Shown one piece after another: positions 1 through 64,000 of a DNA stretch of 64,000 nt; within the stretch, counting starts at the first letter, position 1, and the number at the start of each line of letters is the position of its first letter. This DNA is from Candidatus Daviesbacteria bacterium (GTDB lineage Bacteria > Patescibacteriota > Microgenomatia > Daviesbacterales > UBA10151), in contig JAQTPP010000002.1 of NCBI GenBank assembly GCA_028712705.1, positions 43,180 to 107,179 of the forward strand. The letters are read 5' to 3'. The position numbers and the translations under genes are program-made. Under the pieces are notes generated by a model. That model was not told where the DNA came from, did no database searches, and saw only the letters and a list, made by a program, of their open reading frames with translations.

Positions 1-124
1 CACCGAAAGAGAAAATGGGATTTGGGTTAGTTGTACTTTTTGAAAAGGATAGATCGAATACAGAGGTGGTTGATGAACATCAAATTACAACAGGGATATT
101 ATCAGAGGTAGCCAATTTTTTGGT

Positions 125-838
125 TTAAGCATCCTCCAGTGTTTGCTTTTTTATTAGTGAAAAATCATCTTTTTCTTCCACAAATGATTTATATGAAAGC
201 TTTGGATTAGTCTTGGAAAAGTAACTGAGGATTTCTTCCGGATGAATCCACTCCGTTTTTCTTTTTCCCAGGTATTCAGGATAAGAAGATGGTTGTTGTT
301 CCCAGTTTTGTAAGGTCTGTCCTTCAGGGTGTATCCTTTCTGAAGATTGGTGAATCAATGCTTGCTTATGAATATATTTAGATAGATATACGAACTGTTC
401 TTCAGTCTCTATGGATACAGCTTTATAGGTATCCTGATATAGAGATCCAACTCTTTTGTATTTTCGATTAAAGTACATCGTGTACCGAGTACCTAGGGAT
501 TGCATAAATTTATCCATAGAAACAGAACTCCTTTGCTTGATAAAAAAATGAAAATGATTAGGCATTAAACAATAGGCAAGTAGAAGAATTTCCTCATAAA
601 AGTTATTCAACCTTAGAAGTTTTAGTATGTCGTTTTTTTCTTTATAGGAAATATTTGGATCGGATAGCTCTTTGAATAAAATTCTTTCATTTTTAGGTAA
701 TAAATAATTTTTGAGATAGGATAGAAAAACGATGTAGTCCTGTTCATCAAGGAATATCAATCTTTTTTCGACTCCGCGGTTGTAGATATGATAATAATTA
801 TTTTCAATATATTGTTTGGTTCTATTGCGTGCAGGCAT
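125..838 (-). CDS. IS200/IS605-like HUH (Y1) transposase, REP-associated tyrosine transposase-like
   Basis: 237-aa ORF. HUH motif 'MPNHFHFF' and N-terminal 'YHIYNRGVEKRLIF' typical of COG1943/IS200-like transposases. A REP-like hairpin lies adjacent. Confidence 0.7.
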   Translation of the reverse strand: MPARNRTKQYIENNYYHIYNRGVEKRLIFLDEQDYIVFLSYLKNYLLPKNERILFKELSDPNISYKEKNDILKLLRLNNFYEEILLLAYCLMPNHFHFFIKQRSSVSMDKFMQSLGTRYTMYFNRKYKRVGSLYQDTYKAVSIETEEQFVYLSKYIHKQALIHQSSERIHPEGQTLQNWEQQPSSYPEYLGKRKTEWIHPEEILSYFSKTNPKLSYKSFVEEKDDFSLIKKQTLEDA

Positions 839-870
839 ACTAGTATTGTATCCGGTTTAGTAAATTTATC

Positions 871-912
871 AAGGTGTATCCTTCTAAGGACGGACCTATA
901 AGGATACACCTT
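871..912. repeat. REP-like hairpin: perfect 13-bp inverted repeat AAGGTGTATCCTT / AAGGATACACCTT with a 16-nt loop
   Basis: Read directly from the sequence, just outside the start codon of the HUH transposase gene. Confidence 0.6.
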
Positions 913-986
913 AAAAGCTTGAAGCGGAAAGATTAATGACGTATGATTATAATTGATGGAAATATATTAAATGGAGATATATTAAA

Positions 987-2108
987 ATGATGAAAATATT
1001 GGTAACAGGGGCGCATTTTACGCCGGCAGTGGCAACTATTGAGGAACTGAAGAAGATTAATGGATTAGATGTAGTTTATGCCGGAAGAAAAACGACTCAG
1101 GAAGGAGATAAGACCCCTTCGGTAGAGTCGCAAGTTCTGCCAGCGTTGGGGGTTAAATTTATTCCAATGATAGCCGGAAGGTTGCAAAGAGTTTTTACTC
1201 TTTATACAATTCCATCTCTTTTTAAAATACCGGTTGGTTTTATTCAGGCTTTATACATAATTTTATCGGAAAAGCCGGATGTAATTTTATCCTTTGGCGG
1301 ATATGTGGCAGTGCCTGTTGTAATAGCTGGTTGGCTTTTTTCGATTCCGATTATTATTCATGAACAAACTCTGGTGTCGGGTTTGGCCAATAAAATAAGT
1401 GCATTTTGTGCAGATAAAATTGCTGTATCTTTTGAACAAGATGTATTTAAGAGTGAAAAAGTTGTTTTAACAGGTAATCCAATCAGGCGTGAAATTGTCG
1501 AAATATCCCAAGGTGTCAAGCTAATCCACACCAGGGGTGGGTTAGAAGTGCCGACTATTTTAATCATGGGGGGGAATCAAGGATCACATATTATTAACCT
1601 GGCTGTTGAAGAAGTTTTAAATAAATTGACTAAATTAGCTTATGTGATTCATGCAACCGGAGATAATAAATATGGAGATTTCGAGAGGCTAGAGAGACTG
1701 GGGAGATTTGGGGAGAGGTATTTGGCCAAGAAATGGATCGGGAAAGGATATGGAGCAATTCTAAAAAAAGCCGATTTGGTAATTTCACGAGCGGGGATAA
1801 ACACCCTGACAGAGTTAGCCTGTTTAGGAAAACCCGCATTAGTTATTCCAATTCCATATCTCTATCAAGACGAACAAAATAAAAATGCCCGATATTTTGA
1901 AAAACTTGGGTTAGTAAGAATCCTGCCGCAATCCAAATTGTCCGCAGAAGCATTATTTAAAAATATCAGGGTTATGTTAAGTGATTTGAATCAATTAATA
2001 GAAAGAGCGAAAAAAGCCAAGAAAGTTATCGTTCCCGATGCTGCTAAAAGGTTAGCACTTGAGACAATACTTTTGGCAAAAAATCTCGGGGTGTGTACAA
2101 GTGGGTAA
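987..2108 (+). CDS. murG: UDP-N-acetylglucosamine--N-acetylmuramyl-(pentapeptide) pyrophosphoryl-undecaprenol GlcNAc transferase (MurG)
   Basis: 373 aa. GT28 N- and C-domain motifs ('FGGYVAVP', 'GGNQGS'). Position upstream of ftsQAZ. Confidence 0.85.
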   Translation: MMKILVTGAHFTPAVATIEELKKINGLDVVYAGRKTTQEGDKTPSVESQVLPALGVKFIPMIAGRLQRVFTLYTIPSLFKIPVGFIQALYIILSEKPDVILSFGGYVAVPVVIAGWLFSIPIIIHEQTLVSGLANKISAFCADKIAVSFEQDVFKSEKVVLTGNPIRREIVEISQGVKLIHTRGGLEVPTILIMGGNQGSHIINLAVEEVLNKLTKLAYVIHATGDNKYGDFERLERLGRFGERYLAKKWIGKGYGAILKKADLVISRAGINTLTELACLGKPALVIPIPYLYQDEQNKNARYFEKLGLVRILPQSKLSAEALFKNIRVMLSDLNQLIERAKKAKKVIVPDAAKRLALETILLAKNLGVCTSG

Positions 2109-2109
2109 T

Positions 2110-2940
2110 ATGGTTAGAAAAGAAAAAAGAAGATTTTTAAGATTTTCAAAAATTATTTTTTTACCACTTTTAGGTTTATTTATTTTAATAATTTTATTGG
2201 TTGCCCGTTCCAGTTTTTTTAGTATCAAACAAATAGAAATTCTAGGGGACAAAATAGGCTGTGCGGATAGCGACCAATTGAAAAATGAATCGGGTTTGTA
2301 TGGACAAAATTTTTTCGTACTGAATAGTAAAAATTTACAAGAAAGACTAAAGACAAAATTCGTCTGCATAAAGACTGTTACGGTTAGCCGTTTGATTCCT
2401 GATAAAGTAAAACTGGAAATTGCCTCCAGGAAACCGGGTGCAATTTTACTTAATCTTAAAGATAAACAGGCTTCCCCCAGTTCTTTAATTGAAAATATTG
2501 CAACTCCCGAAGCCGCAGCGGCGCAGGATTCCTACATGGTAGACGATGAAGGTGTGGTTTTCTCCAAAAGTATAGATAATCCGGATATTCCAAAAATTTA
2601 CATTTATGATTCAGACATTGCTATTGGGAAGAAGCTGAAAAACAGTTTAATTAATAATTCTTTGAAGATTTTGGATAGAATTAAAAAATTTGGTGTAATT
2701 GCAAAAAAAAGCTGGATCGCTGAAGATTTTTTCATCATAAATCCGGACACGATGGATCCCAAAATAATTTTTCGATTAAATGATCAAATAGATATTCAAC
2801 TTGCATCTTTACAATTAATCCTGACTGACGCTAAAATAGACTTGAGAGAGCTCGCGTTTGTCGATTTAAGATTTGATAAACCGATTGTGAGATTTGCCCC
2901 TAAAAACCATGACTGGAGACGAACAAGTTCTCTTTTGTAA
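2110..2940 (+). CDS. ftsQ: Cell division protein FtsQ/DivIB-like (single N-terminal TM plus POTRA-like region)
   Basis: Conserved position between murG and ftsA. N-terminal TM helix 'IIFLPLLGLFILIILLV'. Start placed after the murG stop rather than at the overlapping 2059 ATG. Confidence 0.55.
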   Translation: MVRKEKRRFLRFSKIIFLPLLGLFILIILLVARSSFFSIKQIEILGDKIGCADSDQLKNESGLYGQNFFVLNSKNLQERLKTKFVCIKTVTVSRLIPDKVKLEIASRKPGAILLNLKDKQASPSSLIENIATPEAAAAQDSYMVDDEGVVFSKSIDNPDIPKIYIYDSDIAIGKKLKNSLINNSLKILDRIKKFGVIAKKSWIAEDFFIINPDTMDPKIIFRLNDQIDIQLASLQLILTDAKIDLRELAFVDLRFDKPIVRFAPKNHDWRRTSSLL

Positions 2941-2966
2941 TAAATTATATATAGAAAGGTATAGCA

Positions 2967-4271
2967 GTGGCAAAAGATAAAATTATTTGCGGAATAGATG
3001 TCGGTTCATCAAAAATAGCAACTCTTATTGCATCAGCGGATGAATCCGGTAAATTAAATTTAATTGGAGTTTCTTCAACAGTTTCAAAAGGTGTTAAAAA
3101 AACACAGGTAGTTGATATAGATGAAGCAGTGGAAGCTATAACAGAATCTGTAGAGGCGGCCGAACGAATGGCCGGTTACTCTATTTCGCAAGCATTCATA
3201 TCTCTCGGCGGGCCTCAAATAGAAAGCGTTAACCAGCATGCAGTCGTAGCTGTTTCCGAGCCTGAAGGCGAGATTAAGGAATCAGATGTGAGAAGGGTAA
3301 ATGATGCGGCTCGGGCAATGTCGCTTCCTTCATCAAGGGAAATACTTCATGTGATCCCGCGCACTTTTACAGTTGACGGACAAGAGGGTATAAAAGATCC
3401 GACAGGAATGACCGGAGTGAGGCTTGAAACGGAAACACACATTATTACCGGCTCTGCAACTTCAATGAGAAATCTTGTCAAATGTATTTCGCAAGTAGGA
3501 ATTGATGTAACGGAGTTAGTTTTTTCAGGTATTGCCTCGGCGTTGGCTGTTTTAACCGATACGGAAAAGGAATTAGGGGTGGTCTTAGTCGATATTGGCG
3601 GAGAAACAACAGATGTTGTCGTTTTTATAGATGGATCTGTTGCTTATTCGTCAGTTGTACCGATTGGTGCGCGTCATATCACTTCAGATATGGCTGTAGG
3701 GCTTCGGGTGTCACTCGAATCGGCAGAGAAAATCAAATTGTCGTTGAATAAGATTCCAAAAATTCCCGCAATGGCTGAAGAAACAGAAGAAGAAAATAGT
3801 AAAGCTAACCTAAATCACAAGAAAAAAGATGAGGAGGTAATAGATGTTAAGTCTTTGGGGATTCAGGAGGACATACAAAAAATTTCCCGCAAATCAGTAG
3901 TTGACGGAATTATTAAACCCCGATTACAGGAGATATTTAAATTTGTTGGTAAAGAAATTAAAAAGAGCGGTTTTGGAACACAAACACCGTCTGGTTTGGT
4001 GCTCTGCGGAGGCGGTGCCCAAACGATTGGAGTTTTGGAGCAGGCAAAATATGTACTCGGTTTTCCTGCAAGGCTTGGCACTATTGAAGGCTTGTCAGGA
4101 CTTGTAGAAGAAATAGATTCTCCTGCGTTTGCATCTGCGGCCGGACTTATTTTTTATGGGGCGACACAAAATACTCAAGGTCAATTGCATATACCTGTTT
4201 TATCCGGAAGCTTACCGATTAAAGGAATGATTCAAAAAGGAATAGATTTAGTAAAATCATTTCTGCCCTAG
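2967..4271 (+). CDS. ftsA: Cell division protein FtsA (actin-like ATPase)
   Basis: 434 aa. 'GIDVGSSKI' phosphate-1 motif and 'LCGGGAQ' motif. GTG start. Lies immediately upstream of ftsZ. Confidence 0.85.
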   Translation: MAKDKIICGIDVGSSKIATLIASADESGKLNLIGVSSTVSKGVKKTQVVDIDEAVEAITESVEAAERMAGYSISQAFISLGGPQIESVNQHAVVAVSEPEGEIKESDVRRVNDAARAMSLPSSREILHVIPRTFTVDGQEGIKDPTGMTGVRLETETHIITGSATSMRNLVKCISQVGIDVTELVFSGIASALAVLTDTEKELGVVLVDIGGETTDVVVFIDGSVAYSSVVPIGARHITSDMAVGLRVSLESAEKIKLSLNKIPKIPAMAEETEEENSKANLNHKKKDEEVIDVKSLGIQEDIQKISRKSVVDGIIKPRLQEIFKFVGKEIKKSGFGTQTPSGLVLCGGGAQTIGVLEQAKYVLGFPARLGTIEGLSGLVEEIDSPAFASAAGLIFYGATQNTQGQLHIPVLSGSLPIKGMIQKGIDLVKSFLP

Positions 4272-4335
4272 GCTCTTGCAATTTTAAATAGTAATCTGTT
4301 ATATTCTGCCCGAGAGGAAATTATATTATAGAGCT

Positions 4336-5496
4336 ATGTTAATTAAACCTGATGTTCAACGATTTGCCAAGATTAAAGTGATGGGATTGGGAGGCGGCGG
4401 TTCCAATTCTTTAAACTTAATGATCTCCATGCAGCAGATTCAAGGAGTAGAGTTTGTGGCTGTAAATACAGATGCCCAGGCTTTGCTTAATAACCAATCT
4501 CCTACTAAAGTTCAAATCGGAGAAACTTTAACCAAGGGATTGGGCTCGGGAGGAGATCCTGAAGTGGGCAGGCAAGCTGCTGAAGAATCCTCGCAAAAAC
4601 TTGAAGATGTGTTGTCTGATGCCGATATGGTATTTCTAACTGCCGGAATGGGCGGAGGAACAGGAACGGGTTCCATACCGATTGTGGCTCAGGTTGCAAA
4701 AAATCTGGGCGCTTTGACTGTTGCTGTTGTTACCAAGCCTTTTTCTTTTGAAGGCACAAGACGCATGATGGTGGCGGAAGAAGGGATAGAAAAACTTAAA
4801 GATAAAGTAGACGCCTTGATTGTTATTCCTAATCAGCGGCTTTTGGAAACGGTTGAAAAAAATATGACTTTGCAGGAGGCATTCAAATTGGCAGATTCGG
4901 TGTTGGGTCAGGGTGTCCAGGGTATTTCCGATTTGATTACAATGCCAGGTCTTATTAATGTTGATTTTGCCGATGTAAAAACTATTATGTCTAATGCCGG
5001 TTCGGCGCTCATGGGAATCGGTGTGGCAGGCGGAGACAATCGGGCCGCTGCGGCGGCCAGGATGGCAATAGCATCACCGCTTCTCGAAGTTTCAATTGAG
5101 GGAGCAAAAGGCGTGCTTTTCAATATTGTCGGCGGATCTGATTTGTCAATGACAGAGGTGAATGAAGCTGCTCAAATCATTGCCCAAGCTGCAGATCCGG
5201 ATGCCAATATAATCTTTGGTGCAACTATTAAAGAAGATCAGCTGGATCAGATAAAGATTTCGGTTATAGCAACAGGTTTTGATGAAACAAGAAGAAGACT
5301 GCGGGAGTATATAGGGACCGGTATAGGCTCCGGTTCTCTTCAACAACAAACTAATCCCTGGGTAAAATCAACTCCGGTAGCGGATGAGCCCGAAATACCG
5401 CAAGCATTATCAGAACAAGAAGAAACCGTCAATGAACAGACTAATGAAAATGATGAAGATTTAGAAATCCCAGCATTTCTAAGGTCTAATCGTTAA
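4336..5496 (+). CDS. ftsZ: Cell division GTPase FtsZ
   Basis: Tubulin signature 'GGGTGTG', plus 'NTDAQAL' and 'GLGGGGSN' motifs. Confidence 0.95.
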
Positions 5497-5545
5497 AATA
5501 GAGATTTTGACATAAGATTAAATTATTGTTAATATTATTTAAGTT

Positions 5546-5617
5546 ATGAATATCCAAAATTCGATAAGCATTATTATTGCAATTATTACCTCCAGGAAGG
5601 GAGGGTTCTTCGCGTAA
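5546..5617 (+). CDS. Putative Ile-rich leader peptide (MNIQNSISIIIAIITSRKGGFFA)
   Basis: 23-codon ORF with 7 Ile codons. Overlaps the 5' arm of an alternative stem upstream of a hairpin plus U8 tract. Located directly upstream of the cimA-like gene. Confidence 0.4.
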   Translation: MNIQNSISIIIAIITSRKGGFFA

Positions 5618-5669
5618 CTTAAATTAAGTTTCGCAGAAAGGAAACCTCCCAAAAAAGGGGGTTTTTTTT
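5595..5669 (+). promoter_or_regulatory. Putative transcription attenuator: alternative stems plus intrinsic terminator (U8)
   Basis: GGGAGGGTT (5599-5607) is complementary to AACCTCCC (5643-5650). CTCCC (5646-5650) pairs with GGGGG (5657-5661), followed by TTTTTTTT. Confidence 0.4.
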
Positions 5670-5676
5670 GTGGAAA

Positions 5677-7218
5677 ATGAACAGATTTATTAAATCAAAG
5701 AAAATTGAGACATATGATACAACGCTACGAGATGGTGCCCAAGATCCGCGATCAAGGTCTTCTGTGGAGAAAAAATTAAAGATAGCAAGTCTCCTTCAGG
5801 ATTTTGGGTTTGATTATATTGAAGGTGGTTGGCCCGGAGCAAATGAGGTTGATACAGAGTTTTTCCGACGAGCCGGAAAGATTTTTAAGAAAAATAAATT
5901 AGTGGCTTTTGGTATGACTATAAAAAATACTCAAGTAGAAAAAGATGTAGGTTTAAAAAAGTTACTGGAAAGTGGGACAAGTATAATTACTCTGGTTGGA
6001 AAAACTTGGAAACAAAATGTTGAAAGGACGATTCGTATACCGGGGCAACAAAATTTGGATAATATTTACGAGAGTATTAGATTTTTAGTAGCACAAGGAA
6101 GAGAAGTACTTTTCGATGCGGAACATTGGTTTGACAGTTACAGACAGAATAAAAATTATGCATTTAAGACTCTTGAGGCGGCTCTTGCCGGAAGAGCAAG
6201 CAGATTAATTCTTTGTGATACCAGAGGCGCTGGTACTGATAGGTTTATATTTGAGGCAACCGCCGCTGCTATTGCCAGATTTCCTGAGGCTCGATTTGGT
6301 ATTCATGTGCATAACGATGGAGGATTGGCTGTAATAAATACCATCCGGGCAGTTGAAGCAGGAGCAATTCATGTTCAGGGCACTATGAATGGGATTGGAG
6401 AAAGAGTCGGTAATTTGGATTGGTATTCTTTTTTGTCAACTGCGCAGTTTAAATATGCAATTGAAATGGGGTTAGACTTGACTAAATTAACTGGATTTGC
6501 CCATACTGTTGCACTCATCAGCGGAATTCCTGTTCCTATTAATGCTCCATATGTAGGTTTATATGCTTTTGCCCATAAAGGTGGCCTTCATGCTTCCGGT
6601 CAAAGAAGAGACCGGGAGGCTTATGAACATATTAAGCCGGAGTGCGTCGGTAATAAACGGGTATATGTTTTTTCGGAACAAGGCGGTAGCGCTCATTTGG
6701 AGTTTATGTTAAAAGATCATGGTTATACTTTAAATAGAAAAAACCCAAAATTTAGGGCATTATTAGGAAAAATGAAGCAATATCAATGTTTTGGTAGAGC
6801 TCAAGAAACTTTATTCCTTTATGAAAATATGGAAGGAGGATTAATGCCGTTTACCATTTTAGATGGGAGTGGTGTAGAAGATTTTAGCCCGCTGCCACCA
6901 AAAGCTTATGTTAATGTGCAGGTTAATGGTGACAAATATCATAAAGAAGCAATTGGGGATGGGCCAATAAATGCATTTGATATTGCACTTAAAAAAGCCC
7001 TATCAGCTAAATATCCGGAAGTAAATGAAATAAGGCTTTTGGGATATGGAGTTAGTTTACCAAATGGTGATCCCAGTACGGCAGCTGAAGTTGAAGTTTG
7101 TATTAAGGTAGAATTTGATGGTGAAGAAATAACTTCTGTAGTTCGTGACACTAACCAGCAAAGAGCAGGCGAAAAGGCCTTAGCAGATGCCTATAATTGC
7201 TGTATTATAGAGAATTAA
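5677..7218 (+). CDS. cimA: Citramalate synthase-like / 2-isopropylmalate synthase family protein (LeuA/CimA, TIGR00977-like)
   Basis: Motifs 'YDTTLRDGAQ', 'EGGWPGAN' and 'HVHNDGGLAVINT' of the HMGL-like superfamily. A C-terminal regulatory-domain-like region is present. Start taken at the ATG at 5677 rather than the TTG at 5668. Confidence 0.65.
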   Translation: MNRFIKSKKIETYDTTLRDGAQDPRSRSSVEKKLKIASLLQDFGFDYIEGGWPGANEVDTEFFRRAGKIFKKNKLVAFGMTIKNTQVEKDVGLKKLLESGTSIITLVGKTWKQNVERTIRIPGQQNLDNIYESIRFLVAQGREVLFDAEHWFDSYRQNKNYAFKTLEAALAGRASRLILCDTRGAGTDRFIFEATAAAIARFPEARFGIHVHNDGGLAVINTIRAVEAGAIHVQGTMNGIGERVGNLDWYSFLSTAQFKYAIEMGLDLTKLTGFAHTVALISGIPVPINAPYVGLYAFAHKGGLHASGQRRDREAYEHIKPECVGNKRVYVFSEQGGSAHLEFMLKDHGYTLNRKNPKFRALLGKMKQYQCFGRAQETLFLYENMEGGLMPFTILDGSGVEDFSPLPPKAYVNVQVNGDKYHKEAIGDGPINAFDIALKKALSAKYPEVNEIRLLGYGVSLPNGDPSTAAEVEVCIKVEFDGEEITSVVRDTNQQRAGEKALADAYNCCIIEN

Positions 7219-7374
7219 AAGAAGTCTCTATGTTGTTATTGTAACTAAATATTCCATTTTTTGGCTATTGCCAATTATTGGAATATTTCTTTAATGACTT
7301 TAATGATTTAATTAATAGTTGCTAACTTAGTATTGCTTAGCTACAATTATAAAAGGTTTTATAGGAAGGTAAGA

Positions 7375-10200
7375 ATGTTTAAATCTGTTTCATCACAAGT
7401 TAATTTTCCGGCTTTGGAGGAAGAATTGCTTAAGTTTTGGAAGGAAAATCAAACTTTTGAAAAATCTATCGACACCAGACCCGAGGATAAAAAATGGACC
7501 TTTCTAGATGGACCTCCTTTTGTGACAGGTACACCACATTACGGCTCCCTTTTATCAAGTATTCCAAAAGATGTGTTCGGTAGATATTGGACAATGAAAG
7601 GTTACAGAGTTCGAAGAGTTTGGGGGTGGGACGGACATGGTCTGCCGGTAGAAAATAAGGTAGAGATAGAGCTTAAAATTAAAAGAAAAAAAGACATTGA
7701 GGAAAAAGTTGGAGTAAAGAGATTTATTGAGGAGTGCTTAAAGTACGTTAATCAGGTTTCCTCCGAGTGGGAATGGTACATTACTCATATCGGCAGATGG
7801 GTTGATTTTCAGCATGCTTACAAAACCTGGGATCTTTCTTACATGGAATCAGTGATGTGGGTTTTTAAGCAAATGTATGATAAAAATTTAATTTACAAAG
7901 GCTTGAGAGTTTCGCTGTATTGTCCGCATTGTGCCACGCCGATTTCTAATTTTGAAGTTGCCATGGATGCAGATAATTATAAAGATATAAGCGAGGCGAC
8001 AGCTGTTTATAAATACCAGCTTAAAGATGAACCTGACACTTTTCTTTTGGCTTGGTCCACCACCCCTTGGACTAAATTGGTTACTTTAAGTTTGGCAGTT
8101 AATCCAACGTTAACTTATGTAAAAGTAAATCAGGGGAAGGAAAATTATATTTTGGCAAAAGGTACGATAAAAATGCTCAAAGGTGACTTTAAAAAGTTAA
8201 CAGAATTTAAGGGTAAGGATTTAATAAACAAAGAATTTATACCACATTATTCATTTTATAAAATAGATCCCGGACAAAAAGCTTTTGTGGTAGTTGGTGA
8301 TAAGTTTGTGACAGCTGAGGAAGGAACTGGCATTGTGACTTTGGCAGTTTACGGTGAAGAAGATTTGGCTCTCTTACAAAGAGAAAACATTCCTTTAGCG
8401 ATGCATTTGGATGAGGAAGGAATAATAGAAGATTTTGTGCCTCAATTTGCAGGATTAAATTATTTGGAAGCAGATGAAAAAATAATTGATGATTTAAATA
8501 AAAGAGGATTGATATATCGAGTAGACAGTTATATCCATTCTGTACCTCATTGTTGGCGGTGCGGCACTAGACTTTTTTATGCGCCAAAAGATGCTTGGTA
8601 TGTAGATATACAAAAACTTAAACCGCAACTGTTTAAAAATAATGAACCAATTAATTGGTTCCCTAAACATTTTAAGTTTGGTAGGTTTGCCAAAAGTATG
8701 GAAGCTGCTCCTGATTGGAATATTTCCAGAAACAGGTATTGGGGTTCACCTGTACCGGTTTGGGAATGTGAATGCGGAAAAAGGATAGTTCCCGGCTCAA
8801 TTGCGGAGTTAAAAAAGCTTTCTGGTAAAAAAATTACTAATCTTCACAAACCTGATATTGATGAGGTAAAAATAAAATGTTTTAAGTGCCCTAAATTTGC
8901 AAAAAGGGTTCCTGAGGTTTTGGATTCCTGGATTGAAGCAGGTTCTGCTTCTTTTGCCGAAAGACATTTTCCTTTTGAAAAAGATATTAAGCTAGAAGAT
9001 TTTTTCCCGCCGGATTTTATAGCAGAATATACAGGTCAAATTAGAGCCTGGTTTTATGTTCTTCATGTGATTGGAACAGCGCTCTATGATTCTCCGTCTT
9101 TTAAAAATGTTTTGGTAGAAGGGGTGATGCTTGGAACTGATGGTAGAAAGATGAGCAAAAACTACAATAATTACCCGGATCCTAAAGAGTTGATGCAAAA
9201 ATATGGAGGGGATGCGTTAAGACTTTATCTTTTAGGCTCCCCTATTATGAAAGGAGAGGATGTTAATTTTTCAAATGATGGAGTACCAGAGATTACAAGG
9301 GGTTTTATATTGATTTTATGGAACTGCTATAAATATTTTGTCGACTATGCAACCACTTTTGAGTGGGAAAAAAGTAATTTGGAAAATTTAAATATCTTGG
9401 ACAAATGGATTTTATCAAAGCTTGCAAAACTTATCATAGAGGTAACAAAAAGTTATGAAAAATACGATACTTTTTCGGCTGTTAAATGCTTGCGGGAGTT
9501 TATTGTTAATGATTTATCAACTTGGTATATCAGAAGGTCAAGAGATAGGATTAGCGGGGAGAGCGATGCTGCAAGAAATACATCTTTAAGCGTATTGCGC
9601 AAAGTTTTAGTAACTTACTGCAAAATTCTGGCACCTATTGCTCCTTTTGTATCTGAGGAAATTTTTAAGAACTTGACTGGAGACGAATCTGTTCACTTGC
9701 AGGAGTTTCCCAGTGAAGATAAATCAATGTTGGATGAAAAATTAATGGAAGATATGATTGTGGTAAGAAAAATTGCAGAAGCTAGTCATGCCAAAAGAAA
9801 GGAGGCGGGGATTAAACTTAGACAACCTCTCGTCTCTGTTTTATACAAATTGCCAGAGAGATTAAATGAAGAATTGGAAAAAATTCTTGTGGAAGAACTT
9901 AATGTTAAACATATTGAGTATGAAAAGTCCTCATCTGTGGAACCGCAGGTAATTTTGAATACTAATATTACTCAAGAGTTGGCAGAGGAGGGTAAAGCGC
10001 GTGAGTTGATTCGTCAAGTTCAGCAGAACAGAAAAGAACAAAATATGACATTAGCTGATAAAACCAAAATTATTGCTCCAGAATGGCCACATGCTTTTGA
10101 AAAAGAGATATTAAAAAGCACTGTTTCTGTTTCTTTAGAAAATGGTCCGGAACTCAAGGTTTTAAAGGTGCAAGGAAATGAAAATTCTAAAACTTATTAA
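7375..10200 (+). CDS. ileS: Isoleucyl-tRNA synthetase (class I, type 2-like)
   Basis: HIGH-like 'PHYGS', KMSKS 'KMSKN', and 'WNISRNRYWGSPVPVW' resembling the IleRS 'WCISRQRYWG' motif. An editing-domain-sized insert is present. Confidence 0.75.
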   Translation: MFKSVSSQVNFPALEEELLKFWKENQTFEKSIDTRPEDKKWTFLDGPPFVTGTPHYGSLLSSIPKDVFGRYWTMKGYRVRRVWGWDGHGLPVENKVEIELKIKRKKDIEEKVGVKRFIEECLKYVNQVSSEWEWYITHIGRWVDFQHAYKTWDLSYMESVMWVFKQMYDKNLIYKGLRVSLYCPHCATPISNFEVAMDADNYKDISEATAVYKYQLKDEPDTFLLAWSTTPWTKLVTLSLAVNPTLTYVKVNQGKENYILAKGTIKMLKGDFKKLTEFKGKDLINKEFIPHYSFYKIDPGQKAFVVVGDKFVTAEEGTGIVTLAVYGEEDLALLQRENIPLAMHLDEEGIIEDFVPQFAGLNYLEADEKIIDDLNKRGLIYRVDSYIHSVPHCWRCGTRLFYAPKDAWYVDIQKLKPQLFKNNEPINWFPKHFKFGRFAKSMEAAPDWNISRNRYWGSPVPVWECECGKRIVPGSIAELKKLSGKKITNLHKPDIDEVKIKCFKCPKFAKRVPEVLDSWIEAGSASFAERHFPFEKDIKLEDFFPPDFIAEYTGQIRAWFYVLHVIGTALYDSPSFKNVLVEGVMLGTDGRKMSKNYNNYPDPKELMQKYGGDALRLYLLGSPIMKGEDVNFSNDGVPEITRGFILILWNCYKYFVDYATTFEWEKSNLENLNILDKWILSKLAKLIIEVTKSYEKYDTFSAVKCLREFIVNDLSTWYIRRSRDRISGESDAARNTSLSVLRKVLVTYCKILAPIAPFVSEEIFKNLTGDESVHLQEFPSEDKSMLDEKLMEDMIVVRKIAEASHAKRKEAGIKLRQPLVSVLYKLPERLNEELEKILVEELNVKHIEYEKSSSVEPQVILNTNITQELAEEGKARELIRQVQQNRKEQNMTLADKTKIIAPEWPHAFEKEILKSTVSVSLENGPELKVLKVQGNENSKTY

Positions 10201-11266
10201 TCTGCCGATAACTTTAAGCAGTTTTCTGCTTGTATCAATTGGCATATTGGTTATTTATTCTTCCTCAAAAGAGTTAGCCGTTCAGCAAATTATATTTACA
10301 ATTATTGGTATGGTTTTTTTCTTTTTTATTTCACAATTTGAACTCCAATCACTTAAACATCTGGTAAAGCCGCTTTATATTCTTATTGTTATTACGCTTG
10401 TGGCCGTGTTTATTTTAGGTATAGAAACAAGGGGAGTTTTTCGTTGGTTTTCTTTGGGAATCTTTAATATTCAACCGTCAGAGTTTGCTAAACCAATTTT
10501 AATTTTATTTTTGAGCAAATTCTGGTCGGAAAATAATCCTTCCTGGCGAAATATTTTTAAGAGCATACTCTGGTCTGCGCCTGTTTTTTTGCTTATTTTT
10601 AAGCAACCGGATTTAGGTTCCGCACTGACTATAATCGCAATTTGGCTGGGATTATTATTTGCGGCTCATATCTCTATAAAGAAGATATTAATACTTGTTT
10701 TAATTATTATTTTTATAATTCCGGCAAGCTGGTCTTTTCTGCACAGTTATCAAAAAGAACGCATTATAAGTTTTTGGGCACCCGAATCTGATCCTTTGGG
10801 CAAAGGTTATAACTTGATTCAATCAACAATTGCAGTGGGATCAGGACAACTTCTGGGGAGGGGTTTGGGTAGCGGAACACAGTCAAGATTGCAATTTTTA
10901 CCGGAATTTCGGACAGATTTCATATTTGCTTCAATTGCAGAAGAAATGGGTTTTTTAGGATCTCTTCTGATTTTATCGCTATACCTATTTTTGTTAAGTT
11001 ACTGTTTAAGGGAGGCGCAAAAAACAAACAACTCGTTTAACCTGCTGGTGATATTCGGTGTGGTTTCGATGTTTTTGTTTCAGGTTGTCGTTAACATTGG
11101 AATGAATATAGGGTTACTGCCGATTACAGGTATTACCTTGCCATTGATATCGTATGGTGGGAGTTCGTTAATCTCAACCTTTTTATCTTTGGGGATGGTT
11201 GCATCTTCTGCCAGGAATAGAGCTGACTCTGATTCAATCGGAGTTGACCACATTCAGTTTGCATGA
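10178..11266 (+). CDS. SEDS family peptidoglycan glycosyltransferase (FtsW/RodA)
   Basis: Ten-TM profile. Motifs 'QPSEFAKP', 'KQPDLGSALT' and 'PEFRTDFIFASIAEEMGFLGS'. Confidence 0.8.
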   Translation: MKILKLINLPITLSSFLLVSIGILVIYSSSKELAVQQIIFTIIGMVFFFFISQFELQSLKHLVKPLYILIVITLVAVFILGIETRGVFRWFSLGIFNIQPSEFAKPILILFLSKFWSENNPSWRNIFKSILWSAPVFLLIFKQPDLGSALTIIAIWLGLLFAAHISIKKILILVLIIIFIIPASWSFLHSYQKERIISFWAPESDPLGKGYNLIQSTIAVGSGQLLGRGLGSGTQSRLQFLPEFRTDFIFASIAEEMGFLGSLLILSLYLFLLSYCLREAQKTNNSFNLLVIFGVVSMFLFQVVVNIGMNIGLLPITGITLPLISYGGSSLISTFLSLGMVASSARNRADSDSIGVDHIQFA

Positions 11267-11308
11267 ACGTGGTTGACTTGTAGCTTGGGAAAGGATAAAA
11301 TCTTCTTC

Positions 11309-11650
11309 GTGTTAAATTACGCTATTTGTGAAATTTCAGGAAAACAATATAAGGTTGTTCCTGGTAAAGTTTTTGAAATTAGCCTTCAGAAAGAGGGAGA
11401 AGATATCGAGGCGGACGTTTTGCTTTTATCCGAGGACGGAAAATTAGAAATAGGCACGCCATATCTCAAAAAAAAGTTAACAGTTAAGCGGGTGGAAGAT
11501 ACAAAAGGACCGAAAATAAGAGTCAGTAAATTTCACGCGAAAGCAAATTACCGACGGACAACCGGTTATAGATCAAAAATTACCAGAGTAGTATTACCCC
11601 TGCCCACATTGTCACGCAAAGCGTTGCAGGCGGGTGTGAAAAAACCTTGA
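11309..11650 (+). CDS. rplU: 50S ribosomal protein L21
   Basis: 'YAICEISGKQYKV' matches the L21 N-terminus. GTG start chosen in-frame with the 11273 ORF. Confidence 0.8.
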   Translation: MLNYAICEISGKQYKVVPGKVFEISLQKEGEDIEADVLLLSEDGKLEIGTPYLKKKLTVKRVEDTKGPKIRVSKFHAKANYRRTTGYRSKITRVVLPLPTLSRKALQAGVKKP

Positions 11651-11683
11651 CAATATTTTTCACGGAGTGTATTTTAAGATCCT

Positions 11684-11929
11684 ATGGCACATAAAACAGG
11701 TGGAGGAAGTACCAGAAAAAATAGAGATTCAATTTCCAAGAGATTGGGAGTAAAGCTCTATGGCGGAGAAAAAGCGCAGTCCGGGAATATTATAGTACGC
11801 CAAAAAGGGAATAAATTTTATCCGGGAGCAGGCACAAAACAGGGTAATGATTATACAATTTTTGCTACCGTTTCCGGAAAAGTTGTATTCAAAAAGAGAA
11901 TTGATAAGATCATTATAGATGTAGTTTAA
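11684..11929 (+). CDS. rpmA: 50S ribosomal protein L27
   Basis: '[21 protein letters not shown]' canonical L27 N-terminus. Confidence 0.9.
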
Positions 11930-11931
11930 GT

Positions 11932-12789
11932 ATGGATCAACAAGAACAGATTTACGAACTTGAGATAGATTTACTACAGCCCAACCCGCTACAGCCAAGA
12001 GGATTGATCAGCCCTGAATCTTTATTGGAACTTGCAGAATCGATAAAATCTCATGGAATTCTGGAGCCTTTAGTTGTTGCGAAAACTCCTGCCGGATACC
12101 AGATTATAGCCGGTGAGAGGAGATGGAGAGCTTCTAAGGTCGCTGGTTTAGGAAAAGTACCGGTGATAATCAGGGAAACCAGCCCTCAGGGAATGCTGGA
12201 AATGGCTATAGTTGAAAATGTGCAAAGGATAGATTTAAACCCGCTGGAGAGGGCACAAGCGTATAGGAGATTAATGGATGAATTTGATTTGACTAATCAG
12301 GAAATCGCAGAGAGGGTGTCGAAAAGTCCTTCATATATTTCCAATACGATCAGGTTATTAATTTTACCGGATGCACTCAAAGATGCCTTAATGTCCGGAG
12401 CCACGACAGAAGGTCATGCAAGGGGATTGGCTGCACTGGAAGATCCGCATCTGATAATAAATGCCTACAAAGAAGTATTGAAGAGAAATCTTTCCGTACG
12501 CGGGACGGAAGAATTAGTCCGCCGGATTAGAACAAACATGGGTATCGGTCCGAAAAAAATGGCAGATATTCCGCATATGCGGATTATCTCCGAAGAGGTT
12601 GATAAAATACAGTCGGATATTGGCAATGTTTTATCCTCCGTAACAGATAAATCGCAGACTAAATGTTTCTTGAGCGGAAAGAGGGCCAAGCTGGAATTAA
12701 TTATTGAAGGCGATCCGAATAAAACTACACCGGTTTTAGAAGATTTACGTCAGGCAATCGTCGGGTATTTTAAATTAAAGACGGGCTAG
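11932..12789 (+). CDS. parB: Chromosome partitioning protein ParB/Spo0J
   Basis: ParB box 'GERRWRA', 'LQPNPLQPR', and an HTH region. Confidence 0.85.
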   Translation: MDQQEQIYELEIDLLQPNPLQPRGLISPESLLELAESIKSHGILEPLVVAKTPAGYQIIAGERRWRASKVAGLGKVPVIIRETSPQGMLEMAIVENVQRIDLNPLERAQAYRRLMDEFDLTNQEIAERVSKSPSYISNTIRLLILPDALKDALMSGATTEGHARGLAALEDPHLIINAYKEVLKRNLSVRGTEELVRRIRTNMGIGPKKMADIPHMRIISEEVDKIQSDIGNVLSSVTDKSQTKCFLSGKRAKLELIIEGDPNKTTPVLEDLRQAIVGYFKLKTG

Positions 12790-12799
12790 CCCGAGTCGT

Positions 12800-13384
12800 C
12801 TATTTATTGGTTAGTAAGCCAACATCAGATATTGGATAATATCTAAAAAATGCTTTTCCAATAATCTCTTCTTTTGTGACCGGGCCCCAATCTCTGGAGT
12901 CGGAGGAATGTTCCCGGTTATCTCCAAAAACAAAGTATTGATTGCTTCCTGCCTTAATAATATTACCTTCCTGTATAAAGGCGCCTACCCGGGTTTGAGT
13001 GTCGGGCGGCAGATAATTCTCTTTTATTATTTGGCCGTTAATAAAGACAGAGTTCTTACTTATTTGTAAAGAATCACCCGGTACGGCAATGATTCTTTTA
13101 ATGAAGTCCTGACTTTCATCCCGGGGATTTTTTAAAACTACAACTTCTCCATGTTTTGGATTTCTAAATCTATAGCTGATTTTTTCCGTGATTAAATAAT
13201 CGCCATTGTGAAAGGTTGGTACCATTGAGCTGCCTTGGACTTTGTGGAATTGCGCGATGAATAAATAAATTGAGACAAATATCGCCCCGAAAATGACGAC
13301 CGTTTCAAAAAATTCGATAAAATAGCCGCCTAAACTGGCGAAAAAACTTTTCTTGGGAAGTTCTCCGTAAAGATCAGGTTCCAT
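12800..13384 (-). CDS. lepB: Signal peptidase I (S26)
   Basis: 'GSSMVPTF' (catalytic Ser box), 'GDNREHSSDSR', and an N-terminal TM helix. Confidence 0.85.
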   Translation of the reverse strand: MEPDLYGELPKKSFFASLGGYFIEFFETVVIFGAIFVSIYLFIAQFHKVQGSSMVPTFHNGDYLITEKISYRFRNPKHGEVVVLKNPRDESQDFIKRIIAVPGDSLQISKNSVFINGQIIKENYLPPDTQTRVGAFIQEGNIIKAGSNQYFVFGDNREHSSDSRDWGPVTKEEIIGKAFFRYYPISDVGLLTNK

Positions 13385-13503
13385 TCTATTGAATATATCA
13401 AAGATTTCGGTTGTGAAGCAAGAGGGGGAATGGTAAAATTTGTTAGTCTAAGGGTACTTAGCTTCGTCCAGAGGACGACCAGTCTCTGGCTGGCAGCGGC
13501 AGA

Positions 13504-13770
13504 GTGAATTTTAATATGTTTTATGTCTATTTCGCAAAAAGCCTAAGGAACGGTAAAGTTTATGTAGGATTTACATCTAAGAATCCTGTAGATAGAGTTA
13601 ATGAACATAATAGTGGATGTAACCAATGGAGTAAGAATAATAGACCATTTAAACTGATATACTATGAAAGTTTGATTTGTGAAGATGATGCGCGGCAAAG
13701 GGAACGATTTTATAAATCAGGCGTTGGAAAGAAGATTAAGAATTTAATAGTTGAAGGTATGGGTACTTAG
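13504..13770 (+). CDS. Small GIY-YIG nuclease superfamily protein (COG2827-like)
   Basis: 'VYVGFT', 'R..EHN' and a Glu further along: GIY-YIG core. Its 3' end overlaps the first 10 nt of tRNA-Val. A 12-nt copy of the tRNA-Val 5' end lies upstream. Confidence 0.6.
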   Translation: MNFNMFYVYFAKSLRNGKVYVGFTSKNPVDRVNEHNSGCNQWSKNNRPFKLIYYESLICEDDARQRERFYKSGVGKKIKNLIVEGMGT

Positions 13771-13832
13771 CTCAGTGGTAGAGCGCTGCATTCACATTGC
13801 AGATGTCGGGGGTTCAAATCCCTCAGTACCCA
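13761..13832 (+). tRNA. tRNA-Val (anticodon CAC)
   Basis: Cloverleaf folded by hand. Acceptor GGGTACT/AGTACCC, anticodon loop TTCACAT, T-loop TTCAAAT. CCA not encoded. Confidence 0.8.
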
Positions 13833-14126
13833 CAAGTTAGTTCAATCATGTCAATTATACTGTTGCACACCGGGTGTGTGTAAGTCATCTTGACACTTTT
13901 GATCGCAAAAGTGTCCAAAACTCCTGCAAGTGATGTTCGAGCTAAAATCTTGTCTTTGCTCCTCGGGGAGTTTACCCCTCTGGTATTCCTGCACTAAAGT
14001 GCTAGTCAGTACCAGCTTCCCCTGAGTTGCAAATCCTACGATTTTTATACGCTCTCTGCATCAATTGCAGAATGAAATTTTAGTGCATTTGTTCCAAGTC
14101 AAAGATAAAAAAGAACTTTTCAAAAA

Positions 14127-14267
14127 TTATTTTTTCTTTCTAGATTTTTCTCTCTGAGATAAATCACTCGCAGCAACCTTTCTAACTTTTTTTACTTTAG
14201 ATTTTCTAAGTAGTTTAGAAGCTATCTTAGCAATTTTTAGACTTGTAACTTTTTTACCTTTTGGCAT
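14127..14267 (-). CDS. Small Lys-rich basic ORF (46 aa, MPKGKKVTSLKIAKIASKLLRKSKVKKVRKVAASDLSQREKSRKKK)
   Basis: Its ATG overlaps the hsdS stop (TAATG), suggesting translational coupling. Below the ORF-track length cut-off; composition only. Confidence 0.3.
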   Translation of the reverse strand: MPKGKKVTSLKIAKIASKLLRKSKVKKVRKVAASDLSQREKSRKKK

Positions 14268-15649
14268 TAACTTTCACCTCCTTTTTCTACCATTTCTTCA
14301 ACTTTTCTCTTTGCTTCTTCTAAAAGCTCTTTTGATTTCTTTCTTGCTTCATGCGACTTTCTCACCAACTCCGCAATTTTTTCTTGGGTAGTTTTTGGTA
14401 AAATCGGAATTAGTAAGTTTTTAATTTGTTCTGGTTTCCAATGAGCAATAATCGAACCGCCTGCATCTCTTTCAGCTTGCCATTGACCAATCACTGAGCT
14501 AATACATAAAGCTAAATATTCTGGGTCAATATTATCTTTTACTTTAAGCCGTAAAATCCCACCAGAAATAATGCCTTCCACAGCCTCTTTCAAGACATAT
14601 GCAATTCCTGGAGTCGCGTCCTTGGTCAACAAGACCTCTCCTATTTTTGGCTCAAAATCGTTTTGTAATCTTTTATATAACTCTTCACTCAAATACTTTT
14701 GATCTTTATCTTCAATTCCAAATTTAGACAAACTGCTAACTCTAATAAATAATTTTCCTTCTTCTTGATACGCTTTACTCCCGGGCTCAAAACCTTTTTT
14801 CATTGAGACTAAATCACCAAGTAGTTTTGCATTATGTTTTTTAATCTGCTCAACTAATTTTTGATACTTTGGATGAAAGTATTCCGCATCAATACGGTTT
14901 ACAGATTTAACATCTGAAAGATTAACAACAAAACTCAAATCATTTTCAATCTGAAAATTCTTTAATCCTAATTTTTCCAAAAGCAAATCTTCAGCTTGCT
15001 GATAATAAATTTTTGAATCATCAAATGTTTTTTTAGCTGAAATTATTAACTCTTTAATTACGCTTAGTAATTTTTCTTGTGGTGTAGGTATTAAAAGTTG
15101 TGCTATATTACTTATATTCAACTTTGGCTGTGCATTTCCACTAATATTTCTTATAACTTGTAAATACCCTAACTTTGAATTCAAAAATGTTAATAAAAAC
15201 AACTTTTGATCCAAAGTAGTGTTTGCATCTTTAAATTTTATACCAATGTTATTTTCGCTAATATTACAAACTCCAAGTTCTTCCGGAATTGCTGATACTA
15301 CGCCAATTGTATTACCAACTTTAGATATAACTAAGTCAAAAGGATTAAGTTGTGATTGTTTTAATCTATGATTATCTTCCTCAGATATACACACTAAATC
15401 ATCCTCATTAATAAAAAAATCTTGTAAATTACTTACCCTTATAAAGGGGATACCCTTTTCTAAATAAACATCACTTTTAAGAGATGAACCGAACGGACCG
15501 CTAACAACCTTACAACCAAAATCTTCTAGTGTGCTAAATTGTTGTTCCTTAATGCTTTTATCTAATTCCAAATATTTTGGTTGAAAATATTCTGGGTCTA
15601 ATCTATGGACTTCTTCAAGTTGAGATTTTTGGATGATGGAGAAATTCAT
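14267..15649 (-). CDS. hsdS: Type I restriction-modification specificity subunit (HsdS), two target-recognition domains
   Basis: 460 aa. Duplicated TRD architecture with conserved central and C-terminal coiled-coil repeats (family-level recognition). Confidence 0.8.
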   Translation of the reverse strand: MNFSIIQKSQLEEVHRLDPEYFQPKYLELDKSIKEQQFSTLEDFGCKVVSGPFGSSLKSDVYLEKGIPFIRVSNLQDFFINEDDLVCISEEDNHRLKQSQLNPFDLVISKVGNTIGVVSAIPEELGVCNISENNIGIKFKDANTTLDQKLFLLTFLNSKLGYLQVIRNISGNAQPKLNISNIAQLLIPTPQEKLLSVIKELIISAKKTFDDSKIYYQQAEDLLLEKLGLKNFQIENDLSFVVNLSDVKSVNRIDAEYFHPKYQKLVEQIKKHNAKLLGDLVSMKKGFEPGSKAYQEEGKLFIRVSSLSKFGIEDKDQKYLSEELYKRLQNDFEPKIGEVLLTKDATPGIAYVLKEAVEGIISGGILRLKVKDNIDPEYLALCISSVIGQWQAERDAGGSIIAHWKPEQIKNLLIPILPKTTQEKIAELVRKSHEARKKSKELLEEAKRKVEEMVEKGGES

Positions 15650-15654
15650 AAAAA

Positions 15655-16368
15655 TTATTTACCCTTCTTTAAGACTTTAATTATTTCTTTTCCGTCATTA
15701 GACACTATAAATTTAATTACCTCCTCTTCTTGAATAGAGGTTTTGACCGTCATTTTTTTCATAAGCCCTAGACCAATAACTTTTTCTTGTATTGCCTCTT
15801 CCTGTGTTATTGATCTGTTTTCATAAATTTCAATCCATGGTTTTACCAGTCGATGCTTCTCTAATGCCTCAAAAACAGTTTGAGAGAAAGAATCTCTATT
15901 TTCCTGCCATATAAATTTCTGCCTTGTTTGAGAAAATAAAATTGCAAAAATTGTAATAACACTTAAGAAGAATACGATATAACTTAAAGTTTGGATAATT
16001 TCTAAAAATATATTATTATTCAGGTTAGACAAATAAAAAAATACGAGTGAGGCAATGATGCTTAAAGCTATAAGTATCCATGTTATTTTAGTGGTACTTA
16101 TGGCTATTAATGGTTCAGGATAACCTTTACCTCTATCTTTAAATTTACCAAAAGTTAATTGGAGATAAGGCTGAAATTCTATAATTTGCCAAATTATAGC
16201 GCCCCCTGTCATAAAGGAAAGAAACGAAGCAGGTGTAGCCAGTTTTTCATTAATAAATAAGTTAGTTATAAAATCTTTCGTGAATAAGGGAAGTATTGCT
16301 GTAATTAAGGCTACTAACAACCCAAAGGTCGAAATTATAGTTTGAGTAAAATTATCTAATCTTTTCAT
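15655..16368 (-). CDS. Membrane protein (4 predicted TM helices plus a C-terminal soluble domain), unknown function
   Basis: Hydrophobic segments. Sits between hsdS and hsdM in the same orientation. Confidence 0.45.
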   Translation of the reverse strand: MKRLDNFTQTIISTFGLLVALITAILPLFTKDFITNLFINEKLATPASFLSFMTGGAIIWQIIEFQPYLQLTFGKFKDRGKGYPEPLIAISTTKITWILIALSIIASLVFFYLSNLNNNIFLEIIQTLSYIVFFLSVITIFAILFSQTRQKFIWQENRDSFSQTVFEALEKHRLVKPWIEIYENRSITQEEAIQEKVIGLGLMKKMTVKTSIQEEEVIKFIVSNDGKEIIKVLKKGK

Positions 16369-16449
16369 TTTAAGTCTTAAAATTAATCCTTTCTCCGCTT
16401 AAAGATGTTAGATATTCAAGTTGAGATTTTTGGATAATTGAGTAACTAA

Positions 16450-17067
16450 TCATAAATTAAGTGTTTTAACTACCACGAATGTTTCTAAAGCTTTATTCCT
16501 TGTATATTGCCAAAAACGCAGCGATCTATTATGAAACAGACAAGCAATAAAAATAGAAGTTATGAGTAATAAGATTATCTGTAAATTATATGCTACAAAA
16601 AGAACATATATTGATAGAAATATAGACTGCAAAAGGAAAATTATAAACCAGCCTCTATATAAACTGTAATATGCATTAAAAATTTGTACGTGTCCACTAA
16701 TATCTTTTGCAAGAGCAAATACATAACAAAGATTCCATATTTTATCTTCGTCTTGTTTTTTTAGTTTGAAAAATATTTTTGCTTGTTCGAGTATCTCTTT
16801 TTCTTTATCTGTAAACTCTTTTTTGTTCTCTCTAATAAGAAAATTTAGTAAAGGTATCTCATTCAACAAATTTGCTGCGGTTTGAACAACATGACCAAAA
16901 AAATAAGCAACAATAAACCAAACCAACAAAGCATCAAGTTTAAATTCTGGTATTGTAAGGCTATAGAAATAAAAACTATCAAAAATGATTAAGATTAAAG
17001 CGATTGCCCCAACTAACAAATAACCAATTTGGTCATAAAGATTAAATTTTGAAAAAATATTGTTCAT
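16450..17067 (-). CDS. Membrane protein (4-5 predicted TM helices), unknown function
   Basis: Hydrophobic segments. Its start overlaps the stop of the MBL-fold gene by 4 bp (ATGA). Confidence 0.45.
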   Translation of the reverse strand: MNNIFSKFNLYDQIGYLLVGAIALILIIFDSFYFYSLTIPEFKLDALLVWFIVAYFFGHVVQTAANLLNEIPLLNFLIRENKKEFTDKEKEILEQAKIFFKLKKQDEDKIWNLCYVFALAKDISGHVQIFNAYYSLYRGWFIIFLLQSIFLSIYVLFVAYNLQIILLLITSIFIACLFHNRSLRFWQYTRNKALETFVVVKTLNL

Positions 17068-18011
17068 GAGCGATAAAAGGCAATATCTTCTGTATCATTA
17101 AATGGAATATCTGCTATTATTGTTCTAAACTCATGAGTTTTATAAATTGTCGTATTTGGTAAAACCATTTTGTATTTATCTGATGCTCCATTTTGCTCAT
17201 CCTCTTGTTTGCTGTTAGAGAAAACTATGAATTGCGGTTTCATTATTTTTATTGCTTCTTCATGGAATCCTGATTCGTGGCCATGATGCGACGCTTTTAG
17301 AACAGAACATCCAGCAATTTCTTCTTTACAATTTTCAAAGATATCATTCCATACTCGCTCTTGACCATCACCACCAAGTATAATCTTTTTGTTATTAACT
17401 CTAATTAATAACGCATAAGACATCTCGTCTATTTCAACTTGTTCTTTCTTAGAACCATCTTCATTATAATGAGCCATCTTAATGAGTTTTAGAGATGGAG
17501 AAAGAATGGTAATTCTGTCTTCATAATCCTTCCAGTAGTTTCTTGGAGAATCTTCTCTGTAGGTTTTAATAATTCTTAATGTATAACCTTTCCTAATTTC
17601 TTGATAAGTCTCCCAGTCGTTTTGATATTGCTCATTGTAATCTAAATCTTCGGGGACAAATTCGTGTTCTAAATCCCAAAAATTGATAATCTCGAGTTCT
17701 GTATCATTAAAGAGTTTGCTTAATCCATATATATGATCCATGTGTGGGTGGCTACAAATGAATCGAAAGATCGGTTTCAATTTTCCATTAGTATCACGAA
17801 AATCATTAGAATTTTTATAATAATTTAATACATTTTCGTATTCCGCTTGATCGTCATAGTGATTCAAATCGATAAATGTAATCCTTTCTTCCTTAGTTTT
17901 AATAACTTGTCCTTGGTTATTTTTTACCTCACGATAAGGAAAATGAACAATTGTACAATCTCCAGAACCAACATTAAGAAAGTGTATTCTAACTCCCATT
18001 TTTATCTCCAA
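17064..18011 (-). CDS. MBL-fold metallo-hydrolase, ComEC-C-terminal type (predicted nuclease)
   Basis: 'IHFLNVGSGDCTIV' resembles the ComEC MBL signature 'hFLDVGQGDa'. HxHxDH motif 'SHPHMDH'; 'ASHHGHESG'. Overlaps hsdM by 10 bp. Confidence 0.65.
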   Translation of the reverse strand: MEIKMGVRIHFLNVGSGDCTIVHFPYREVKNNQGQVIKTKEERITFIDLNHYDDQAEYENVLNYYKNSNDFRDTNGKLKPIFRFICSHPHMDHIYGLSKLFNDTELEIINFWDLEHEFVPEDLDYNEQYQNDWETYQEIRKGYTLRIIKTYREDSPRNYWKDYEDRITILSPSLKLIKMAHYNEDGSKKEQVEIDEMSYALLIRVNNKKIILGGDGQERVWNDIFENCKEEIAGCSVLKASHHGHESGFHEEAIKIMKPQFIVFSNSKQEDEQNGASDKYKMVLPNTTIYKTHEFRTIIADIPFNDTEDIAFYRS

Positions 18012-19966
18012 AAACTAAAATTTTGCTCCTTTGCAAATTTAATGAAAGCATCAGCTATTTGATCTAAATCATGATCTAAAGCTTTATTTCCCTTACTATC
18101 AAAAGTTATTTCTCCTTTTTCATCTTTTTTATAGACATAATCTCCGGAATTATCTTTCCCACTTCTCCTAGAAACAGCCATAAAGATTGGGTAATCCTCT
18201 AAAGGTTTTTCACCTTCCGTCCATTTTTGCAAAAATAATACAGATGTCTTTGTGCCTGTGTGTGGTTTAAAAGTATTAACCTGTAACCCTACAACTGCCA
18301 AAATTCTGGCCTTATCAAAAATCCAATTCCGGATATATTCCATATTAGTATTATTCAAAACTCCTTGTGGCAAAACTATGGCTAATCTGCCACCAGGCTT
18401 AATTAGATTCAAAGCTCTTTCAATAAATAGAATATGACGTTCCATTTTATTGCGCAGTTTGCCTTTATCATTTTTAGCCAGTTCATAGGCATTTAAAACA
18501 GTTCTATCTATAATTTCACCGGCAAATGGTGGATTAATTAAAAGCATATCAAAACCAAAATACTTAAAATACTCCTGGTTTTCCTTATCTTTGTCATAAT
18601 CGTTAAATCTTAATAGCCTTTGTTGTAGTTCCGCCCTAGCTTTTAATTTTTCGCTATCATCACCTTGCCATTCTTTTGGATTTAGAGAATTTAATTTAAA
18701 AATATGCGACCTGCCATCACCTGCAATAAGCATTAAAGCCCGGGAAATTTTGACCGGTTTATCGTCAAAATCTATTCCGTAAATATAGTTTCTTGCATAA
18801 TCTATTCTAGTATCGCGAGAGACGTTCTCCGGCATATTACCCCAAACCCATTGCATAGCGTGGATTAAAAATCCGCCAGATCCGGAAGCGGGGTCTGTTA
18901 CATACTCATCTTTTTTGGGATTTAGCATTTTTACTGCCATATCAATAACATGACGGGGAGTAAAATATTGGCCCCTGTTACCCTTGGCAACATCCGGAAG
19001 TAAGTACTCAAAGGCTCGATCTATGATTTCCAAATTAGCATCAAGCAATTTAACTTTTTCAAATTCCCCTATGCAAACAGAAAGATGCGTTGGGGACAGT
19101 CTTATTGTTTCACCCGGCAAAAACATACCCGGCCATTCTTTTTGTGAATTTTCGAATAATCTACTTATATTGTCATAAGTAATTCTTGGATCTTTTGACT
19201 GGCGGAAAAGTAGCTCGCCATGTCTATCTCTGGCATACTTCTCATCATAGAGTTTTGCATAAATAAGTTTAAAAATTTCATTAAAAGAATCCTCTCCTGC
19301 ACCTGCCAGAACTAATTCCTCTAAAACCTTAATCACCCTTACTAAATCAAATTTTGTTTCAAGTTGATCAAGCGTAAGTTTTTCTTCCAGAACATCATCT
19401 ACTGTCTGATTTGATCTGGGAATATCACGCAAAGTATTTTCAAATTCATGAGGGTAAGGTCTATACAAAATTACTTTAGTTACGCCGTTTGATAAAACTC
19501 CGATTGGAGCACCTTGCGCATTTAGATAACTTTTTACTTGTTCCAATCCGTCTTTTGCATCCGGACTTTTGATTTCTAAAATTATATGAGGTGTTTCTTT
19601 GTCTTCGTCGTAAACTACAATATCTGCTGCTTTTTCGCGTATCTCCCTTCCAAAATTTACTGATTTTTCAACAGCTATTCTTTCGTAAGAGTAGTTATAA
19701 GTTTTGTTTAGTCTATAAAGCCAAAGCTGGCGGACAATTTCTTCAGGTTCGCCAGCTTGTTTTTCTTCGCTCCATATAAACAAATCTGTGTTTCTTTTAA
19801 AACATTTAAGGTAAAATTTGCCTTTTTCTTTTTCAAATATATCTAAAATTTCTGAGGGGTTTATTTTTTCAAACTCTGTAAGGCCAAATTGAACATCTGG
19901 CCTACGAAAAATTTTATTGACGATCTGTTCTGTTATACTCTTAGCCATTAATTTTACTCTTTCCAA
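18002..19966 (-). CDS. hsdM: Type I restriction-modification N6-adenine DNA methyltransferase subunit (HsdM)
   Basis: Motif I 'DPASGSGGFL' and motif IV 'NPPF'. HsdM_N-like N-terminus. The true start may be the Met at 19948, which leaves a 4-nt gap after the lexA stop. Confidence 0.85.
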   Translation of the reverse strand: MERVKLMAKSITEQIVNKIFRRPDVQFGLTEFEKINPSEILDIFEKEKGKFYLKCFKRNTDLFIWSEEKQAGEPEEIVRQLWLYRLNKTYNYSYERIAVEKSVNFGREIREKAADIVVYDEDKETPHIILEIKSPDAKDGLEQVKSYLNAQGAPIGVLSNGVTKVILYRPYPHEFENTLRDIPRSNQTVDDVLEEKLTLDQLETKFDLVRVIKVLEELVLAGAGEDSFNEIFKLIYAKLYDEKYARDRHGELLFRQSKDPRITYDNISRLFENSQKEWPGMFLPGETIRLSPTHLSVCIGEFEKVKLLDANLEIIDRAFEYLLPDVAKGNRGQYFTPRHVIDMAVKMLNPKKDEYVTDPASGSGGFLIHAMQWVWGNMPENVSRDTRIDYARNYIYGIDFDDKPVKISRALMLIAGDGRSHIFKLNSLNPKEWQGDDSEKLKARAELQQRLLRFNDYDKDKENQEYFKYFGFDMLLINPPFAGEIIDRTVLNAYELAKNDKGKLRNKMERHILFIERALNLIKPGGRLAIVLPQGVLNNTNMEYIRNWIFDKARILAVVGLQVNTFKPHTGTKTSVLFLQKWTEGEKPLEDYPIFMAVSRRSGKDNSGDYVYKKDEKGEITFDSKGNKALDHDLDQIADAFIKFAKEQNFSFWR

Positions 19967-20555
19967 GTATACCTACAATTTTACCTAATAATCTAGTCTC
20001 CGGATATATTGGAATATTTTTATACCTTGGATTCTCCGGTTTTAGATAAACCTTGCCATCATCATGAACAAATCTTTTGACTGTTGTTTCGTCATCATTT
20101 CTTGCAAGCACAATATCCCCATTTTTAAACTCTTTAGCATTCCTTACAATTACTATATCTCCATCCTCAATATTAGCCCCTATCATAGAATCACCGCTAA
20201 TTCTTACCAAACGATCGCTGGAGGTAACTTGTACATCGTCTGTTACACGCCATTCGTTAATTTCATAAGTTTGCATATATGGTCCGGCTGCACTTACTCC
20301 AACTACAGGAGCCATTTGTTTTAAACCTAACTCCTTAATACCTTTATCCAAAATTCTTAAGCCTCTTGCCATGCCTTCCGCTTTTTCTATATAACCCTTG
20401 TCTTCCAGGAGTTTTAATATATCTAAAACTGCTTGATTAGAGGAAACTTCAAGAGCGTCACGTAGTTCTGCTAAAGTTGGGGGATAACCGGAATCTGAAA
20501 TGGATTTGTAAATAAGTTTTAAGACTTCGGCTTGGCGGACAGTAATTTTATCCAT
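19941..20555 (-). CDS. lexA: LexA repressor (wHTH plus S24 peptidase)
   Basis: N-terminal winged HTH. Ala-Gly cleavage site 'SAAGP'. 'GDSM' Ser box and catalytic Lys region 'VKRF'. Confidence 0.8.
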   Translation of the reverse strand: MDKITVRQAEVLKLIYKSISDSGYPPTLAELRDALEVSSNQAVLDILKLLEDKGYIEKAEGMARGLRILDKGIKELGLKQMAPVVGVSAAGPYMQTYEINEWRVTDDVQVTSSDRLVRISGDSMIGANIEDGDIVIVRNAKEFKNGDIVLARNDDETTVKRFVHDDGKVYLKPENPRYKNIPIYPETRLLGKIVGILGKSKING

Positions 20556-20569
20556 GACTAATCTATAAT

Positions 20570-20587
20570 ACTGACTAAATAGTCAGT
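20570..20587. promoter_or_regulatory. Candidate LexA operator: near-perfect palindrome ACTGACTAA-ATAGTCAGT
   Basis: 18-bp palindrome with 8 of 9 arm positions symmetric, 15 nt upstream of the lexA start. Not the E. coli or Cheo consensus. Confidence 0.35.
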
Positions 20588-20752
20588 TTGTCAAGAAGTA
20601 ATTTGTCCATTTTTCTTGCCTAATTATTGCACAGAAGAGGTCGGGAATAAAGATCGGTCCACCTCGGAGTCAAAGCCCACCTTCGAGGTGTTGTTAAATG
20701 GGTTGGGCAGAAGTGGAAGTTTGGCTCATTTTGAAGTAGAATATCCAGATTA

Positions 20753-22987
20753 ATGAAACAAGTTGTTGTAGCGCTTCTGGTAATAATAACTATAATTAGT
20801 CTTCTGGTAATTGCCTTCACCGTTAATCAGGTAGGGGAAGAAGAACAAAGGCTTAAATCTGATTTGCAATACCGGTCTACCCTTCTTGCCGAAAGCCTGA
20901 AAGAAACAGTCGAACCAAATTTTATTAATAAATCAGAAAACTACTTACAGGATGTAGTAGAAAGGTTTGCTAATAAAGAAAGGTTTGCAGGATTGGGGAT
21001 CTATGACAATAAAAATAAAGTTATTGCGGTTTCCTCTACCATCCCCGAGGCCACCTCTGCTGCTTCCGAGATAGTTGCCAATGCTATGGATGCGGATAAA
21101 GCAAGCGGAGATTTTGAAAAATTTGCGAACAAAAAAATGTATGTTTTGGCAATACCTTTACATGATGACAAAAGCATAGTGGGCGCCTTAATGGTGGTAC
21201 AAAATGCCGGTTATATTGATGACCGCTTAAACGAAATCTGGAAAAATAATCTTATCAGATTACTTATTCAGGCATCACTACTCTCTCTTGCTACAGTTCT
21301 TCTGATACGCTGGATTATTTACAGACCAATCCGGGGGTTGGTTGAGACATTAAAATTAGCAAGAATGGGAGGAGTGGAACAAAACCCCAAAGGCTTAACA
21401 AACTCTTTTTTCTTTCGACCCCTTGTTAAAGAAATTTCCAATATGAGAAGCAGTTTAATGGAGGCCAGAATTTCAGCCAGCGAAGAGGCCAGGCTGCGGT
21501 TGGAAAAATTAGATTCTCCGTGGACAGCAGAGAGATTGAAGGAATTTATCAAAGATATTTTAAAAGGAAGGACTATTTTTATGGTTTCCAACAGGGAGCC
21601 TTATATCCACACAAAAACAGGGAGAAAAATCGATTATTATTTTCCGGCCAGCGGTGTGGTCACGGCAATTGAGCCGGTGATGCGGGCTTGCGGTGGGGTC
21701 TGGATTGCCCATGGGAGCGGTGATGCAGACCGGTTGGTTGTTGATAGCAGCAGCAAAATAAAAGTTCCGCCCGATGAACCAAAATATGTACTGCGGCGTA
21801 TCTGGTTAACCGATAAAGAAGAAGCGGGTTATTATTACGGTTTTTCCAATGAAGCATTGTGGCCTCTTTGTCATATAGTTCATCAGAGACCGACTTTTAG
21901 AAAAGAAGATTGGGAAGAATATAAAAAAGTCAATCAAAAGTTTGCCGATGTTATCATTTCCGAAATAAAAAACCAAGATCGGCCGATTGTTTTAATTCAA
22001 GATTTTCACCTGGCTTTGGTTCCGAAAATGGTCAAGATGCAAAGATCAGGGGCTGTCGTAGGGATTTTTTGGCATATTCCCTGGTCAAGCCCGGAATCTT
22101 TTAGTATCTGCCCTTGGAAAAAGGAAATTTTAGACGGCATGTTGGGAGCAGATCTCATTGGCTTTCAGACTCAACTTCATTGCAATAACTTTATTGAAAC
22201 GGTCGGTAGAGAACTTGAATCCCTCATAGATTTTGAACGATTCGCAATTACCAGAAGTAACCATATCTCTTATGTCAAACCATTTCCAATCAGTATTGCT
22301 TTTCCAAACGGTTTTGATAAAGCAAAAGATCTGGACGGAAAAGAAGAAAAAGAGCGCTTACTCAAGAGCTTAAGGATCAAGACTAAATATATCGGGCTGG
22401 GGATTGACAGGCTTGATTATACAAAAGGAATTCTGGAACGGTTTAAAGCAATTGAGGTTTTCCTAAATAAATACCCACTTTACAAAGGTAAATTTACCTT
22501 TGTCCAAATTGCCGCCCCCAGCAGAACCAGAATTAAAAAATACCGTGATTTTGCAATCGAGGTAGAAAACGAAGCGGAAAGAATTAATGCTTTATTTAAA
22601 ACAAAAGCCTGGCAGCCGATTATACTTTTGGTAAAACATCACAGCCACAGCGAAATCCAGAAATTTTACAGAGCTACAGATTTTTGTCTGGTGACATCCT
22701 TACATGACGGAATGAATCTGGTGGCAAAAGAATATGTGGCCTCAAGATATGATGAAAAGGGAGTTTTAATTTTGAGTCAATATACCGGTGCTTCAAGAGA
22801 GTTGAAAGATGCCTTGATTGTTAATCCCTACAACGGAGAACAAACAGCAGATGCTATAAAGAAAGCGCTGGAGATGACCGCAAAAGAGCAGACTAAAAGG
22901 ATGCGCAGCATGAGGGAAATAATCAAAAATTATAATGTTTACCGCTGGTCGGCAGAACTTTTAAAGACTATAGTCAATTTAGGGTAA
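20753..22987 (+). CDS. otsA: Trehalose-6-phosphate synthase (GT20, OtsA) with an N-terminal membrane/sensor extension
   Basis: The C-terminal ~470 aa carry GT20 motifs ('VSNREPY', 'YYYGFSNEALWPLCH'). The N-terminal ~270 aa have two TM helices flanking an extracytoplasmic segment. Confidence 0.8.
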   Translation: MKQVVVALLVIITIISLLVIAFTVNQVGEEEQRLKSDLQYRSTLLAESLKETVEPNFINKSENYLQDVVERFANKERFAGLGIYDNKNKVIAVSSTIPEATSAASEIVANAMDADKASGDFEKFANKKMYVLAIPLHDDKSIVGALMVVQNAGYIDDRLNEIWKNNLIRLLIQASLLSLATVLLIRWIIYRPIRGLVETLKLARMGGVEQNPKGLTNSFFFRPLVKEISNMRSSLMEARISASEEARLRLEKLDSPWTAERLKEFIKDILKGRTIFMVSNREPYIHTKTGRKIDYYFPASGVVTAIEPVMRACGGVWIAHGSGDADRLVVDSSSKIKVPPDEPKYVLRRIWLTDKEEAGYYYGFSNEALWPLCHIVHQRPTFRKEDWEEYKKVNQKFADVIISEIKNQDRPIVLIQDFHLALVPKMVKMQRSGAVVGIFWHIPWSSPESFSICPWKKEILDGMLGADLIGFQTQLHCNNFIETVGRELESLIDFERFAITRSNHISYVKPFPISIAFPNGFDKAKDLDGKEEKERLLKSLRIKTKYIGLGIDRLDYTKGILERFKAIEVFLNKYPLYKGKFTFVQIAAPSRTRIKKYRDFAIEVENEAERINALFKTKAWQPIILLVKHHSHSEIQKFYRATDFCLVTSLHDGMNLVAKEYVASRYDEKGVLILSQYTGASRELKDALIVNPYNGEQTADAIKKALEMTAKEQTKRMRSMREIIKNYNVYRWSAELLKTIVNLG

Positions 22988-22989
22988 TT

Positions 22990-23775
22990 ATGGATTTATG
23001 GAAAGATTTAAACAAAATTACCGCTCTTTTTAAGAGAGGCCCCATAAAAATTTTAATGCTGGATTTTGACGGCACTTTAGCTCCGATTGCCGGATCTCCG
23101 GATAAAGCAAAGCTTTCAAAAGAATCTAAAAATTTATTAATCAAGCTTAGCAAAAAGAGGGGGTTTTATTTGGCAATTATCAGCGGTAGAAGTTTAAGCG
23201 AGCTGAAAAAGAAAGTTAACTTAAAAAACATCATCTATGCCGGCAATCATGGGTTGGAGGGAGAAATTTTTAATCAAAAGTATGCCTTTCCTATACCAAA
23301 CAAAACTTTAGTAACTTTAAAAAATATCCGCGGACAACTTGATAAAATAGCCAGCCGGTTTAAAGGGGTATTTATTGAGGATAAAGGCTTGGCATTAAGT
23401 TTTCACTACCGGCTGGTAAGCAAACAACAAGTACCTCCTGCTAAATTACTTTTTAAAAAAACGCTGAAGTCTTATCTTAAAATTGGCTTAATCTCTATCG
23501 TGGCAGGGAAAATGGTATTTGATGTACGACCAAGACTAAATTGGAATAAAGGCAGTTTTGCAAAGCTAGTAATTAACCAAATACATATACAAACAAAAAC
23601 AATACCGGTCGTCGTTTTTATCGGTGACGACAAAACCGATGAGGACGTTTTTCAAAAAGTCGGAAAAGGAATTACCATAAAAGTAGGCGGTGGTTACCGA
23701 TCAAACGCTAAGTATCGGCTTAGTAATACCAAAGATGTTTTTAAGTTTCTTGAGTGGATAGCAGATAATTTCTAG
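22990..23775 (+). CDS. otsB: Trehalose-6-phosphate phosphatase (HAD-IIB, OtsB)
   Basis: 'LMLDFDGTLAP' (DxDGT) and 'GDDKTDEDVF'. Confidence 0.85.
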   Translation: MDLWKDLNKITALFKRGPIKILMLDFDGTLAPIAGSPDKAKLSKESKNLLIKLSKKRGFYLAIISGRSLSELKKKVNLKNIIYAGNHGLEGEIFNQKYAFPIPNKTLVTLKNIRGQLDKIASRFKGVFIEDKGLALSFHYRLVSKQQVPPAKLLFKKTLKSYLKIGLISIVAGKMVFDVRPRLNWNKGSFAKLVINQIHIQTKTIPVVVFIGDDKTDEDVFQKVGKGITIKVGGGYRSNAKYRLSNTKDVFKFLEWIADNF

Positions 23776-24922
23776 TCACTGTAGAGAAACACACAGGTTT
23801 CTCTGTGTGCAACGACTCATTAGCTTTTATTGCCTGCTGGTATATCTTTAGTGTTATTCTGATAACATCATCCAAATTAAATTTTTCTTTAATTCTTTGC
23901 CTTGCTGCTCTTCCCATTTGTCTGGCAAGCGCTTTTTTTCTTAACAGGATTGTCAATTGATCGGCTAATTCCCCAACCTTGTCGGTTTGTAGTAATAATC
24001 CATGAATGTTATGTTCAACTACAAAAGGCTTAGTTAATGATCGTTTTGCTACAATAGGTAATTCTGATGCCATTGCCTCCATGACCGCCATCCCTCTATT
24101 TATCGGGGGATAGCAAAAGACATCCGCAGCAGAATGAAACTTCCTGATATCGAAATGTGCAGGGTATATTAATACTTTTCCGGAGAGATTACTTTTCATT
24201 ATTTTTTCTTCTATTTTTGCTTTCGTATCCCCCCATTCGTCATCACCTGCAATAATCAATCTGGCGCTAGGAATTCTCTTGCATACAATCTTAAAAGCGT
24301 CTACCAACTTCTCTATACCTTTTCCTGGAACTATTCTTGATAAGCATAAAATTACTCTGTTGTAAGAAGTAAGATTTAGAGAATTACGTGTTTCTATCCT
24401 TTCCTCATTTGTAATAGAAGTAAAGTTATTTAAGTTTATCCCATTAAGCACAATTTTTACTCTGGTTTTTTTAAGTCCATTCCGAATTAATCTCTTAGCC
24501 AGATAAGGGGCAATTGTGATAACAATATCGCAGTTAGAATTTAACTCATTTACAACAAAAGCATATTCGCTAGCTTTGTAAGCAAGGTGTTCATGACTAA
24601 TAACCGGGATCTGAAAAACCCTTCGTGCCAACTGACAGCACAAGAGCGAATTCCTGCATTGTGCATGGATTAGTTGAGGTTTATATTTTTTGGCAATATC
24701 AAATATAATTTTTTCGGCTATTTGTTTGTTTTGTCTACTCCTTGATATTGGTGCGAAAAACAATTTAATTTTTGGAGAAATATGCGACGCATATGGTCCT
24801 TGTCCTGCAACCAATATTACTGAAATATTATTATTAATCAATGCATTAGCAAGATTAATCGCATATCTTTCCGAACCACCAAAATTGAGTTGTTTTAAAA
24901 CTATTAATACCGATTTAATCAT
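23741..24922 (-). CDS. Glycosyltransferase family 4 (GT-B, group 1)
   Basis: 'GGSERY' N-domain and the EX7E-type C-domain 'PINRGMAVMEAMASELPIV'. Confidence 0.8.
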   Translation of the reverse strand: MIKSVLIVLKQLNFGGSERYAINLANALINNNISVILVAGQGPYASHISPKIKLFFAPISRSRQNKQIAEKIIFDIAKKYKPQLIHAQCRNSLLCCQLARRVFQIPVISHEHLAYKASEYAFVVNELNSNCDIVITIAPYLAKRLIRNGLKKTRVKIVLNGINLNNFTSITNEERIETRNSLNLTSYNRVILCLSRIVPGKGIEKLVDAFKIVCKRIPSARLIIAGDDEWGDTKAKIEEKIMKSNLSGKVLIYPAHFDIRKFHSAADVFCYPPINRGMAVMEAMASELPIVAKRSLTKPFVVEHNIHGLLLQTDKVGELADQLTILLRKKALARQMGRAARQRIKEKFNLDDVIRITLKIYQQAIKANESLHTEKPVCFSTVTRNYLLSTQET

Positions 24923-24992
24923 GAGTGCATTTTAACAGATAAGGAGGATTGCGCCAATGCAATATATACAGTAATTTTGGTATAGTGTTCGT

Positions 24993-26204
24993 ATGGACAA
25001 TATTAGCCGCAACTACCGTGAGTTACTCAAGGAGAACCGTAGAGTAACAGATGGTTTTCAATATACCATTCCCTCTCCTACTTCTTATCCATACCAATGG
25101 CTATGGGATTCTTGCTTCCATGCCATAATTTTGTCTCACTTTAAAGTAGCTGATGCAAAAAAAGAAATTCTATCGCTTTTGTCAAAACAGTTTCAAAACG
25201 GGATGATCCCCCATATGATTTATTGGAAAAAATATAAAAAGACAGATTTCCCCCGAATTAAGTGGGGGAAAGAAGAAACCAGCACTATTACTCAACCGCC
25301 AATGCTCGCATTTGCAGTGTGGCAGATTTTTCAGAAGGAAAAAGATAAACTTTTCCTAAGATCGGTTTATCCTCATCTTTACCACTTTTATAGATATTTG
25401 CTAACCGAGCGCGATCCTCATGAAAATCATCTAATTGGAATTATAAATCCTGATGAATCCGGCGAAGACAACTCTCCCAGATTTGATTTACCTTTAGGAT
25501 TACCGCCGGTGCAGACTTTAAAAGAAAATATTAAAAGAAGGCTCAAATTAGTGGCTCAAAATATTGAGTGTAAATTTGATGCCCCATTTTGCATGAGGAA
25601 TTTTTTCTGGGTTAAAGATGTATCTTTTAATTCCATTATGGTAGCAAATTTAACTTTTTTGGCAAAAGTTGCCAGAGAGCTGGGTAACAGCGAGGATGCT
25701 ACTTATTTTATGAAAGTAGCAGAAGATATATCCTCTGCTATGAGACAATTTATGCGGGAAAATGGTGTTTTTTACTCAACTTATGGGGAGGAATACAAAA
25801 AGATTAAAGTTAAGACCTGGGCCATATTTGCTCCGCTTTTTGCTAAAATCCTCGGTCAAGAAGAGGCGAAACAATTAGTTAATCGGCACTTGCTTAATAC
25901 GAGGGAGTTTTGGACGAATTTTCCGATTCCGACTACCTCTTTAGATGAACCATCCTTTGACCCCCAAGGTTATTGGAGAGGATCTAGCTGGATAGCGACT
26001 AATTGGTTTGTCTATAAGGGTTTGCTAAATTATGGCTTCCGGGACATAGCAGAAGAAATTAAAAAATCCTCTACTAGTTTAATCCAAAAATCCGGCTTCC
26101 GTGAATATTTTAATCCCCAAACAGGGGAGGGATTAGGGGCAGAGAGTTTTACTTGGGGCGGGTTAGTTATAGATATGGATGGATTTGATACAATTAACTC
26201 GTGA
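24993..26204 (+). CDS. Six-hairpin glycoside hydrolase-like protein (GH63/trehalase-like)
   Basis: 'YPYQWLWDSCFH' and acidic/aromatic motifs typical of (alpha/alpha)6 glycosidases. Weak family assignment. Confidence 0.4.
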   Translation: MDNISRNYRELLKENRRVTDGFQYTIPSPTSYPYQWLWDSCFHAIILSHFKVADAKKEILSLLSKQFQNGMIPHMIYWKKYKKTDFPRIKWGKEETSTITQPPMLAFAVWQIFQKEKDKLFLRSVYPHLYHFYRYLLTERDPHENHLIGIINPDESGEDNSPRFDLPLGLPPVQTLKENIKRRLKLVAQNIECKFDAPFCMRNFFWVKDVSFNSIMVANLTFLAKVARELGNSEDATYFMKVAEDISSAMRQFMRENGVFYSTYGEEYKKIKVKTWAIFAPLFAKILGQEEAKQLVNRHLLNTREFWTNFPIPTTSLDEPSFDPQGYWRGSSWIATNWFVYKGLLNYGFRDIAEEIKKSSTSLIQKSGFREYFNPQTGEGLGAESFTWGGLVIDMDGFDTINS

Positions 26205-27424
26205 AAAATATACTTAAACAAACCTCCTGGCTGTTTTTTTCTCAAACTATAACCAGAATAATAGGCTTTTTTTATGTGATCTATTTAGCCAGGATTTTAG
26301 GTGTTTCTGATTTTGGTTTATATACCGTAGCTCTGGCATATTTTTCAATAATTTCTTCAATTGCTGACTTTGGATTTAATAGATTTTTAATTAGGGAAGT
26401 TGCAAGAGACAGATTACAGGCGCCTCAACTTATTTGTAATGTGGCTGTATTTCGATTAACGCTAACTTCGGTTTTATTCGCAGTATTTTCTATATTTTTA
26501 TATGCGTTGGATCAGGATAAAATGAGGATTAGCTTGATTTTGCTGGCGACGCTTGCGATTTTACCTCAATCTATTGCCTTCACCTTTGATGCAATTTTTG
26601 TTGCAATTCAAAAATTGCAGTTTTCTGCCGGCGCTCTTTTTATCTCCAGTTTAACAACCGCCCTTGCCGGTTTAATCTTAATTGAAAACGGTTTTGGTGT
26701 TTGGGGCGCAGTGAATGCTTTAATTCTGGGACAGTTTATTTATGCGGCTGCCTTAACTTATCTTTTATATAGACAACAAGGGATATTTTTATCGGCGATT
26801 AAATCACGCGTAATTAAGGAAGCAATACTGGGGTCTTTGCCTTATGGGCTACTTTCGGTATTAGGGTTGCTCTATTTCAGGATTGATAGCGTTTTACTTT
26901 CTTATATCAAAGGAAATTTTGAGACGGGTATTTACGGGGTTGCCTATAAGTTCTTAGAAGCTGTGATATTTATTCCCGGAGCTTTTTCACTGGCTCTGTT
27001 TCCAATTTTGGCGAAGCTGCATGATGATAGGACAGATGAGATGAGAAAGCTATATTTTAAGAGCATTAAGGTGATGGGGGTAGTAGGCATAGTATTATTT
27101 CTCATATATTTTTTGATATTGCCTTCATTAATAAAACTTTTTTTGCCAAATTATTTGCAATCTATAGAAGCTATAAGGATACTCTCTTTTTCAATTCCGT
27201 TTATATTTATAGCTGCTCCCGGCGTACAAGTTTTATTATCATCCGAAAAATATTTAAAATTAGTGGTATTGCTCTCACTTTTTACAGTGGCATTTAATGT
27301 TATATTAAACTTGAATTTTATTCCGGAATTTGGGTTTAGGGCAGCAGCCTGGATTACGGTTGCATCGGATGTGCTTTCTTTTGCCGTTTTTTACATTCTG
27401 ATTATTAAGAAGATTTTTAAATGA
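26201..27424 (+). CDS. Polysaccharide/oligosaccharide flippase (Wzx, MOP superfamily)
   Basis: 407 aa, about 12 TM helices, Wzx-like N-terminus. Confidence 0.65.
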   Translation: MKNILKQTSWLFFSQTITRIIGFFYVIYLARILGVSDFGLYTVALAYFSIISSIADFGFNRFLIREVARDRLQAPQLICNVAVFRLTLTSVLFAVFSIFLYALDQDKMRISLILLATLAILPQSIAFTFDAIFVAIQKLQFSAGALFISSLTTALAGLILIENGFGVWGAVNALILGQFIYAAALTYLLYRQQGIFLSAIKSRVIKEAILGSLPYGLLSVLGLLYFRIDSVLLSYIKGNFETGIYGVAYKFLEAVIFIPGAFSLALFPILAKLHDDRTDEMRKLYFKSIKVMGVVGIVLFLIYFLILPSLIKLFLPNYLQSIEAIRILSFSIPFIFIAAPGVQVLLSSEKYLKLVVLLSLFTVAFNVILNLNFIPEFGFRAAAWITVASDVLSFAVFYILIIKKIFK

Positions 27425-28401
27425 AAAAAAATAAGGCCTCGGTAGTAATTCCAAACTGGAATGGAAAAAATTTATTGGAAGATTGTCTGCAATCTTTGGA
27501 AAATCAAAGCTTTAAGGATTTTGAAATAATTCTGGTAGATAATGGTTCGGAAGACGAGTCGGTAAAGTATGTACAGGATAATTTTCCTCAAGTAAAGATA
27601 ATTAAATTAGAGAAGAATTTTGGTTTTGCCAGGGCTATTAATGAAGGGGTTAAAGCCTCAGTTGCCGAGTATACTCTCTTTTTAAATAATGACACTTCGG
27701 TGGATAAAGATTGGTTAAAGAATTTAATTGCTTGCGCTGATTCTCATCCCGAGATAATTTCTGTTAATTCCAAACTATTAAATTTTTATGACAGAAAGAT
27801 AATAGACGGGATAGGTATTTTAGTTAATGAGGTAGGTCAGGCCAGGTCTGTCGGCTGGCAAGAAAAAGACCTTGGTCAGTTTGATAAGGAGCAGTATATT
27901 TTTGGGGCAACAGGCGGGGCGTCGCTTTTTAGAAGGGTAGATTTTATTAAAGTAGGGGGGTTTGATGAAAATTATTTTATGTATTCGGAAGAAGTTGATT
28001 TTGCCTTTAGGGCTCAGTTTCAAGGATACAAGTCAATTTCTTGTTCTAAAGCAGTGGTATACCATAAACATAAGGCCTCGGCCCGGGAAAAACCGCACCA
28101 TATTGAATATTGGCAGTTTCGCAACATGACTCAGACAATTATTAAAGATTTTCCAACGAGCGTTTTATTTAAAAGATGGCGATGGTTAAAAATAATTGCC
28201 GTGCATTTAAATACAATTTTTTATCAAGTTAGAAACGGGTATTTTTGGCCACCGCTTTTGGCTATGCTTTGGATATTTTTTCACCTGCCTAAACTTTTAG
28301 ATGAGAGAAGGAAAATCCAGATAAATAAAAAAGTAAGTGATGAATATATTGAAAATTTTTTGAAAGAAAAGAAGATTACTTTTTGGGGGCTACGGAGATA
28401 A
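27421..28401 (+). CDS. Glycosyltransferase family 2 (GT-A)
   Basis: 'VVIPNWNG', 'DNGSED' (DxD-like), 'LFLNNDT'. Confidence 0.8.
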   Translation: MKKNKASVVIPNWNGKNLLEDCLQSLENQSFKDFEIILVDNGSEDESVKYVQDNFPQVKIIKLEKNFGFARAINEGVKASVAEYTLFLNNDTSVDKDWLKNLIACADSHPEIISVNSKLLNFYDRKIIDGIGILVNEVGQARSVGWQEKDLGQFDKEQYIFGATGGASLFRRVDFIKVGGFDENYFMYSEEVDFAFRAQFQGYKSISCSKAVVYHKHKASAREKPHHIEYWQFRNMTQTIIKDFPTSVLFKRWRWLKIIAVHLNTIFYQVRNGYFWPPLLAMLWIFFHLPKLLDERRKIQINKKVSDEYIENFLKEKKITFWGLRR

Positions 28402-29524
28402 GTAAAACCCAGACTAAAATTGGCGGATAGAACAGACTGTTGGCAAAAAAGGAATGGATAAGCAGTCCGGTAAGTCCTGAGATTAAAATTAAATTCCTGC
28501 CGGTTGAAGATTTGATGAGAGTCCATAAGAAATAAAGATAGGAAATCAGCCCCAAAATGCCGGTTGTTGATGCTACAAAGAGAAGGGAAGAGTCATTGCT
28601 GGAAGCGCCGTGACTTTTTAGAAATTGCTCATCTCCTAAGCTATATTCTCTGATTGCATACCTGTAGGCATTAAATCCTATTCCTAAAATAGGATTTTTT
28701 TGGAAAATTTGAAAGCCCTGTTGCCATGTATTAAGACGCAGTGAAGCAGATTGTTCCCTGTTGATATTCTGCGGTATAGCAACAAGACGGTTGTAAATTT
28801 GAAAACCCAGCAGCAAGAAAGTAAAAAGAAGCAAAGTTGTGACGGTATATTTCTTTGATTTTTTAGAAAGAGAAAAAGTTAAACCGCTGACTAAAAACAT
28901 AAAATAACTGCTACGGGAGAAAGTAGTTAAGAGAGCTGCATAAGTTATTATAAAAAATAATGTATTCCATTTCTTGGCCATTGCCAAATTTTGGAATATT
29001 AATATTAAAGTCAGGACCAAAAAAGCTCCGGCAAAATTTGGGTCTAAAAAAGTGGAAACAGTTCTAAAGTAGTGCGGGTCCCACCCCAGGAAACTTAAAA
29101 ATTCTAAGTTTGGAAAGATTATAAATTGCAAAAGTCCCAGTACTGCAAAAGAAATTCCGGCAAGCAAAAGTGTTTTTTGTAAACTTTTCCTGAAATCACC
29201 AAATGCATCTGAAAAGATAAGCCAGGCAATGAGAATATAAAGAGCAAAACGGATAATATACAAAAAGCCGGTAATATATTCATTTAATTTAAGATGTAAA
29301 GGAGTAAGAATAAGGGAAGCAATTGCCAGGGAAATAAAAATAAGCGCTGCGGTAATCCGGGCAGGGGGTTTGTGGAGTTGGAATTTTGTTTTGAGTAATC
29401 CCCACAGACAGAAAAAAGCTATAATAATATCTAAAATTGTGATGCCGCCGTTTGCAAAAGGTATCCTAATCAATTGACCCGCTGATATGGCGAATGCTAG
29501 TATTAGACCTAAAAGGTTAGTCAT
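28376..29524 (-). CDS. O-antigen ligase/polymerase-like membrane protein (Wzy_C family)
   Basis: 382 aa polytopic membrane protein with a central periplasmic loop. Context with wzx and the GTs. Confidence 0.5.
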   Translation of the reverse strand: MTNLLGLILAFAISAGQLIRIPFANGGITILDIIIAFFCLWGLLKTKFQLHKPPARITAALIFISLAIASLILTPLHLKLNEYITGFLYIIRFALYILIAWLIFSDAFGDFRKSLQKTLLLAGISFAVLGLLQFIIFPNLEFLSFLGWDPHYFRTVSTFLDPNFAGAFLVLTLILIFQNLAMAKKWNTLFFIITYAALLTTFSRSSYFMFLVSGLTFSLSKKSKKYTVTTLLLFTFLLLGFQIYNRLVAIPQNINREQSASLRLNTWQQGFQIFQKNPILGIGFNAYRYAIREYSLGDEQFLKSHGASSNDSSLLFVASTTGILGLISYLYFLWTLIKSSTGRNLILISGLTGLLIHSFFANSLFYPPILVWVLLISVAPKK

Positions 29525-29538
29525 GCAATATACTTTTT

Positions 29539-30579
29539 ATGAAATTATATCCTAAGGTTGCGTCCATCTTCATCATTTGGCTTATATCGGTTTTGTTTAT
29601 TACCTATTTTGGTTTTTCTACTTTACCACATTCCAATAAATTTGAGTATGATTTTTTTGGAAGTTTCGGCAATTGGGACGGCGGACACTTCTTGGGAATT
29701 GCCAAAGCAGGTTACAGCCAAAAATTCCAGTATGCTTTTTTTCCACTGTATCCTTTAGCGATTAAAATCTTAAGTTTAGTGACCCATAACTTCTTGCTGG
29801 CAGCGGTTTTGATAAGTATGGTTGCAACTTTTTTAGGACTGAATCTTTTGTATAAGCTGGTAATAGAGGATTTTGACAAGAAAATTGCTACAGAAACGGT
29901 TTTAATTTTTTTATTTTTTCCCACGTCTTTCTTTTTACTAACCGCTTATTCCGAAGGGTTGTTCTTTTTTCTGGCCGTTTTGACATTTTATCTCTTGCGA
30001 CAAAAAAAATTATTTTGGGGTGTTGCCGCAGCCGCTTTAGTTTCCGCCACAAGATTAGCCGGTTTGGCAGTAGGAGCAGGATTAATAGCAGAGGTGATAG
30101 CAACTCAGGGGTTTAACCGTAAAAATTGGTACATAATATTTGCTCCGGCAGGGTTTGTGATCTATTGCATTTATCTTTATCTCCAAACAGGCGACCCGTT
30201 TTATTTTATTACGGCTGAAAATCATTGGCAAAGAACATTGGCCGTACCAACAGCCGGTTTCTGGCAAGCCTTAACAAATGTCACAAGTTTTAATATTTTC
30301 CTTGATTTAATTTTTGCCATACTGGGAGTGGGGTTTGCTGTAAGGTCTTTGCGGTTTTTACCCCCTTCCCTGGCTATTTATAGTTTATTGTCGGTTGGTA
30401 TCCCTCTTTTTACCGCCACTCTTTCATCAATGCCGCGATTTCTACTACCTGTATTTCCGATATTTATTTTAATGGCATTAATAAAAAAACCGCTGATAAG
30501 CATAAGTCTGCGGGTTTTTTCTATTATGTTGCTGGCGGAATTCAGCACTTTATTTATAACCGGCTATTTTGTTTCTTAA
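29539..30579 (+). CDS. Polytopic membrane protein, GT-C/mannosyltransferase-like
   Basis: 346 aa, about 10 TM helices. Glycan-cluster context. Confidence 0.35.
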   Translation: MKLYPKVASIFIIWLISVLFITYFGFSTLPHSNKFEYDFFGSFGNWDGGHFLGIAKAGYSQKFQYAFFPLYPLAIKILSLVTHNFLLAAVLISMVATFLGLNLLYKLVIEDFDKKIATETVLIFLFFPTSFFLLTAYSEGLFFFLAVLTFYLLRQKKLFWGVAAAALVSATRLAGLAVGAGLIAEVIATQGFNRKNWYIIFAPAGFVIYCIYLYLQTGDPFYFITAENHWQRTLAVPTAGFWQALTNVTSFNIFLDLIFAILGVGFAVRSLRFLPPSLAIYSLLSVGIPLFTATLSSMPRFLLPVFPIFILMALIKKPLISISLRVFSIMLLAEFSTLFITGYFVS

Positions 30580-31307
30580 GGGTTATAGTTGATTATTCTT
30601 TGGATTTCACTCTGATTTAAAGCAGAATCCTGTGCTTTTATGGAAATGGTATTATCGCCGTCATTTAAAGATTGGTCAATTGTGAAACTCCCATCGCCGT
30701 TGACAATCGCCTGGGTATTGTTGACAAAGACTTTTGCGCCCGGCTCGGTTTTGCCTGAAACTTTTACTTTCCTGTCGCCACCTTGGATCTTTTTGTTGTC
30801 CTCGGGTTCGCTTACGGCAAGAGATGGTTTTTCACTGTCGTAAATTAATTTAATGGTTTTTGACGGTAAGCTTTCTTTCTCCTGTTCGTCCAAAGTAGTG
30901 CCGTAAATGTTATTTATGCCGAGATATAAAGTTACGTTTGCAAAAGTAAAGCTGCCATCACTTGAGACATCAACAGTTTGTAGCGATTCACCGTCAATAT
31001 AAAGCCTGACGCGGGAGTTAGGACTTACAAATCCTTGAATATCAATTTGAGCAGAATTTGTAGCTTCGAAAGGAATATTTAAAACCGGTGGAGCCAGGGA
31101 AGCATTTTGGGCTGATTTAGGAGTTAGTGCCTGGGGAGGTTTGATAATGTTTTTAATAACCCCAATACCGCCGATAAAGTATGGTAAAACCCAATTCAGG
31201 GTGGCGTAGATTAAAAGTAGAATGATAACTAAAGTAACTATGAAATTTCTTTTGCTTTTGCGGGCTAATCTTCTGGCTGATCTTCTGGAGCGGTATCTGT
31301 AAGCCAT
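30576..31307 (-). CDS. Membrane-anchored protein with Ig-like/Big-like extracellular repeats
   Basis: Basic RS-rich N-terminus, one TM helix, then beta-rich 'DGSFT' repeats. ORF-track N-terminal extension (to 31490) rejected because it reads through two tRNA genes. Confidence 0.45.
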   Translation of the reverse strand: MAYRYRSRRSARRLARKSKRNFIVTLVIILLLIYATLNWVLPYFIGGIGVIKNIIKPPQALTPKSAQNASLAPPVLNIPFEATNSAQIDIQGFVSPNSRVRLYIDGESLQTVDVSSDGSFTFANVTLYLGINNIYGTTLDEQEKESLPSKTIKLIYDSEKPSLAVSEPEDNKKIQGGDRKVKVSGKTEPGAKVFVNNTQAIVNGDGSFTIDQSLNDGDNTISIKAQDSALNQSEIQRIINYNP

Positions 31308-31351
31308 TATACTTCTTAGTATATAACAAAATCTGGTAAAATATGACGGAT

Positions 31352-31426
31352 TGCGGGATTTGTATAGTGGTAATACGCTACCTTCCCAAGGTAGAGCCGC
31401 CAGTCCGATTCTGGTATCCCGCTCCA
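31352..31426 (+). tRNA. tRNA-Gly(CCC)-like; atypical (8-nt anticodon loop, non-canonical T-loop TCCGATT), CCA encoded
   Basis: Hand fold: acceptor GCGGGAT/ATCCCGC, D-stem GTAT/ATAC, anticodon stem CTACC/GGTAG with loop CTTCCCAA, T-stem GCCAG/CTGGT. It abuts tRNA-Thr with no spacer. Confidence 0.45.
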
Positions 31427-31498
31427 GCCGAAGTGGCTCAGTGGTAGAGCAGTACTTTCGTAAAGTACGGGTCGTGGGTTCGATTCCCACCTTCGGCT
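31427..31498 (+). tRNA. tRNA-Thr (anticodon CGT)
   Basis: Acceptor GCCGAAG/CTTCGGC, anticodon loop TTCGTAA, T-loop TTCGATT. Confidence 0.8.
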
Positions 31499-31516
31499 CT
31501 TGAAACGAAGAATGGT

Positions 31517-33166
31517 CTATTTATTGGTTTCCAGGAGTTCCTGTTTCAAGATTTGATTGTTTGGGTCAATGTTTAGAAGTTGTTTAAAAATTTCCCTTGC
31601 TTTGTCTTTATCCCCCATGTTCAAATAAATAATTCCGATGGCATTTTGCAGTGAGAGGTTTTTTGGATTCATCTGGGCGGCCTTTTGGAAATTCAAAAGG
31701 GCAAGATCGTATTTTTTTTGCTCAAAATATACTGCTCCGATATTCTGATAAGATTGCCATAAATTAGGATTATATTTAAGAGCATTTTGATAATTTTCCA
31801 GGGCTTTTTCCGGCTCATTCAGCTCTCTGTAGGTATTTGCTAAATTGTGATAAGCATCGCCATAATTAGGCTTTAGCGCAATTGCTTTTTGGAATTCCTG
31901 CAAAGCTGCAAGTTTATCACCTTTTCTTCCGTAAACGTCGCCTAAATTATTGTGCGCATTAGGAGAAGAGGGCGAAGTCTTTCCGGTTGCTATCCAAAGA
32001 TTATCCTCAGACTTCCAGTCTATATTTCTGACAATAGTCCTCAAAGTAAATAAAATAATTGTTATAGTGAATAGAATGTATCCGGTTTGCCTGAATTTTG
32101 CAGAAGCTATTAGTTTATCAAACCCGAGTCCTGCCAGGCTTAAGATTCCAATAATAGGAAGGTATAAATATCTTTCGGCAACAACCCAGTTTAACCTGAA
32201 AGGTGTCAAAGTTGGGGATAGGGCAATCAGGAAAAACGATAACCAGAAGAAGATGAATTTATTTTTCTTAAAACTAATTAAGATTCCAGCTAACAAGGCA
32301 ATAGTGATTAGTAGTCTGATGATAAACTGGATTTGGCTGAAAGCCAGTTCAGAATGGTAAAGCGTCAGCGTTTTGGGAAAAAAGATCATCTCAAGATATG
32401 AAGTTACGGCAATAGTGACAATTGCGATGGGATTATCAATCCCGCTTTGCTGATAATGTACGGACCTTAAAGTAGTTTCCCGTTCCGGTAAGGCATTTAA
32501 AGTAATCAATGCAAAAAATAGCGAGATAAAAAGATAGGGAAGCATTTTAGGCCAATTTTTTTTAAGTCCGCCGGCCGTCGGACCAAATGTAATCTCAAAG
32601 AGGGGAAATATTAAAAAAAGCGCTAAAGGCATTTGCGGATGCGACATAAGTGATAATAGGTAAAAAGTAATAGATAATAGGTAATAGAGTTTTTTCCTGG
32701 GGGACAGGAGGTAGAAGAAAAAAGATAATAGGAAGAAGAAACTATATTGTGTATACATGCCTCCGGAGATCCAAACTACAGCTTCGGAAATTGCCGGATG
32801 GACAGCAAACAAACTGGCTACGAAAAAGCCTAAACGTTTGGAATAAAGAAAGTTAAACAAGGCATAGATTAGAAAAACCGAGCCAAGATGAAAAAAGATA
32901 TTAGATAATCTAAAAAGGGCCGGATTAAGCCCTCCAATTTGAAAAATAAACCAGTATAGAAACGGTCTTATGAAGCCAAACGTGTGATTAAAGACATTAC
33001 TGAAGCTACCGATGTTGGGATTCTGGACGATTTCAGTAAGGTCGTCTGATAAAAAAGCATTGTTTAGTGAATTGCCATATGCAACCAAGACCAGTATTAA
33101 CAAGAAAAGCAAACTAAACCGGTGTTTTCCGATTGCTTGGGCAAAGGTCATTGTTAAAGTATACAA
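31517..33166 (-). CDS. Polytopic membrane protein with C-terminal TPR repeats (PMT/GT39-like plus TPR)
   Basis: N-terminal ~380 aa have multiple TM helices. The C-terminus has about 4 TPR units ('AxxxYxxAL...NP' periodicity). Confidence 0.55.
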   Translation of the reverse strand: MYTLTMTFAQAIGKHRFSLLFLLILVLVAYGNSLNNAFLSDDLTEIVQNPNIGSFSNVFNHTFGFIRPFLYWFIFQIGGLNPALFRLSNIFFHLGSVFLIYALFNFLYSKRLGFFVASLFAVHPAISEAVVWISGGMYTQYSFFFLLSFFFYLLSPRKKLYYLLSITFYLLSLMSHPQMPLALFLIFPLFEITFGPTAGGLKKNWPKMLPYLFISLFFALITLNALPERETTLRSVHYQQSGIDNPIAIVTIAVTSYLEMIFFPKTLTLYHSELAFSQIQFIIRLLITIALLAGILISFKKNKFIFFWLSFFLIALSPTLTPFRLNWVVAERYLYLPIIGILSLAGLGFDKLIASAKFRQTGYILFTITIILFTLRTIVRNIDWKSEDNLWIATGKTSPSSPNAHNNLGDVYGRKGDKLAALQEFQKAIALKPNYGDAYHNLANTYRELNEPEKALENYQNALKYNPNLWQSYQNIGAVYFEQKKYDLALLNFQKAAQMNPKNLSLQNAIGIIYLNMGDKDKAREIFKQLLNIDPNNQILKQELLETNK

Positions 33167-33168
33167 GA

Positions 33169-33771
33169 TTATCTGGGGATAGTTAAGGTGGTCCCGGGTT
33201 CAATCAAATCCGGATTTTGGATGTTATTTGCTTTGGCAATTTTATCAAAAGCGTATATATCCCCATAAGCACGGCCGGCTATTTTGGAAAGCCAGTCATC
33301 TTCTACAACTGTGTATGTGTCGCCGTCAATCTTTGGTCCCCAAATAGTCATATTTCCTCCACCTGTACCTAAGGGTTCTGGTGAGACTTCTGTTTGGGCT
33401 TGCTGAACTTCCAATTTTGGGATTTCAAGCACTTGTCCTGTTTCGACTTGGTCGGGATTTGTTAAATTATTTGCCTGGGCAATTTCCGTATATTTATAGC
33501 CGTCTTGATAGTATTTATCTGCGATCATGAATAAGGTATCACCATCTTTGACGGTATATTTACCAGGAAGTTTGTTTGGTGAAACATCTGTTTCTGCTTG
33601 CGTTTGTTGGGCAGGACCTAAACTGGATTTGCTTTGATTGAGGTAATTAAAGATTAAAATTCCAATGACTAAAATAATTAACACGCCTAAAACTAAACTA
33701 ACTCTGGATTGATTAGATTGAATTTCTTTTTCAAGTTTCTCTAAATAATTACTGGAAGTTTTTTTAGCCAT
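33169..33771 (-). CDS. LysM domain protein (two LysM repeats, N-terminal TM)
   Basis: 'YTVKDGDTLFMIADKY' and 'YTVVEDDWLSKIAGRAY' LysM signatures. Confidence 0.75.
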   Translation of the reverse strand: MAKKTSSNYLEKLEKEIQSNQSRVSLVLGVLIILVIGILIFNYLNQSKSSLGPAQQTQAETDVSPNKLPGKYTVKDGDTLFMIADKYYQDGYKYTEIAQANNLTNPDQVETGQVLEIPKLEVQQAQTEVSPEPLGTGGGNMTIWGPKIDGDTYTVVEDDWLSKIAGRAYGDIYAFDKIAKANNIQNPDLIEPGTTLTIPR

Positions 33772-33875
33772 TTTTTGGAGCAGATTAGAGGACAGTTATT
33801 GACTTTTACTTTTTATTCCAAATCAGCTTATTTGTCAAGAGGGTAAATATTTTGTTACAATATTCAGCGTATCTT

Positions 33876-33952
33876 GGGGCCGTAGCTCAGTTGGTTAGAG
33901 CGTCTGGTTGTCAACCAGAAGGTCGCGGGTTCAAGTCCCGTCGGCCCCGCCA
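33876..33952 (+). tRNA. tRNA-Asp (anticodon GTC), CCA encoded
   Basis: Acceptor GGGGCCG/CGGCCCC, anticodon loop TTGTCAA, T-loop TTCAAGT. Confidence 0.85.
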
Positions 33953-33969
33953 AGTGGTATACTATTTTT

Positions 33970-35715
33970 GTGGAAATATCTAATCAACAATTGGCTAAAA
34001 TCTTTCGCAATGTAGCAGCTGCGTACACTCTTAAAAAAATCGGTAATATTTTTCAAATTCGCGCTTATGAAAATGCCGCTGATGCAATAGAGCATTCAAC
34101 TGCAGAAGTTCAAGATCTTTGGCAGGAAGGCAAACTCTCAGAAATTCCAACATTGGGAGAAAAACTTCAGGATTATTTGGATGAATTGTTTACAAAAGGG
34201 AAAGTTAAGCATTTTGAGCAGGTCGAGAAAGGTATCCCTGCTGTAGTGTTTGACTTACTTGATATCGGCGGAGTGGGGCCAAAAAATGCGGCCAAGCTAG
34301 CCGAACTTGGTGTTAAGGATTTGGAGGATTTAAAAAAGAAAATTAAGTCAGGGGAGCTGGTTAGTAAAGGTTTTTCTGCTAAAATCGCTCAAAATATCAT
34401 GTTAGGTCTTCTTGACTTAGATCAAAAGGATCACAGGATGCTTTTGCCATATGCCTTCGCGCAAGCTGACAAGATTTTGAATTATTTAAAAAAGAGCCCT
34501 GATATATTAGAGGTACACCCCTTAGGTTCCTTGCGGAGAATGGTGGCAACAGTGGGGGATTTGGACTTTTCAGTTAGCTCGGAAAAAGAAAAAGAAGTGG
34601 TGGAATATTTTTGTAAGATGCCGGGAGTTTCCCGGGTGGTTGATAAAGGAGAAAACAAGGCTACGATAGTTTTGACAAGCGGTATTCAGGTTGACTTATT
34701 GGTTGGTAAACCTGAAAGTTATGGAGCCCTTTTGCAGCATTTCACTGGCTCCAAAGCTCACAATATTAAGCTGAGGACTCTTGCTCAGCAAAAAGGTTTC
34801 TCTTTGTCTGAATATGGAGTCAAAAATGTCACAAGTAACAAGTTGCAAGAGACAAGAACAGAAGAAGAGTTTTACAAATTGCTGGGAATGCAGACTCCTC
34901 CGCCCGAAATTAGGGAGGATACGGATGAAATTGAGGCCGCAACTGCGCATAAATTACCTGAGCTAGTAGATTTTGAAGACATTAAGGGTGATTTGCATAT
35001 CCATTCTAATTTGATTTCCCAACCCTCTCATGATGTCGGAGCAAATAGTGTTGAGGAAATAGTAAGCAAAGCAAAGGACCTGGGATATTCTTATATTGGT
35101 ATAACTGATCATCAGCCAAGTCAGACAGGTCACACTATAAGCCAGACAATCAGACTAGTTGAGAAAAAGAAAAAGATAATCGAGGAAATAAATTCCTCAC
35201 AAAAAAGTGTTCGAGTACTAAACTTACTCGAAGTAGATATTTTACCTGATGGTAGCTTGAGTTTATCCGAACAAGCCTTGAAACTTCTGGATTTTGCCAT
35301 TGCTTCTGTTCATTCATCTTTTAACATGCCTGAAGAAAAAATGACACAAAGAATATTAAAAGCTTTGGAAAGCCCTTATGTAAAAGCGCTAGGTCATCCA
35401 ACCGGAAGACTGATTGGCAAAAGGGATTCTTATGAGGCTGACTGGAGGAAGATTTTTGAATTTGCAGCCAAAAATAAAAAAGCTTTGGAAATAAATGCTC
35501 ATCCAAATAGATTAGATTTAAGGGATGATCTCGTCAGGACGGCACTCAGCTTTGATGTAAAATTCGTCATCAATACTGATGCCCACGAGGTTTCTCAAAT
35601 GGACAACATGAGGTTTGGGGTAGCAGGGGCCCGCAGAGGTTGGGCTACAAAAAAAGATGTAGTTAATACCTGGGACTGGACAGATCTTGCAAAATGGTTT
35701 AGGATTAACTTATGA
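33970..35715 (+). CDS. polX: DNA polymerase X family protein with C-terminal PHP domain
   Basis: Pol beta-like HhH/nucleotidyltransferase N-terminal half and a PHP histidine-rich C-terminal half ('LHIHSN', 'GITDH'). Confidence 0.8.
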
Positions 35716-36260
35716 TCATGTATGTAATTGCGGGGGTAATTATTGTAGTAATATTATGGCTGTTTGCTACATACAACTCGCTTGTTACTTTGCGTAATCG
35801 TGTTCGTGAAGCCTGGTCTCAAATTGATGTGCAACTGAAAAGACGGTCATCTTTAATCCCAAACTTACTCGAAGTTGTGAAGGGTTATGCCAAGCATGAA
35901 AAAAGCGTTTTTGAAAATGTTACAAAAGCAAGAAGCGCCCTTTTGGGTGCCAAAAATCCCGGGCAAGCTGCAGCGGCAAATGATATGTTGACCGGTGCTT
36001 TAAAATCTCTGTTTGCGGTAGCAGAGGCTTATCCCAATCTTCGGGCGTCTGAAAATTTTAAGGAGCTTCAGGAAGAAATTTCCGATACGGAAACCAAAGT
36101 AGCAGCCTCCAGGCAGTTTTATAACACCAATGTTTTGGATTTGAATAACACTATTGAAACATTTCCTTCAGCCTTGATTGCCAATATGTTCGGTTTCCAA
36201 AAGGCTGATTTCTTCCAAGCTTCAGAGGAAGAGAAAAAAGATATAAAAGTTAAATTTTAA
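35712..36260 (+). CDS. lemA: LemA family protein
   Basis: N-terminal TM plus the '[25 protein letters not shown]' LemA signature. Confidence 0.85.
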
Positions 36261-36360
36261 ACTCCACGCAATCTTCCGCGGTAGATTGCCGCGCTAATCG
36301 CCCCGCTTTGCGGGACTATAGCTCGCAATGACAAAAGAGAAATGATAAAATAAACCCAAT

Positions 36361-37287
36361 ATGGCAACTGTTAATACAGCTTGGGATCAAGTTTCCGGAA
36401 ACATTTTCAAGACATGGTTAATCATGTTTTTATTTTCCATATTTGCAATCGGGGTGATATATGTTCTGGCAATGGGGTTTGGATTTGACAGAACCGGAGG
36501 TTTGGGGTTTGTAGGAATGGCATTGATTTTAGTCGGGATAATGAATTTCGTCTCGTATTACTATTCAGACAAGATTGTTTTGGGAATTTCCGGGGCCAAG
36601 TTGCTAAAACATGATGTTAACAAAGAGCTTTATCATTTGGTGGAAAATTTATGCATTGCTGCGGGTTTACCTATTCCCAAAATTTATATAATTGAAGACA
36701 GCGCCACCAATGCTTTTGCAACGGGAAGAGATCCAAAGCATGCTGCGATTTGTTTTACAACAGGAATTTTAAGCAAACTTAGCAAACAGGAGTTGGAGGG
36801 AGTGACGGCCCACGAGCTATCGCATGTCGGAAACAGGGATACACTCCTCATGAGTGTTGTATCTGTTTTAGTAGGGACTATTGCACTTCTTTCCGATTGG
36901 TTTATGCGGTCAATGTGGTTTGGCGGGCATGATGATAGAGATAATAAAGGAAATTCAATAATGCTGGTTGTGGCTATTGTAGCAGCAATTTTGGCTCCAA
37001 TTGTGGCGACTTTAATACAACTTGCGGTATCAAGGCGTCGGGAGCTTTTGGCAGATGCTTCCGGGGTTTTGCTAACCAGATATCCGGAAGGTTTGATAAA
37101 TGCACTGTTAAAAATTTCTTCTGATAAAGAACCGCTGGAAGCAGCCAATAGAGGAACTGCTCATCTGTATATTGTAAATCCCCTTAAAGGTAAAGATGCG
37201 GCCGGTTGGTTTGCCGGTCTTTTTAATACCCATCCTTCAATAGATGTTCGTGTTAAAGCCCTGCGTGAAATGGAGGGAAAAGTCTAG
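36361..37287 (+). CDS. htpX: Zinc metalloprotease HtpX (M48)
   Basis: 'HELSHV' zincin motif, four TM helices, downstream Glu. Confidence 0.9.
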   Translation: MATVNTAWDQVSGNIFKTWLIMFLFSIFAIGVIYVLAMGFGFDRTGGLGFVGMALILVGIMNFVSYYYSDKIVLGISGAKLLKHDVNKELYHLVENLCIAAGLPIPKIYIIEDSATNAFATGRDPKHAAICFTTGILSKLSKQELEGVTAHELSHVGNRDTLLMSVVSVLVGTIALLSDWFMRSMWFGGHDDRDNKGNSIMLVVAIVAAILAPIVATLIQLAVSRRRELLADASGVLLTRYPEGLINALLKISSDKEPLEAANRGTAHLYIVNPLKGKDAAGWFAGLFNTHPSIDVRVKALREMEGKV

Positions 37288-37300
37288 TTGTAATCCAATT

Positions 37301-37594
37301 ATGAAGTTAACATCAGATCAAATAAAACATGTAGCTAAACTGGCTAATCTGCCACTGACTCCTGATGAGGAAGAAAAATATTCTGATCAGCTTTCCAAAA
37401 TTTTAGAATACGTTGAGCAACTTAATCAGGTTGACACATCCGATGTGGAGTCGACATTTAATGTAACTGGCCAAAGCAATGTAATGAGGGAAGATGAAAC
37501 TACTCCCAGTTTATCTCAAGAAGAAGCGTTGTCAAATGCACCGAGAAAGAAAGACAGCATGTTTGTAACGAAAGGAGTATTTGAAGAACAGTAA
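37301..37594 (+). CDS. gatC: Asp/Glu-tRNA(Asn/Gln) amidotransferase subunit C
   Basis: '[31 protein letters not shown]' GatC signature. Start taken at the internal Met of the 37244 ORF. Confidence 0.8.
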
Positions 37595-37601
37595 TTTTTA
37601 C

Positions 37602-37635
37602 AAGGTCAGACCTTGAGTGCTCAAGGTCTGACCTT
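37602..37635. repeat. Strong hairpin: AAGGTCAGACCTTGAG-TG-CTCAAGGTCTGACCTT (16-bp perfect arms)
   Basis: gatC-gatA intercistronic. Shares AAGGT...CCTT termini with the REP-like hairpin at 871-912. Confidence 0.55.
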
Positions 37636-37644
37636 AACAAGACT

Positions 37645-39000
37645 ATGAATATAACGGAACTAACGCTTACAGAAACTTTAGAAGCTTTAAAACGGAAAGA
37701 TTTTTCGGAAGAAGAGTTAAATAAGGCTTATTTAGAAAGAGCAGCAAAATTAAACCCGAAATTAAATATTTTTTTAGAAATTAAAAAAAATTCTTGCGGT
37801 ATTCCTGCGGCAATTAAAGACGCAATTTTAACCAAAGGAATGAAAACTACAGCTGCTTCTAAAATATTGAGTAATTTTTTACCCCCTTACAATGCTACGG
37901 TTATAAATAAACTAATAGAGCAGGGGATTAGTATTCTTGGAAAGACCAATTGTGATGAATTTGCCATGGGAGGATCAGGAGAAAATTCTGCCTTCGGATC
38001 AACAAAAAATCCCTGGAATTTAAATAAAGTTACAGGTGGCTCTTCCAGCGGTTCGGCAGCAGCGGTAGCAGCAGACTTATGTGCATTTGCGCTAGGTTCT
38101 GATACTGGTGGATCTATCCGCCAACCTGCCTCTCTTTGTGGGGTAGTGGGTTTAAAGCCAACTTACGGCCGGGTTCCGAGATACGGGCTTATTGCCATGG
38201 CCTCCTCCTTAGATACAATCGGACCCATCACTAAATCAGTTGAAGATGCGGCTCAGGTTCTAGAGTGGATAAGCGGCAGCGACGGCTATGATTCTAACTG
38301 TAGCGATACAAAGTTTACGTTACAACCTGAAAGGTTGACGCAGGGAATTAAAGGTTTAAAAATAGGAGTGCCAAAGGAATATTTTAGTGAGGGGTTAGAT
38401 CCTGAAGTAAAAAAAGTTATTGAGGATGCAATAAAAAAGCTGGAAGAGCAAGGTGCAGAAATAGTAGAAGTAAGTTTGCCTAACAGTAAATATGCCTTAG
38501 CAGCATATTACATCATTGTTCCCTCTGAGATATCAGCCAATATGGCTCGATTTGACGGCATCAGGTATGGATCCGCCAGGGCAGACTTTGGACCGGAAAT
38601 TAAAAGAAGGATAATGCTTGGGACATATGCCCTATCAAGCGGATATTATGAGGAGTACTACGCCAAGGCAGCACAGGTGAGAACTTTAGTGAAGCAGGAT
38701 TTTGATAAAGCATTTGCCAATGTTGATGTGATAGTTGGTCCGGTCTCCCCCACCACAACCTGGAATTTAGGAGAGAAAATAGACGATCCGCTTACTATGT
38801 ATTTATCTGATATTTATACAATTTCTGCTAACTTGGCGGGAATTCCGGGATTATCCGTACCATGCGGGTTCGCTGACGAACTTCCGGTAGGCCTGCAGAT
38901 TTTGGGAAAGCAGTGGGATGAGGAAACTATTTTAAGGGTAGGTTACGCTTATGAGCAGGCAACGGAGTGGAGAAAGGAAAAACCGAAATTGTCATTCTGA
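37645..39000 (+). CDS. gatA: Glu-tRNA(Gln) amidotransferase subunit A (amidase signature)
   Basis: '[13 protein letters not shown]' amidase signature; Ser-cisSer-Lys triad context. Confidence 0.9.
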
Positions 39001-39063
39001 GTGATTAGCAACCGCGTGCCGCCACCGCTCACTACGTTCGCTCGCAATGACAGAAGAAGAAAT

Positions 39064-40395
39064 ATGAATAATTACGAACCAATTATAGGGCTTGAGGTTC
39101 ATGTAGAGTTAAATACCAAATCCAAAATGTTTTGCCGTTGCAGTGCCGATTATTTTGGCAAAGAACCTAATACTCACACCTGCCCTGTTTGTTTAGGATT
39201 GCCGGGAGCGCTGCCTGTTATTAATAAACAAGCTATTGAGAGCTGTATAAAAATTGGCTTGGCTTTGGGTTGCCAAATTTCAAAAAAGTCTCTTTTCGAA
39301 AGAAAAAATTATTTTTATCCTGATTTGCCAAAAGGTTTTCAAATTTCCCAATACCGCTGGCCACTGTGTATCAACGGACAAATAACTTTAGATAGCGGAC
39401 AAGTAATTAGAATTAACCGTGTGCATCAGGAAGAGGACACCGGAAAATTATCACACCGGGGAGATGTGACACTGGTAGATTTTAATAGATCGGGAGTGCC
39501 TTTGGTGGAGATAGTCACCGAACCTGATTTTAGGGATGTTGAATCAGTCCGTGATTATGCCAAAAAATTGCAGCAGCTTTTGAGATATTTGGGGGTTTCA
39601 AATGCAGATATGGAGCGGGGAGATATGAGACTTGAAGCGAACATTAGCGTCCATCCTATAGCTATAGCCTCCAAGGCGTCCCCCTGGAGGCTACCGGATT
39701 ACAGGGTAGAGTTAAAAAATATTAACAGTTTTAGATTTATAGTAGCGGCAATTGAGTATGAAATTAAACGGCAAATTGAAGCTTTGGAAAAAGGAGAGAA
39801 ATTACTTCAGGAAACCAGAGGTTGGAATGAGGACAAAAAGTGTACGTTTTTGCAAAGAAGTAAAGAAGAAGCTCATGATTACCGCTATTTTCCCGAACCG
39901 GATCTGCCGGAAATTGAAATTCAGAATTCAGATACCAAAAAAATTGCGGAACAATTGCCGGAACTACCCTGGAGCAAGAGCAAGAGGTTTGCGGATGAGT
40001 TTAAGCTGACAGCAACGCAAGCGCAAATATTAAGCGAATCAAAAGAGCTGGCCTGGTTCTTTGAGGAAACAGTCAAACATGGTAACAAACATGGAGTAAG
40101 CGCAAAGGAGATAGCAAATCATCTGATTAATAAAAAAACAGATATAAATATAGTGCTTCCGGTGCAGGTTATTGAAGAGTTAAAGGGTAAAAGAGTCGGA
40201 ATAATAGAGAATAAAGAAGAGCTGGAAGAACTTGCTGAACAAGCTGTCAAAAAAAATGCAAACGCAGTTCTGGATTATAAGAAAGGTAAAGAGGTAGCGC
40301 TGCAAGTTTTAATAGGCGCAGTAATGAAATTATCTTTAGGCAAAGCAGATATTGCTAAATTGAAGCCGATTTTGGAAAAATTACTTAAATCTTAA
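39064..40395 (+). CDS. gatB: Asp/Glu-tRNA(Asn/Gln) amidotransferase subunit B
   Basis: 'PIIGLEVHVELNTKSKMFC' GatB N-terminus; C-terminal YqeY-like tail. Confidence 0.9.
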   Translation: MNNYEPIIGLEVHVELNTKSKMFCRCSADYFGKEPNTHTCPVCLGLPGALPVINKQAIESCIKIGLALGCQISKKSLFERKNYFYPDLPKGFQISQYRWPLCINGQITLDSGQVIRINRVHQEEDTGKLSHRGDVTLVDFNRSGVPLVEIVTEPDFRDVESVRDYAKKLQQLLRYLGVSNADMERGDMRLEANISVHPIAIASKASPWRLPDYRVELKNINSFRFIVAAIEYEIKRQIEALEKGEKLLQETRGWNEDKKCTFLQRSKEEAHDYRYFPEPDLPEIEIQNSDTKKIAEQLPELPWSKSKRFADEFKLTATQAQILSESKELAWFFEETVKHGNKHGVSAKEIANHLINKKTDINIVLPVQVIEELKGKRVGIIENKEELEELAEQAVKKNANAVLDYKKGKEVALQVLIGAVMKLSLGKADIAKLKPILEKLLKS

Positions 40396-40432
40396 ACTCC
40401 CTCTTGAAATAACATCCCAAGGTGCTGGTAAA

Positions 40433-43400
40433 ATGACAACCACAAAGACTATTATGCCTAAATTTGTTCACCTTCACGGTCACACCCAATATTCTCTTTT
40501 AGACGGACTGTCAAAAGTTCCGAAATTAATTAAGGCCGTTAAGGATTCGGGTATGGAATCAATAGCCATTACGGATCATGGGGTAATGTATGGGGCTATT
40601 GAATTCTACAAAGCTTGCCGCGAAGCCGGAGTAAAACCTATTGTCGGGGTAGAAATGTATGTTGCCAAAAGATCCCATAAGGATAAAGAAGGAAAACTTG
40701 ACAGCGAACCGTTTCATTTAACAGTACTGGCTAAAAATTACCAGGGATATCTGAACTTGATGAAGCTGACAACTATTGCCCACCGTGACGGATACTACTA
40801 CAGACCAAGGGTGGATAAAGCTTTATTGAAAGAGTTTCACGAAGGATTAATAGCTTTGTCAGGCTGTCCTGCAGGAGAATTTGTCAGGTCTTTGAATACG
40901 AGAGACCCTAAAAAGGCCGAGGAAGTAATCAAAAATTATTTAAGTATATTTGGCGAAGGTAATTTCTATTTGGAATTGCAAAGTCATCCATATCAGCAGT
41001 CTTTGGACGAAGCGGTAGACGATACAGTCAAAAAGGATCTGCAGGAGATACTGGATATACAAACCCAAACCTGGAGTACGGTAAAGCAGTTATCAAAAAA
41101 AATTGGTATACCAATAGTTGGAACCAACGATTACCACTATGTTGCAAAAGAAGATGCCCAAGCTCAAGATGCATTGCTTTGTGTTCAAACCGGAAAATTG
41201 CTTAGCGATGTTGTAAGGCTTCGGATGATTGATACCCCTGATTATTTTGTGAAATCACCGCTTGAGATGGCGGAAAATTTTAAAGATATTCCGGAAGCTC
41301 TGGAAAATACTGTAAAAATTGCGAAACTGGTTGATTTGGAAATCCCGTTGGGTGTAGCCCGGTTTCCGGTATTTGAAACTCCAAACAAGGCTTCCTCAAT
41401 GGAGTATTTGCGGGAGATAACATATCAAAAAGCAGCTGAAAAATTGGAATTGACAGAAGAAATAAAAGAGCGTTTGGATTTTGAACTTAGCGTGATTGAG
41501 AAAAAGAAATATGCGGACTATTTTTTGGTGGTTGCGGATTTTATGGACTGGGCTCACCAGCGGGGGATTATCACTAATACCAGGGGCTCTGCGGCAGCTT
41601 CAATGGTTTTATATTGTTTAGGGGTAACTAACCTAAACCCTTTGGGTTATTTACTGCCTTTTGAGCGTTTTTTAACAGTCTATCGCCCGTCCCTGCCGGA
41701 TATTGATGTTGATATAGCTGATGACCGCCGCGATGAAGTGATAGATTATGTGATGAAAAAATATGGTAAAGACCGGGTTGCTCACATTGTGACTTTTGGA
41801 ACCATGATGGGCCGGGCTGCCATTAGGGATGTGGGTAGGGTTATGGGGATGTCTTATTCCGATGTAGACAGGATTGCCAAATTAGTCCCGCCCCCCCACC
41901 AGGGTTTTCACAAACCTTTAGGGTTAGTAGTTAAAGAAGTGCCGGATTTGCAGAATTTATATAGAAGCGATCCTCAAATTAAGAAACTGCTGGATTTGGC
42001 TGCCAGGATTGAAGGTACTGTGCGTCATGCTTCGGTACATGCGGCGGGTATTGTTATTGCCCCGGATGAAATAACCAATTTTACCCCTTTGCAAAAAGAA
42101 TCCAGCGGAGAAAGACTGGTATCCCAATATGACATGTTTGCGGTAGAAGATGCAGGTTTGGTGAAAATGGATCTTTTAGGTATCAGAAATTTATCAATTT
42201 TGGGTAAAGCCGTTGAATTTGTCAAAGAAAATAGAGGAATAAGCATTGACCTGGATAAAATCCCCCTGGATTACAAAAAGGCTTTTGAGCTTTTGGCCAA
42301 AGGCGAAACTATGGGAGTTTTTCAGCTGGAAGGTTCGGGCATGACCAGATATGTAACAGAACTGAAGCCAACCAGTATTACCGATATTCAGGCCATGGTG
42401 GCTTTATACCGCCCCGGGCCGTTGGGGGTAATCCCGGAATATATTGCCCGAAAGCATGATCCGAAAAAAGTGAAATTTTTTGACCCCCGGATGAAAGATT
42501 ATACCGAAGCCTCTTTGGGTTTGCTGGTTTATCAGGATGACGTATTGCTTACAGCTATTAACATTGCCGGTTATTCCTGGGAAGAGGCTGATAAGTTCAG
42601 GAAAGCCATGGGTAAAAAAATTCCCTCTGAAATGGCCAAGCAAAAAGACAAGTTTATTGAAGGATGCATTAAAAACGGCATGAGAGCGGAAAAAGCGGAA
42701 GAGTTATTTGCCATGATTGCTCCCTTTGCAGCTTATGGGTTTAACAAAGCTCATGCAGCCAGTTATGCCATGATTGCTTATCAAACAGCTTATATGAAAG
42801 CAAGTTTCCCTGTTGAGTTTATGGCGGCGGTTATGACGGCCGAATCAGGAGACAGCGATAAGATCGCCTCGGCGATCGAAGAATGTAAAAGACTTCAGAT
42901 TGTAGTTTTGCCGCCTGATGTTAATAAATCAGGAATCGGTTTTTCTCTGGAGAAACTAAAAGAGCTTTCGCAGGCCGATCTGGAGCGAAGTTTGAGTGTT
43001 GGAGAAAGCGAAGCGAAAGCAGGCCACAATCGTGTAAACCGATTATGGCAGGGTATAAGGTTTGGCTTATCAGCTGTGAAAAATGTAGGTATTTCTGCGA
43101 TTGAATCAATCATTTTGGCAAGAGAAGATGGAGAGTTTGTGTCTTTGGCGGATCTTTGTTCACGGGTTGATACCCGTTTGGTAAATAGAAAAACCCTGGA
43201 AAGTTTAATTAAAGCAGGTGCCCTGGATCATTTGGGAAGCCGGGCCGGACAGCTTTTGGTTTTGGACTCTTGTTTGGAGCAGTCTCATAAGCAAAGTAAG
43301 GCAAGATTGTCCGGACAAGTGTTGCTGTTTGACAGCGAAGAGGATCAGGGAGTATTTGCTGTGAAACTGCCGGATGTTGCCGAACTGCCTCTTGAACAAT

Positions 43401-44026
43401 TGCTGGTTTTCGAAAAAGATCTTCTGGGTTTTTACCTGCATGAACCCCCTTTTCTTGCGGCGCTTCAAAAATTAACCAGGTTTGTATCTATCAAACTTTC
43501 CGATTTGAGCGAGGAAAGTATTGGGAAAACTTTGAAACTGGGAGGAGTTATTGTTGCGGTTAAAAAAGTATTAACCAAAAAAGCAAGCAAAGAAATGGCA
43601 TTTGTTAAAATTTCCGATGGGATTTTCAGCCTGGAAGTAGTAGTTTTTCCCAAAATATTTGAAACAAGCAAAGAATTTCTGGTTTCGGATCAGGTTGTTT
43701 TAATCTCCGGACGCGTCGAGAAAAGAGAAGAAGAACTTTCTTTAATTGTTGAAAAAATTGCGCCATTTGATCCTGAGAGCGCGGATGAGGTGCAGCAAAA
43801 CAGCTTGATGGTTGAGATTTATATTCCGGCAGGGGTAGATATATCGGTATTACAAAATATAAACAGAACTCTGCGGGGATTTCCGGGAGGCGCGCCGGTT
43901 GCGTTATTTTTAAATAGCGACAAGGGTGTAAGACGCATGGATTTGCCGTTTTCTGTTGATCCGCAACCCTTACTCGAGGAAAAAGTTAAGGAGATTCTAG
44001 GCAAAGGTGCTTTTAAAATAGTCTAG
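40433..44026 (+). CDS. dnaE: DNA polymerase III alpha subunit (DnaE)
   Basis: 1197 aa. PHP N-terminus ('HLHGHTQYSLLDG'), polymerase core, C-terminal OB fold. Confidence 0.9.
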   Translation: MTTTKTIMPKFVHLHGHTQYSLLDGLSKVPKLIKAVKDSGMESIAITDHGVMYGAIEFYKACREAGVKPIVGVEMYVAKRSHKDKEGKLDSEPFHLTVLAKNYQGYLNLMKLTTIAHRDGYYYRPRVDKALLKEFHEGLIALSGCPAGEFVRSLNTRDPKKAEEVIKNYLSIFGEGNFYLELQSHPYQQSLDEAVDDTVKKDLQEILDIQTQTWSTVKQLSKKIGIPIVGTNDYHYVAKEDAQAQDALLCVQTGKLLSDVVRLRMIDTPDYFVKSPLEMAENFKDIPEALENTVKIAKLVDLEIPLGVARFPVFETPNKASSMEYLREITYQKAAEKLELTEEIKERLDFELSVIEKKKYADYFLVVADFMDWAHQRGIITNTRGSAAASMVLYCLGVTNLNPLGYLLPFERFLTVYRPSLPDIDVDIADDRRDEVIDYVMKKYGKDRVAHIVTFGTMMGRAAIRDVGRVMGMSYSDVDRIAKLVPPPHQGFHKPLGLVVKEVPDLQNLYRSDPQIKKLLDLAARIEGTVRHASVHAAGIVIAPDEITNFTPLQKESSGERLVSQYDMFAVEDAGLVKMDLLGIRNLSILGKAVEFVKENRGISIDLDKIPLDYKKAFELLAKGETMGVFQLEGSGMTRYVTELKPTSITDIQAMVALYRPGPLGVIPEYIARKHDPKKVKFFDPRMKDYTEASLGLLVYQDDVLLTAINIAGYSWEEADKFRKAMGKKIPSEMAKQKDKFIEGCIKNGMRAEKAEELFAMIAPFAAYGFNKAHAASYAMIAYQTAYMKASFPVEFMAAVMTAESGDSDKIASAIEECKRLQIVVLPPDVNKSGIGFSLEKLKELSQADLERSLSVGESEAKAGHNRVNRLWQGIRFGLSAVKNVGISAIESIILAREDGEFVSLADLCSRVDTRLVNRKTLESLIKAGALDHLGSRAGQLLVLDSCLEQSHKQSKARLSGQVLLFDSEEDQGVFAVKLPDVAELPLEQLLVFEKDLLGFYLHEPPFLAALQKLTRFVSIKLSDLSEESIGKTLKLGGVIVAVKKVLTKKASKEMAFVKISDGIFSLEVVVFPKIFETSKEFLVSDQVVLISGRVEKREEELSLIVEKIAPFDPESADEVQQNSLMVEIYIPAGVDISVLQNINRTLRGFPGGAPVALFLNSDKGVRRMDLPFSVDPQPLLEEKVKEILGKGAFKIV

Positions 44027-44027
44027 C

Positions 44028-44053
44028 CTCCAGGGGGACGCCTTGCAAGGCTA
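44028..44053. repeat. 26-bp repeat copy 1 (CTCCAGGGGGACGCCTTGCAAGGCTA; contains the 12-bp palindrome GCCTTGCAAGGC)
   Basis: 24/26 identical to 44802-44827. Directly follows the dnaE stop. Confidence 0.6.
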
Positions 44054-44100
44054 AGCGGGTGCAGGTTGCCAGCAGGTTTAGATTATGTTAGTATTCCTTA

Positions 44101-44415
44101 ATGATTTCAGTGAAAGTTGATGAACAAAATATACATATTGGAGATACTATAAGAGTACATAGTAAGGTGGTAGAAGGAACAAAAAGCAGAGTGCAGATTT
44201 TCGAAGGAATTTTAATCAGGCTTCGGGGTCGGGATGTTAATAAAACTTTCACTGTCCGTAAAATTGGAACAGGAGGGATTGGGATTGAAAGAACCTGGCC
44301 GTTGGATTCAAATTCTATTGTTAAAATTGAAGTTAAAAAAAAGGCCGGAAAAGTTAGAAGATCAAAGCTTTATTTTTTAAGAGGATTGACTGGTAAAAGC
44401 GCTGTAAGGGTTTAA
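44101..44415 (+). CDS. rplS: 50S ribosomal protein L19
   Basis: '[17 protein letters not shown]' L19 signature. Confidence 0.9.
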
Positions 44416-44434
44416 TTATTCTTCCAATAATTCA

Positions 44435-44794
44435 ATGTCCAATACCGATATCGGAAATAAAGGAGAAGAACTGGCGTGCAAGTATCTTAAGAAACTGGGG
44501 TATAGAATTCTTGAAAGGAACTTTCGGATCAGGGGTGGAGAAATAGATATTGTGGTAAAGGATGGTAATACCTTGGTGTTTGTGGAAGTAAAGACTCGTT
44601 ATTCTCACGATTTCGGCTTGCCTGCCGAGTCCATGACACCTTGGAAAATTCGCTCACTTTTGAAAACCGCCAGATTTTATATTCAGAAAATTAACTGGGG
44701 TGAGCGAGAATACAGGTTAGATTTTATGGGGGTGGATTTTGCTGAATCTGGGGATAATCCCAAAATAGAACTAATTAAGAATATTGCCTTATAG
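44435..44794 (+). CDS. yraN: YraN family endonuclease (UPF0102)
   Basis: 'GEELACKYLKKLGYRILERNFR..GEIDIVV' and 'VFVEVKTR' motifs. Confidence 0.8.
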   Translation: MSNTDIGNKGEELACKYLKKLGYRILERNFRIRGGEIDIVVKDGNTLVFVEVKTRYSHDFGLPAESMTPWKIRSLLKTARFYIQKINWGEREYRLDFMGVDFAESGDNPKIELIKNIAL

Positions 44795-44801
44795 TATTAC
44801 G

Positions 44802-44827
44802 CTCCAGGGGGACGCCTTGCGAAGCTA
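44802..44827. repeat. 26-bp repeat copy 2 (CTCCAGGGGGACGCCTTGCGAAGCTA)
   Basis: Directly follows the yraN stop; 2 mismatches to copy 1. Confidence 0.6.
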
Positions 44828-45715
44828 CCCCTTAGTTTTTTCCGCTACCACAAAGGGGATTTCTTCCCAGTCTTTAACTTTTCTAATTTTTTTATTAATT
44901 TCCCAAACCGTTTCCAAAAGTTTTGGATCGAGTTTTAAACTCTTAGCCCGGCCAATTAAGGCAACGATATCTTTAGGAAAACATTTCCCCCCAAAACCTT
45001 TGGATGTAGTTACATCCAGGTGTGAGTTAAAAATCCGGCGGTCTGCCACAACGATGTTTTTAACTTCTTCATATTTAATACCTAAAGCCTGGCATAAATC
45101 ATACATCTGATTGGCAAAAATTACCTTGGTGGCTAAAAAAGCATTAGCCATATATTTGACCATTTCGGCAGTTGTAGTATCTGTTTGGAAAACCTTGGTT
45201 TTCGGGAATCTTTGTCTGTATAAAGAGATCAATCTTCGGGAAACCGTATCGTTATTCGCTCCTACAACATTGCGGTCTGATTTTATAAAATCCTCTAAAT
45301 AATTTGCCTCTGTTAAAAATTCCGGGTTCATGGCAAAGTTGCTTTTTGGGTATTTTTTTTCTAAAGCAGCAGTGGTACCGGGTACAACAGTTGATTTAAT
45401 CACAATGATTTTGTCGGTATTGTCGGTATATTGGGTAATCTCTTTAATGTTTTCTTCGATGATTGAAAGGTCGATTCCCGATTCATCTTCTTTCATCGGG
45501 GTGGGCAAACAAATAAAAATAAACTCGCTTGATGCAACTACGCTTTCTAAAGATTCGGTGTTTTTGTATTTGTCGTAAAATTTAATTTCATATTTATCTT
45601 TTATCTCCGGTTGGGAAAAGCCGTATGCCAAGGCTTGACCGACTATTCCGTAACCGATAATTCCAAGTTTGGCGGGGTTGATTAGTTCTGCGGAGTCCTC
45701 TTGTTGCTTATTCAT
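44825..45715 (-). CDS. Nucleotide-sugar (UDP-glucose/GDP-mannose family) dehydrogenase, compact form
   Basis: Rossmann 'GIIGYGIVGQ', catalytic Cys region 'GFGGKCFPKD'. Start set at the internal Met; the ORF-track N-terminal extension is hydrophobic junk. Confidence 0.65.
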   Translation of the reverse strand: MNKQQEDSAELINPAKLGIIGYGIVGQALAYGFSQPEIKDKYEIKFYDKYKNTESLESVVASSEFIFICLPTPMKEDESGIDLSIIEENIKEITQYTDNTDKIIVIKSTVVPGTTAALEKKYPKSNFAMNPEFLTEANYLEDFIKSDRNVVGANNDTVSRRLISLYRQRFPKTKVFQTDTTTAEMVKYMANAFLATKVIFANQMYDLCQALGIKYEEVKNIVVADRRIFNSHLDVTTSKGFGGKCFPKDIVALIGRAKSLKLDPKLLETVWEINKKIRKVKDWEEIPFVVAEKTKG

Positions 45716-45745
45716 GCAAAAAAAGTATAGCATAAAGAGTAAACC

Positions 45746-46150
45746 ATGGGTATTATTAAAAAGGTAGCTTTGGCAGTGTTCAAAGACAAAAAGCTGCTGC
45801 AGGTAAGAACACACAAAGAGAGTCATGTATTTTTTACGCTTGGCGGTAAACCGGAAGGGGATGAATCCGAAATTGAACGCTTAAAAAGAGAGGTTAAAGA
45901 AGAAATCGGGTGCGGGTTGGATGAGTCGTCAATAAAGTTTTTGACAGAATTTGAAGATGTGGCACACGGTAAAAGCGGCGCTTTGGTAAACATCAAAATG
46001 TATGAAGGAGAATTAATTGGTATCCCACAGCCTTCTTCAGAGGTAGTGGAGATCGGCTATTTTGATACTAAATCAGATAAAAAATATCTTTCAACTATTG
46101 CAAAAAGGACAATCTTCCCCTGGTTTAAAAACCATGGGTATATAAATTAG
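45746..46150 (+). CDS. NUDIX hydrolase
   Basis: Nudix box 'GGKPEGDESEIERLKREVKEEIG'. Confidence 0.8.
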   Translation: MGIIKKVALAVFKDKKLLQVRTHKESHVFFTLGGKPEGDESEIERLKREVKEEIGCGLDESSIKFLTEFEDVAHGKSGALVNIKMYEGELIGIPQPSSEVVEIGYFDTKSDKKYLSTIAKRTIFPWFKNHGYIN

Positions 46151-46190
46151 GCATTGACAGGCACATGACCTCATAGTAATATAACCCCCA

Positions 46191-46784
46191 ATGTTAGAAA
46201 GTGAATTTGAAAGACTATGGAGATGGGCTCCGGTTCCCGATGAAGTTCGTAAAGAAAAAGGCGCTTGGAATTATGGGTCTCCTGGTAATAATTTTACTGG
46301 AACTGATAATGAGCGAGAATCCGAACTTTCGTTGTCTGATATTCGAAGATTAAATTCTAGGTTTACTGAAGGACCAACGAGAAGATTACGGCCGTATGTA
46401 ATAAAGGCAAACCCACTTTTTAAAGAGCAATCAGGCAAAGAGGAATCAGATGAAACACCCGGACAGTCTAAATACGTACTTAGAGAAGGAAGATGGGCAA
46501 TTACTGTAGCAGGAAGAATAGCTAGACGACCAGATAGTCATGATCATAATTGGGTGGTGAAGCATAAGGACGAAGGAACTCTACCAAGACCAGTAAAACT
46601 GATGCGATCTATGAAGAGAGATGGTTTTATGCCAGAAGATTGGCCAGTAGAAAATGTATCAAGAGATCCTTTAGAAGGTCCGTGGCAAGTAGGAGGAAAA
46701 ATTACTGTATTTAGTTCCCATGCTGAATGGGAGGATCTTGACGCTGGTTTCATTGCAAGATCCCACAAAACTCCAAAGACTTAA
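46191..46784 (+). CDS. Hypothetical protein
   Basis: 197-aa ORF with no recognisable motifs. Its 3' part is overlapped antisense by the recombinase ORF read-through. Confidence 0.35.
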   Translation: MLESEFERLWRWAPVPDEVRKEKGAWNYGSPGNNFTGTDNERESELSLSDIRRLNSRFTEGPTRRLRPYVIKANPLFKEQSGKEESDETPGQSKYVLREGRWAITVAGRIARRPDSHDHNWVVKHKDEGTLPRPVKLMRSMKRDGFMPEDWPVENVSRDPLEGPWQVGGKITVFSSHAEWEDLDAGFIARSHKTPKT

Positions 46785-48435
46785 TAAATCGATAGATTTT
46801 GCTTGGTTGAATTGATATAATTTTATAGTTTGCTGCCAAGTCTGACTTGGTTGGTATATTTGACGCGCCGCGTTCGTCTAGTGGCCTAGGACGTTGGGTT
46901 TTCATCCCAGAAATCACGGGTTCGACTCCCGTACGCGGTACCAAATCCCGAGTTAGCGGGGCGGCGCAGAGCGCCGCCCATGGGTTTAGAGCTCCACAGC
47001 AAACTATTTTGTCGGTGAGCTTGAGGTTCGAGCCGAAGATTTTTTGTGCAAGTACCTTTTTTGCTTCCATGTCTTCCCCCCTTGCGGTATTAGCTGCGTT
47101 AGCAGCTTCCACTATCCAGTTTTTGAAAGGTTCGAGCCAAACATTTTGCGTTTGTTGAAAGCGGAGGATTTGTTCTTCTAACGTCTTCTTTTTAGATAAC
47201 AGTTCAGCTTTTTTGTTAAGGTAAGAATCTCTCTCAATATCCTGGTCAAGGTATGAATCAAGAAGACGTTGAAGTTTATCATTTAAACTTCTAATCTCCG
47301 CTTGTTTCTCCTCAACAAACGCATGGCAGGATTGGGCTACATTTTTTTCTTCTACAGATAATCTATCCAGCATTTTATCTGCCCAATCCTGACGCAAAGA
47401 AACTGATGCAATATTATCTGAAAGCTGTCGATCAAGTTCCTCCTGCCTAATAAAAGGTTGATTACATTTAACAGTTTTGGACTTTTTCGTACATCTGTAA
47501 TACAAATAGGTGGCATGATGATTTGTTTCCTTATAAAATTTTTCCTTAAATTCAGCCGTAATCATCATGCCGCACTGCCCGCAGCGAAAAAGTCCCAGGT
47601 ATGGTTTTAAAACAAGAGGTTTTTTCCAAGACCTGCTTCGTTTCCTCCATACCTCTTGTACGCTATCCCACAGTTTCTTTGAAATGATCGGCGTATGTTT
47701 TCCTTCGTGGATCTCGCCCCAATATTTAAAATGGCCATAGTAGAAAGGGTTAGTTAAGATCTGTTTAGTTACTCTATCAGCTTTCCATTCCTGTCCTTTT
47801 CTGGTCACTATGCCATTTTTAGCCAAAAAGTCCCGGATATCCATTATCCGGTAGTTACCGGTAGCAAACAGTTCAAAAGCCTTTTTAACAATAGTAGCCC
47901 GCTTTTTATCCAAAACTATAGTTTTGATAAGGAGGTCGTTAAGGTAGCCAACAGGAGGGATACCAGGATATATACCATTTCTGACTTTTTGGCGTAAACC
48001 TCTTTTGGTGTTTTCTGAAAGCGAGTCCACGAAGTATTTGCTTTGCCCAAATGCGATGGTGAGCATAAATTTTCCCTGGGGTGTAGCATCAAACCAGAAT
48101 TGAGGAAACTTAAGATACTTAATTTTACCGGTATCAATAAGATAAATAATTTTGCCGCCATCCACACTATTTCTCGCAAGTCTGTCAGGATGCCAAGCTA
48201 AAATTCCATCTGCTTCCCCGGCTTCAATCCTTTCGATCATACTGTTAAAAATAGGCCTGCCAGGGATTTTAGCTGTCTGCTTTTCAACAAGCTCTTCTAA
48301 GATAATAATACCTTCACGCTTGGCATACTCCCTTAGCTCTGTAATTTGAGCAACAATTGATAAAGCCTGCTTATCTTCTACGTCTGTAGACTTGCGGGCA
48401 TATAAGAACATTTTATTCGTATTTGTAATACTCAT
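46750..48435 (-). CDS. Large serine recombinase (resolvase/invertase catalytic domain, recombinase domain, zinc ribbon, coiled coil)
   Basis: N-terminus 'LYARKSTDVEDKQALSIVAQ' with catalytic Ser, 'DRLARN', a Cys-rich zinc ribbon ('CGQCG...C..C') and a C-terminal coiled coil. The ORF's 3' end reads antisense through IR-L and tRNA-Glu, so the real C-terminus is uncertain. Confidence 0.8.
   Translation of the reverse strand: MSITNTNKMFLYARKSTDVEDKQALSIVAQITELREYAKREGIIILEELVEKQTAKIPGRPIFNSMIERIEAGEADGILAWHPDRLARNSVDGGKIIYLIDTGKIKYLKFPQFWFDATPQGKFMLTIAFGQSKYFVDSLSENTKRGLRQKVRNGIYPGIPPVGYLNDLLIKTIVLDKKRATIVKKAFELFATGNYRIMDIRDFLAKNGIVTRKGQEWKADRVTKQILTNPFYYGHFKYWGEIHEGKHTPIISKKLWDSVQEVWRKRSRSWKKPLVLKPYLGLFRCGQCGMMITAEFKEKFYKETNHHATYLYYRCTKKSKTVKCNQPFIRQEELDRQLSDNIASVSLRQDWADKMLDRLSVEEKNVAQSCHAFVEEKQAEIRSLNDKLQRLLDSYLDQDIERDSYLNKKAELLSKKKTLEEQILRFQQTQNVWLEPFKNWIVEAANAANTARGEDMEAKKVLAQKIFGSNLKLTDKIVCCGALNPWAALCAAPLTRDLVPRTGVEPVISGMKTQRPRPLDERGASNIPTKSDLAANYKIISIQPSKIYRFIKSLEFCGILQ
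46867..46943 (+). tRNA. tRNA-Glu (anticodon TTC), CCA encoded
   Basis: Acceptor GCCGCGT/ACGCGGT, anticodon loop TTTTCAT, T-loop TTCGACT. Its last 20 nt are repeated at 63223-63242. Confidence 0.8.
46939..47019. repeat. 81-bp perfect inverted repeat, left copy (partner 48840-48920)
   Basis: Exact reverse complement verified by hand. Overlaps the last 5 nt (TACCA) of tRNA-Glu. Contains the GC hairpin GGCGGCGC-AGA-GCGCCGCC. Confidence 0.85.
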
Positions 48436-48486
48436 AAAATAACCTTGAACCCTGTCGGGTATAAAAAGAATTTTTGCGATAAATTA

Positions 48487-48640
48487 TTGGCAGTTTGTTC
48501 CATATCTTTTGTGAAAGCGGATTGACTCCGCTTTCACTTAAATGGCCACCTTGGTGATCTCAACCGGTGAAGGTTGTCCAAGATGGCCATTAAAAAACTC
48601 CACCGAATGTTGAGATCGCAAACATATTACAAACTGCCAA
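48487..48640. promoter_or_regulatory. Complex palindromic site upstream of the recombinase gene (candidate recombination site / regulatory region)
   Basis: 12-bp IR TTGGCAGTTTGT/ACAAACTGCCAA. It encloses a 10-bp-stem hairpin (48511-48537) and a ~50-bp imperfect palindrome AATGGCCACCTTGG...CCAAGATGGCCATT centred on AACCGGT (48541-48591). Confidence 0.4.
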
Positions 48641-48839
48641 AAGAAAATACAATATAGCAAAAATTCAATTGCGCATTTAGGCAAAGTTTCCCCACCTTAA
48701 GTGGGGAATTATTGATTTATATTTATATAAAAATAAGCAAAGCTTTTCTTTTTGCTTTGCAAAAAATAAAAAATCGCAAGGGGAATTAAAATTTCAAAAA
48801 AAGGTACTGCAATTAAAAGAATCTTGGGCTTTCTGTTTC

Positions 48840-48920
48840 CTCACCGACAAAATAGTTTGCTGTGGAGCTCTAAACCCATGGGCGGCGCTCTGCGCCGCCC
48901 CGCTAACTCGGGATTTGGTA
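48840..48920. repeat. 81-bp perfect inverted repeat, right copy
   Basis: Reverse complement of 46939-47019. Abuts and overlaps by 3 nt the 184-bp IR copy A. Confidence 0.85.
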
Positions 48921-49101
48921 GCGATCTATGATATCGCTCGGACTTATTTTATCAGGAATTATTAATCGGCGCATCGTATCGTTACGCTTCGGCCGGCTAA
49001 TCGCCGGCCTTGCTAATCACCGACGTATCGGTTCGCTCCGCTCAGGCCGCCTTCGGCGGCCTTCGCTTACCCCGATTCAATCGGGGCTTAAAACTAATCT
49101 T
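48918..49101. repeat. 184-bp perfect inverted repeat, copy A (partner 62667-62850); GC-rich with at least 4 internal hairpins
   Basis: Exact reverse-complement match verified by hand. Internal hairpins include GGCCGGC-TAATC-GCCGGCC, GGCCGCC-TTC-GGCGGCC, CCCGA-TTCAA-TCGGG and GCGAT-CTATGAT-ATCGC. Confidence 0.85.
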
Positions 49102-49215
49102 ATCTTTGGAAATTTTCGCATTTTCTATCCTATCTTTCTGTCTGTTTTATTTTGAGTAGCTTTTGTCTAAAGAGCACTTTTGTTACTCAAACAAAATGTC
49201 TGTTATACTTTATTT

Positions 49216-49980
49216 ATGTCTCAAAATTTTTATGATAAGGTAGCTAAAAAATTTGGTGGTTATGGATATGGTAATGGAAGGAAACCTCAGTATAAAAGCG
49301 AATACCCAGCGGGCGATCCTGAAAGGATTTTTAAAGAAAAGCTATTGGAGTTAAGTTCAAAAGATAAAACGGCACTGGATAGTGGGTGCGCTGACGGCAA
49401 ATTTACTCTTTCTATTGCTCCCTATTTCAAAAAAGTGTACGGGATTGATATTTCAAAGGAAAATTTGAATGTTGCAAATAACCACAGAGCTGATGAGAGA
49501 AGTAAAAATGTTGAATATTCTTTTCAAAACGCAAAACATACCTCATTTGAGGATTCTTTTTTTGATATAGCATATTGCAGGAGAGGACCTACTTTTTACA
49601 AGGAGTATCACAGAATTCTTAAAACCGGTGGATATTATCTTGAAATTGGAATAGGAGAGATGGATACAATAGAGCTAAAAAAGATATTTGGCAGAGGGCA
49701 AGGGTATGGAGAATGGGATAAGTCAAAATTGGATGAAAACTTAAAAGAAATAAAGAATCTTGGTTTTAAGGTTATTTTTGCAGAGAATTTTTATCCCTTT
49801 GAATACTATCCTTCTTCCGCGGAGTTTGATTTATTTCTACATCAGGTACCAATTTTTGAAGATTATGATTCGGAAAAAGACGAGGTATCACTGCAAAAGT
49901 ATGTTAAGAAATTTTCAGCCGATAAAGGTATTATGCTTTCGCGTCACCGGTTGGTAATGGTTGTACAAAAAGTCAGTTAG
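49216..49980 (+). CDS. Class I SAM-dependent methyltransferase (Methyltransf_11/25-like)
   Basis: Motif I 'LDSGCADGKFT'. No DPPY/NPPF motif, so probably not a DNA N6/N4 methyltransferase. Start taken at the internal Met of the 49180 ORF. Confidence 0.65.
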   Translation: MSQNFYDKVAKKFGGYGYGNGRKPQYKSEYPAGDPERIFKEKLLELSSKDKTALDSGCADGKFTLSIAPYFKKVYGIDISKENLNVANNHRADERSKNVEYSFQNAKHTSFEDSFFDIAYCRRGPTFYKEYHRILKTGGYYLEIGIGEMDTIELKKIFGRGQGYGEWDKSKLDENLKEIKNLGFKVIFAENFYPFEYYPSSAEFDLFLHQVPIFEDYDSEKDEVSLQKYVKKFSADKGIMLSRHRLVMVVQKVS

Positions 49981-49994
49981 ACGATTTTCTCGTT

Positions 49995-50750
49995 TTATTT
50001 TTCGTAAATTCTGATTGCTTGCCGATATTTACAAAAGTCACAGTCGCTACCACTATTGGGTAGTTTTTCAGATTTTAAACATTCTATAGCATCGAAAATA
50101 GTTCCTTCAACCCAGCTATCGTCTCCTTCGTATGGAAGAATTTTAATATCAAATTCCAGTTTGGCATCAAAAGCTGCTTTGTCTGTATTGCCATTGCAGT
50201 AAACAAAGTATCCGGTATTTGAAACTTTGAAACAGTTTTTCCTAAAAAGCCACTGGTATATTTCCATCTGCCTTTTATAGCCAATTTGCCACTCGGCATT
50301 GAGGGTAACTTCTTCATCTTTGGCAGTAGCCTTGTAGTCAACTATGATTAGTTCTTTTTTGGGATTAACCCAAAGATCATCAATTCCCCCTGTTACCAAG
50401 ACATTACTGTGATCTATTTTTAAAGTTATTCCACCCCGTAGAGAATCTCTCCACTCATCCAACTTTTCGTGAGCCATAGGGACTGCATCAACTTTGTAAT
50501 GTTTCATCAAAGGATGGGGAGTACCATTTGCACGATGAATATCAAACTCTTTTTTTAACAATTTATCTACAGCAGAATTAAGGGAGAAGGGATACCCAGG
50601 CGGTTGAGCAACTCCTAATTTTCTATCAAGGTAAAAACATCTTGGGCAATTTAAATATAAATCAATTTTTGACCTGCTCAAACGAAATAATTCTTTAGAA
50701 TTCTTATCATATAAATTTCTTTTCCTACTTGGATTGTAATATTTAGACAT
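49995..50750 (-). CDS. Cas4-like/RecB-family PD-(D/E)xK nuclease with 4-Cys cluster
   Basis: N-terminal 'CPRC'; 'GGIDDLWV' (D), 'IIVDYKATAK' (D-x-K), 'QMEIYQ' (QxxxY); C-terminal 'C-x11-C-x2-C'. Start at the Met 4 nt after the upstream gene's stop. Confidence 0.65.
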   Translation of the reverse strand: MSKYYNPSRKRNLYDKNSKELFRLSRSKIDLYLNCPRCFYLDRKLGVAQPPGYPFSLNSAVDKLLKKEFDIHRANGTPHPLMKHYKVDAVPMAHEKLDEWRDSLRGGITLKIDHSNVLVTGGIDDLWVNPKKELIIVDYKATAKDEEVTLNAEWQIGYKRQMEIYQWLFRKNCFKVSNTGYFVYCNGNTDKAAFDAKLEFDIKILPYEGDDSWVEGTIFDAIECLKSEKLPNSGSDCDFCKYRQAIRIYEK

Positions 50751-53583
50751 CTTTGAAGTTGTACTTTTGCTCTCTTTTTTGGAAAGCCTCTCTCCCTCCC
50801 TCAAGAATTTCGCAAACGTGCTGGCGGACACCTTTTCTATAAAGTATAGATTTTTCTTTTGATTCCGATAGTTCAAAAGCATTTTCTAGTGATCCAGATA
50901 CATATTCAAATGTATATTTTCTATTATCTCTACCTTTTTCTTGACCTTCCTGGTTTGCTACTATTATTTCTTCGGCATCAGCTCCAACAACTAGATTAGG
51001 GTTATGTGTTACAAAAATAATCTGTCTTCGCTTTTTCTTTTTCTTGATAAAAGATACCAAATCATCGTATACGGATCGATTATCCAAGTCATCTTCAGGT
51101 TGGTCTAAAAGTATAGGCCATTCTTCATTGCTTAGGTCAATTAAAATTCTTAATAACACAAGACCTTTTTTACCAGGAGACATTTTATCCAATGAATCAT
51201 TTTTATATGAAATTTTGAAATCAAGGTAAAAATAGTCATCCAAAATTTTTGTTACTGCTTCTTTGGTAGATTTATTCTTAACAGTTTTTATTTTTCCATC
51301 TATTACGCTTGTGAAAATAGCAGTTATAAAATCTATATGTTCGTTCGGATTGTATTGATATTCATACTCATCTTTCCACTCAGTACCGTCTATCAATCTT
51401 TTAATATCTACTTTATTTATACAACCATTTATTACTTCATCATTAAATCTTTGCTCATTGAATCCTACTAAAACGTTTAAAGAGATTCCGTCAAATCTCT
51501 TTTCATACTTTTTAAATTCGTCCTTTATTGAATTATAACTACCGAATATTTTTTTATAAACATCAATTAAGAATTCTTTCTCATTTTTATGGCTATTTTT
51601 CTTTGATTCTAGATTCTTTTTTTCAATAGCTATCCTATCTAGTTTACCCTGCTCAATCTTAATTTCTTCATTTTTCTTTTTGAGTTCATCTTGGAGTTTA
51701 ACCTTTGCCATTAGAGGTGTTAGATCTTTTCGGATCTCTTCCAAAAGCTTTTGCTTTTCAGAAACTCTAGTATCTATTAATCTAATTATTTTACCTACAG
51801 ATAATAATAAATTATTACGTACAGTTTCTATCTGATGAAATTCTTTTGTAAATTCATTTTTAATCTCCTCATCTTCTAGATATACTAATTGTTCGTTCTT
51901 TAAATTCTCAAAACTTTTTAATTGTTGATAAATATTTTGACTAAATAAATTTATATGCTTTTTATCTTCCGATAAAAGTGTAACCTTTCTTGTTGCTTCT
52001 TGCTCTTTGTTTAATAATTGTTCGTAATCTTTAATTTGTACAGTAGTTAAGCCAGACTTGATCTTGATTTCGTTAGCTTCTTTCTGCAGTTGCTCTAGAT
52101 ATTTCCTAATACCACTCTCCTCTCCAAGTTGCTTTAAAGTTTGTTCAATTTCTAAAATATCATCCCTGAACTGATATAGATTGTTTATGCTAATAGGAAT
52201 ATTTTTTGAAAGGCTTTTAATTTGCATAAGATCACTTTCGTGTTTTTCTTTCACCTCTTTATCTTGAAGTAGTACATCCATTACGAATCTATTTAAAGTT
52301 TCTCTACTTTTTATATTCCTTTCAGAAAGTTTATTTAAATAATTTTGTGGAATATATAAAATCTTTCTTTCATTTTCTTTAACTTGTGCACCTGTATTTT
52401 TGAGAAAAGTACTTGCTCCATCTGTCCAAACGACTTCGAAATTAAAGTTTGGATTTTCGTCGAATGTATAAGGTAAAACTAATTGTCCATCTGTAAATCT
52501 ACCACCAGCTTCAAGTGGATCAATGGTTTTAGCAATATAATAAAGTAATAAAGATTTACCTGTAGATTTACCGCCAATGATAGCTGTTAAGTTATTGTTA
52601 ATTTCTATTGGGTCTGATTGAAAATTTTCATTTCCGGTACTATCAATAAATCGTATTTTATCTATGAGAAAATATGTTTTTTTTGATTCTGGGCGTTCGT
52701 AACCAAAAGCTACTCTATCCCAAGGCTCAAATAAAATTTGTTTTAATCCTTCAAAAGTTTTATCTGCTTTTATCCAAGTTATATCTTTTTCCGTATTGCC
52801 TTGAGTATTAGTGAACTGTTTCCCTAAAAAATTATCAAGATCGGAGAATGAATGACAGTCTGATGTAGTGACAACAGCTTTAGGCTTTGACTGTATACTT
52901 TTATTTTCATAGCGATCAGTTTGTAAGTAATAATCTTTATTGTTAGCATTTCCGAAGAAAAAATCACAAAAGCTGTCAAATGAGTCAGCTAACTCCTTTT
53001 TAACATTAGAGCTAGGAACAGCCCTTAAGCTCCCCATACCTGAAGCCACCCCTACAATGAGATAAGGACAGTCATTTCCAAAACTATCCTCTAAAGTTTT
53101 TTTTAAATCTTCAATCGAAATACTTACCCGATCATATCCGCCACACCCTGTAATATCTGCATCAACACAATAACATTTTGATTCATCAGGTTGTTTGTTT
53201 TGAAGGGGTAATCTAGAAAGAAAGCTTTTTATTCTTGCAATCTCGCATTGAGGATCAAAAATCAGATGGCATTGTAATTGTTCTGTAGCTTGATTAAGAC
53301 TAATATCTAGTCTCAATTCAATATTTGGAAAGAAAACTTTCCCCTCAAAATCTGAATTACCTTGTATCTTTGAGATAAGTTTTTCATACCCATCTATGGA
53401 AAAGTAATCAGTGATACCAAATACTTCTACATCAGAATTCTTAATTCTTTCCAGAAAAAGATTCCAAACGTCATCAATAATACCGCCTCTTATTTTATAT
53501 TGGTCTTCTCTTTTAGTCTCAGGAGTATGAATCTGTAAATCCCACTTCCTCCATACAGAACCCTTTGGGTATAAATTGTTCAT
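50743..53583 (-). CDS. PHP-domain-fused SMC/Rad50-like ABC ATPase (Ppl/TrlF-like architecture)
   Basis: N-terminus 'KWDLQIHTPETK' His-rich PHP-like. Walker A 'GGKSTGKS'. About 350 aa of coiled-coil-rich insert. C-terminal 'ILLDQPEDDLD' Walker B/D-loop and 'FVTHNPN' typical of OLD/SMC-like ABC ATPases. Confidence 0.7.
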   Translation of the reverse strand: MNNLYPKGSVWRKWDLQIHTPETKREDQYKIRGGIIDDVWNLFLERIKNSDVEVFGITDYFSIDGYEKLISKIQGNSDFEGKVFFPNIELRLDISLNQATEQLQCHLIFDPQCEIARIKSFLSRLPLQNKQPDESKCYCVDADITGCGGYDRVSISIEDLKKTLEDSFGNDCPYLIVGVASGMGSLRAVPSSNVKKELADSFDSFCDFFFGNANNKDYYLQTDRYENKSIQSKPKAVVTTSDCHSFSDLDNFLGKQFTNTQGNTEKDITWIKADKTFEGLKQILFEPWDRVAFGYERPESKKTYFLIDKIRFIDSTGNENFQSDPIEINNNLTAIIGGKSTGKSLLLYYIAKTIDPLEAGGRFTDGQLVLPYTFDENPNFNFEVVWTDGASTFLKNTGAQVKENERKILYIPQNYLNKLSERNIKSRETLNRFVMDVLLQDKEVKEKHESDLMQIKSLSKNIPISINNLYQFRDDILEIEQTLKQLGEESGIRKYLEQLQKEANEIKIKSGLTTVQIKDYEQLLNKEQEATRKVTLLSEDKKHINLFSQNIYQQLKSFENLKNEQLVYLEDEEIKNEFTKEFHQIETVRNNLLLSVGKIIRLIDTRVSEKQKLLEEIRKDLTPLMAKVKLQDELKKKNEEIKIEQGKLDRIAIEKKNLESKKNSHKNEKEFLIDVYKKIFGSYNSIKDEFKKYEKRFDGISLNVLVGFNEQRFNDEVINGCINKVDIKRLIDGTEWKDEYEYQYNPNEHIDFITAIFTSVIDGKIKTVKNKSTKEAVTKILDDYFYLDFKISYKNDSLDKMSPGKKGLVLLRILIDLSNEEWPILLDQPEDDLDNRSVYDDLVSFIKKKKKRRQIIFVTHNPNLVVGADAEEIIVANQEGQEKGRDNRKYTFEYVSGSLENAFELSESKEKSILYRKGVRQHVCEILEGGREAFQKREQKYNFKDV

Positions 53584-53584
53584 A

Positions 53585-53668
53585 TTATTCTTTATTATTT
53601 TCTACAATCGCAATTTCTTCCTGCGTTAGGCCGTAGAGTTTATAGACAAAATCGTTAAATTCAAACAT
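53585..53668 (-). pseudogene. 27-codon ORF (MFEFNDFVYKLYGLTQEEIAIVENNKE) resembling a DNA methyltransferase C-terminal tail; possible gene remnant or coupled micro-ORF
   Basis: 'LYGLTxEEI' is a recurring C-terminal tail of N6-adenine methyltransferases/type IIG enzymes (recollection). Its stop sits 1 nt before the ATPase start codon. Confidence 0.25.
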
Positions 53669-53831
53669 ATTAAATAATCACTTGCGCATAAATTTTTCTT
53701 CAAATATGTCATCAAAAACGGTTTCATTACTTTTACGGTAAATGGCATACCAATAATTTTTATCCATTTATCATGAGTTAGTAAGTTTCCGTATAATAGA
53801 CATTAAAATTTTGCTTATTAGTTTCCATATA

Positions 53832-56800
53832 TTATGAATGATACTGTCTCGTTCCTCTACAGTAAGGGAAACGGGAACAACCATAAAATCTACCATACCT
53901 TCCGGTTCTCAATATCATACCCGAACCGCATTTTGGACAATTTTTATCGTTAGAAATTAGAGCATCATTAACATCTTCGGCAGGCTTTTCAACTAATGTA
54001 TAACCCTTACAATGCATACAAAATCGTCCATATCCGGTTGTCAAATCAGGATCCCTAAAGTCTTTATATTCTCTAACTTCCTTACATTTTGGACACTCCT
54101 TCATTGAACCATTTTGTAAATTTTCTACCGTTTCGTGTATATGGCTTATGACATTATTTTTTCCCACCCCATTTTTAACTAAACTAATTATTCTTTCGTT
54201 AAGAGTTGCAATAGGATTGTTGCCAATGTTGAATTTATTAATTCTTAAAAATCTGTAACCGTAACTCTCTAATACTTTTTCTCTATAAATATCTGATTCG
54301 GAATAATAATCTTGGTAGTTGTATTCATTTATTTCATCGGTATCCTTAAAGTGCTCTTTAAAACCGTCATATTCCATGACGATTTTGTGTTCTTTATGTG
54401 TTTCGTCCTTATATACAAGTAAGAAATCAACCTTATATTTTGGATGATTGTAGGTTCTATCGAGTTGTTTCAAATACTTTCCAAGCTCAAACTGTGGAAT
54501 AAACTCAATGCTATCCTTGTGTTTTGTCCAAAACTCCGTTTGATAAAACCAATTCATGACTTCAGGCTCCATCTTAGACTTCTTATCAGCTTCGGTAACA
54601 CTGTGCTCCTTCTTAGATTCGTTAAGAACAAAATAATAGTGTCTTAAGGCTTCACCTATTGAACCGGTATAATTTTCAATAGGTTTACTTAACACAAAAT
54701 GCATACATTCTTTGGCACGGCTTAAACCAACGTTCAATCTTTGAGCTTTTATTCTTCCTTCTTCTTCAACATCAACATCATTTAAATCTTTAATAAACAC
54801 ACCCCAAAGATGATCATCTTCTTCCATCGCAACCATGGAATAAAATACGAGATCTCTTTCTTCGCCTTGGCAGGTGTCAAAAGTCATTATTTTTAATTTA
54901 AAGGTATCGTAAAAGTAATCTTTTTCCGGTAATTGACTAATTTTTTCAACGAGTAATTTCTGTTGATTGGTGTGGGGCGTTATAATACCAACGCTTTGAT
55001 TAGACCCAGACTCTTTGAGTTTTTTCAACTCCGAAATAATATATTTGACTTCCAATTCATTAGAATTTTGCAACAATTCCGTTTTCCCATCATGTTTGAT
55101 AAACGAAAATTTCAGTACTTCATCAATCGACTTCCCTCGAATTTTCATTACCTGTAGGCTGTCCTGATAAAAGTATTTATTTGAATAGGAAATAATCTCT
55201 TTGTAACCTCTAAAATATTTTAAAAGTTGTATATCGTAGTTACTAATAAAATCAAAAAACTCAAGAATTGAGGTTTTAATATTAAACTTTTTGAGTTTCT
55301 CTAATTTCACACCTTCATTTGAAATATTTTTAACAAAGCTGTCTTCAAGTTGACTTAAATATTTCCTATTTTCTTCTGTGCGAGCTTGCGCAGTCTTAAC
55401 GTTACTAAATTGTTTTCTATCTCCCAAAACTAACACCTTTTTAGCTCTCAGAAGTGCAGGAAAGGCCTGAGCTATGCTTACCTGTGAAGCCTCATCTATA
55501 ATTACTAAATCAAATATTTCAGGTTCAAGAGGAATATACTCAGCATAATCTCTAATTCCAGCCAAAATGCAGGGAAAAGCCTCTTTAAGCTTTAGAAATT
55601 CATTTTGTGGAAACTTCATTTTGCTTTGAATTATTTTTTTCAAAGCGGTTGCGGTAGCTTTGTAATTAGTCCAAAAATCAATCAGCCTATTGTCCATGAC
55701 ATGAGTCATTTGTACAGTAAGCAAGCTTTCAATGTCTTTCTTTTGACTATCGTAGTTGAGATCAGGAATGTCTTGAAAATCCTTTTCAATCTTTTGGTTC
55801 AAACTCAAATATCTGATTAATTTATCGAAATCCAAATCAGATATTTTTGTGAAACTATTATCAGTAAGAGTTTTAAATGACGAAAGATTAACTTTTAGTT
55901 TTTTAGCCGTAAGTGGATACTTATCTATATTTGAGCCAAGATATTTTATATCATCATTTAAAGCTATTAAGTCATTTAAAGATGATAGAGTGCTTTCATT
56001 TTTTATGGCTTGATGAAAAAAGTGTAAGTAGTCGAGTTTACTAATAAATTTGTCATCAAGCTTGCCAAATATTTCATCCGCATAATTATAGATGTTCGTT
56101 GCTTCGTCAAGTTTCTTTAGGTTTTGTTGTGGTTCGATTGAAGATGAATATTTAAAATTTTTTCTAAATTCAGTATTTAGCCGCCCTATCTGATCTTTTT
56201 TGAATAGATAGCCGAATAGCCAATTTTTCTCCTCTTTATATTTTTGTATGGACGAGTTTAGGATTTTTAACCTAGAAGAATCGAAGCTTTCGAACTCTAG
56301 AATTGAATTTACTTTATCTCCATATACTTCACGCAGTTTAGCGACAGATGAAGAAAGAGAGCTTAAAAACTGTAAATATTTTTGAAAATCAGATGTATCT
56401 TTGAAGTCATCAAGAGAAAAATCCAATAACTCAAATATTTTTAGTGCCTTTTCATTTTCATCAGTATTAATTACTAAATTAGCTTTAAGTGTTAAAAATA
56501 TCTTCCGGAATTCTTCAAGATCTATCGCAGACTCCTGCTGTTTAACCACTTCTTCTAAATCAATGGGGAAACCATTGTTTGTATGGTAGCTTTCAAGATC
56601 AAAGTATTCGTGAATCTCTTTTATATCGATATCCTTATAAGTCAATATTTCTGCTTCTATGTCCTCCTTTAATGACTTCTGAGATTTATCAATATTCTGT
56701 TCTAGATCCTTATAGTTTTTCTTTACTGCAAGAAAATTATTTGTAATAGCTTTAATTGATATTGGACTTAGTATCTTTGCATAAGCATTACCTATTTTCC

Positions 56801-58430
56801 CCAATCTTAAAACAGGATTTTGAAAATTATCGTCTGTCCTAACTTTGTTCATCGTTTCCGTTATCTTATCCTCTACAACATCAAGAGCCTCTTTCTTATC
56901 AGACAGAACTAAAACAGATTGGTTTTTAAGTATTGCGTTGAAAACAACTGCGGTTATTGTATGGCTTTTACCTGTTCCAGGAGGACCTTGCACAATAATA
57001 TATTTACAATCATCTTGCTTTATAGCTGATAGTATTTGTAGTTGTTCTTCGTTTAATGGAATCGGGCTTTGAAATACAAGTTTATCCTGTACTTCTTGAT
57101 CATTCCAATCTTCTTGAATTTCTATATTGAAACTTTTTGGGTCTTTCTGAATAAAGTCATCAATTAACTTGTTAAAAGCACCAGCTAAAATATTATCCTC
57201 GGAAGAAAGAAGCTTTAAAATTTCTTCGTAATCGTTTACCAACGCTTCATCAGATTTATCGAATAAGGTTATATAGCATGAATTAGACACCCTAACAAGA
57301 AAACTCTTCGCAACCTGCGGGTCCGTTTTATCTATATCAATATTGTTGTCTAATTCAAAAAAGTTAGTGATCTCATTCAGGATTTCGCTTGTTAATTCCC
57401 TGAAATCATCTTGATGTTGTGCTAGATAGATAATTCTTTCAGCAATGGTTTTTAGATTTCCCTTTTTATCTTTTTCTTGATTATATTGCTGTGAAATGTA
57501 TTCAAGTGCTTTCTTGTTTATGTAGACTTGAGAATCAAATTCTATATTCAATAGATCATTTTGTTTTTCTACAGTAAACGGAATATAGAAAATTGGATAC
57601 TTTGCCTTTTCAAAAGTGATATCGCAAAAATATAGATAAAATTCCTGTTTGTCTAAAATGGTACGGTTCCGCTCCATCTCATATACTTCTGCAAATAAAT
57701 CTCCGACACGGAAACTTTCAAAAAACGACAAAATATTAGTTTTGGCATTATCAATGTCAAAAACATCCTTTAATTGCTTAGGAATGTCTACCTTTTCCTT
57801 TGCCAACAGGAGCTTAATAACTTCTGAAATTTTATTTTCAAGCAAGGAGGTGAGAACAGAGGTAAGTTCCTCTTCCATTAAATAGATACTGTCCTCATCT
57901 CCTAAATTTAAGTTCTCGAGTGGTTTTTCTAAATAATTAATAAATGGTAGTACTAATTTTGATTGAATGACTTTTGAAGTTGCTTCGAGGGCTGTACTTA
58001 ACGCTTGGTCATATTCTTTTTTATACAGAGTAGACGATTTCTCAATCTCTCCACCAATTTGTTCAAGCATCTGAGAAATTTGCTTATTCGTTATTTTTGT
58101 AAGAGATAGCTCGATAAGATCAAGAAGATTTTGGGGTATATTTGTACGGTAGACACCTTTTTGGATCGCATTTAAAGCACTTTTGTCAAAAGAATGATTA
58201 ATTGCTTTCCAAACAAGATTAGAAAAAGCCGGATATTTATTAAGGTTTAAACCAATTAGTAGATTATTACCACTTCGTAATTGAACACTCCGTTTTGGGT
58301 TTCTTCTTTTATGGAAATCTGTTTCCAGAAAATCCATAAAGTATTTAGCAACTTCGCGAATAAAAGTAAGGCTCTTGGAGAGACTAAAAACTTTTTCGTC
58401 TTTATCAGTCTCATTATCAATTAATGCCAT
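53832..58430 (-). CDS. Giant SF1 (Upf1/DNA2-like) helicase fused to a DUF559/Vsr-like PD-(D/E)xK endonuclease and two topoisomerase-type zinc ribbons (Hhe-like architecture)
   Basis: Walker A 'GPPGTGKSHT'; motif II 'IIDEASQ'; 'VLVLGDRKQ'; C-terminal 'FLLVYKDETHKEHKIVMEYDG...REKVLESYGYRFLRI' REase-like; 'CPKCGSGMILRTGRYGRFYGCSRFPYCRGT' zf-C4_Topoisom. N-terminal ~470 aa are DUF4011-like. Confidence 0.8.
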   Translation of the reverse strand: MALIDNETDKDEKVFSLSKSLTFIREVAKYFMDFLETDFHKRRNPKRSVQLRSGNNLLIGLNLNKYPAFSNLVWKAINHSFDKSALNAIQKGVYRTNIPQNLLDLIELSLTKITNKQISQMLEQIGGEIEKSSTLYKKEYDQALSTALEATSKVIQSKLVLPFINYLEKPLENLNLGDEDSIYLMEEELTSVLTSLLENKISEVIKLLLAKEKVDIPKQLKDVFDIDNAKTNILSFFESFRVGDLFAEVYEMERNRTILDKQEFYLYFCDITFEKAKYPIFYIPFTVEKQNDLLNIEFDSQVYINKKALEYISQQYNQEKDKKGNLKTIAERIIYLAQHQDDFRELTSEILNEITNFFELDNNIDIDKTDPQVAKSFLVRVSNSCYITLFDKSDEALVNDYEEILKLLSSEDNILAGAFNKLIDDFIQKDPKSFNIEIQEDWNDQEVQDKLVFQSPIPLNEEQLQILSAIKQDDCKYIIVQGPPGTGKSHTITAVVFNAILKNQSVLVLSDKKEALDVVEDKITETMNKVRTDDNFQNPVLRLGKIGNAYAKILSPISIKAITNNFLAVKKNYKDLEQNIDKSQKSLKEDIEAEILTYKDIDIKEIHEYFDLESYHTNNGFPIDLEEVVKQQESAIDLEEFRKIFLTLKANLVINTDENEKALKIFELLDFSLDDFKDTSDFQKYLQFLSSLSSSVAKLREVYGDKVNSILEFESFDSSRLKILNSSIQKYKEEKNWLFGYLFKKDQIGRLNTEFRKNFKYSSSIEPQQNLKKLDEATNIYNYADEIFGKLDDKFISKLDYLHFFHQAIKNESTLSSLNDLIALNDDIKYLGSNIDKYPLTAKKLKVNLSSFKTLTDNSFTKISDLDFDKLIRYLSLNQKIEKDFQDIPDLNYDSQKKDIESLLTVQMTHVMDNRLIDFWTNYKATATALKKIIQSKMKFPQNEFLKLKEAFPCILAGIRDYAEYIPLEPEIFDLVIIDEASQVSIAQAFPALLRAKKVLVLGDRKQFSNVKTAQARTEENRKYLSQLEDSFVKNISNEGVKLEKLKKFNIKTSILEFFDFISNYDIQLLKYFRGYKEIISYSNKYFYQDSLQVMKIRGKSIDEVLKFSFIKHDGKTELLQNSNELEVKYIISELKKLKESGSNQSVGIITPHTNQQKLLVEKISQLPEKDYFYDTFKLKIMTFDTCQGEERDLVFYSMVAMEEDDHLWGVFIKDLNDVDVEEEGRIKAQRLNVGLSRAKECMHFVLSKPIENYTGSIGEALRHYYFVLNESKKEHSVTEADKKSKMEPEVMNWFYQTEFWTKHKDSIEFIPQFELGKYLKQLDRTYNHPKYKVDFLLVYKDETHKEHKIVMEYDGFKEHFKDTDEINEYNYQDYYSESDIYREKVLESYGYRFLRINKFNIGNNPIATLNERIISLVKNGVGKNNVISHIHETVENLQNGSMKECPKCKEVREYKDFRDPDLTTGYGRFCMHCKGYTLVEKPAEDVNDALISNDKNCPKCGSGMILRTGRYGRFYGCSRFPYCRGTRQYHS

Positions 58431-58491
58431 AGTTTAGATCAATTCTAGCAAAATTCTTTGATTTAAGATAGGAAGAAATTAAACTTGAGAT

Positions 58492-59004
58492 TTACAGACC
58501 CCAGATGCCTCTTTTATTTTTCTTGGCCTCATCTTGAGCTTTAAGTAATAACTCCCGGTAAATAAATGGTTTCTTTTTTTGGTAAACTACAACTTGTGCC
58601 ATGCCAAGTCTGGCAAGTTTCATAGAGACATTTTTGCCATCAACAATTACATAGGCAAGTATCCTGCCAAATTTGTCTCCTTTGTAATTGTCATATTCCA
58701 GTTTTATTTCTTTCCCTTCAACCAATTTTCTGTTTGCTTCAGTGGCCTCTTTTTCAAAAGGCTCATTAGTTTCAGGGGAAGTTATACCAACATACCTGAC
58801 AATTGCCCCGCTGTGCAAAACAATGGTATCTCCGTCAACAATCCGTTCAACTTTTGCTTCCTTTGGAAAATAACTGATATTCTGGGTCTGGTATTTACCT
58901 GTATTTTCAATTAGGTCTTTAATCTTTTTCTCATAAGGAGTATTTTTAAGATGAGGCAATATATCTTCCAGTAAATTTTCTGAAACGGTAATTAGTTTAG
59001 CCAT
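58492..59004 (-). CDS. Staphylococcal nuclease (SNase/thermonuclease)-like protein
   Basis: 'RIVDGDTIVL...VRYVGITSPE' and 'GKEIKLEYD...DKFGRILAYV' SNase OB-fold catalytic motifs. The ORF-track N-terminal extension overlapping the upstream gene was rejected. Confidence 0.65.
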   Translation of the reverse strand: MAKLITVSENLLEDILPHLKNTPYEKKIKDLIENTGKYQTQNISYFPKEAKVERIVDGDTIVLHSGAIVRYVGITSPETNEPFEKEATEANRKLVEGKEIKLEYDNYKGDKFGRILAYVIVDGKNVSMKLARLGMAQVVVYQKKKPFIYRELLLKAQDEAKKNKRGIWGL

Positions 59005-59044
59005 ATTTATGGATCCCGTATCAAGTACGGGATGACAAGGTAGA

Positions 59045-60265
59045 TTAGTTATGCTCAATAAAAGCTTTGTAGCCAACAAGCTTTTTGTTATCCCCTGAAC
59101 TGGAATAGATATTTTTAACTCCAAAGGTGAGATATAACTCATCTTTGGCATAAGTGATGGTAGTGCCATTGGGGTCTGATGAATTGAAGGTTTGCTTGAA
59201 ACCGGAATTTGTAAGCTCTCTGGTATAGTAATCAATAAAGTCTTGAGGAATAGTTTCCAGTTGTGATGATTCAAGGTAGACACCTTCCTGCTCAATTCTT
59301 CTTTTACCTGAAGTAAAAAGTAAGGTTTTGCTTTGGGTTAGTTCCCAAGTAAGGCCGGAGAATAAAGCAGGCAAGATAGAAGGATTAGAGGGGGTAGAAG
59401 GAGAAGAGGGATTAGGGGCAACAGGTAGCGTGGGAGTGGGGGTTGGTTTAGTTTCAAAAGAAACAACTTCGGAGACTTCTATTAAATTAGGGGTTGGGGT
59501 CATGTTGCCTTTAACTTCTACCTTCATGTTTTCAAAATTAGCTAAATTAACATTTTGTGATTTAGGTATTAGAGTCCACATGGTTTTATTTTTATCATTT
59601 GCCTGCAGGTAATATCCTTTGGTAGACTTTTGTATTGTCCCCTGGGCAGTAATTGACCGGTGCAGGATTGGAGAAAAATTGGGGAATAGTTTACCTACAG
59701 CATAGTTCAGGCCTGATTTAAATCCTACTCCAAAACCTCCAATTCCCACCATTATTACAATCAATGCCAGGACAGGAATGCGCAGAGTAATCATTTGTCT
59801 TTTGAGCAGTTTAGCTAAAAATTTCTTGAGATATGTTACAGGATTGGTCAGAAAGAAGCCAAAAAGAGGAGGGTCTTCTTTTTCAGAGGGTTTGGTATTT
59901 TGGTTAATTTCTATGATAGGAGGCAGAATTGAGGAAGGATTAGAGGGAACAGAAGGATTATCCGCCTTCGCCGAGGCTTCGGTGGACGAGGTAGGATGTT
60001 CAGATGTAATGAAGTGACCATGTTCGTCTCTTGGTTTGTTTTGGGCTGCTTCAGAATAATGTTCGTGTTTTAAAGCATCTGGTCCTTCGGCTTCACTCAG
60101 GATCTTCGAGGTATTCGGAGTGTTCAGGGGAGGAGTTTGTGGCGTAGGCGGGATAGGATTAGGTTGGGGTTGTGTCTGGTAAGGACTGTTTGGGTCTACA
60201 GGATTAGTATGGGGGTTAAAGTTAGAGCCAAAAGGTTGAGGCGGATCTTTGGGCAGATTATCCAT
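59045..60265 (-). CDS. Proline-rich membrane protein (low-complexity P/T/N-rich segments, one TM), unknown function
   Basis: Composition and one hydrophobic helix 'ITLRIPVLALIVIMVGIGGFGVGF'. Confidence 0.45.
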   Translation of the reverse strand: MDNLPKDPPQPFGSNFNPHTNPVDPNSPYQTQPQPNPIPPTPQTPPLNTPNTSKILSEAEGPDALKHEHYSEAAQNKPRDEHGHFITSEHPTSSTEASAKADNPSVPSNPSSILPPIIEINQNTKPSEKEDPPLFGFFLTNPVTYLKKFLAKLLKRQMITLRIPVLALIVIMVGIGGFGVGFKSGLNYAVGKLFPNFSPILHRSITAQGTIQKSTKGYYLQANDKNKTMWTLIPKSQNVNLANFENMKVEVKGNMTPTPNLIEVSEVVSFETKPTPTPTLPVAPNPSSPSTPSNPSILPALFSGLTWELTQSKTLLFTSGKRRIEQEGVYLESSQLETIPQDFIDYYTRELTNSGFKQTFNSSDPNGTTITYAKDELYLTFGVKNIYSSSGDNKKLVGYKAFIEHN

Positions 60266-60311
60266 ATCTTCAGTATACCCTCAAGATAATTTCAGGTGCA
60301 AGCTAAAGATT

Positions 60312-60884
60312 CTATTTAACTGCAATAGATATTAATTTTTCGTGATACTCCGGCTTTTTTGAAGAATCAACTCCATATAAAACTACTTCAATAATATCAA
60401 ATACCCAATTGACTTTTTTTAGCCTGGTACTTAATTCCAAGAGAGAGGCTTTAAATGCTTCTTGAGCTTTTGGATCTCCTACCCAAGCCACAGTAACATG
60501 AGGATGAAATGGTAAGTTATTATCAGCAGCGCAGTAAATAGATAGACTTTTTGAAATTAACTTATTAAATTCCTGTAATTGCGGCGGATATTGAACATCT
60601 GAAAATAGTATTCTTGGCTTATCTTCTCCAAAATACCCAAAACCGCTAACCTTTAATTTAGTTCCTTTCAGTATTTCTAAATACTTTTTGACATCTTCTG
60701 CTATTCTTGACAAAGCGGATTGAGATTGTTTATCTAAATAACAAACGGTGATATGAGGAGTTTTAGGGTGGGTTGTTTTAAATAAAGGACTGATTTGAGA
60801 AATATCGGTCTGTAAGTCTTCAAAATCTTGTTGATACTTCTGAGGCAGGGGGATTCCAATAAAATATGAACTATAATCTTTCAT
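60312..60884 (-). CDS. 2H phosphoesterase, LigT/ThpR-like (2'-5' RNA ligase family)
   Basis: Two HxT/S motifs: 'HITVCYL' and 'HPHVTVAW'. Confidence 0.75.
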   Translation of the reverse strand: MKDYSSYFIGIPLPQKYQQDFEDLQTDISQISPLFKTTHPKTPHITVCYLDKQSQSALSRIAEDVKKYLEILKGTKLKVSGFGYFGEDKPRILFSDVQYPPQLQEFNKLISKSLSIYCAADNNLPFHPHVTVAWVGDPKAQEAFKASLLELSTRLKKVNWVFDIIEVVLYGVDSSKKPEYHEKLISIAVK

Positions 60885-60941
60885 GAAAGCAGTATATCAA
60901 ATTTTGACTTTTTGAGCTTATAGGTTTACAATCCGATTGTT

Positions 60942-61886
60942 ATGTCAGCTGAAGCACCGAAAAATACTGGTATAACTGCTCCTAATACACAGCAAGAACC
61001 ACAAGGCTGTCTTCCCGGATTTCTAAGAAGATTATTTGCAACTCCACAAGAAGTACAACAAATACCAAAAATTATACAGCCACCATCAGGCTTAGAAGGC
61101 TTTGCTGATCAGCTACAGCAAGGAATAGATGGATATTTTGCATCAGTAAGGCAGCAAGATTTAGAGAGAAGAAATGCTGAAGCTGCAAGGATGGCAAATA
61201 AGGCATTAGAAAAGATAAAGACTGAACAACTACAAAGAGACCGGCTGGAGCAAGAACAATCAAGAATTAGGGCAGCAGTCACAGAGGCATCTAAGACCTT
61301 ACAGGATTTCCAGATAGCCGAAAGATTGAGATATATACAAGATAAAATATGGGGAGGAAAAGGGAATATAGCAGCTGCAGAACCTGCATTTAATATTGAT
61401 GGAAGGTATAACCGCCTAGGCGGACTTAGGTTAGAATATGAATGCCCATATTACTACAGAACGGTAACAGAAGAATGGTCAGATGCAAAAAATTATGCTT
61501 CCCGAAAATATGAACGAAGGTGGAAGTATGCTTCAGCTACATTTGGAACATGTCTGAGTGTAGATGTATTAGCCTGTCGACAGGACTCCCAAGTGGAGGC
61601 AAGAAAGCTCCTTGAAGTATCAGCAATATATGATTATACATTTAGAGTAGGTGTAGGTCGTTTCCCTTTTGGGGGTGACACATTCTTAGGGAAAGTTACT
61701 ATCCCGATAGACCAACCAGATAGCAAAACCCTTTTAGGCGGGGCTTTAACTCAAGAAACAGTTCATAGAGTTGCTATTGGATGGATACCGTCGAAACTAG
61801 ATGAACAAGCACTGGAAGAACGGTCACGTCTCCCTCATTGGGAAAAATGGATTTATGTACCCCCAGTGTATTCAGGTGGTGACTAA
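60942..61886 (+). CDS. Hypothetical protein (Gln/Glu-rich coiled-coil N-terminal half)
   Basis: 314-aa ORF with composition distinct from its neighbours; no motif recognised. Confidence 0.35.
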   Translation: MSAEAPKNTGITAPNTQQEPQGCLPGFLRRLFATPQEVQQIPKIIQPPSGLEGFADQLQQGIDGYFASVRQQDLERRNAEAARMANKALEKIKTEQLQRDRLEQEQSRIRAAVTEASKTLQDFQIAERLRYIQDKIWGGKGNIAAAEPAFNIDGRYNRLGGLRLEYECPYYYRTVTEEWSDAKNYASRKYERRWKYASATFGTCLSVDVLACRQDSQVEARKLLEVSAIYDYTFRVGVGRFPFGGDTFLGKVTIPIDQPDSKTLLGGALTQETVHRVAIGWIPSKLDEQALEERSRLPHWEKWIYVPPVYSGGD

Positions 61887-62666
61887 TATTTATTATTTTA
61901 ATTTGCGGCTTCCGCCGCCCCCGCAAAGTTAAGGTATAAAGACCCAAAAAGAGGGCAGCACCATTAGAAGGAATGTTAGGAATGTAGATAAAAATATAAT
62001 TGGGTGCTGCCCGATATACGCGAACCCGCCAAATTTTACTTCGGGATTTTAAAAGGGCGGGTGAGCCATCGGAATCAGTTGTGAGTGTCCCGTCTCGAGA
62101 CGGGACCGAACGGCATGGAAACAGAACAGGGTAAAAATTGCGGCGGGGGCGAAAGCGGAATACCCCCGCAACGGCAGGCGGTACTTCATAACCAATTTAA
62201 GGTAGTCAAGGAGCAGACCCTAAAGGGTCTCCGATCTATAACAGAATAAATAAAGGAATCAATATAAAATAAAATTTCGCGGCTCCGCAGACGGGTTAGA
62301 TACTGTATGAGCAAAATTGAAACGTACCATATAGGCGAGTCGCCCCCTAGGGCGACCTCTCGCCCAAAAGCGGGGGTGCCGCCACAACTATTTGGGTGGG
62401 TGGGTTGCTAGGAGTATGTACCAGCTCCACAACTTACCACAACACCACAATTTGTGGGCTGCTGAAGCAGGTAACCACAATTGTGGTCCACAATAAATTA
62501 TTGTGGTGATTAGATTGTTACAACAGGCTAATTGTGGTACTTATAAAAATAATGCAACTTTGTAAATGGTTGTGGGAGTGGGACTAGTTGCCCGCGGATG
62601 GGTGGGGTGGGCAAGGGCAACATTTTCTGTTTCCCCCTTTCCCCTCCTGCGAAAATTTCCAAAAAA
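61887..62666. other. GC-rich ORF-free structured region: stacked hairpins, CCACAA/TTGTGG palindromic iterons, G-tract (G4-like) motifs; candidate ncRNA and/or origin/partition/operator array
   Basis: No ORF of 60 aa or longer in any frame across ~640 bp. Perfect 20-bp palindrome GTCCCGTCTCGAGACGGGAC (62088-62107). GCGGGGG-[GC-GAAA-GC...]-CCCCCGC. Three CCACAA-N(0-5)-TTGTGG palindromes at 62475-62510 plus half-sites. GGGTGGGTGGG (62396-62406) and GGGTGGGGTGGGCAAGGGCAA (62600-62620). Confidence 0.5.
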
Positions 62667-62850
62667 AAGATTAGTTTTAAGCCCCGATTGAATCGGGGTA
62701 AGCGAAGGCCGCCGAAGGCGGCCTGAGCGGAGCGAACCGATACGTCGGTGATTAGCAAGGCCGGCGATTAGCCGGCCGAAGCGTAACGATACGATGCGCC
62801 GATTAATAATTCCTGATAAAATAAGTCCGAGCGATATCATAGATCGCTAC
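62667..62850. repeat. 184-bp perfect inverted repeat, copy B
   Basis: Exact reverse complement of 48918-49101. Confidence 0.85.
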
Positions 62851-62866
62851 ACTTCGGCTACGCTCA

Positions 62867-63190
62867 GTGCAGGCCTATATGGAACGATCAAAAGAATGGT
62901 TTGTATATATGCTTCTTTGCGATCAGAAAACTTTCTATATTGGTATTACCACTGAGTTAGTTAACAGATTTTCTCAACATAAAAACAAATTATCTAAAGC
63001 AACAGTAGAGTTTTCTGATCTAAAACTAGTTTATTGTGAAAAGTATCTATCGGAACATGAAGCTGCTCTTAGGGAGAAACAGCTTAAGGGATGGAGCCAT
63101 GCAAAGAAGCAAAAGTTAGTAGACGGGATTCTTGGTAGGAATGTATGTACTGAGTATGCAGAAGTTCTGCTAAAACGAGAGAACTTGTGA
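62867..63190 (+). CDS. Small GIY-YIG nuclease superfamily protein (COG2827-like)
   Basis: 'FYIGIT', 'R..QH', conserved Glu and Asn. Lies between IR184-B and the 20-bp tRNA-Glu 3' repeat. Confidence 0.65.
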   Translation: MQAYMERSKEWFVYMLLCDQKTFYIGITTELVNRFSQHKNKLSKATVEFSDLKLVYCEKYLSEHEAALREKQLKGWSHAKKQKLVDGILGRNVCTEYAEVLLKRENL

Positions 63191-63222
63191 GTTTACCCTG
63201 AACGAGCGAAGCGAGCTGAAGG

Positions 63223-63242
63223 GACTCCCGTACGCGGTACCA
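63223..63242. repeat. 20-bp direct repeat of the tRNA-Glu 3' end (candidate attR)
   Basis: GACTCCCGTACGCGGTACCA is identical to 46924-46943. Confidence 0.7.
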
Positions 63243-63306
63243 TAATAAGAGTTTAGTTTGTTACAATAATCTAAACAAAGAATAATGGGTTTACATTGTT
63301 AAAACA

Positions 63307-63807
63307 TTATCTTGATTCAATTTCAGGCACCTTCCTATCGAAAGGCCAAAATTCCCCGTCGCCAAATCCTTTTCTATCCACCTCTGTGTAATCACTGCTA
63401 TGTCTAACATCAAGATAGTTCGAAGCAAGGGTTTGCATTATGACATCGGGGTTTAATTGTTTATCGCGCAGAACTATCGGACTAGTAGGACATCGAGTTA
63501 CTTCTGCGTACCTATACCCAAAAGAAAAACCATATTCCCCACGATCGACTATTCTTTTGGGATCCCCTTGAAGTTGCCAATATCCTAGCTGGTTATCCAT
63601 TATAGCTTTGTACTCAAATTTGAATTTTGGAGCACCGCGGATTATTAGCAATTGTCTTTCAACACTCCCGTCAATGTTAACAGATTGGAATTTATACCCT
63701 GTAGTAACATCCCAAGCTCCTCCTGGACTTACCCAACTACCAGAGCCGTATCCTTCTCTGACTGCGGATGTAGAATGAACGCTTGTGATATGACCTATAT
63801 TCCACAC
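63307..63807 (-). CDS. Hypothetical protein
   Basis: 166-aa ORF, Gly/aromatic-rich. An upstream ORF on the same strand continues to the window edge. Confidence 0.3.
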   Translation of the reverse strand: MWNIGHITSVHSTSAVREGYGSGSWVSPGGAWDVTTGYKFQSVNIDGSVERQLLIIRGAPKFKFEYKAIMDNQLGYWQLQGDPKRIVDRGEYGFSFGYRYAEVTRCPTSPIVLRDKQLNPDVIMQTLASNYLDVRHSSDYTEVDRKGFGDGEFWPFDRKVPEIESR

Positions 63808-64000
63808 AAGTGAGATCCGACTTAATAAAGTTCCCTCTCCACATAAATATTTAGCACCATAACTGCCATCATATCTTTCAGCTTGCTCAAGGTAACAATG
63901 ATCAAAACTGGATGTTGATATTGAATAAGGAAATCTTTTCCACCAGAGGACATAGGCTCCACTAAGTTTATCCCCGTCAATTATTGCCTGCAGATATTCA

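Follow-up and report, generated by a model that had tools for sequence, protein, structure and literature searches.

Serine integrases such as phiC31, Bxb1, A118/LI and SPbeta SprA combine Resolvase, Recombinase and Zn-ribbon domains with a catalytic serine, and their attP and attB sites share few bases around the 2-bp crossover, a short core of 3 bp being typical. tRNA genes are conventionally seen as the targets of tyrosine integrases. Among tyrosine enzymes, the SSV1-type archaeal integrases have attP inside the integrase gene, which integration splits in two, and the yeast 2-micron plasmid, a eukaryotic plasmid with a replication origin, combines FLP/FRT inverted repeats with a tyrosine recombinase. 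Tycheposons, of which 910 of 937 have tyrosine integrases, show tRNA-end direct repeats tens of bases long (10.1101/2020.12.28.424599), and in serine integrases an attB-type half-site has its DBD2 motif 4-5 bp nearer the centre than an attP-type one (PMC11722253).

The locus described here lies in a window (the whole stretch of DNA analysed) of 64,000 nt from Candidatus Daviesbacteria bacterium (GCA_028712705.1 JAQTPP010000002.1:43180-107179), and all positions are window coordinates (Table 1). A preliminary description had noticed that the last 20 nt of tRNA-Glu (GACTCCCGTACGCGGTACCA) recur exactly downstream, and had interpreted the interval as a 16.3-kb island integrated by a large serine recombinase (LSR). 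The tRNA was confirmed by ARAGORN and Rfam, and the repeat by exact matching: there are exactly two copies, at 46924-46943 and 63223-63242, none is expected by chance (100 shuffles, up to 3 mismatches allowed), and the identity between them ends at 20 nt. The sole recombinase of the interval is indeed an LSR, with Resolvase, Recombinase and Zn_ribbon_recom domains (Pfam), and its ORFs of at least 90 aa include neither a tyrosine integrase nor a phage-integrase domain. We consider it very likely, however, that the LSR integrated a 15.9-kb element (46942-62850) at the 3' end of tRNA-Glu, and that the adjacent GIY-YIG cassette is a separate, stacked insertion.

Table 1. Features of the tRNA-Glu locus, in window coordinates.
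Feature	Position	Strand	Evidence
tRNA-Glu(UUC), target gene	46867..46943	+	ARAGORN; Rfam RF00005 59 bits; junction analysis
attL crossover core TAC	46939..46941	+	only bases common to attL, internal attP and attR
Arm a, P' half of attP	46942..47019	-	inverted repeat I2
LSR ORF as integrated, 561 aa	46750..48435	-	ORF call, Pfam, catalytic serine in alignment A1
LSR upstream (promoter) region	48436..48839	-	blastn matches to related elements
Intact internal attP copy, inverted relative to LSR	48840..49120	+	junction comparison, inverted repeats
Low-GC cargo (GC 0.32)	49121..58480	-	Pfam, PADLOC, composition
Methyltransferase	49180-49980	+	Pfam/PADLOC
PD-(D/E)XK/Cas4-like nuclease (low-GC cargo)	49995-50882	-	Pfam/PADLOC
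Ppl-like ATPase, 946 aa (low-GC cargo)	50743-53583	-	Pfam/PADLOC
SF1 helicase, 1532 aa, with REase-like and Topo Zn-ribbon ends (low-GC cargo)	53832-58430	-	Pfam/PADLOC
Host-like-GC cargo (GC 0.40)	58481..62647	.	ORFs, Pfam, composition
SNase	58492-59295	-	
Proline-rich protein, 406 aa	59045-60265	-	
LigT	60312-60884	-	
314-aa protein	60942-61886	+	
Hairpin-rich non-coding DNA	61887-62647		
attR	62648..62850	-	inverted repeat I1; junction comparison
GIY-YIG cassette, separate insertion, 372 bp	62851..63222	+	Pfam PF01541; same junctions in L095-L099, L101
Orphan tRNA-Glu 3'-end copy	63223..63242	+	exact match; analogous 12-18-nt copies after homologous cassettes

Junctions of the LSR element

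The intact internal copy of attP consists of arm a' (48840-48917), core GTA (48918-48920) and arm b (48921-49120). One half of this copy matches the tRNA-side junction, as seen in inverted repeat I2 (46936-47019 / 48840-48923, 84 nt, 99%), and the other half matches the far junction, attR, in which arm b' (the P half of attP, 62648-62847) is joined to core TAC (62848-62850), as seen in inverted repeat I1 (48918-49120 / 62648-62850, 203 nt, 99%, 2 mismatches). Because the internal copy matches both junctions, the ends of the LSR element are fixed at 46942 and 62850. The ‘GC-rich repeats’ mentioned in the preliminary description are I1 together with the hairpin-rich non-coding stretch.

TAC/GTA is all that attL, the internal attP and attR share. 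It corresponds to the last acceptor base, the discriminator A73 and C74 of tRNA-Glu, while the final CA of the tRNA (46942-46943) now comes from the inserted element, as judged by junction analysis. Deletion of 46942-62850 in silico recreates ...GCGGTAC/ACTTCGGCTACGCTCAGTGCA, and the reconstructed attB is GGGTTCGACTCCCGTACGCGGTACACTTCGGCTACGCTCAGTGC; the corresponding attP segment of the internal copy is 48890-48950.

The final ~40 codons of the LSR contain attP; arm a doubles as the last ~26 of these and holds the palindrome GGGCGGCGC-AGA-GCGCCGCCC. As integrated, the LSR is a recombinase in residues 1-499 and a read-through of antisense tRNA-Glu and its flank in residues 500-561. The native C-terminus, ...CGALNPWAALCAAPLTRDLV/AIYDIARTYFIRNY followed by a stop, is encoded by the internal attP copy, and its tail is found twice away from the LSR ORF, i.e. 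after the inverted copy of the LSR 3' end (48840-48965) and, on the minus strand of attR, at 62832-62790.

These junctions leave the LSR island at the 3' end of tRNA-Glu in place, but its right end (62848-62850) is 372 bp short of the 20-bp repeat. That repeat is not supported as the att site of the LSR, nor, in consequence, are the 16.3-kb extent and the supposedly unusual long duplication by a serine recombinase. A single 16.3-kb island (46944-63222) that includes the GIY-YIG gene, with 20 bp common to attP and the tRNA end as the site used by the LSR, would account for the exact direct repeat that brackets the interval and for the presence of no other recombinase within it. We find it hardly credible, since the intact attP copy puts the end of the P arm at 62850 and not at 63222, and a 20-nt junction would give the LSR the end ...VPSARFARSG (then a stop) instead of the conserved tail of the family. 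Moreover, the core is 3-6 nt in 17 other two-ended loci, and the GIY-YIG gene is missing from other LSR loci except for weak matches far from the element ends (L057, L070), its close homologues being found at tRNA ends without an LSR. With the borders of the 15.9-kb element corrected, a serine integrase with a 20-bp duplication is no longer an anomaly to be explained, and the LSR would act like a normal serine integrase.

The element resembles tycheposons and other tRNA islands in carrying cargo of defence type with the recombinase at the tRNA-proximal end, and in that one tRNA receives several insertions in succession, separated by partial copies of the tRNA. It differs from them in that the repeat left by the LSR is only 3 bp, the long one being part of another element. 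The classical marks of a tRNA island, a tyrosine integrase and tRNA-end repeats at the junctions, are not seen here, the repeat lying beyond the GIY-YIG cassette. Two metagenome scans gave no hit, and neither an empty tRNA-Glu site nor a strain without the element came to light.

The GIY-YIG cassette and the 20-nt repeat

The cassette starts with ACTTCGGCTACGCTCAGTGCAGG and ends with ...GAGCTGAAGG, and these ends are imperfect inverted repeats. It holds one ORF (62867/62879-63190, 103-107 aa), in which the single Pfam domain matched was GIY-YIG (PF01541, E=7.5e-15, residues 11-81) and no DNA-binding domain was recognisable. The orphan tRNA copy that follows contains half of the T-loop, the 3' strands of the T-stem and of the acceptor, and ACCA; the sequence after it is presumed to be the original trailer of the tRNA.

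Five independent homologous cassettes were found in other Patescibacteria at different tRNAs, each directly 3' of the tRNA and with no LSR nearby. They have a left end ACTTCGGC...CTCAGTGCA, a GIY-YIG ORF of ~100 aa and a right end ...GAAG(G/T), then a 12-18-nt copy of the tRNA end. Such copies without an LSR bear out what the preliminary description had itself named as a refuting alternative: a duplicated tRNA fragment that goes with the neighbouring GIY-YIG gene. The junction tRNA/ACTTCGGC is uninterrupted in L099 and L101, both at tRNA-Glu, and in L095-L097, and deletion of the LSR element restores this conserved junction in the window. From its recurrence, the cassette itself may be mobile.

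GIY-YIG homing endonucleases (the T4 seg genes, the I-TevI family) are similar in that a GIY-YIG domain is carried by a small self-contained cassette, which turns up in different genomes at corresponding positions of conserved RNA genes. Unlike them, the present cassette encodes a protein of ~103 aa devoid of a recognisable DNA-binding domain and has inverted-repeat ends, beyond which 12-20 nt of the tRNA 3' end are repeated. We know of no homing endonuclease gene reported to combine such ends with a downstream tRNA-end copy.

Partial tRNA copies between successive tRNA-targeting islands are documented (10.1101/2020.12.28.424599), and the LSR element is tRNA-proximal to the fragment. Both would fit a 20-nt repeat that is the attR scar of an older tyrosine-integrase island, decayed to its GIY-YIG gene, with the LSR element arriving later on the tRNA side as in tycheposon arrays. 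This seems decidedly improbable, as the compact unit is seen again, at different tRNAs, in five independent genomes, and separate decays should not yield identical minimal units with inverted-repeat ends. The cassettes, taken as insertions of their own, constitute a second, separate lead: a compact nuclease cassette at tRNA ends which keeps the tRNA whole.

The LSR family and a proposed course of integration

The LSR has a resolvase catalytic domain (PF00239, residues 10-154, E=4.9e-20), and its Recombinase domain (DBD1; PF07508, E=1.6e-16) and zinc ribbon (DBD2; PF13408, E=7.8e-9) both score over the curated cut-offs. R14-K15-S16 is invariant across 42 aligned homologues (alignment A1), Ser16 being the catalytic residue, and residues ~350-440, the region of a putative DBD2 coiled-coil, look heptad-rich. 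The protein is very distant from solved LSRs (best PDB E-values 1e-6 to 1e-5), and more than 7,800 proteins match it at E <= 1e-10. Its closest relative (81% identity), from Curtissbacteria, is likewise located at tRNA-Glu(UUC) in an identical layout. Parts of the upstream region are also conserved (blastn 78-90% to L001-L008 and L093).

In 54 of 59 genome loci the LSR gene leads at its 3' end into an antisense tRNA (28 anticodon types), and 38 of 44 have an upstream inverted copy, which typically takes in 5 nt of the tRNA end. The three-junction pattern recurs in 17 other loci, with a core of 3-6 nt at N73-C74. The outer arm of attP contains a T-loop mimic (GCTCGGAC in the window, GCTCGAAC in relatives), and in 16 of 17 loci the distance of this TCGAA-type motif from the crossover is 4 bp greater in the P arm than in the tRNA arm (5 bp greater in one). 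Such spacing is as expected for attP versus attB half-sites, since on the bacterial half-site the recognition motif of serine integrases lies 4 bp nearer the centre than on that of the element (PMC11722253).

The window LSR is unlike these integrases in targeting a tRNA 3' end through a T-loop mimic, in having attP inside its own last codons, so that integration rewrites its C-terminus, and in retaining a second, inverted attP upstream of its gene. The layout with a spare inverted attachment site recurs across Patescibacteria and was not found described in the literature. Few mobile elements are known in these host organisms, which harbour a very large LSR family, apparently undescribed so far and specialised on tRNA 3' ends, with the T-loop copied into attP. 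As every element has an intact attP copy, single genomes suffice to read the attP and attB of hundreds of LSRs directly, an advantage for integrase prospecting. The inverted repeats break assemblies, so that the number of these elements in metagenome-assembled genomes is probably underestimated.

Both modules of the element are flanked by inverted sites with a common crossover core, and in five contigs (L018, L025, L032, L049 and L053) the LSR module beside the tRNA has the opposite orientation. One could thus see the LSR mainly as a DNA invertase, with a/a' and b/b' as the inversion sites of a phase-variation switch that turns the LSR module and the cargo around in a resident, non-mobile locus. 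We regard this as highly improbable: the locus is found at 28 different tRNA types with unrelated cargo across genomes, the outer junctions show attP-type and attB-type half-site spacing, and removal of the element restores a junction conserved elsewhere. Furthermore, the five contigs all stop inside the repeat and may be assembly artefacts. Inversion may occur in addition to integration.

In integration as we propose it, the cassette would have been inserted first, right after the tRNA body, leaving a copy of the last 18-20 nt of the tRNA downstream and the tRNA itself complete. The attP of a circular LSR element would then have recombined with a site composed of the T-arm/acceptor of the tRNA and the first bases of the cassette. 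Strand exchange would take place within TAC (acceptor end, A73, C74), and the site would be recognised through the T-loop look-alike in the outer arm of attP, 4 bp beyond the true T-loop position. Integration would provide the tRNA with its final CA and a hairpin from the element and, because attP lies inside the last codons, would exchange the native 14-residue LSR tail for the antisense-tRNA read-through. Since another intact attP, in inverted orientation, is located upstream of the LSR gene, two inverted attPs would divide the free circle into an LSR module and a cargo module. The anatomy of the junctions, their recurrence in the family and the half-site spacing are observed, and the order of insertions, excision of the element and any role of the spare attP are inferred.

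Contigs L093 and L094 have the LSR with its native tail, together with two intact copies of attP, and L103 has two attP copies with identical inner and different outer arms; no closed circle was recovered. The seemingly free L093/L094 forms and the opposite-orientation contigs could partly reflect assembly ambiguity at inverted repeats.

By altering the integrase ORF, integration would be analogous to that of SSV1, with the difference that the enzyme here is a serine integrase, of which no more than the final 14 codons are exchanged, and that the element retains an intact copy of this end, in inverted orientation, as a spare. The free circle would resemble the 2-micron plasmid, i.e. two inverted repeats with recombinase sites and two unique segments, one encoding the recombinase; the latter has a replication origin, whereas no replication gene was seen in minimal LSR elements.

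It is conceivable, although in our opinion unlikely, that these elements form a distinct class of serine-integrase elements that needs no separate directionality factor. No directionality factor was identified for the LSR element, and minimal elements have no conserved second gene or candidate factor. In SprA, an element at the very C-terminus is reported to toggle directionality (reference 49 of PMC11722253). If the proposal were true, the tail swap could make the integrated and free states carry two different enzymes, and the spare inverted attP could permit flipping of the LSR module, or inversion of the free circle in the manner of the 2-micron plasmid. Either rearrangement would bring back the native enzyme or reassort LSR and cargo modules among elements.

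Cargo of the element

The nucleases noted in the preliminary description are real (PD-(D/E)XK/Cas4-like, SNase and GIY-YIG, by Pfam and PADLOC). In composition, the low-GC part of the cargo (0.32) departs from the flanks (about 0.40), and 58481-62647 does not. A third of the cargo has host-like GC, and the cargo LigT is 75% identical to a chromosomal LigT that the related Curtissbacteria element does not include, so that the cargo is possibly composite. Across the elements, cargo length varies from 0.9 to 13.5 kb, with no relation between the cargo of one element and that of another; what they seem to transfer is single genes of housekeeping-like or defence type. As for the flank, its 197-aa protein is an orphan known from the source contig alone.

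Junctions of the island at tRNA-Glu

The preliminary description had noted that the last 20 nt of tRNA-Glu (GACTCCCGTACGCGGTACCA) recur downstream. The second copy, at 63223-63242, is exact, and none would be expected by chance. As described there, the interval holds one recombinase gene, a large serine recombinase (LSR) with Resolvase, Recombinase and Zn-ribbon domains. Its atypical content was also borne out: between the copies lie a block of low GC composition, GC-rich inverted repeats, and several nuclease and helicase/ATPase genes that weakly match defence families (such as Ppl, Mko/Hhe-like and Cas4-like). An Rfam scan of 44000-64000 returned the tRNA as its sole match; neither the GC-rich region nor the repeat arms fell into any family. 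PADLOC matched neither the LSR nor the GIY-YIG protein described below, and exact look-up of the 561-aa LSR matched no record.

The interpretation drawn from these observations held in part. An LSR-borne island is indeed present at the tRNA-Glu 3' end, but the junctions do not support the 20-bp repeat as its att site: the right end lies at 62850 and the shared core is only GTA. The apparent oddity of a serine integrase leaving a 20-bp tRNA duplication dissolves. Two features of greater interest take its place. One is a serine-integrase element that targets tRNAs across the Patescibacteria, carries attP within the integrase gene and keeps a spare attP in inverted orientation; the other is a GIY-YIG cassette recurring at tRNA ends.

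The LSR frame continues into the antisense tRNA (...PLTRDLV/PRTGVEPVISGMKTQRPRPLDERG..., the slash marking the junction here and below). Beyond a conserved ...IFGSNL...WAALRAAPTSR.. block, the C-termini of 120 LSR homologues fall into two classes: about 80% run on into antisense-tRNA peptides (GIEP, GFEP, GVEP, etc.), and about 12% finish with a conserved tail, ..(I/L)Y..AR(T)YF..N and a stop. This native tail (AIYDIARTYFIRNY, then a stop) is encoded at two other places in the window. The duplicated tail, together with two inverted repeats (a/a' and b/b') found by a repeat search of the window, defines the plus-strand order: tRNA, a, LSR (minus strand), promoter region, a'b, cargo, b', GIY-YIG, 20-nt fragment.

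Features of the tRNA-Glu island (positions in the window)
Feature	Position	Strand	Remarks
tRNA-Glu(UUC)	46867-46943	+	ARAGORN, Rfam
LSR ORF	46750-48435	-	no stop codon before tRNA; frame crosses antisense tRNA
LSR element	46942-62850		15,909 bp
GTA core (as TAC)	46939-46941; 62848-62850
Inverted repeat a/a'	46936-47019 / 48840-48923		84 nt, 99%
Inverted repeat b/b'	48918-49120 / 62648-62850		203 nt, 99%, 2 mismatches
Internal attP (a'b)	48840-49120
Native-tail copy 1	48924-48965	+	directly 3' of inverted copy of the final 26 LSR codons
Native-tail copy 2	62832-62790	-
GC palindrome	46958-46981; 48878-48901		perfect, 9 bp
LigT (2',5' RNA ligase family) gene	60312-60884		in cargo of host-like GC
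Hairpin-rich, GC-rich non-coding stretch	61887-62420		folds significantly better than shuffled, z = -3.4 and -3.2 on the two strands
CCACAAT/ATTGTGG cluster	62445-62537		6 of the window's 12 motifs, grouped in 93 bp just inside the b' arm
GIY-YIG cassette	62851-63222		372 bp between attR and the 20-nt repeat; sole gene encodes ~103-aa GIY-YIG protein

The a'b unit constitutes an intact attP, whose a' half adjoins the tRNA at the left end of the element and whose b half adjoins outside DNA at the right end. On the LSR-sense strand the sites read ...GGGATTTGGTA/CCGCGTACGG (attL), ...GGGATTTGGTA/GCGATCTATG (internal attP) and ...GCCGAAGTGTA/GCGATCTATG (attR), and the GTA common to all three corresponds to the last acceptor base, the discriminator and C74 of tRNA-Glu. 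An assembly artefact as the origin of the internal attP was rejected, as the b arms are not identical and dozens of independent assemblies share the layout. A minimal LSR 'insertion sequence' between the a/a' repeats was rejected as well, because a conserved P arm (the element-side attP half-site), not target DNA, lies beyond a'.

The palindrome GGGCGGCGC-AGA-GCGCCGCCC is located 15 nt past the tRNA, within coding sequence (WAALCAAP), and the protein motif WAAL(R/C)AAP is kept throughout the Microgenomates branch of the LSR family. The palindrome may also serve as a terminator for the tRNA or be contacted by the recombinase.

The recombinase family and its half-sites

We surveyed 80 genome loci from many Patescibacteria lineages, out of about 600 genome matches. 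The closest relative (81% identity, Curtissbacteria) likewise lies at a tRNA-Glu(UUC), with an intact inverted attP upstream of the LSR. An antisense tRNA was present at the LSR 3' end in 54 of the 59 loci with sufficient downstream sequence (28 anticodon types), and 38 of the 44 with sufficient upstream sequence carried the LSR 3' end a second time as an inverted copy (33-219 nt, in most cases 96-100% identical); the repeat usually terminates 5 nt within the tRNA. Both element ends were present in 17 other loci, each with the structure outside, b, cargo, b'a, promoter, LSR, a', tRNA, and with a core of 3-6 nt (TGGTG, TGGAG, GTG, GAG, CTG, GTA) corresponding to N73-C74. The tRNA-end layout is a trait of the LSR family rather than a peculiarity of this locus. 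LSRs in viral contigs were all distant (43% identity or less) and uninformative, and the literature covered, which was incomplete, contained no description of an LSR architecture with an embedded and inverted attP.

The P arm (b) bears a GCTCGAACC-like sequence, which provides the codons of the ARTY(F) tail and at the same time the antisense T-loop motif, a T-loop mimic (GCTCGGAC). Measured from the core, the motif is exactly 4 bp more distant than the true TCGAA in the tRNA arm at 16 of 17 loci. Structural work on serine integrases places the motif of DBD2, the zinc-ribbon domain, 4-5 bp nearer the centre in half-sites of attB than in those of attP, and this offset underlies their discrimination (PMC11722253). 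The spacing seen here supports reading b as a half-site of P type and the T-arm of the tRNA as one of B type. Such spacing explains how one LSR family is able to use nearly any tRNA. Arg codons in the tail are solely CGA or AGA, therefore its conservation is at least partly a DNA-level constraint.

The GIY-YIG cassette and the probable order of insertions

The GIY-YIG protein is 100% identical to one from a Ca. Daviesbacteria MAG, the source of the window. Patescibacteria commonly encode homologues of it (60-88% identity), and many of these come from very short contigs. Seven independent loci were examined; L100 and L102 are rearranged variants, and five carry the full unit (L095, L096, L097/L098, L099 and L101, where L097/L098 is a single locus seen twice and counted once). 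In these five the gene comes after the 3' end of a tRNA with a conserved junction (.../ACTTCGGC(3-4 nt)CTCAGTGCA), the right end reads ...GAAG(G/T) followed by a 12-18-nt copy of the same tRNA's 3' end, and no LSR is found nearby. The 20-nt repeat in the window is accordingly a tRNA-fragment copy that goes with the adjacent GIY-YIG gene, the alternative that the preliminary description itself had named as refuting its reading.

Including the window, the cassette measures about 0.35-0.4 kb with a tRNA-end copy of 12-20 nt, and it is bounded by imperfect inverted repeats (CTTCGGC / GC(C/T)GAAG). The host is tRNA-Glu in three of these six cases, i.e. tRNA-Glu(UUC) in L099 and tRNA-Glu(CUC) in L101 besides the window. 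The cassette-bearing tRNAs of L096 and L097, both missed by ARAGORN, hold a group I intron (RF00028; 1161-1363, 78 bits, and 2710-2902, 69 bits, respectively). At other LSR loci the GIY-YIG gene was not found, save two weak matches distant from the element ends (L057, L070). Sequence comparison shows the cassette to be independent of the LSR element. Incomplete coverage of the literature yielded no description of GIY-YIG/tRNA cassettes.

The reconstructed empty site (CTCCCGTACGCGGTACACTTCGGC) had no match in metagenome contigs. The flanking 197-aa protein had no relatives among these contigs, and a homologue search matched the source contig alone, hence no empty site could be obtained from relatives. 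In-silico removal of the LSR element restores the cassette junction exactly (...GCGGTAC/ACTTCGGCTACGCTCAGTGCA), which serves as a surrogate empty-site test at sequence level and suggests that the cassette therefore came first and the LSR element second.

Proposed integration, possible free forms and cargo

We suggest that the attP of a circular element recombined with the tRNA end at N73-C74. The tRNA would thereby gain CA, completing CCA, and a GC hairpin from the inserted element, and the LSR would shift upon integration from its 513-aa native form to the 561-aa read-through form. Contigs L093 and L094, in which the LSR is joined to the native tail and both attP copies are intact, suggest that a free or excised state exists in which two attPs face each other in inverted orientation. 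A closed circle was rejected among the short native-tail contigs, as L103 and L104 have no terminal overlap. The attP copies of L103 (2270-2355 and 3967-4094) share an identical 86-nt inner arm and differ in their outer, T-loop-mimic arms, a mismatch that hints at module exchange between different elements at the crossover core. Candidate roles for the spare inverted attP are autoregulation, a flip that would regenerate the native end of the LSR, inversion as in the 2-micron plasmid, and exchange of cassettes.

The LSR module lies in reverse orientation beside the tRNA in five contigs, every one ending inside the repeat; these may be assembly ambiguities. Many contigs carrying this LSR end inside the inverted repeats near the gene, starting or stopping at most a few hundred bases from it (L011, L012, L015, L016, L018-L020, L022, L024, L025, L029, L032, L049, L053). 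LSR elements break up short-read assemblies and are probably under-represented or mis-joined in metagenome-assembled genomes.

Cargo is variable, spanning 0.9-13.5 kb in the 17 two-ended loci, with genes that differ without relation between elements (hydrolase, GNAT acetyltransferase, alanine racemase, ProRS, defence genes); minimal elements of 3.0-3.3 kb have no conserved second gene. In the window, the hairpin-rich stretch matched no Rfam family and nothing similar in the comparison loci. The CCACAAT/ATTGTGG cluster, likewise with no Rfam family, could represent iteron-like or regulator-binding sites; some of its motifs make the palindrome CCACAATTGTGG. The cargo LigT shares about 75% protein identity with a chromosomal LigT of Curtissbacteria (L001, 19378-20031), which lies about 8 kb past tRNA-Glu and outside the LSR element of that locus; the island cargo may have captured host DNA.

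Follow-up and report, generated by a model that had tools for sequence, protein, structure and literature searches.

We read positions 46942–62850 of the window, the 64,000-nucleotide stretch of Candidatus Daviesbacteria (Patescibacteria) DNA that we analysed, with good confidence as an integrated mobile element whose nested inverted repeats correspond to the two parts of a duplicated attP at a tRNA-Glu gene. The anatomy of the locus, its conservation across a family, an attP/attB-type geometry, a single orientation, modular cargo and relatives with both attP copies intact support this reading directly. An earlier note on this DNA had described two independent repeat pairs; the pairs are instead halves, now split, of a single duplicated attP, and what that description missed is that the attP module takes in the recombinase gene's 3′ end.

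Direct string comparison established that both perfect pairs are real and lie where the earlier note had placed them. Nucleotides 46939–47019 are the exact reverse complement of 48840–48920 (81 nt) and 48918–49101 that of 62667–62850 (184 nt), and perfect repeats of this length cannot have arisen by chance in 64 kb. In a repeat search of the window the shorter pair lengthens to 84 nt with one mismatch, at 46938, and the longer to 203 nt, where 49102 and 49104 are mismatched. As had been claimed, the two pairs are contiguous; they have in common the three nucleotides GTA (48918–48920), which appear as TAC at 46939–46941 and 62848–62850. Also borne out was the association of the repeats with a serine recombinase and a tRNA end, the left 81-nt arm covering the final five nucleotides (TACCA) of tRNA-Glu(ttc) at 46867–46943, as was the description of the 184-nt unit as GC-rich with at least four hairpins. 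Its GC content is 0.52, compared with 0.58 for the 81-nt arm and 0.37 for the window, and when folded it forms four or five short hairpins rich in GC (z = −3.8 versus shuffles).

The large serine recombinase (Int), which in the integrated state is a 561-residue protein encoded on the minus strand (46750–48435), contains Pfam Resolvase, Recombinase and Zn_ribbon_recom domains and shows distant, weak sequence matches to the SPbeta and TP901-1 integrases. There is no other recombinase gene, and a recombination directionality factor was not found. To place the 81-nt pair outside this gene, as had been supposed, is too simple: the left arm of the pair, arm a (46939–47019, no strand assigned), falls within the recombinase frame (ORF 48435..46750), where its translation gives LTDKIVCCGALNPWAALCAAPLTRDLV; within this arm is the hairpin GGGCGGCGC-AGA-GCGCCGCCC. 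The residues of Int that belong to the element are those encoded by 46942–48435, while the final ~63 (46750–46938) come from antisense tRNA-Glu and host DNA.

An intact spare attP module, termed X (a′b; 48840–49120, plus strand), lies inverted relative to int and was delimited by the contiguity and 3-nt overlap of the pairs. It consists of part a′ (48840–48920), comprising the final 27 codons of the recombinase gene, the 3-nt crossover core GTA (48918–48920), 14 codons for the native Int tail AIYDIARTYFIRNY (48921–48962) with their stop (48963–48965), and a trailer, hairpin-rich when folded, that extends to 49120. On the plus strand X encodes LTDKIV...RDLV-AIYDIARTYFIRNY-stop, which matches the native tail found in relatives. 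The reverse complement of a′b is b′ followed by a, overlapping by 3 nt, and arm b′ (62648–62850, no strand assigned; core TAC at 62848–62850) is the reverse complement of 48918–49120, exact across 184 nt. Joining the right end of the element (62850) to its left end (46939) recreates a second, inverted X, so that the element holds two inverted attP modules. In the split copy arm a, the P′ half, makes up attL together with the tRNA, and arm b′, the P half, makes up attR together with the host flank. Both attP copies, arm b′ included, retain open tail codons, and differences between copies number 10 synonymous versus 5 non-synonymous by manual count, a protein-level signal that cannot be fully separated from conservation of the DNA site.

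The integration target, a tRNA-Glu(UUC) gene on the plus strand (46867–46943), was identified by ARAGORN, an Rfam tRNA match of 59 bits and comparison of the junctions. Within this gene, the T-arm and acceptor stem serve as the B half-site and positions 72–74 (TAC, 46939–46941) as the crossover core. In the P arm of X a T-loop-like TCGGAC sits 4 nt farther from the core than does the T-loop in the tRNA, and across the family a T-loop-like CGAAC is displaced in the same way by 4 nt (38/42) or 5 nt (4/42). This displacement of 4–5 nt resembles the 5-bp shift of the zinc-ribbon-domain motif between attP and attB of serine integrases (PMC3783163). Outside the element, the host-side flank (62851–63242, plus strand) contains a small ORF with a Pfam GIY-YIG domain (62867–63190) and, downstream of it, a 20-nt direct repeat of the tRNA-Glu 3′ end (63223–63242); the two probably represent a distinct insertion of greater age that does not belong to the element.

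Beside a′ the duplication of the int 3′ end continues inward as a decayed extension, a pseudo-coding remnant (48796–48839, plus strand) that tblastn also detected. Its local alignment score is 35 against 13.8 ± 2.1 for shuffles, none of 1000 of which reached 35. Because this extension persists, and because the identities of a/a′ and b/b′ are uncoupled (91% and 100% at locus L070, for example), the duplication must be old. Of the two origins offered earlier for the perfect identity, active homogenisation is the better fit and very recent formation the poorer, in view of the decayed extension (48796–48830) and the independent divergence of the two pairs in relatives. Gene conversion may maintain the identity of the arms. 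The "upstream palindromic site" of the earlier note is a conserved pseudoknotted element in the int 5′ leader (48536–48619, minus strand). In an alignment of 26 loci (A2), its helix A and pseudoknot helix C are paired in 98.6% of cells versus 82.4% in shuffles, 13 pairs show compensatory changes and U-G wobbles are conserved on the int-sense strand. No Rfam family matches this pseudoknotted element, and an extended −10-like box lies at 48624–48631.

The nested layout of the window recurs in dozens of ultra-small (Patescibacteria) genomes. Our search returned 7826 Int homologues, and the tails of relatives are either antisense-tRNA peptides or the conserved native tail; almost no viral contigs carry this integrase. 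Among the fetched genome loci an int-flanking inverted repeat is present in 71 recombinase copies, with a/a′ identity of 100% in 30 and of at least 97% in 48 of the 71. In a tRNA-linked set, likewise of 48, the copies end 3–8 nt within a tRNA gene, 14 amino-acid types being represented, and int always points into the tRNA. A contiguous second repeat flanks the cargo in 28 of the 40 loci that have at least 3 kb upstream; its arms measure 132–354 nt, are mostly 100% identical and enclose 0.9–13.5 kb of cargo, and the core common to the first and second repeats is 3–9 nt. Counting against our reading, about 12 family loci were without inverted repeats, and several have non-tRNA sequence beyond arm a.

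The cargo of the window element (13.5 kb, 49121–62647, no strand assigned) was annotated by Pfam and PADLOC scans. It encodes a SAM methyltransferase (49180–49980, plus strand), then on the minus strand a PD-(D/E)XK Cas4-like nuclease (49995–50882), a Ppl-like ATPase (50743–53583), a 1532-residue SF1 helicase with a Topo zinc ribbon (53832–58430), an SNase (58492–59295), a 406-residue protein (59045–60265) and a LigT protein (60312–60884), and finally a 314-residue protein on the plus strand (60942–61886). The cargo ends in 760 nt of conserved non-coding DNA (61887–62647, no strand assigned) with 11 TTGTGG/CCACAA motifs in 62382–62575 and many GC-rich hairpins. This region, which matches nothing in Rfam and is homologous to positions 147–824 of L089, may serve as an origin or as an array bound by protein; both it and the SNase and 406-residue module are common to the window element and the L006/L089 element. 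Family cargo ranges from single metabolic genes to the defence-like genes of the window. Int modules that are 91–96% identical accompany unrelated cargo, homology stopping at the b arms, and L070 and L077 have one host flank in common while their cargo differs; the cargo is therefore element-borne and modular.

Relatives also include forms in which both attP copies are intact and Int has its native tail. In L006/L089 one mismatch near the core tells the copies apart and the contig ends are compatible with a ~13.1-kb circle; in L090 and L092 the inverted repeats are 98% and 86% identical, respectively. These forms, all from relatives, could be integrated elsewhere rather than episomal. The window's own element showed neither a circular junction nor an empty site nor a second orientation.

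On this reading, each family member inserts at a tRNA gene's 3′ end by means of its large serine recombinase and carries two inverted attP modules of ~280 nt, built of the final int codons, a 3–5-nt core that matches tRNA positions 72–74 or beyond, the native Int tail with its stop and a trailer rich in hairpins. While the element is free, int would read into one copy and the other would lie inverted upstream of the int promoter. Integration went through the copy at the int 3′ end, producing arm a, which is fused to tRNA-Glu as attL, and, at a distance of 13.9 kb, arm b′ as attR; the spare copy X was left whole. One split and one whole copy account for an 81-nt inverted repeat around int and a 184-nt inverted repeat around the cargo, overlapping by 3 nt. 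The same event replaced the conserved Int tail with antisense-tRNA codons. If the attP copies are equivalent, integration via the spare copy, with int facing away from the tRNA, is expected; it was never seen, and its absence is explained only by an added assumption of selection, a lock or cis-preference.

None of the three architectures suggested earlier, namely a flip-flop, terminal inverted repeats or inversion between tandem insertions, is the best fit. A phase-variation switch resembling Hin, Gin or a shufflon, in which Int inverts the int segment (a/a′), the cargo (b/b′) or both, is unlikely. Both segments are bracketed by inverted repeats whose arms stay identical despite the old duplication, and inversion between a and a′ would furnish int with the native tail, since a′ continues into tail codons that in the spare copy are open and carry mostly synonymous substitutions. 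However, none of the 48 tRNA-linked relatives has a flipped int, whose upstream arm would adjoin the tRNA, and the cargo is often a single metabolic gene without orientation-dependent promoter logic. Moreover, the repeats span 80–350 nt with the core at their outer edge, unlike hix and gix sites, which are ~26 nt. Inversion would require recombination between sites of attL and attP type, a pair not normally used by serine integrases (PMC3783163).

Considerably less probable is a single-stranded stage, in which one specific strand travels, the two inverted modules anneal into a double-stranded attP and the nested repeats are the footprint. The folded attP of CTX phage and integron attC sites would be analogues. 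Such a stage would account for the single orientation and the conserved complete inverted site copy, and would suit the hairpin-rich arms and the small elements without replication or transfer genes. By our own derivation, however, four-strand serine cutting on a folded stem would leave hairpin-capped chromosome ends needing resolution; furthermore, rolling-circle Rep, relaxase and phage genes were not found, and double-stranded contigs with both copies intact exist. We give little credence to a transposon-like or linear-replicon-derived element with terminal inverted repeats, or to inversion between two tandem tRNA-Glu insertions, even though long perfect inverted repeats adjoin the recombinase and a second tRNA-Glu 3′ end lies nearby. 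The first is rejected because ends a and b′ are unrelated, each matching half of the internal X; the second because there is just one recombinase gene and the layout is identical at 14 kinds of tRNA. Also against these readings are site-specific insertion at tRNA positions 72–74, with no target duplication past the core, and the unrelated GIY-YIG cassette, which separates the extra tRNA fragment from attR. Least credible is an assembly artefact (a collapsed repeat, hairpin chimera or misjoin of integrated and free forms), for although the window stems from a metagenome-assembled genome and many related contigs stop exactly at an arm, so that the repeats do disturb assemblers, the layout appears in dozens of independent assemblies with differing assemblers, samples and host classes, copies with 1–14% mismatches were assembled straight through, int orientation is constant where random path choice would not make it so, and 81 nt is shorter than the reads.

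The integrated element that we favour resembles phage-type large serine integrase systems (A118/LI, phiC31, Bxb1, SPbeta SprA and TP901-1) in the Resolvase, Recombinase and Zn-ribbon domains, the short crossover core and half-sites that place one motif at different distances from the core. Unlike these, it has its attP inside the integrase gene, so that integration rewrites the enzyme's C-terminus; it targets the 3′ ends of many tRNA genes, read through the T-loop, and keeps a second inverted attP with no evident directionality factor, and its family resides in Patescibacteria and is almost absent from viral contigs. In SSV1-type archaeal integrases attP also lies inside the int ORF, a tRNA is targeted and int is altered when integrated and restored on excision. 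Those enzymes are tyrosine recombinases whose gene is split into two large parts, whereas here a 14-residue tail is lost, and they are not known to have a spare inverted attP or nested inverted repeats. The logic proposed here for Int is that of integration-dependent immunity in mycobacteriophages BPs and Brujita, where attP lies in a coding sequence and integration alters the C-terminus and with it activity or stability; there the gene that is split encodes the repressor, integration relies on a tyrosine recombinase and the site is not known to be duplicated. The yeast 2-micron plasmid is a circle that, as the free form here would be, is cut into two unique segments by a near-perfect inverted repeat (599 bp) that holds the site (FRT), one of the segments carrying the recombinase gene. 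Its recombinase, FLP, is of the tyrosine type, and the plasmid is not known to integrate; small members of the present family are without replication genes, and inversion here is hypothetical. Hin, Gin and Cin also lie in or beside a segment bracketed by inverted repeats, but they are small serine recombinases with ~26-nt sites and an enhancer, and both orientations coexist, in contrast to the one orientation and attP-module halves found here. Prochlorococcus tycheposons are integrative, tRNA-targeting elements that, in streamlined genomes, mobilise cargo for adaptation and defence, with tyrosine recombinases in 910 of 937 and a large serine recombinase in a minority (10.1101/2020.12.28.424599). 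Their host phylum differs, and a text search of that report turned up neither nested inverted repeats nor an intragenic attP, the sole match to "inverted repeat" being in a reference title.

We found no published description of a nested-inverted-repeat element family, and these gene-carrying elements are apparently undescribed. Excision would restore int across the b′a junction, and the tail swap may lock or switch Int in an integration-dependent manner. One or more of three roles may fall to the spare copy: yielding full-length int through a/a′ inversion, serving as a 2-micron-like second arm in an episome or providing homology arms for the exchange of cargo.

The element occupies 46942–62850 at the 3′ end of tRNA-Glu(UUC), and its inverted repeats form four arms, a (46939–47019), a′ (48840–48920), b (48918–49120) and b′ (62648–62850). 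Direct string comparison confirmed the perfect repeats described in the earlier note: arm a is the exact reverse complement of a′ over 81 nt, as is 62667–62850 of 48918–49101 over 184 nt. In a repeat search that allowed one mismatch the 81-nt pair reaches 84 nt, and with two mismatches the 184-nt pair reaches 203 nt. The 3-nt overlap that had been noted between the pairs is also present, GTA at 48918–48920 corresponding to TAC at 46939–46941 and 62848–62850, as is the overlap of the left arm with the CCA end of the tRNA gene (46867–46943), whose final five bases, TACCA, fall within that arm. GC contents are 0.52 for the 184-nt arm and 0.58 for the 81-nt arm compared with 0.37 for the window, and the 184-nt arm, described previously as GC-rich with at least four hairpins, is predicted to form four or five short ones (z = −3.8). 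The 81-nt pair had been thought to bracket only the recombinase gene and its upstream palindromic site; its coordinates are right, but the recombinase ORF (48435..46750, minus strand, 561 aa) itself runs through the left arm and then crosses the tRNA gene in antisense. Because a′ and b are contiguous, the reverse complement of a′b consists of b′ running straight into a, the 3-nt overlap lying at their junction, and if 62850 were joined to 46939 the block would thus appear a second time, in inverted orientation. On the plus strand a′b reads, in the recombinase frame, LTDKIVCCGALNPWAALCAAPLTRDLV and then AIYDIARTYFIRNY, with a stop codon at 48963–48965 and the hairpins after it.

The recombinase, Int, contains Resolvase (PF00239, E = 4.9e-20), Recombinase (PF07508, 1.6e-16) and zinc-ribbon (PF13408, 7.8e-9) domains, its YARKSTD catalytic motif with invariant R14 and S16 is kept across 26 homologues, and it weakly matches the SPbeta and TP901-1 integrases; these features identify it as a large serine recombinase. 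A search at E < 1e-20 gave 7826 homologues, and those with a named source belong to Curtissbacteria, Daviesbacteria, Gottesmanbacteria and other Patescibacteria. Some homologues of ~900 aa (P0004, P0029, P0044 and P0065), almost double the normal length, could be fusions or read-through products. After a conserved ...PWAALRAAPPTRxx, the homologues end in one of two ways, either in translations of antisense tRNA genes, for example VPPTGVEPVISGMKTQRPRPLDDGG, or in a conserved tail, xIYxxARTYFxxN(Y). Together with the coding capacity of a′b, the two kinds of C-terminus place the crossover site within the 3′ end of int. The window holds the integrated state, in which the Int tail has been traded for tRNA-derived codons, and a′b (X, 48840–49120) is an intact spare site module. 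The element integrated at tRNA-Glu through the attP copy into which int reads, the halves of which are now a and b′, with X remaining intact, and this integration altered the Int C-terminus. As a structural explanation of the nested repeats, one split and one spare attP copy is in our judgement highly probable. Both the spare copy and the far arm keep the tail codons open at every locus examined, and a manual count of differences between the two copies gave 10 synonymous and 5 non-synonymous changes (in one locus, L014, 4/4 were synonymous).

A form with two copies of the module and an intact int also exists, and it is likely an episome. In one relative (L006), whose recombinase is 73% identical and has the native tail, X flanks int on both sides; the copies differ by a single mismatch 12–19 nt from the core, which shows that the native-tail junction physically exists. 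The L006 contig is 13,046 nt long with ends compatible with a ~13.1 kb circle, and a second assembly of the same element (L089) places a 10.6-kb cargo between inverted arms of at least 146 nt. Both copies are likewise present in L090, where the repeat is 98% identical and unique sequence without a tRNA lies on both outer sides, and L092 is a further two-copy case with a repeat 86% identical. The possibility that native-tail recombinases on short contigs are de Bruijn path switches was considered, and L006 and L090 withstand it through mismatches near the core that separate their copies. Another native-tail candidate (L091) had no repeat at all.

To describe the wider family we surveyed three close relatives from a protein look-up together with 80 loci from species-representative genomes, scanned by script. 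Seventy-one recombinase copies are flanked by an inverted repeat built of the 3′ end of the gene (median arm ~130 nt), and these arms are 100% identical in 30/71 copies and at least 97% identical in 48/71. In 48 copies the outer arm reaches into a tRNA gene on the other strand and stops 3–8 nt (mode 5) within its 3′ end, the targets being Leu, Glu, Val, Gly, Thr, Phe, Gln, Tyr, Arg, Asn, Met, Cys, Lys and Ile; a tRNA at the upstream arm was found in none of the surveyed copies. Forty loci include 3 kb or more upstream of the inner arm, and in 28 of these the sequence adjoining that arm is repeated in inverted orientation 0.9–13.5 kb away, with arms of 132–354 nt that are mostly 100% identical. 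The core common to the two pairs measures 3–9 nt in most loci (for example CAC, CTC, TAC, CACCA and CAGC) and corresponds to tRNA positions 72–74 or beyond. Cores such as CAC, CTC and CAGC also dispose of a palindromic crossover dinucleotide, permitting both insertion polarities, as a general feature. Many family contigs end exactly at an arm.

Several further features were seen in these loci. In several genomes two family elements lie within a few kb of each other (L068, 5643–7531 and 8357–11631; L072, 6302–8208 and 9900–13422; L052/L084, on the same contig); the members of such a pair occupy tRNA genes that differ (Thr and Tyr; Leu-UAA and Leu-GAG) and have arms that cross-match at ~90%. Beyond arm a, a few loci (L030, L033, L051 and L067) have neither a recognisable tRNA nor the native tail, and these could be secondary sites or rearrangements. 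Loci L007, L008, L017, L019, L031, L040, L045, L064, L068 and others come from MAGs titled Gammaproteobacteria, Syntrophaceae, Bacteroidetes, Phycisphaerae, Verrucomicrobiota, Acidiferrales or Sphingomonadaceae, titles that probably reflect mislabelling or mis-binning and not a wider host range.

The positions of one motif suggest how targets are chosen. Counted from the discriminator base, the tRNA T-loop sequence (CGAAC and variants) is at +17 and the T-loop-like sequence in the P arm of X (CGAAC, AGAAC or CGGAC) is at +21, an outward shift of 4 nt in 38/42 loci and 5 nt in 4/42. Serine integrases recognise one zinc-ribbon-domain motif in both attP and attB, its position differing by 5 bp between the two sites (PMC3783163). 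The resemblance between the two shifts supports an attP-type identity for X and an attB-type identity for the tRNA end. With the conserved T-arm serving as one half-site and the core providing identity, the targeting of many tRNAs by one family would be explained. The T-loop-like motif also forms the Arg-Thr codons of the native tail, and alternation of CGA and AGA among loci points to constraint at the protein level too. Int fits a large serine recombinase of the integrase type both by its domains and by the core and motif shift of its att sites. The insertion leaves tRNA-Glu intact, the attL (a) and attR (b′) junctions have the core in common and cargo differs between elements, as in a tRNA-integrating genomic island or integrative element.

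The perfect identity of the arms had been attributed to either recent formation or homogenisation. Just inside a′, 48796–48830 still resembles the recombinase codons just inside arm a (local alignment score 35 compared with 13.8 ± 2.1 for shuffled sequence; 0/1000 shuffles reach 35), and the duplication was therefore formerly longer, its inner part having decayed while the 81 nt beside the core are perfect. Among relatives, the identities of the two pairs are uncoupled, at 91% and 100% in L070, 92% and 100% in L075, 100% and 91% in L052 and 98% and 81% in L018, which rules out a single clock running since integration and means that gene conversion or arm replacement must act afterwards. Of the two readings, homogenisation in this sense agrees better with the data.

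These data bear on the other readings of the repeats, and the interpretation in the earlier note is partly supported. A Hin/Gin-type flip-flop, in which the recombinase inverts the bracketed segment as a switch, is disfavoured by comparison across assembled loci, since int is flipped in 0/48 tRNA-linked loci. A single-stranded, folded-attP stage would likewise explain why one orientation alone is seen, but it is a poor match to serine-recombinase chemistry and lacks direct support. The proposal that the repeats are terminal inverted repeats of a transposon or linear replicon is contradicted by the element ends, as a (left) has no relation to b′ (right), the partner of each is one half of the internal block, and the insertion made no target duplication past the 3-nt core. 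Inversion between tandem insertions at tRNA-Glu is contradicted by the anatomy and by the recurrence of the layout in the family. The same two lines of evidence contradict an assembly artefact, since a layout recurring across the family is neither an accident of one genome nor a product of assembly.

For an integrated element with a split and a spare attP, recombination between attL and attR would excise it and rebuild int across the b′a junction. If the conserved tail matters for Int, the tail swap would act as an integration-dependent lock or direction switch, and this would account for chromosomes holding the tail-disrupting orientation alone. Large serine integrases carry out attP × attB integration and require a directionality factor (RDF) for excision; no candidate gene for such a factor was recognised in the small elements. 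The spare copy might permit inversion between a and a′ that yields a full-length int, an inverted copy avoiding deletion of the gene; it might make the episome a 2-micron-like amphimer; or it might supply homology arms for cargo exchange. Any one of these specific roles we consider unlikely on present evidence.

The cargo in the window comprises, from Pfam and PADLOC, a methyltransferase, a Cas4-like PD-(D/E)XK nuclease, a Ppl-like ATPase, an SNase, LigT and a 1532-aa SF1 helicase, with Mokosh/Hhe-like matches, and it looks like a defence set, as had been proposed from the sequence. Small relatives carry one or two ordinary genes, such as GNAT, HD plus methyltransferase, uridine kinase plus HIT or an EamA transporter, and lack replication or transfer genes. 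In four loci the sole cargo resembles core metabolism, namely prolyl-tRNA synthetase plus amino-acid kinase (L077, 7232–9476), GMP synthase (L061, 7871–9397), alanine racemase (L076, 8403–9539) and an adenylosuccinate lyase-HAD fusion (L068, 3149–5326). Recombinase modules that are 91–96% identical carry unrelated cargo, homology stopping at the b arms. Inverted host DNA was ruled out as the source of cargo, since L070 and L077 share a host flank after the same tRNA-Phe and have different cargo. A prophage or phage origin was also dropped: Pfam and PADLOC scans of the cargo found no virion, packaging or lysis genes, and 2.9 million IMG/VR contigs gave a single distant match (43% identity). At the right end of the cargo, a conserved non-coding region (61887–62647, 760 nt) is homologous to 147–824 of L089; it contains many GC-rich hairpins and 11 TTGTGG/CCACAA motifs within 62382–62575 compared with 33 elsewhere in the window, and by its sequence could be an iteron-like origin or binding array. 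Rfam searches over 46700–49400, 61800–63300 and the whole window returned tRNAs only, so that no known RNA family covers the TTGTGG region, the leader of int or the hairpin-forming arms.

Beyond the right end of the element, a small GIY-YIG ORF (62867–63190), whose protein is not on record, precedes a 20-nt exact copy of the tRNA-Glu 3′ end (63223–63242). This segment (62851–63242) looks like an older, separate insertion at tRNA-Glu and, with the tRNA-end copy, implies that the attB of the element was ...GGTAC/ACTTCGG, without an encoded CCA. The host gene adjoining the element is 100% identical to a Candidatus Daviesbacteria MAG protein. An empty tRNA-Glu site was not found, the host-flank protein matching its source genome alone, in a Logan contig of 1.9 kb whose sequence stops 30 nt inside arm a. 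Elsewhere in the window, 14000–20600, directly downstream of tRNA-Val (13761–13833), is a possible further island with a GC content of 0.28–0.35 and reversed GC skew. Its genes include those for a LexA-like repressor, a type I R-M specificity subunit and an N6-methylase/HsdR_N fusion, and it contains neither a recombinase homologue nor a copy of the X module.

The int leader contains a candidate structured RNA. Alignment of 26 loci (A2) revealed a pseudoknotted element of ~85 nt (48536–48619, minus strand) just after an extended −10-like box. Helix A (8 bp) and pseudoknot helix C (14 bp) together have 98.6% of cells paired compared with 82.4% in shuffles and 31–45% in slid controls, counts that omit the variable helix B, which was seen by eye and is out of register in the MAFFT alignment. 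There are compensatory changes in 13 pairs, and conserved U-G wobbles occur on the int-sense strand only. The covariation is strong, and the element is a candidate new regulatory RNA or ribozyme, and a candidate new RNA family.

The Daviesbacteria element partly resembles several known systems and is a member of none of the following three. SSV1-type archaeal elements likewise have attP inside int, but theirs encodes a tyrosine recombinase. Mycobacteriophage integration-dependent immunity likewise edits a protein C-terminus on integration, as happens to Int in the Daviesbacteria element. The 2-micron plasmid likewise has its site inside a long inverted repeat, and for this comparison two-copy forms were found, one compatible by its contig ends with a 13.1-kb circle. 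Tycheposons are the nearest ecological analogue. Within the literature searched, coverage of which was incomplete, we found no published account of the element family or of nested split-and-spare attP repeats, and the family is apparently an undescribed, widespread variant of serine-integrase mobile element. It is unusual for a serine integrase in having attP within int, a tail rewritten on integration and a retained, inverted spare attP. The architecture suggests control of recombination direction without a separate factor, and the family amounts to a natural collection of orthogonal integrases that differ in the tRNA end they target; genome engineers would have an interest in both. The repeats also break genome assemblies at predictable places.

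Much of bacterial diversity belongs to the Patescibacteria (CPR), which have tiny genomes with patchy metabolism, and to our knowledge gene exchange among them is little described. The family occupies many different tRNA genes, sometimes with several elements per genome. Taking all parts together, we tentatively propose, as a combination less likely than not, that these minimal tRNA-targeting cassette carriers would be an unrecognised element class and maybe a main vehicle of gene flux in Patescibacteria, in which a factor-free Int would direct itself through the tail swap, gene conversion would keep a spare attP that re-arms Int by inversion, allows 2-micron-like isomerisation and provides universal cargo-swap arms, and the pseudoknotted leader, as a new regulatory RNA or ribozyme, would gate the system.

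Follow-up and report, generated by a model that had tools for sequence, protein, structure and literature searches.

Leaders that pair with the initiation region of a gene whose product is kept scarce and thereby sequester its ribosome-binding site are known from the fold-back inhibition of the IS10 transposase and from the kinetic trap in the leader of the MS2 maturation gene, and in both cases ribosome access can depend on which structure folds first as the RNA is transcribed. Riboswitch platforms and RNA thermometers are likewise bistable 5′ untranslated regions, which combine covariation, a Shine-Dalgarno-like stretch held in a helix and alternative folds of near-equal energy. The motif analyzed in this study, which lies upstream of a large serine recombinase (LSR) gene of a Candidatus Daviesbacteria bacterium, resembles both groups. 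Its palindromes are probably the helices of a structured RNA at the 5′ end of the LSR mRNA, and this RNA would act as a bistable cis-regulatory leader that gates translation of the recombinase.

Different from the IS10 and MS2 leaders, the two covarying helix sets of the motif would exclude each other by topology (loop and tail) and not through a shared strand, the host gene is an LSR of candidate-phyla bacteria, and there is no sequence or Rfam relationship. Different from riboswitches, no aptamer-like conserved pocket or ligand was identified and no Rfam family matched, and the gene concerned is a mobile-element recombinase and not a gene of metabolism. The strand order is that of an H-type pseudoknot (S1a-S2a-S1b-S2b), in which the loop of a hairpin is paired to a stretch downstream of it. 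In the motif, however, S1 is ~20 bp, S2 is 14–19 bp and the linker is only 0–1 nt where a groove-spanning loop would be needed; with such loop lengths a complete knot is sterically implausible, and a classical H-type pseudoknot was rejected.

The recombinase gene and the palindromic block upstream of it

The window, as we term the whole 64-kb stretch of DNA that was analyzed, encodes at positions 46750–48435 of the minus strand an LSR of 561 aa, in which Resolvase, Recombinase and Zn_ribbon_recom domains were identified by domain search. The last ~89 codons of this ORF run through the left arm of an inverted repeat and then antisense through a tRNA-Glu gene. Most homologues are shorter (505–520 aa), and their C-termini likewise spell antisense tRNA (GIEP, GFEP or GVEP). 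The LSR family comprises more than 7800 proteins, many of which are 60–82% identical, and the matches with a named source come mostly from Curtiss-, Davies- and Gottesmanbacteria and other Patescibacteria. An exact look-up of the window LSR in an assembly index found it not on record, and a search of solved structures returned remote matches only (E ~ 1e-6). Eighty related loci were taken from species-representative genomes; in the closest of them the upstream region aligns with that of the window, and the palindromes recur with changed sequence and retained complementarity.

The palindromic block at 48487–48640 precedes the ATG (48435) of the minus-strand 561-aa ORF by 52 nt, which confirms the adjacency to the recombinase gene pointed out in an initial annotation of this DNA, and all the repeats described there are borne out. 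The 12-bp inverted repeat is present and perfect (48487–48498 / 48629–48640), and its 12-mer occurs with 0 mismatches at just these two places in the 64-kb window. The imperfect palindrome has 17-nt arms (48538–48554 / 48578–48594) that carry AATGGCCAYCTTGG and are 88% complementary, and the inverted repeat that brackets the region, given as 81 bp, measures 84 nt at 99% identity (46936–47019 / 48840–48923). The hairpin exists at 48511–48521 / 48527–48537, with a stem of 11 bp and a loop of 5 nt in place of the 10 bp and 7 nt first reported. A fourth repeat (48551–48564 / 48609–48622) had been overlooked; because it interleaves with the AATGGCCA palindrome, the arrangement is knotted and not merely layered. 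Folding of a 171-nt stretch against dinucleotide shuffles gave z = -8.4 for the plus strand and z = -8.1 for the minus strand, and this folding strength is no chance effect.

The core motif, consisting of helices Pa, Pb and Pc in the predicted 5′ leader of the LSR mRNA, occupies 48534–48621 on the minus strand, where the covariance model R1 described below scores 52.5 bits (E = 8e-10) and finds its single copy in the window. Read in the LSR sense, it begins with the Pa 5′ strand (48609–48619; RNA GCGAUCUCAAC), which was located by a repeat finder and by constrained folding and is partnered by the Pa 3′ strand (48554–48564; RNA GUUGAGAUCAC). Nested in Pa past a 3-nt bulge is Pb, the 5′ strand of which (48598–48605; RNA CGGUGGAG) pairs with 48565–48572 (RNA CUUCACCG); what had been described as an AACCGGT centre of the palindrome falls within this Pb 3′ strand. 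A conserved U6 run (48592–48597), four columns of which are invariant in alignments A2 (T35–T38) and A3 (T28–T31), stands between the Pb 5′ strand and the Pc 5′ strand (48578–48591; RNA AAUGGCCAUCUUGG; repeat finder), and the latter is placed in the Pa/Pb hairpin loop. The purine-rich, Shine-Dalgarno-like Pc 3′ strand (48541–48554; RNA CCAAGGUGGCCAUU) follows the Pa 3′ strand without a linker.

In the window, two accessory minus-strand helices would wrap this core. Pd (48511–48537; GUGAAAGCGGA / UCCGCUUUCAC), which is the hairpin mentioned above, is confined to the closest subgroup, where the equivalents in L001, L002, L004 and L201 differ in sequence from member to member, and most relatives are without it. 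P0, the 12-bp repeat, consists of a 5′ arm at 48629–48640 (RNA UUGGCAGUUUGU), overlapping a conserved GGCAGTTTGTAATAT box that is kept in L001, L002, L004 and L201, and of a 3′ arm at 48487–48498 (RNA ACAAACUGCCAA). In L201, whose LSR is 81% identical, P0 has a counterpart of 8–9 bp, the 3′ arm of which (AAACUGCC) abuts the ATG. In the window, the P0 3′ arm is followed by AAT AAT TTA and then, at 48459–48479 of the minus strand, by TCG CAA AAA TTC TTT TTA TAC, a dead copy of LSR N-terminal codons (SQKFFLY) recognized by comparison with P0002 / L201 and with alignment A1, and the live ATG comes 52 nt further on. The P0 3′ arm once adjoined the start codon, and a rearrangement of ~60 nt has shifted the ATG 52 nt downstream. 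With its leader rearranged, the window copy may be regulated in an altered manner.

Conservation, covariation and strand asymmetry of the motif

Of 81 sequences searched, 39 carry the interleaved set of Pa, Pb and Pc directly 5′ of a homologous LSR gene; without exception the set reads in the LSR sense and has a TGnTATAAT-like box upstream. The order in the LSR sense is TGnTATAAT-like box, Pa 5′, a bulge of 3–5 nt, Pb 5′, U-run, Pc 5′ (AAUGGCCGUCUCGG), an A-rich stretch, Pb 3′, Pa 3′ and Pc 3′ (CCGGGGCGGCCAUU). The A-rich stretch is ~5–9 nt in typical members and longer where Pb has insertions, and the linker from Pa 3′ to Pc 3′ is 0–1 nt. Of 18 sequences subjected to constrained folding, 17 formed both Pa + Pb and Pc. 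Another class of sequences, made up of L035, L039, L043, L049, L050, L051, L055 and L060, keeps the same order (Pa5′-Pb5′-Pc5′-Pb3′-Pa3′-Pc3′), with a Pc of 19–20 bp (GCAGAAATGG...CCATTTCTGC) and without the U-run.

Because MAFFT misaligned Pb and shifted the Pa of the window by 2 columns, covariance model R1 was built from seven cleanly aligned seeds, and its structure comprises Pa + Pb only, with Pc left out. The search with R1 yielded 40 places at E < 5e-4, all of which have the orientation of the LSR and directly precede its start. Across alignment A6 (40 sequences), 96.6% of cells pair, compared with 32–47% when the 3′ partners are slid by 1–3 columns, and compensatory changes were found in 30 of 34 pairs (Pa, 12/12; Pb, 8/8; Pc, 10/13), the Pc pairs covarying even though Pc is absent from the structure of the model. 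The structure-blind, MAFFT-only alignment A2 gave 95.4% paired cells versus 33–47% when slid, and RNAalifold predicted Pa + Pb with 19 of 19 pairs compensated. Canonical pairs account for 96.6% on the sense strand versus 87.8% on the antisense strand, and G·U cells outnumber A·C cells by 122 to 8, which indicates that only the LSR-sense strand folds and points to an RNA and not to a duplex protein-binding site.

Imperfect palindromes are typical of serine-recombinase DNA sites, and a duplex att/res/hix-like site that the serine recombinase binds for recombination or as an operator would be in keeping with a block that adjoins the recombinase gene within an inverted-repeat bracket. This was the reading of the initial annotation, which proposed an att, res or inversion site with a central crossover dinucleotide. 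We consider such a site very improbable. The arms covary by compensatory changes and their sequence is not kept; the distance between the AATGGCCA (Pc) arms varies among relatives, in place of the fixed spacing of half-sites; the strand asymmetry (G·T to A·C, 122:8) is strong, one strand only being folded, where recognition of a duplex would favor neither strand; and three interleaved repeats are ill-suited to a dimer site. The block is also without a partner, as AATGGCCAYCTTGG searched with ≤2 mismatches matched just its own two arms and the 12-mer found no partner across the 64-kb window. In a sister LSR subfamily the motif falls outside the inverted-repeat bracket, and better crossover candidates are located at the arm ends. 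From the earlier proposal of a candidate recombination or autoregulatory site, the functional tie to the recombinase gene is therefore retained, with a regulatory role as the best reading, and the DNA att/res/inversion site is not.

The strong hairpins fold on both strands, as would those of an intrinsic or bidirectional terminator or of a folded single-stranded DNA site similar to the integron attC, and folded-DNA sites such as attC also show structure conservation with strand bias. Both possibilities seem hardly credible here, since a terminator scan called nothing within 48487–48640, the Pc loop is 25–45 nt, where an intrinsic terminator would have a GC-rich stem with 3–8 nt in the loop and a U-tract, and no U-tract comes directly after it, no convergent gene end is present at the block, and the element is preceded by a promoter-like box and followed by an ATG. 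To our knowledge, moreover, folded-DNA substrates are those of tyrosine and HUH enzymes and not of serine recombinases.

A scan of metagenome contigs with the Pc 5′ core revealed at least 120 loci, and viral contigs scanned with the Pc core gave 0 matches. Among 116 usable metagenome copies, 83 are followed on their own strand by an LSR ORF, 18 have downstream sequence too short (≤700 nt) for the presence of an LSR to be judged, and 15 have ample downstream sequence and no LSR ORF, about 9–10 of these being structurally intact and the remainder decayed. The motif is spread over Microgenomates, Parcubacteria and Saccharibacteria, where it accompanies LSR genes at hundreds of loci. When compared with Rfam 15 (4227 families), the whole window matched only tRNAs at gathering score and the region 48300–49300 matched nothing meaningful at E ≤ 10. 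No family matched in the Rfam scan of relatives, and literature searches returned no description of the motif or of its element.

Inverted repeats, tRNA ends and candidate recombination sites

The left arm of the 84-nt inverted repeat begins inside the 3′ end of tRNA-Glu(UUC) (46867–46943). An inverted repeat around the LSR is a feature of the family, identified in about 63 of 80 loci with a length of 50–219 bp (mostly 80–220), and about 37 of 65 such repeats are 100% identical. The contigs of many relatives stop precisely at an arm, which is what a break of assemblies at such repeats would produce. In 38 of 45 loci the boundary of the downstream arm falls 4–6 nt within the NCCA terminus of a convergent tRNA, which can be of any identity. 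The flank outside the upstream arm is conserved as TGATAAAATRAGTTCGAGC-N6-GTAAA-N4 followed by NNCCA (window 48924–48955, minus strand; L001–L080) and includes a T-loop-like TTCGA box, which stands 26 nt from the CCA as compared with 22 nt for the T-loop of a tRNA (10 of 19 loci). A promoter-like CTGATA-16-TATCAT that points into the arm was called in the same flank (48924–48955). Each arm contains a GC hairpin (GGGCGGCGC-AGA-GCGCCGCCC; 46958–46980 and 48879–48901) that encodes a conserved WAALRAAP; in homologues with WSALRADP the Ser and Asp codons change together and the hairpin is kept, which indicates that the nucleic-acid structure is under selection within the coding sequence.

A second inverted repeat (203 nt, 99%; 48918–49120 / 62648–62850) brackets 13.5 kb and copies the flank. 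It recurs in 12 relatives at 0.9–3.2 kb upstream of the LSR, is mostly 100% identical and encloses diverse unrelated genes, which include ORFs with GMP synthase- and alanine racemase-like N-termini (by eye). Three junctions have only a TAC core in common, namely tRNA·x (...GCGG-TAC-CAAATCC; 46941–46943), flank·x (...TCGC-TAC-CAAATCC; 48916–48923, minus strand) and flank·y (...TCGC-TAC-ACTTCGG; 62845, within 62843–62850). The 3′ end of tRNA-Glu is repeated directly over 20 nt (GACTCCCGTACGCGGTACCA; 46924–46943 / 63223–63242).

This 20-nt direct repeat marks an island of ~16.3 kb, with a GIY-YIG gene (62867–63190) between the right flank copy and the repeat. The island cargo (49180–62600) has a defence-like look, comprising a methyltransferase, a PD-(D/E)XK nuclease, an SNase-domain protein, a 2′-5′ RNA ligase-like protein, a 946-aa ORF that matches SMC_N weakly and below threshold, and an AAA_11/AAA_12 helicase of 1532 aa that bears a topoisomerase-type zinc ribbon. 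The GC content drops to 27–33% over 51–58 kb.

We hypothesize that the three junctions correspond to the attL and attR of the ~16-kb island and to an internal, inverted attP-like site, a reading of the arm ends that stays hypothetical because neither an empty site (tRNA-Glu...GGTA·CACTTCGG) nor an excised site was found. The likeness to attP/attB of large serine integrases (Bxb1, phiC31 and A118 type) concerns the arm ends and not the palindrome. The core is a common TAC, and in the outer half-sites the TTCGA-like box is 4 nt further from the core in the element flank than in the tRNA, which recalls the difference between attP- and attB-type half-sites. Different from those sites, the element keeps an extra inverted attP-like copy when integrated, and its repeats are 84–203 bp and near-perfect. 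Recombinase genes are likewise bracketed by inverted repeats in invertible segments such as Salmonella hin and yeast 2-micron FLP, whereas here a single orientation, with the LSR 3′ end facing the tRNA, was observed in all 38 readable relatives, with no evidence of flipping. Because the orientation is uniform in relatives, a free inversion switch of the 84-bp inverted repeat was not supported.

In the sister LSR subfamily (~45% identity), ~250 nt separate the motif from the ATG, and this spacer includes the upstream inverted-repeat arm with an attP-like site. Its members (L081, L091, L133, L146, L149, L153, L175, L177, L178 and L200) have a conserved non-coding leader of ~450 nt, in which the motif is succeeded by AAAGTTCTTTAAAATTTTTGCG, GC-rich helices and the upstream arm, and which terminates, immediately ahead of the ATG, in the reverse complement CGCAAAAATT...TTAAAGAACTTT. 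This ~450-nt leader may be a large structured RNA.

Promoter, start codon and a two-state model of the leader

Upstream of the motif, an extended -10-like box (TGCTATATT; 48651–48659, minus strand) was read by eye within GAATTTTTGCTATATTG, which by the same inspection is conserved family-wide at this position, and a second -10-like hexamer, TAATAT (48624–48629, minus strand; by eye), stands 3–6 nt before Pa. Among relatives, the TGnTATAAT-like box ends 3–8 nt before Pa (by eye). A -35/-10 consensus scan, which requires a -35 hexamer, did not call this box, and its conservation points to a putative promoter. Between the arm and this promoter, the region 48667–48839 carries family-wide conserved blocks, namely CTTGCGATTTT, a GC hairpin (48688–48708) whose sequence changes from relative to relative, and ACTTTGCCYAAA; where the upstream region of a relative is short, nothing but these blocks lies between the arm and the ATG. 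The family thus has, between a promoter-like box and the ATG, a covarying structure on the sense strand, which is the arrangement of a structured cis-regulatory leader.

The Pc 5′ strand sits in a ~30-nt loop closed by ~20 bp of Pa + Pb. Given this position, the 0–1 nt linker and the lack of any loop able to span either helix, a Pc of 14–19 bp should exclude Pa + Pb, the mutual exclusivity being steric and deduced from geometry. Constrained folds with either half blocked had medians of -30.6 and -30.8 kcal/mol, with a median |ddG| of 2.2. The motif therefore offers two covarying structures of similar stability that, as judged from this geometry, would be exclusive, as in a bistable switch. The analysis thus shows a conserved structure, together with its strand, position and energetics. 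The distance from the Pc 3′ end to the ATG has a median of 17 nt and is ≤30 nt in 62 of 85 copies. No Shine-Dalgarno-like 4-mer is present in 51 of these 62 short linkers, which makes the purine run in Pc 3′ (AGGG, GGGG or AAGG) a candidate ribosome-binding signal.

From these sequence features we predict that the motif is transcribed, that it switches between two states and that its state affects translation. Fold A would be a long bulged hairpin of Pa + Pb, with the Pc 5′ strand carried in its loop, and fold B would be the Pc helix, formed between the loop sequence and the stretch immediately 3′ of Pa. In most members Pc 3′ would serve as the ribosome-binding region, which fold B would hide, turning the recombinase OFF, and which fold A would leave free, turning it ON. 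Fold A would be completed first during transcription, and translation may be confined to nascent transcripts. Alternatively, the state may be set by some trigger, e.g., temperature, a ligand or the recombinase itself.

The distance to the start codon is not uniformly short. In the window, 105 nt lie between the end of Pc 3′ and the present ATG, so that Pc cannot directly block the ribosome-binding site of this copy, and the ATG is >150 nt away in 12 of 85 copies. A 5′-terminal element that stabilizes the transcript or renders RNA polymerase resistant to termination, like HK022 put, would act independently of this distance. Such an element would be compatible with a motif that begins at the predicted transcription start site, with the tolerated range of motif-to-ATG distances (from 5 to >450 nt) and with the GC-rich hairpins downstream in the long-leader subfamily. 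We nevertheless consider it unlikely, because it accounts neither for two incompatible covarying helix sets and their balanced energies nor for the fact that Pc 3′ often holds the only Shine-Dalgarno-like purines, and because the motif bears no likeness to put or other antitermination RNAs of Rfam.

Intact motif copies without a downstream recombinase ORF were observed in L103, L135, L143, L150, L158, L182, L189 and L193, and visibly decaying ones in L086, L100, L112, L115, L179 and L196. The L143 motif precedes a P-box and a flank that adjoins tRNA-Gln, and the L150 motif is co-oriented with a tRNA-Glu located ~55 nt downstream. An origin of the LSR-less copies as internal deletion derivatives was considered and dropped, the motif, P-box and tRNA-proximal flank of L143 making up an S3-type site (S3, 62800–62880 in the window). 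The intact copies (about 9–10) are unexpected for a purely cis-acting translational operator. Together with the long-leader subfamily, the LSR-less copies leave room for a role at the transcript level, for antitermination or stabilization, or for a function of the RNA itself.

An RNA with its own role in the life cycle of the element, acting as a small RNA or a cofactor or by sensing the recombination state, would go beyond a translational operator and be in keeping with the persistence of intact copies without an LSR ORF and with a motif that is always at the predicted transcript 5′ end, whatever follows. It would also fit L143, the sole LSR-less locus examined, whose copy stands at a second attP-arm-like site beside a tRNA 3′ end, and the sister subfamily, in which the transcript would cross an attP-like P·x junction before reaching the LSR. 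Weighing against such a role, complementarity of the motif to the inverted-repeat arms and flanks is no better than chance, most copies are within 30 nt of an ATG and some LSR-less copies are visibly decaying; in addition, large serine recombinases recognize DNA through protein domains. On balance an own role appears quite unlikely. A guide or bridge RNA, the loops of which would match target and donor DNA, was rejected, since in 36 copies of the motif the longest words shared with the arms or flanks are just as long as expected from shuffles.

The bistable leader that gates LSR translation remains the reading we favor, and it gives a concrete and testable two-state model. LSRs are major genome-engineering tools, and little is known about the control of their natural expression. 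The motif is a widespread, covariation-supported RNA that is absent from Rfam 15 and tied to one very abundant recombinase family of the candidate phyla radiation, in which regulation has almost never been studied by experiment. The element itself, which targets tRNA 3′ ends with nested, near-perfect inverted repeats, is unusual. The locus also provides a correction, in that palindromes beside a recombinase gene were naturally, but wrongly, taken as its DNA sites. There is a small chance that the RNA is a functional partner or state-sensor of the LSR, coupling for example its synthesis or reaction to integration at tRNA 3′ ends, or a ligand-sensing riboswitch that makes mobility conditional; if either were true, it would be the first case of a structured RNA dedicated to a large serine recombinase.

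Follow-up and report, generated by a model that had tools for sequence, protein, structure and literature searches.

What is encoded by the region at 61887-62666 of the window (the whole stretch of 64,000 nt of DNA that was analysed): a structured RNA, an array of sites that act as DNA, or a small protein missed by gene calling? The first-pass annotation had described it as GC-rich and free of ORFs, and both observations hold. Its GC content is 0.468 versus 0.372 for the whole window, and just 0.6% of 780-nt windows are as GC-rich; the values are 0.497 in 61904-62410 and 0.338 in 50000-61886. In the program-made ORF listing, no ORF of 60 aa or more lies inside 61887-62540. Two minus-strand ORFs reach into the final ~125 nt (62528-62758, 76 aa; 62541-62840, 99 aa), and both were taken as spurious because they lie on a repeated GC-rich tail whose second copy, with homology stopping at 49120, has no listed ORF of at least 90 aa. 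Across homologues no ORF is kept, and the lengths of the indels among them are not multiples of three. Since, in addition, a 102-aa gene call over the copy in contig L005 matches itself alone, being without homologue among 5.8 billion proteins, a small protein gene was ruled out, and 61887-62666 is non-coding DNA without a credible ORF.

At least six further contigs, from Daviesbacteria or Patescibacteria, carry the same element of ~770 nt. Full-length copies are present in L005, L013 (L015 and L016 are identical to it), L017, L018 and L014, and partial ones in L012, L008 and L023; L022, where a 170-aa antisense gene call over the element is spurious, differs from L017 at 14 of 1147 positions. 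L006 and L011 hold truncated remnants that break at a common point, after GAGGGCAGCACCAT, just behind the 5' strand of the hairpin listed below as P2, and the remnant of L011, the first ~75 nt of the element, is kept beside the membrane-protein gene p406. L011 and L013 derive from Rifle aquifer data sets. L019 is a variant locus in which the array is present, the 5' domain is different and hairpins are kept with changed sequence. The element is more conserved than the surrounding proteins: its DNA identity among homologues is 67-85%, while protein identity at the same loci is 35-40% for p314 and 65-73% for p406, and the first 62 nt are 100% identical between the window and L023, whose p406 is 68% identical. 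The core is kept while peripheral hairpins are inserted, deleted or swapped. Distribution is patchy, with one copy per contig and none in the p406-bearing relatives L020 and L021. BLAST of the region against phage and plasmid records gave no match, and neither did four pattern scans of viral contigs, for the palindrome array, the GNRA hairpin and the motifs of the 5' end and of domain 2; as far as sampled, the element is confined to Candidatus Daviesbacteria and close Patescibacteria relatives. To place it "inside the island" was misleading, as the element and the tail behind it occur in relatives without recombinase or defence cargo.

From these comparisons, 61904 to about 62660 on the plus strand probably encodes a large structured non-coding RNA of ~770 nt that has not been described so far, an assignment to which we give a probability of roughly 0.65. 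The direct observations behind this reading are conservation beyond that of the neighbours, covariation in four helices, peripheral hairpins of variable length, the absence of a coding signal and the lack of an Rfam family match. The element and its tail, with predicted pairings, are composed as follows.

61904-62181, plus strand: domain 1, a multi-helix junction of about 280 nt closed by a long GC-rich helix
~61935-61947 (GGUAUAAAGACCC) and ~62117-62141 (GGAAACAGAAYAGGGUAWAAAUUGC): invariant junction strands of domain 1
61907-61925, plus strand: 5' strand of closing helix P1, pairing with 62142-62164 in RNAalifold (UUCCGC.C.GCCCCCGC with GCGGGGGC.GAAA.GCGGAA)
61953-62012, plus strand: hairpin P2, GGGCAGCACC / GGUGCUGCCC, 10 bp with a variable 40-nt loop
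62020-62066, plus strand: hairpin P3, GC..CCCGCC / GGCGGG..GC
62078-62114, plus strand: hairpin P4, holding the perfect 20-bp palindrome at 62087-62106
62182-62410, plus strand: domain 2, about 230 nt, with a variable peripheral hairpin region at 62190-62293
62295-62307: near-invariant strand of domain 2, GUUAGAKACUGUA
62339-62356, 62358-62366/62397-62405 and 62370-62382: hairpin, helix and small hairpin of domain 2
62394-62404, plus strand: first G-tract, GGGUGGGUGGG, predicted by RNAalifold to pair over 9 bp, as the 3' strand, with (U)CUCGCCCA at 62358-62366
62427-62545, plus strand: domain 3, the CCACAA/TTGTGG array of about 120 nt, a predicted RNA junction
62445-62457, 62475-62486 and 62488-62506: full palindromes 1 to 3, with spacers of 1, 0 and 7 nt
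62436-62441/62533-62538, and palindrome 1 with palindrome 2: predicted pairings of the domain 3 junction
62488-62506 and 62509-62532: predicted hairpins of domain 3
62546-62660, plus strand: 3' part, an A/U-rich linker and then a variable G-rich/C-rich hairpin that includes the second G-tract, 62600-62617
62630-62648 (C-rich) and 62649-62660 (GCGAAAAUUUCC): conserved strands of the 3' part
62648-62850, plus strand: tail of GC-rich hairpins ending in GCUAC, with an inverted copy at 48918-49120
62814-62822 and hairpin AGCGAU-AUCAUAG-AUCGCU: tail elements, the first an extended -10-like TGATAAAAT

Domain 1 was analysed in an alignment of seven sequences (A3) with RNAalifold and pair counts. It contains 57 pairs, with 97.4% of cells paired versus 35-46% when partners were slid, and 11 pairs are changed on both sides versus 4.0 in shuffles, a number reached by 0 of 500. 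In P3, both-side changes affect 5 of the 8 pairs (98% of cells paired), the variants being CCCGCC/GGCGGG, GGCCG/CGGCC and GACCGC/GCGGUC, and in the window CUUCGG lies within the apical loop region. In P4, 5 of 14 pairs are changed in this way, for example GUCCCGUC/GACGGGAC to CUUCCCUC/GAGGGAAG in L014, while L018 has a shorter hairpin in its place. P2 is nearly invariant, with a both-side change in one pair. For P1, the longest helix, there is no covariation for or against, since all its pairs are invariant, and a local hairpin at 62143-62169, mutually exclusive with P1, is possible too. The latter is the GC stem with a GAAA loop that had been pointed out earlier (GCGGGGG-CGAAAGCGGAAUA-CCCCCGC); it is indeed there, as is the perfect palindrome GTCCCGTCTCGAGACGGGAC within P4.

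In a six-sequence alignment (A4), domain 2 has 37 pairs, with 91% of cells paired versus 40-50% when slid, and again 11 pairs changed on both sides, which 0 of 500 shuffles reached; its helices 3 and 4 have five covarying pairs each. The check by covariation on homologues that had been proposed was therefore positive, with 11 both-side-changed pairs in each of domains 1 and 2 (0/500 shuffles each) and four helices that each carry five of them. The suggestion of a large structured RNA gains from this, as other genomes conserve the region with compensatory changes in several helices. Such changes, the generic mark of a structured RNA, were counted on 6-7 distinct, closely related sequences, and the shuffle control ignores their kinship.

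Compared with shuffles, the fold of the single sequence has greater stability on either strand (z of -6.0 for plus and -4.4 for minus), and RNAalifold energies of the strands are close (-88.8 vs -85.0; -43.3 vs -41.5). The plus strand is favoured by U.G pairs and loops: GAAA and UUCG read correctly on this strand only, a minus-strand reading makes A.C mismatches of U.G pairs in covarying helices, and the changes from U.G to C-G at the base of P4 are incompatible with the minus strand. The U.G and G.U pairs of the helix CUCGCCCA/UGGGUGGGU point the same way. Against an RNA gene, consensus scans gave no recognisable promoter within 200 nt upstream of the element and no intrinsic terminator downstream, and in L017, L022 and L023 the 5' end lies 34-58 nt from the divergent start codon of p406, too close for two separate promoters. 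In six contexts (window, L005, L008, L013, L014 and L018) an ORF on the same strand stops 8-55 nt upstream of the element, and transcription of the plus strand might occur by read-through from this gene.

The two G-tract clusters that had been noted are present, at 62394-62404 and 62600-62617, but the G-quadruplex proposed for them did not stand up. With at least four conserved runs of at least three G and short loops as the criterion, the first cluster has three G runs only, and it is invariant but predicted to be paired; the second is part of a variable insert that L005 and L013 lack. A G-quadruplex was thus rejected as a conserved feature. The first tract is better read as one strand of the modelled helix CUCGCCCA/UGGGUGGGU, in which U.G pairs are found in 6/6 sequences and G.U pairs in 5/6 (G-C in L018). 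GGCGAG, which lies upstream and could pair with the tract instead, lacks conservation in L014 and L018.

The enrichment of CCACAA/TTGTGG was confirmed, since 11 of the 44 hexamers of the window fall within 62382-62575 (194 bp), where 0.10 are expected (Poisson P about 2e-19). All three full palindromes that had been described are present, although the third has a 7-nt spacer and not one of up to 5 nt. RNAalifold on five sequences (alignment A5) predicts that the CCACAA palindromes could form an RNA junction of several helices, in which all eight half-sites of the main family are pairable in one nested arrangement. Most of domain 3 never varies and so has no support from covariation.

It is conceivable, although with clearly lower probability, that the locus is composite, that is, domains 1-2 (61904-62410) alone are RNA while the array at 62427-62545 acts as double-stranded DNA. 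A dimeric or ribbon-helix-helix-type protein would then bind it as an operator, a partition (centromere-like) array or a set of iterons, perhaps to regulate a promoter within the neighbouring A/T-rich box ATAAAATAT or to tag the element for segregation or recombination; the candidate double-stranded operator sequence is CCACAATTGTGG. Identical hexamers in both orientations resemble protein-binding sites as much as RNA helices, and the starts of the two perfect 12-bp palindromes lie a fixed 29 nt apart in every homologue with both of them (five distinct sequences), against 30 nt in the window. The AATT "loop" bases are invariant, which an RNA hairpin does not need, and in L019 all sites shift together from CCACAA to CCATAA/CCATTA. 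The array is also modular, being missing from L014, where domains 1-2 and the 3' part are kept, and combined in L019 with another 5' domain, and an A/T-rich stretch follows it. On the other hand, no conserved DNA-binding, Rep, ParA/ParB or DnaA gene, nor any other initiator or partition gene, accompanies the array in the contexts examined, and the 12-mer occurs nowhere else in the window or the other fetched loci. Nested pairing of the eight half-sites, a covarying hairpin extension in L013 (TAA/TTA to CC/GG) and hairpins of L019 that are kept with other sequence (CCAUAAU/AUUAUGG) speak for RNA. An operator or iteron role of the array as DNA may nevertheless exist. A chromosomal origin was rejected: GC skew is positive throughout the window without a switch, the hexamers are poor DnaA boxes when set against TTATCCACA, and one homologue is without the array. 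Repeats and a short A/T-rich box, as in replication origins, are present, but none of the contexts examined has an initiator gene.

Somewhat more doubtful is a bolder version of the RNA reading, a giant ornate RNA specific to CPR that self-assembles or processes itself. The two mutually complementary 12-nt palindromes and other CCACAA/UUGUGG segments would serve as intermolecular contacts in an RNA-only or RNA-protein particle. Alternatively, a catalytic, self-processing RNA would leave 2',3'-cyclic phosphate ends to be handled by the neighbouring LigT-type enzyme, encoded at 60312-60884 in the window; a LigT-type RNA 2',3'-cyclic phosphodiesterase is encoded beside the element in four contexts (window, L001-L003, L005 and L008). 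The 314-aa neighbour protein had no Pfam, PHROG or NCBIfam matches. Its AlphaFold model (pLDDT 77) has a 70-residue helix and long beta-hairpins, gave nothing below E=0.1 with Foldseek against PDB, and provides no clue to RNA binding.

An element acting in cis is improbable. The region would then serve the same-strand gene before it as a long structured 3' UTR or processing platform, or the gene behind it as a leader, or else, on the minus strand, p406 as 5' leader and promoter region. In favour are the same-strand ORF just upstream in six contexts, the position of the element against the start codon of p406 in L017, L022 and L023, and the 5' remnant that L011 retains next to this gene. However, the upstream genes are mutually unrelated (p314, a 212-aa ORF, a 100-aa ORF, DUF2188 and a 1181-aa surface protein), and those downstream vary too (GIY-YIG, recombinase, Exo_endo_phos, GlnA and small membrane proteins). 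LigT and a gene of opposite orientation stand between the element and p406 in the window and in L005, the A.C mismatches mentioned above count against the minus strand, and about 770 nt is far above the size of known leaders.

The pairing of the 3' part comes from a single-sequence fold only. In alignment A5, L005 and L013 lack its G-rich insert, and the C-rich strand and GCGAAAAUUUC are kept in L005, L013, L017, L019 and L014. The inverted repeat said to abut the region measures 203 nt (62648-62850 vs 48918-49120, 99%) and not 184, and shares the last 19 nt of 61887-62666. Its sequence, the tail, follows the element in L013, L017/L022, L019 and L014, and may perhaps be outside the RNA. The near-identical strains L017 and L022 part exactly after GCUAC, the tail end GCTAC|CA being joined to different sequences; its end is therefore a recombination junction, and looks like an integration junction. 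A guide RNA for the serine recombinase was discarded, since the sole complementarity or identity to att, GCGGUAC (~62178), is window-specific and unconserved.

Least probable of all is a folded single-stranded DNA or a set of recombination sites of a mobile element conserved through horizontal spread (attachment or accessory sites of a large serine recombinase, an origin of transfer or a single-strand origin), which would fit the adjoining junction, the tail duplicated beside the recombinase gene, the patchy distribution and the L006 and L011 copies broken at one place, but not the lack of a recombinase near most copies (tblastn), the L018 and L019 copies among housekeeping genes, the single copy per contig with none in viral contigs, phage or plasmid records, the absence of a linked relaxase or rolling-circle Rep gene, or an architecture of several domains, rich in G.U pairs and with GNRA/UNCG loops, as is typical of RNA.

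Under the preferred reading of a large non-coding RNA, domain 1 would form a three-hairpin junction with a long GC-rich closing helix and invariant single-stranded joiners. In domain 2, two or three hairpins that covary would stand beside a helix with G.U pairs, one strand of which is the GGGUGGGUGGG tract. The CCACAA/UUGUGG repeats would make up domain 3, an optional junction, and behind it would come a G/C hairpin and the conserved C-rich 3' strand. Since upstream and downstream genes differ between genomes, action in trans is to be preferred over a cis-regulator, and our best guess is a stably folded RNA that would serve as scaffold or take part in an RNA-protein or RNA-only assembly like the "ornate" large RNAs.

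Only a handful of bacterial non-coding RNA classes are known to exceed 500 nt (OLE, GOLLD, ROOL and some relatives of raiA and HEARO), and their functions are largely open. If our reading is correct, another class would join these few very large RNAs and provide a fresh test case for their role, one that is confined to reduced genomes of the Candidate Phyla Radiation and exceeds its neighbouring proteins in conservation. It would also lend itself to metatranscriptome mining and to cryo-EM. For some of the known very large RNAs, assembly into large RNA-only structures was demonstrated recently (PMC12286853). Annotators should be aware that gene calls over the element, such as the 102-aa one in L005 and the 170-aa antisense one in L022, are spurious.

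Membership in GOLLD, ROOL, HEARO or another Rfam family, as suggested at first, was not borne out: cmscan of the whole window at gathering score gave five tRNAs only. Searches with Rfam 15 at E<=10 of 61500-63400, L018 3650-4650 and L014 1-1050 gave unrelated 10-22-bit matches that differ between homologues. Because there is no Rfam 15 match, the element is not GOLLD, ROOL, HEARO, OLE, raiA, RNase P, tmRNA or an intron. In the literature, no described large RNA of Daviesbacteria, Microgenomates or CPR was found.

Compared with iteron, operator and centromere arrays (heptad arrays bound by ribbon-helix-helix proteins, phage 434-type ACAA-N-TTGT operators and serine resolvase res sites), the locus shares short identical motifs in both orientations, palindromes with differing spacers and an A/T-rich neighbour. 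Unlike them, it has no conserved cognate protein gene, its sites are all pairable as RNA, and the array, optional within the family, sits inside a covarying structured element and is conserved together with it. The conserved regions CR-I and CR-V of RNase P RNA are AAAGUCCGG and ACAGAACCCGGCUUA, which the domain 1 strings AAAGACCC and ACAGAAC.GGGUA recall, and a multi-helix junction closed by a long terminal helix is common to both. The two strings, however, pair by 4 bp only (ACCC/GGGU), without a P4 helix, and the element is missing from syntenic sites in related genomes. RNase P models at E<=10 did not match the window copy or L018, and the 10-bit match of L014 to the archaeal model (gathering score 84) is noise; RNase P was rejected for want of P4 pairing and of a real model match. 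Like the raiA motif and HEARO (the IscB-IsrB omega RNA), both of them structured bacterial RNAs that measure a few hundred nt and came to light through comparative genomics, the element would be a structured RNA, although it has no Rfam match and is about three times longer. HEARO rides on mobile elements, a point of likeness, but no IscB, IsrB, TnpB or HNH gene is adjacent here.

The closest resemblance is to ROOL, GOLLD and OLE, from which the element differs in matching no covariance model at gathering score or at E<=10, in its Patescibacteria host clade and in not being found in viral contigs. GOLLD and ROOL are known from the vicinity of tRNA-type integration sites and mobile DNA, and the present element has a similar setting. 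It is of the same size class (580-800 nt), with many covarying helices, highly conserved joiners and no linked protein that would account for its function. Finally, it has self-complementary segments that might allow homo-oligomerisation, as shown by cryo-EM for ROOL, GOLLD and OLE (PMC12286853).

The region 61887-62666 is GC-rich, as the first-pass annotation had claimed (0.468 versus 0.372 for the window and 0.338 for the preceding 12 kb), and only 0.6% of 780-nt windows reach such a value. The claimed absence of open reading frames (ORFs) of at least 60 aa holds within 61887-62540; the last ~125 nt are overlapped by two minus-strand ORFs of 76 and 99 aa, which lie on the repeated GC-rich tail and look spurious. 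Also recovered were the 20-bp palindrome (62087-62106), the GC stem with CGAAAG (62143-62169), two G-tracts (62394-62404 and 62600-62617) and the clustering of CCACAA/TTGTGG, with 11 of the window's 44 hexamers located in 62382-62575, where 0.1 would be expected (P ~2e-19). The abutting inverted repeat exists, its length being 203 nt instead of 184 (62648-62850 versus 48918-49120, 99%). We consider it probable, at roughly 0.65, that this region is a structured RNA gene, a reading based on few related sequences in which the closing helix of domain 1 (P1) and domain 3 do not vary. The surrounding 16-kb stretch is flanked by direct repeats of the tRNA-Glu 3' end (46924-46954 and 63223-63253) and contains:

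Large serine recombinase
49180-58430, low-GC (0.31-0.32) defence-like cargo: SAM methyltransferase and PD-(D/E)XK nuclease; TrlF-family AAA ATPase (NCBIfam NF045780, 547 bits); 1532-aa SF1 helicase with Top1-type zinc ribbon and weak ProA/Hhe anti-phage similarity
Staphylococcal-type nuclease
Proline-rich membrane protein p406
60312-60884, LigT-type RNA 2',3'-cyclic phosphodiesterase
60942-61886, 314-aa protein p314
61904 to ~62660, plus strand, candidate RNA: domain 1 (61904-62181), domain 2 (62182-62410), domain 3 (CCACAA/TTGTGG array, 62427-62545); tail at 62648-62850
62867-63190, small GIY-YIG gene

The cargo looks like a defence island, and p314 is on record from a Candidatus Daviesbacteria MAG. 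The divergent pair of LigT and a protein of 314-347 aa is found repeatedly next to the RNA or to its remnant (window 60312-61886; 605-2248 in L005 and 7387-9044 in L001, L numbers denoting other Daviesbacteria/Patescibacteria contig loci). Between loci LigT is 75-88% identical and its partner only 35-40%; the predicted model of p314 (pLDDT 77) shows a 70-residue helix and very long beta-hairpins, and no fold match was found for it in the PDB.

Copies of the element were located through contigs encoding p314 or p406 homologues and by two exact-pattern scans. Full-length copies were obtained from L005, L013 (identical to L015 and L016), L017, L014 and L018, the last being the most divergent (67%), while L022 differs from L017 at 14 of 1147 positions. 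Partial copies lie at contig ends (L012, L008, L023), and in L006 and L011 the first ~75 nt survive as remnants. Between loci with p314 at 35-40% and p406 at 65% identity, the element reaches 83-85%; over its first 62 nt identity to L023, whose p406 is 68% identical, is 100%. Phage and plasmid records and viral contigs yielded no copies. Truncated copies with only the first 30-75 nt occur at L006 1846-1908, L011 4605-4545 (minus strand) and L001 9050-9085; in two of them the break falls at almost one position, right 3' of GAGGGCAGCACCAT (the 5' strand of hairpin P2), a pattern suggesting either that breakage recurs there or that the 5' segment is useful on its own. The L019 element (4222-5000, minus strand) has another GC-rich 5' domain, including GGGCCGCCGCGGCGGCCC, followed by a palindrome region that is homologous but carries CCAUAA/CCAUUA in place of every CCACAA; it retains GCGAAAAUUUCC, the tail and the conserved C-rich strand, and may represent a second subfamily.

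On either strand the single sequence folds more stably than its shuffles do (z -6.0 and -4.4), which by itself proves little. Compensatory base-pair changes were looked for across homologues, and they are present in domains 1 and 2. In the RNAalifold prediction for domain 1 (alignment A3, 7 sequences), three hairpins are closed by a long helix, P1 (61907-61925 with 62142-62164), with 97.4% of cells paired versus 35-46% when the 3' partners are slid 1-3 columns. Eleven pairs changed on both sides versus 4.0 +/- 1.5 in shuffles (0/500), the 7 sequences being related and the shuffles ignoring phylogeny. Five covarying pairs fall in each of the hairpins P3 (62020-62066) and P4 (62078-62114, with the 20-bp palindrome); P1 is invariant, and a mutually exclusive local hairpin (62143-62169) is possible. 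For domain 2 (alignment A4, 6 sequences) 91% of cells are paired versus 40-50% when slid, again with 11 pairs changed on both sides (0/500 shuffles, which ignore phylogeny among 6 related sequences); its best two helices are a swapped peripheral hairpin and the hairpin 62339-62356. Homologues insert or replace peripheral hairpins, and the joiners (GGUAUAAAGACCC; GGAAACAGAAYAGGGUAWAAAUUGC; GUUAGAGACUGUA; AAAGCGGGGGUGCC) are essentially invariant.

Consensus-fold energies of the two strands are close. At the base of the covariation-supported P4, 4-6 sequences have U.G pairs where the others have C-G, and the CUCGCCCA/UGGGUGGGU helix has one invariant U.G and one G.U that is G-C in L018. Since a minus-strand reading turns these pairs into A.C mismatches, and GAAA and UUCG loops are correct only on the plus strand, the RNA is assigned with moderate confidence to the plus strand.

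For domain 3, RNAalifold on five main-family sequences places every half-site in one nested junction, in which an outer helix (62436-62441/62533-62538) encloses palindrome 1 paired with palindrome 2 (12 bp) and hairpins 62488-62506 and 62509-62532. A protein might instead recognise these repeated sites: variation is otherwise absent from the array even at bases that would be loops, the start-to-start distance of its two 12-mers is fixed at 29 nt in homologues, and all its sites change together in L019. Besides the junction pairing, two observations count for an RNA role, namely a hairpin extension changed from TAA/TTA to CC/GG in L013 and the hairpins kept with different sequence in L019 (CCAUAAU-GGACC-AUUAUGG; UAAUUAG/CUAAUUA). 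The 12-mer was not found elsewhere in the 64-kb window or the other fetched loci, no conserved DNA-binding, Rep or Par gene linked to the array was found, there is no GC-skew switch, and the array is optional, being missing from L014. We lean towards an RNA role for domain 3.

A cis-regulatory role is argued against by the variable flanks. On its 5' side the element either follows the end of a same-strand ORF, of five unrelated kinds in all, at a distance of 8-55 nt, or adjoins the start of divergent p406 (L017, L022, L023); 3' of the conserved tail lie GIY-YIG, recombinase, Exo_endo_phos, GlnA or small membrane proteins, depending on the locus. Such flanks fit a self-contained RNA gene within a recombination hot spot. 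Agreement between L017 and L022, two near-identical strains, stops exactly at the final bases of the tail, GCUAC. In L017, and after tail copy A of the window, the next 84 nt are a sequence, X, that is likewise present after tRNA-Glu and ahead of the recombinase gene. This makes the end of the tail an integration junction, with the candidate RNA as resident neighbour and not cargo. The window's junctions are:

46940, tRNA-Glu 3' end and X (84 nt)
48923, minus strand, tail and X, directly upstream of the serine recombinase gene
62850, tail, a different sequence and GIY-YIG
63223-63242, 20-nt tRNA 3' fragment

The chain of junctions spans window 46867-49120 and 62648-63253, L017 3400-3461, L022 ~2760-2860 (minus strand) and L011 7062-7503. 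L017 (tail and X) and its relative L022 (tail and an unrelated gene) were read as occupied and empty sites, and inversion of 49121-62647 between the tail copies would align RNA, tail, X and recombinase in one line. The 561-aa recombinase ORF (46750-48435, minus strand) runs antisense through an X copy and the entire tRNA-Glu gene; its Pfam domains finish by residue ~341 and residues beyond ~472 are encoded by X and tRNA sequence, its native C-terminus having probably been replaced. In L011 only a recombinase fragment (residues 429-506) is left, beside a tRNA called Leu(caa) by ARAGORN. Repeated GC-rich hairpin units, AGCGAAGG-CCGCC-GAAG-GCGGCC-UGAGCG (window 62690-62800 and 63190-63225; L013, L014 and L017 tails), fill the tail and also flank the small GIY-YIG gene; they resemble a REP-like or miniature repeat family belonging to these genomes.

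The proposed G-quadruplexes find no support as a conserved feature, because the first G-tract is explained by a helix and the second lies in an insert that L005 and L013 lack. For the first, which is invariant, the best account is pairing with CUCGCCCA, the tract supplying the 3' strand of a predicted 9-bp helix; L014 and L018 keep both strands and have lost GGCGAG, the other potential partner upstream. Public gene calls or long ORFs over the RNA on either strand (L005 2256-2564, 102 aa; L022 3371-3883, 170 aa; L013 3003-3332, 109 aa) are probably annotation artefacts, and the 102-aa call has no homologue among 5.8 billion proteins. Two joiners superficially resemble CR-I and CR-V of RNase P, a candidate rejected when the P4-pairing test failed.

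The suggested membership in GOLLD, ROOL or HEARO was not borne out by cmscan: even at E<=10 it gave no match to an Rfam 15 family, either for the window copy or for two divergent homologues, and literature searches found no description of the element. It is probably a structured RNA of ~770 nt, of a new class, in CPR bacteria. The nearest known RNAs are the 'ornate' large RNAs GOLLD, ROOL and OLE, which form homo-oligomers (PMC12286853). The element belongs to none of them; it shares with them its size, a multi-helix ornate build and a preference for integration sites.
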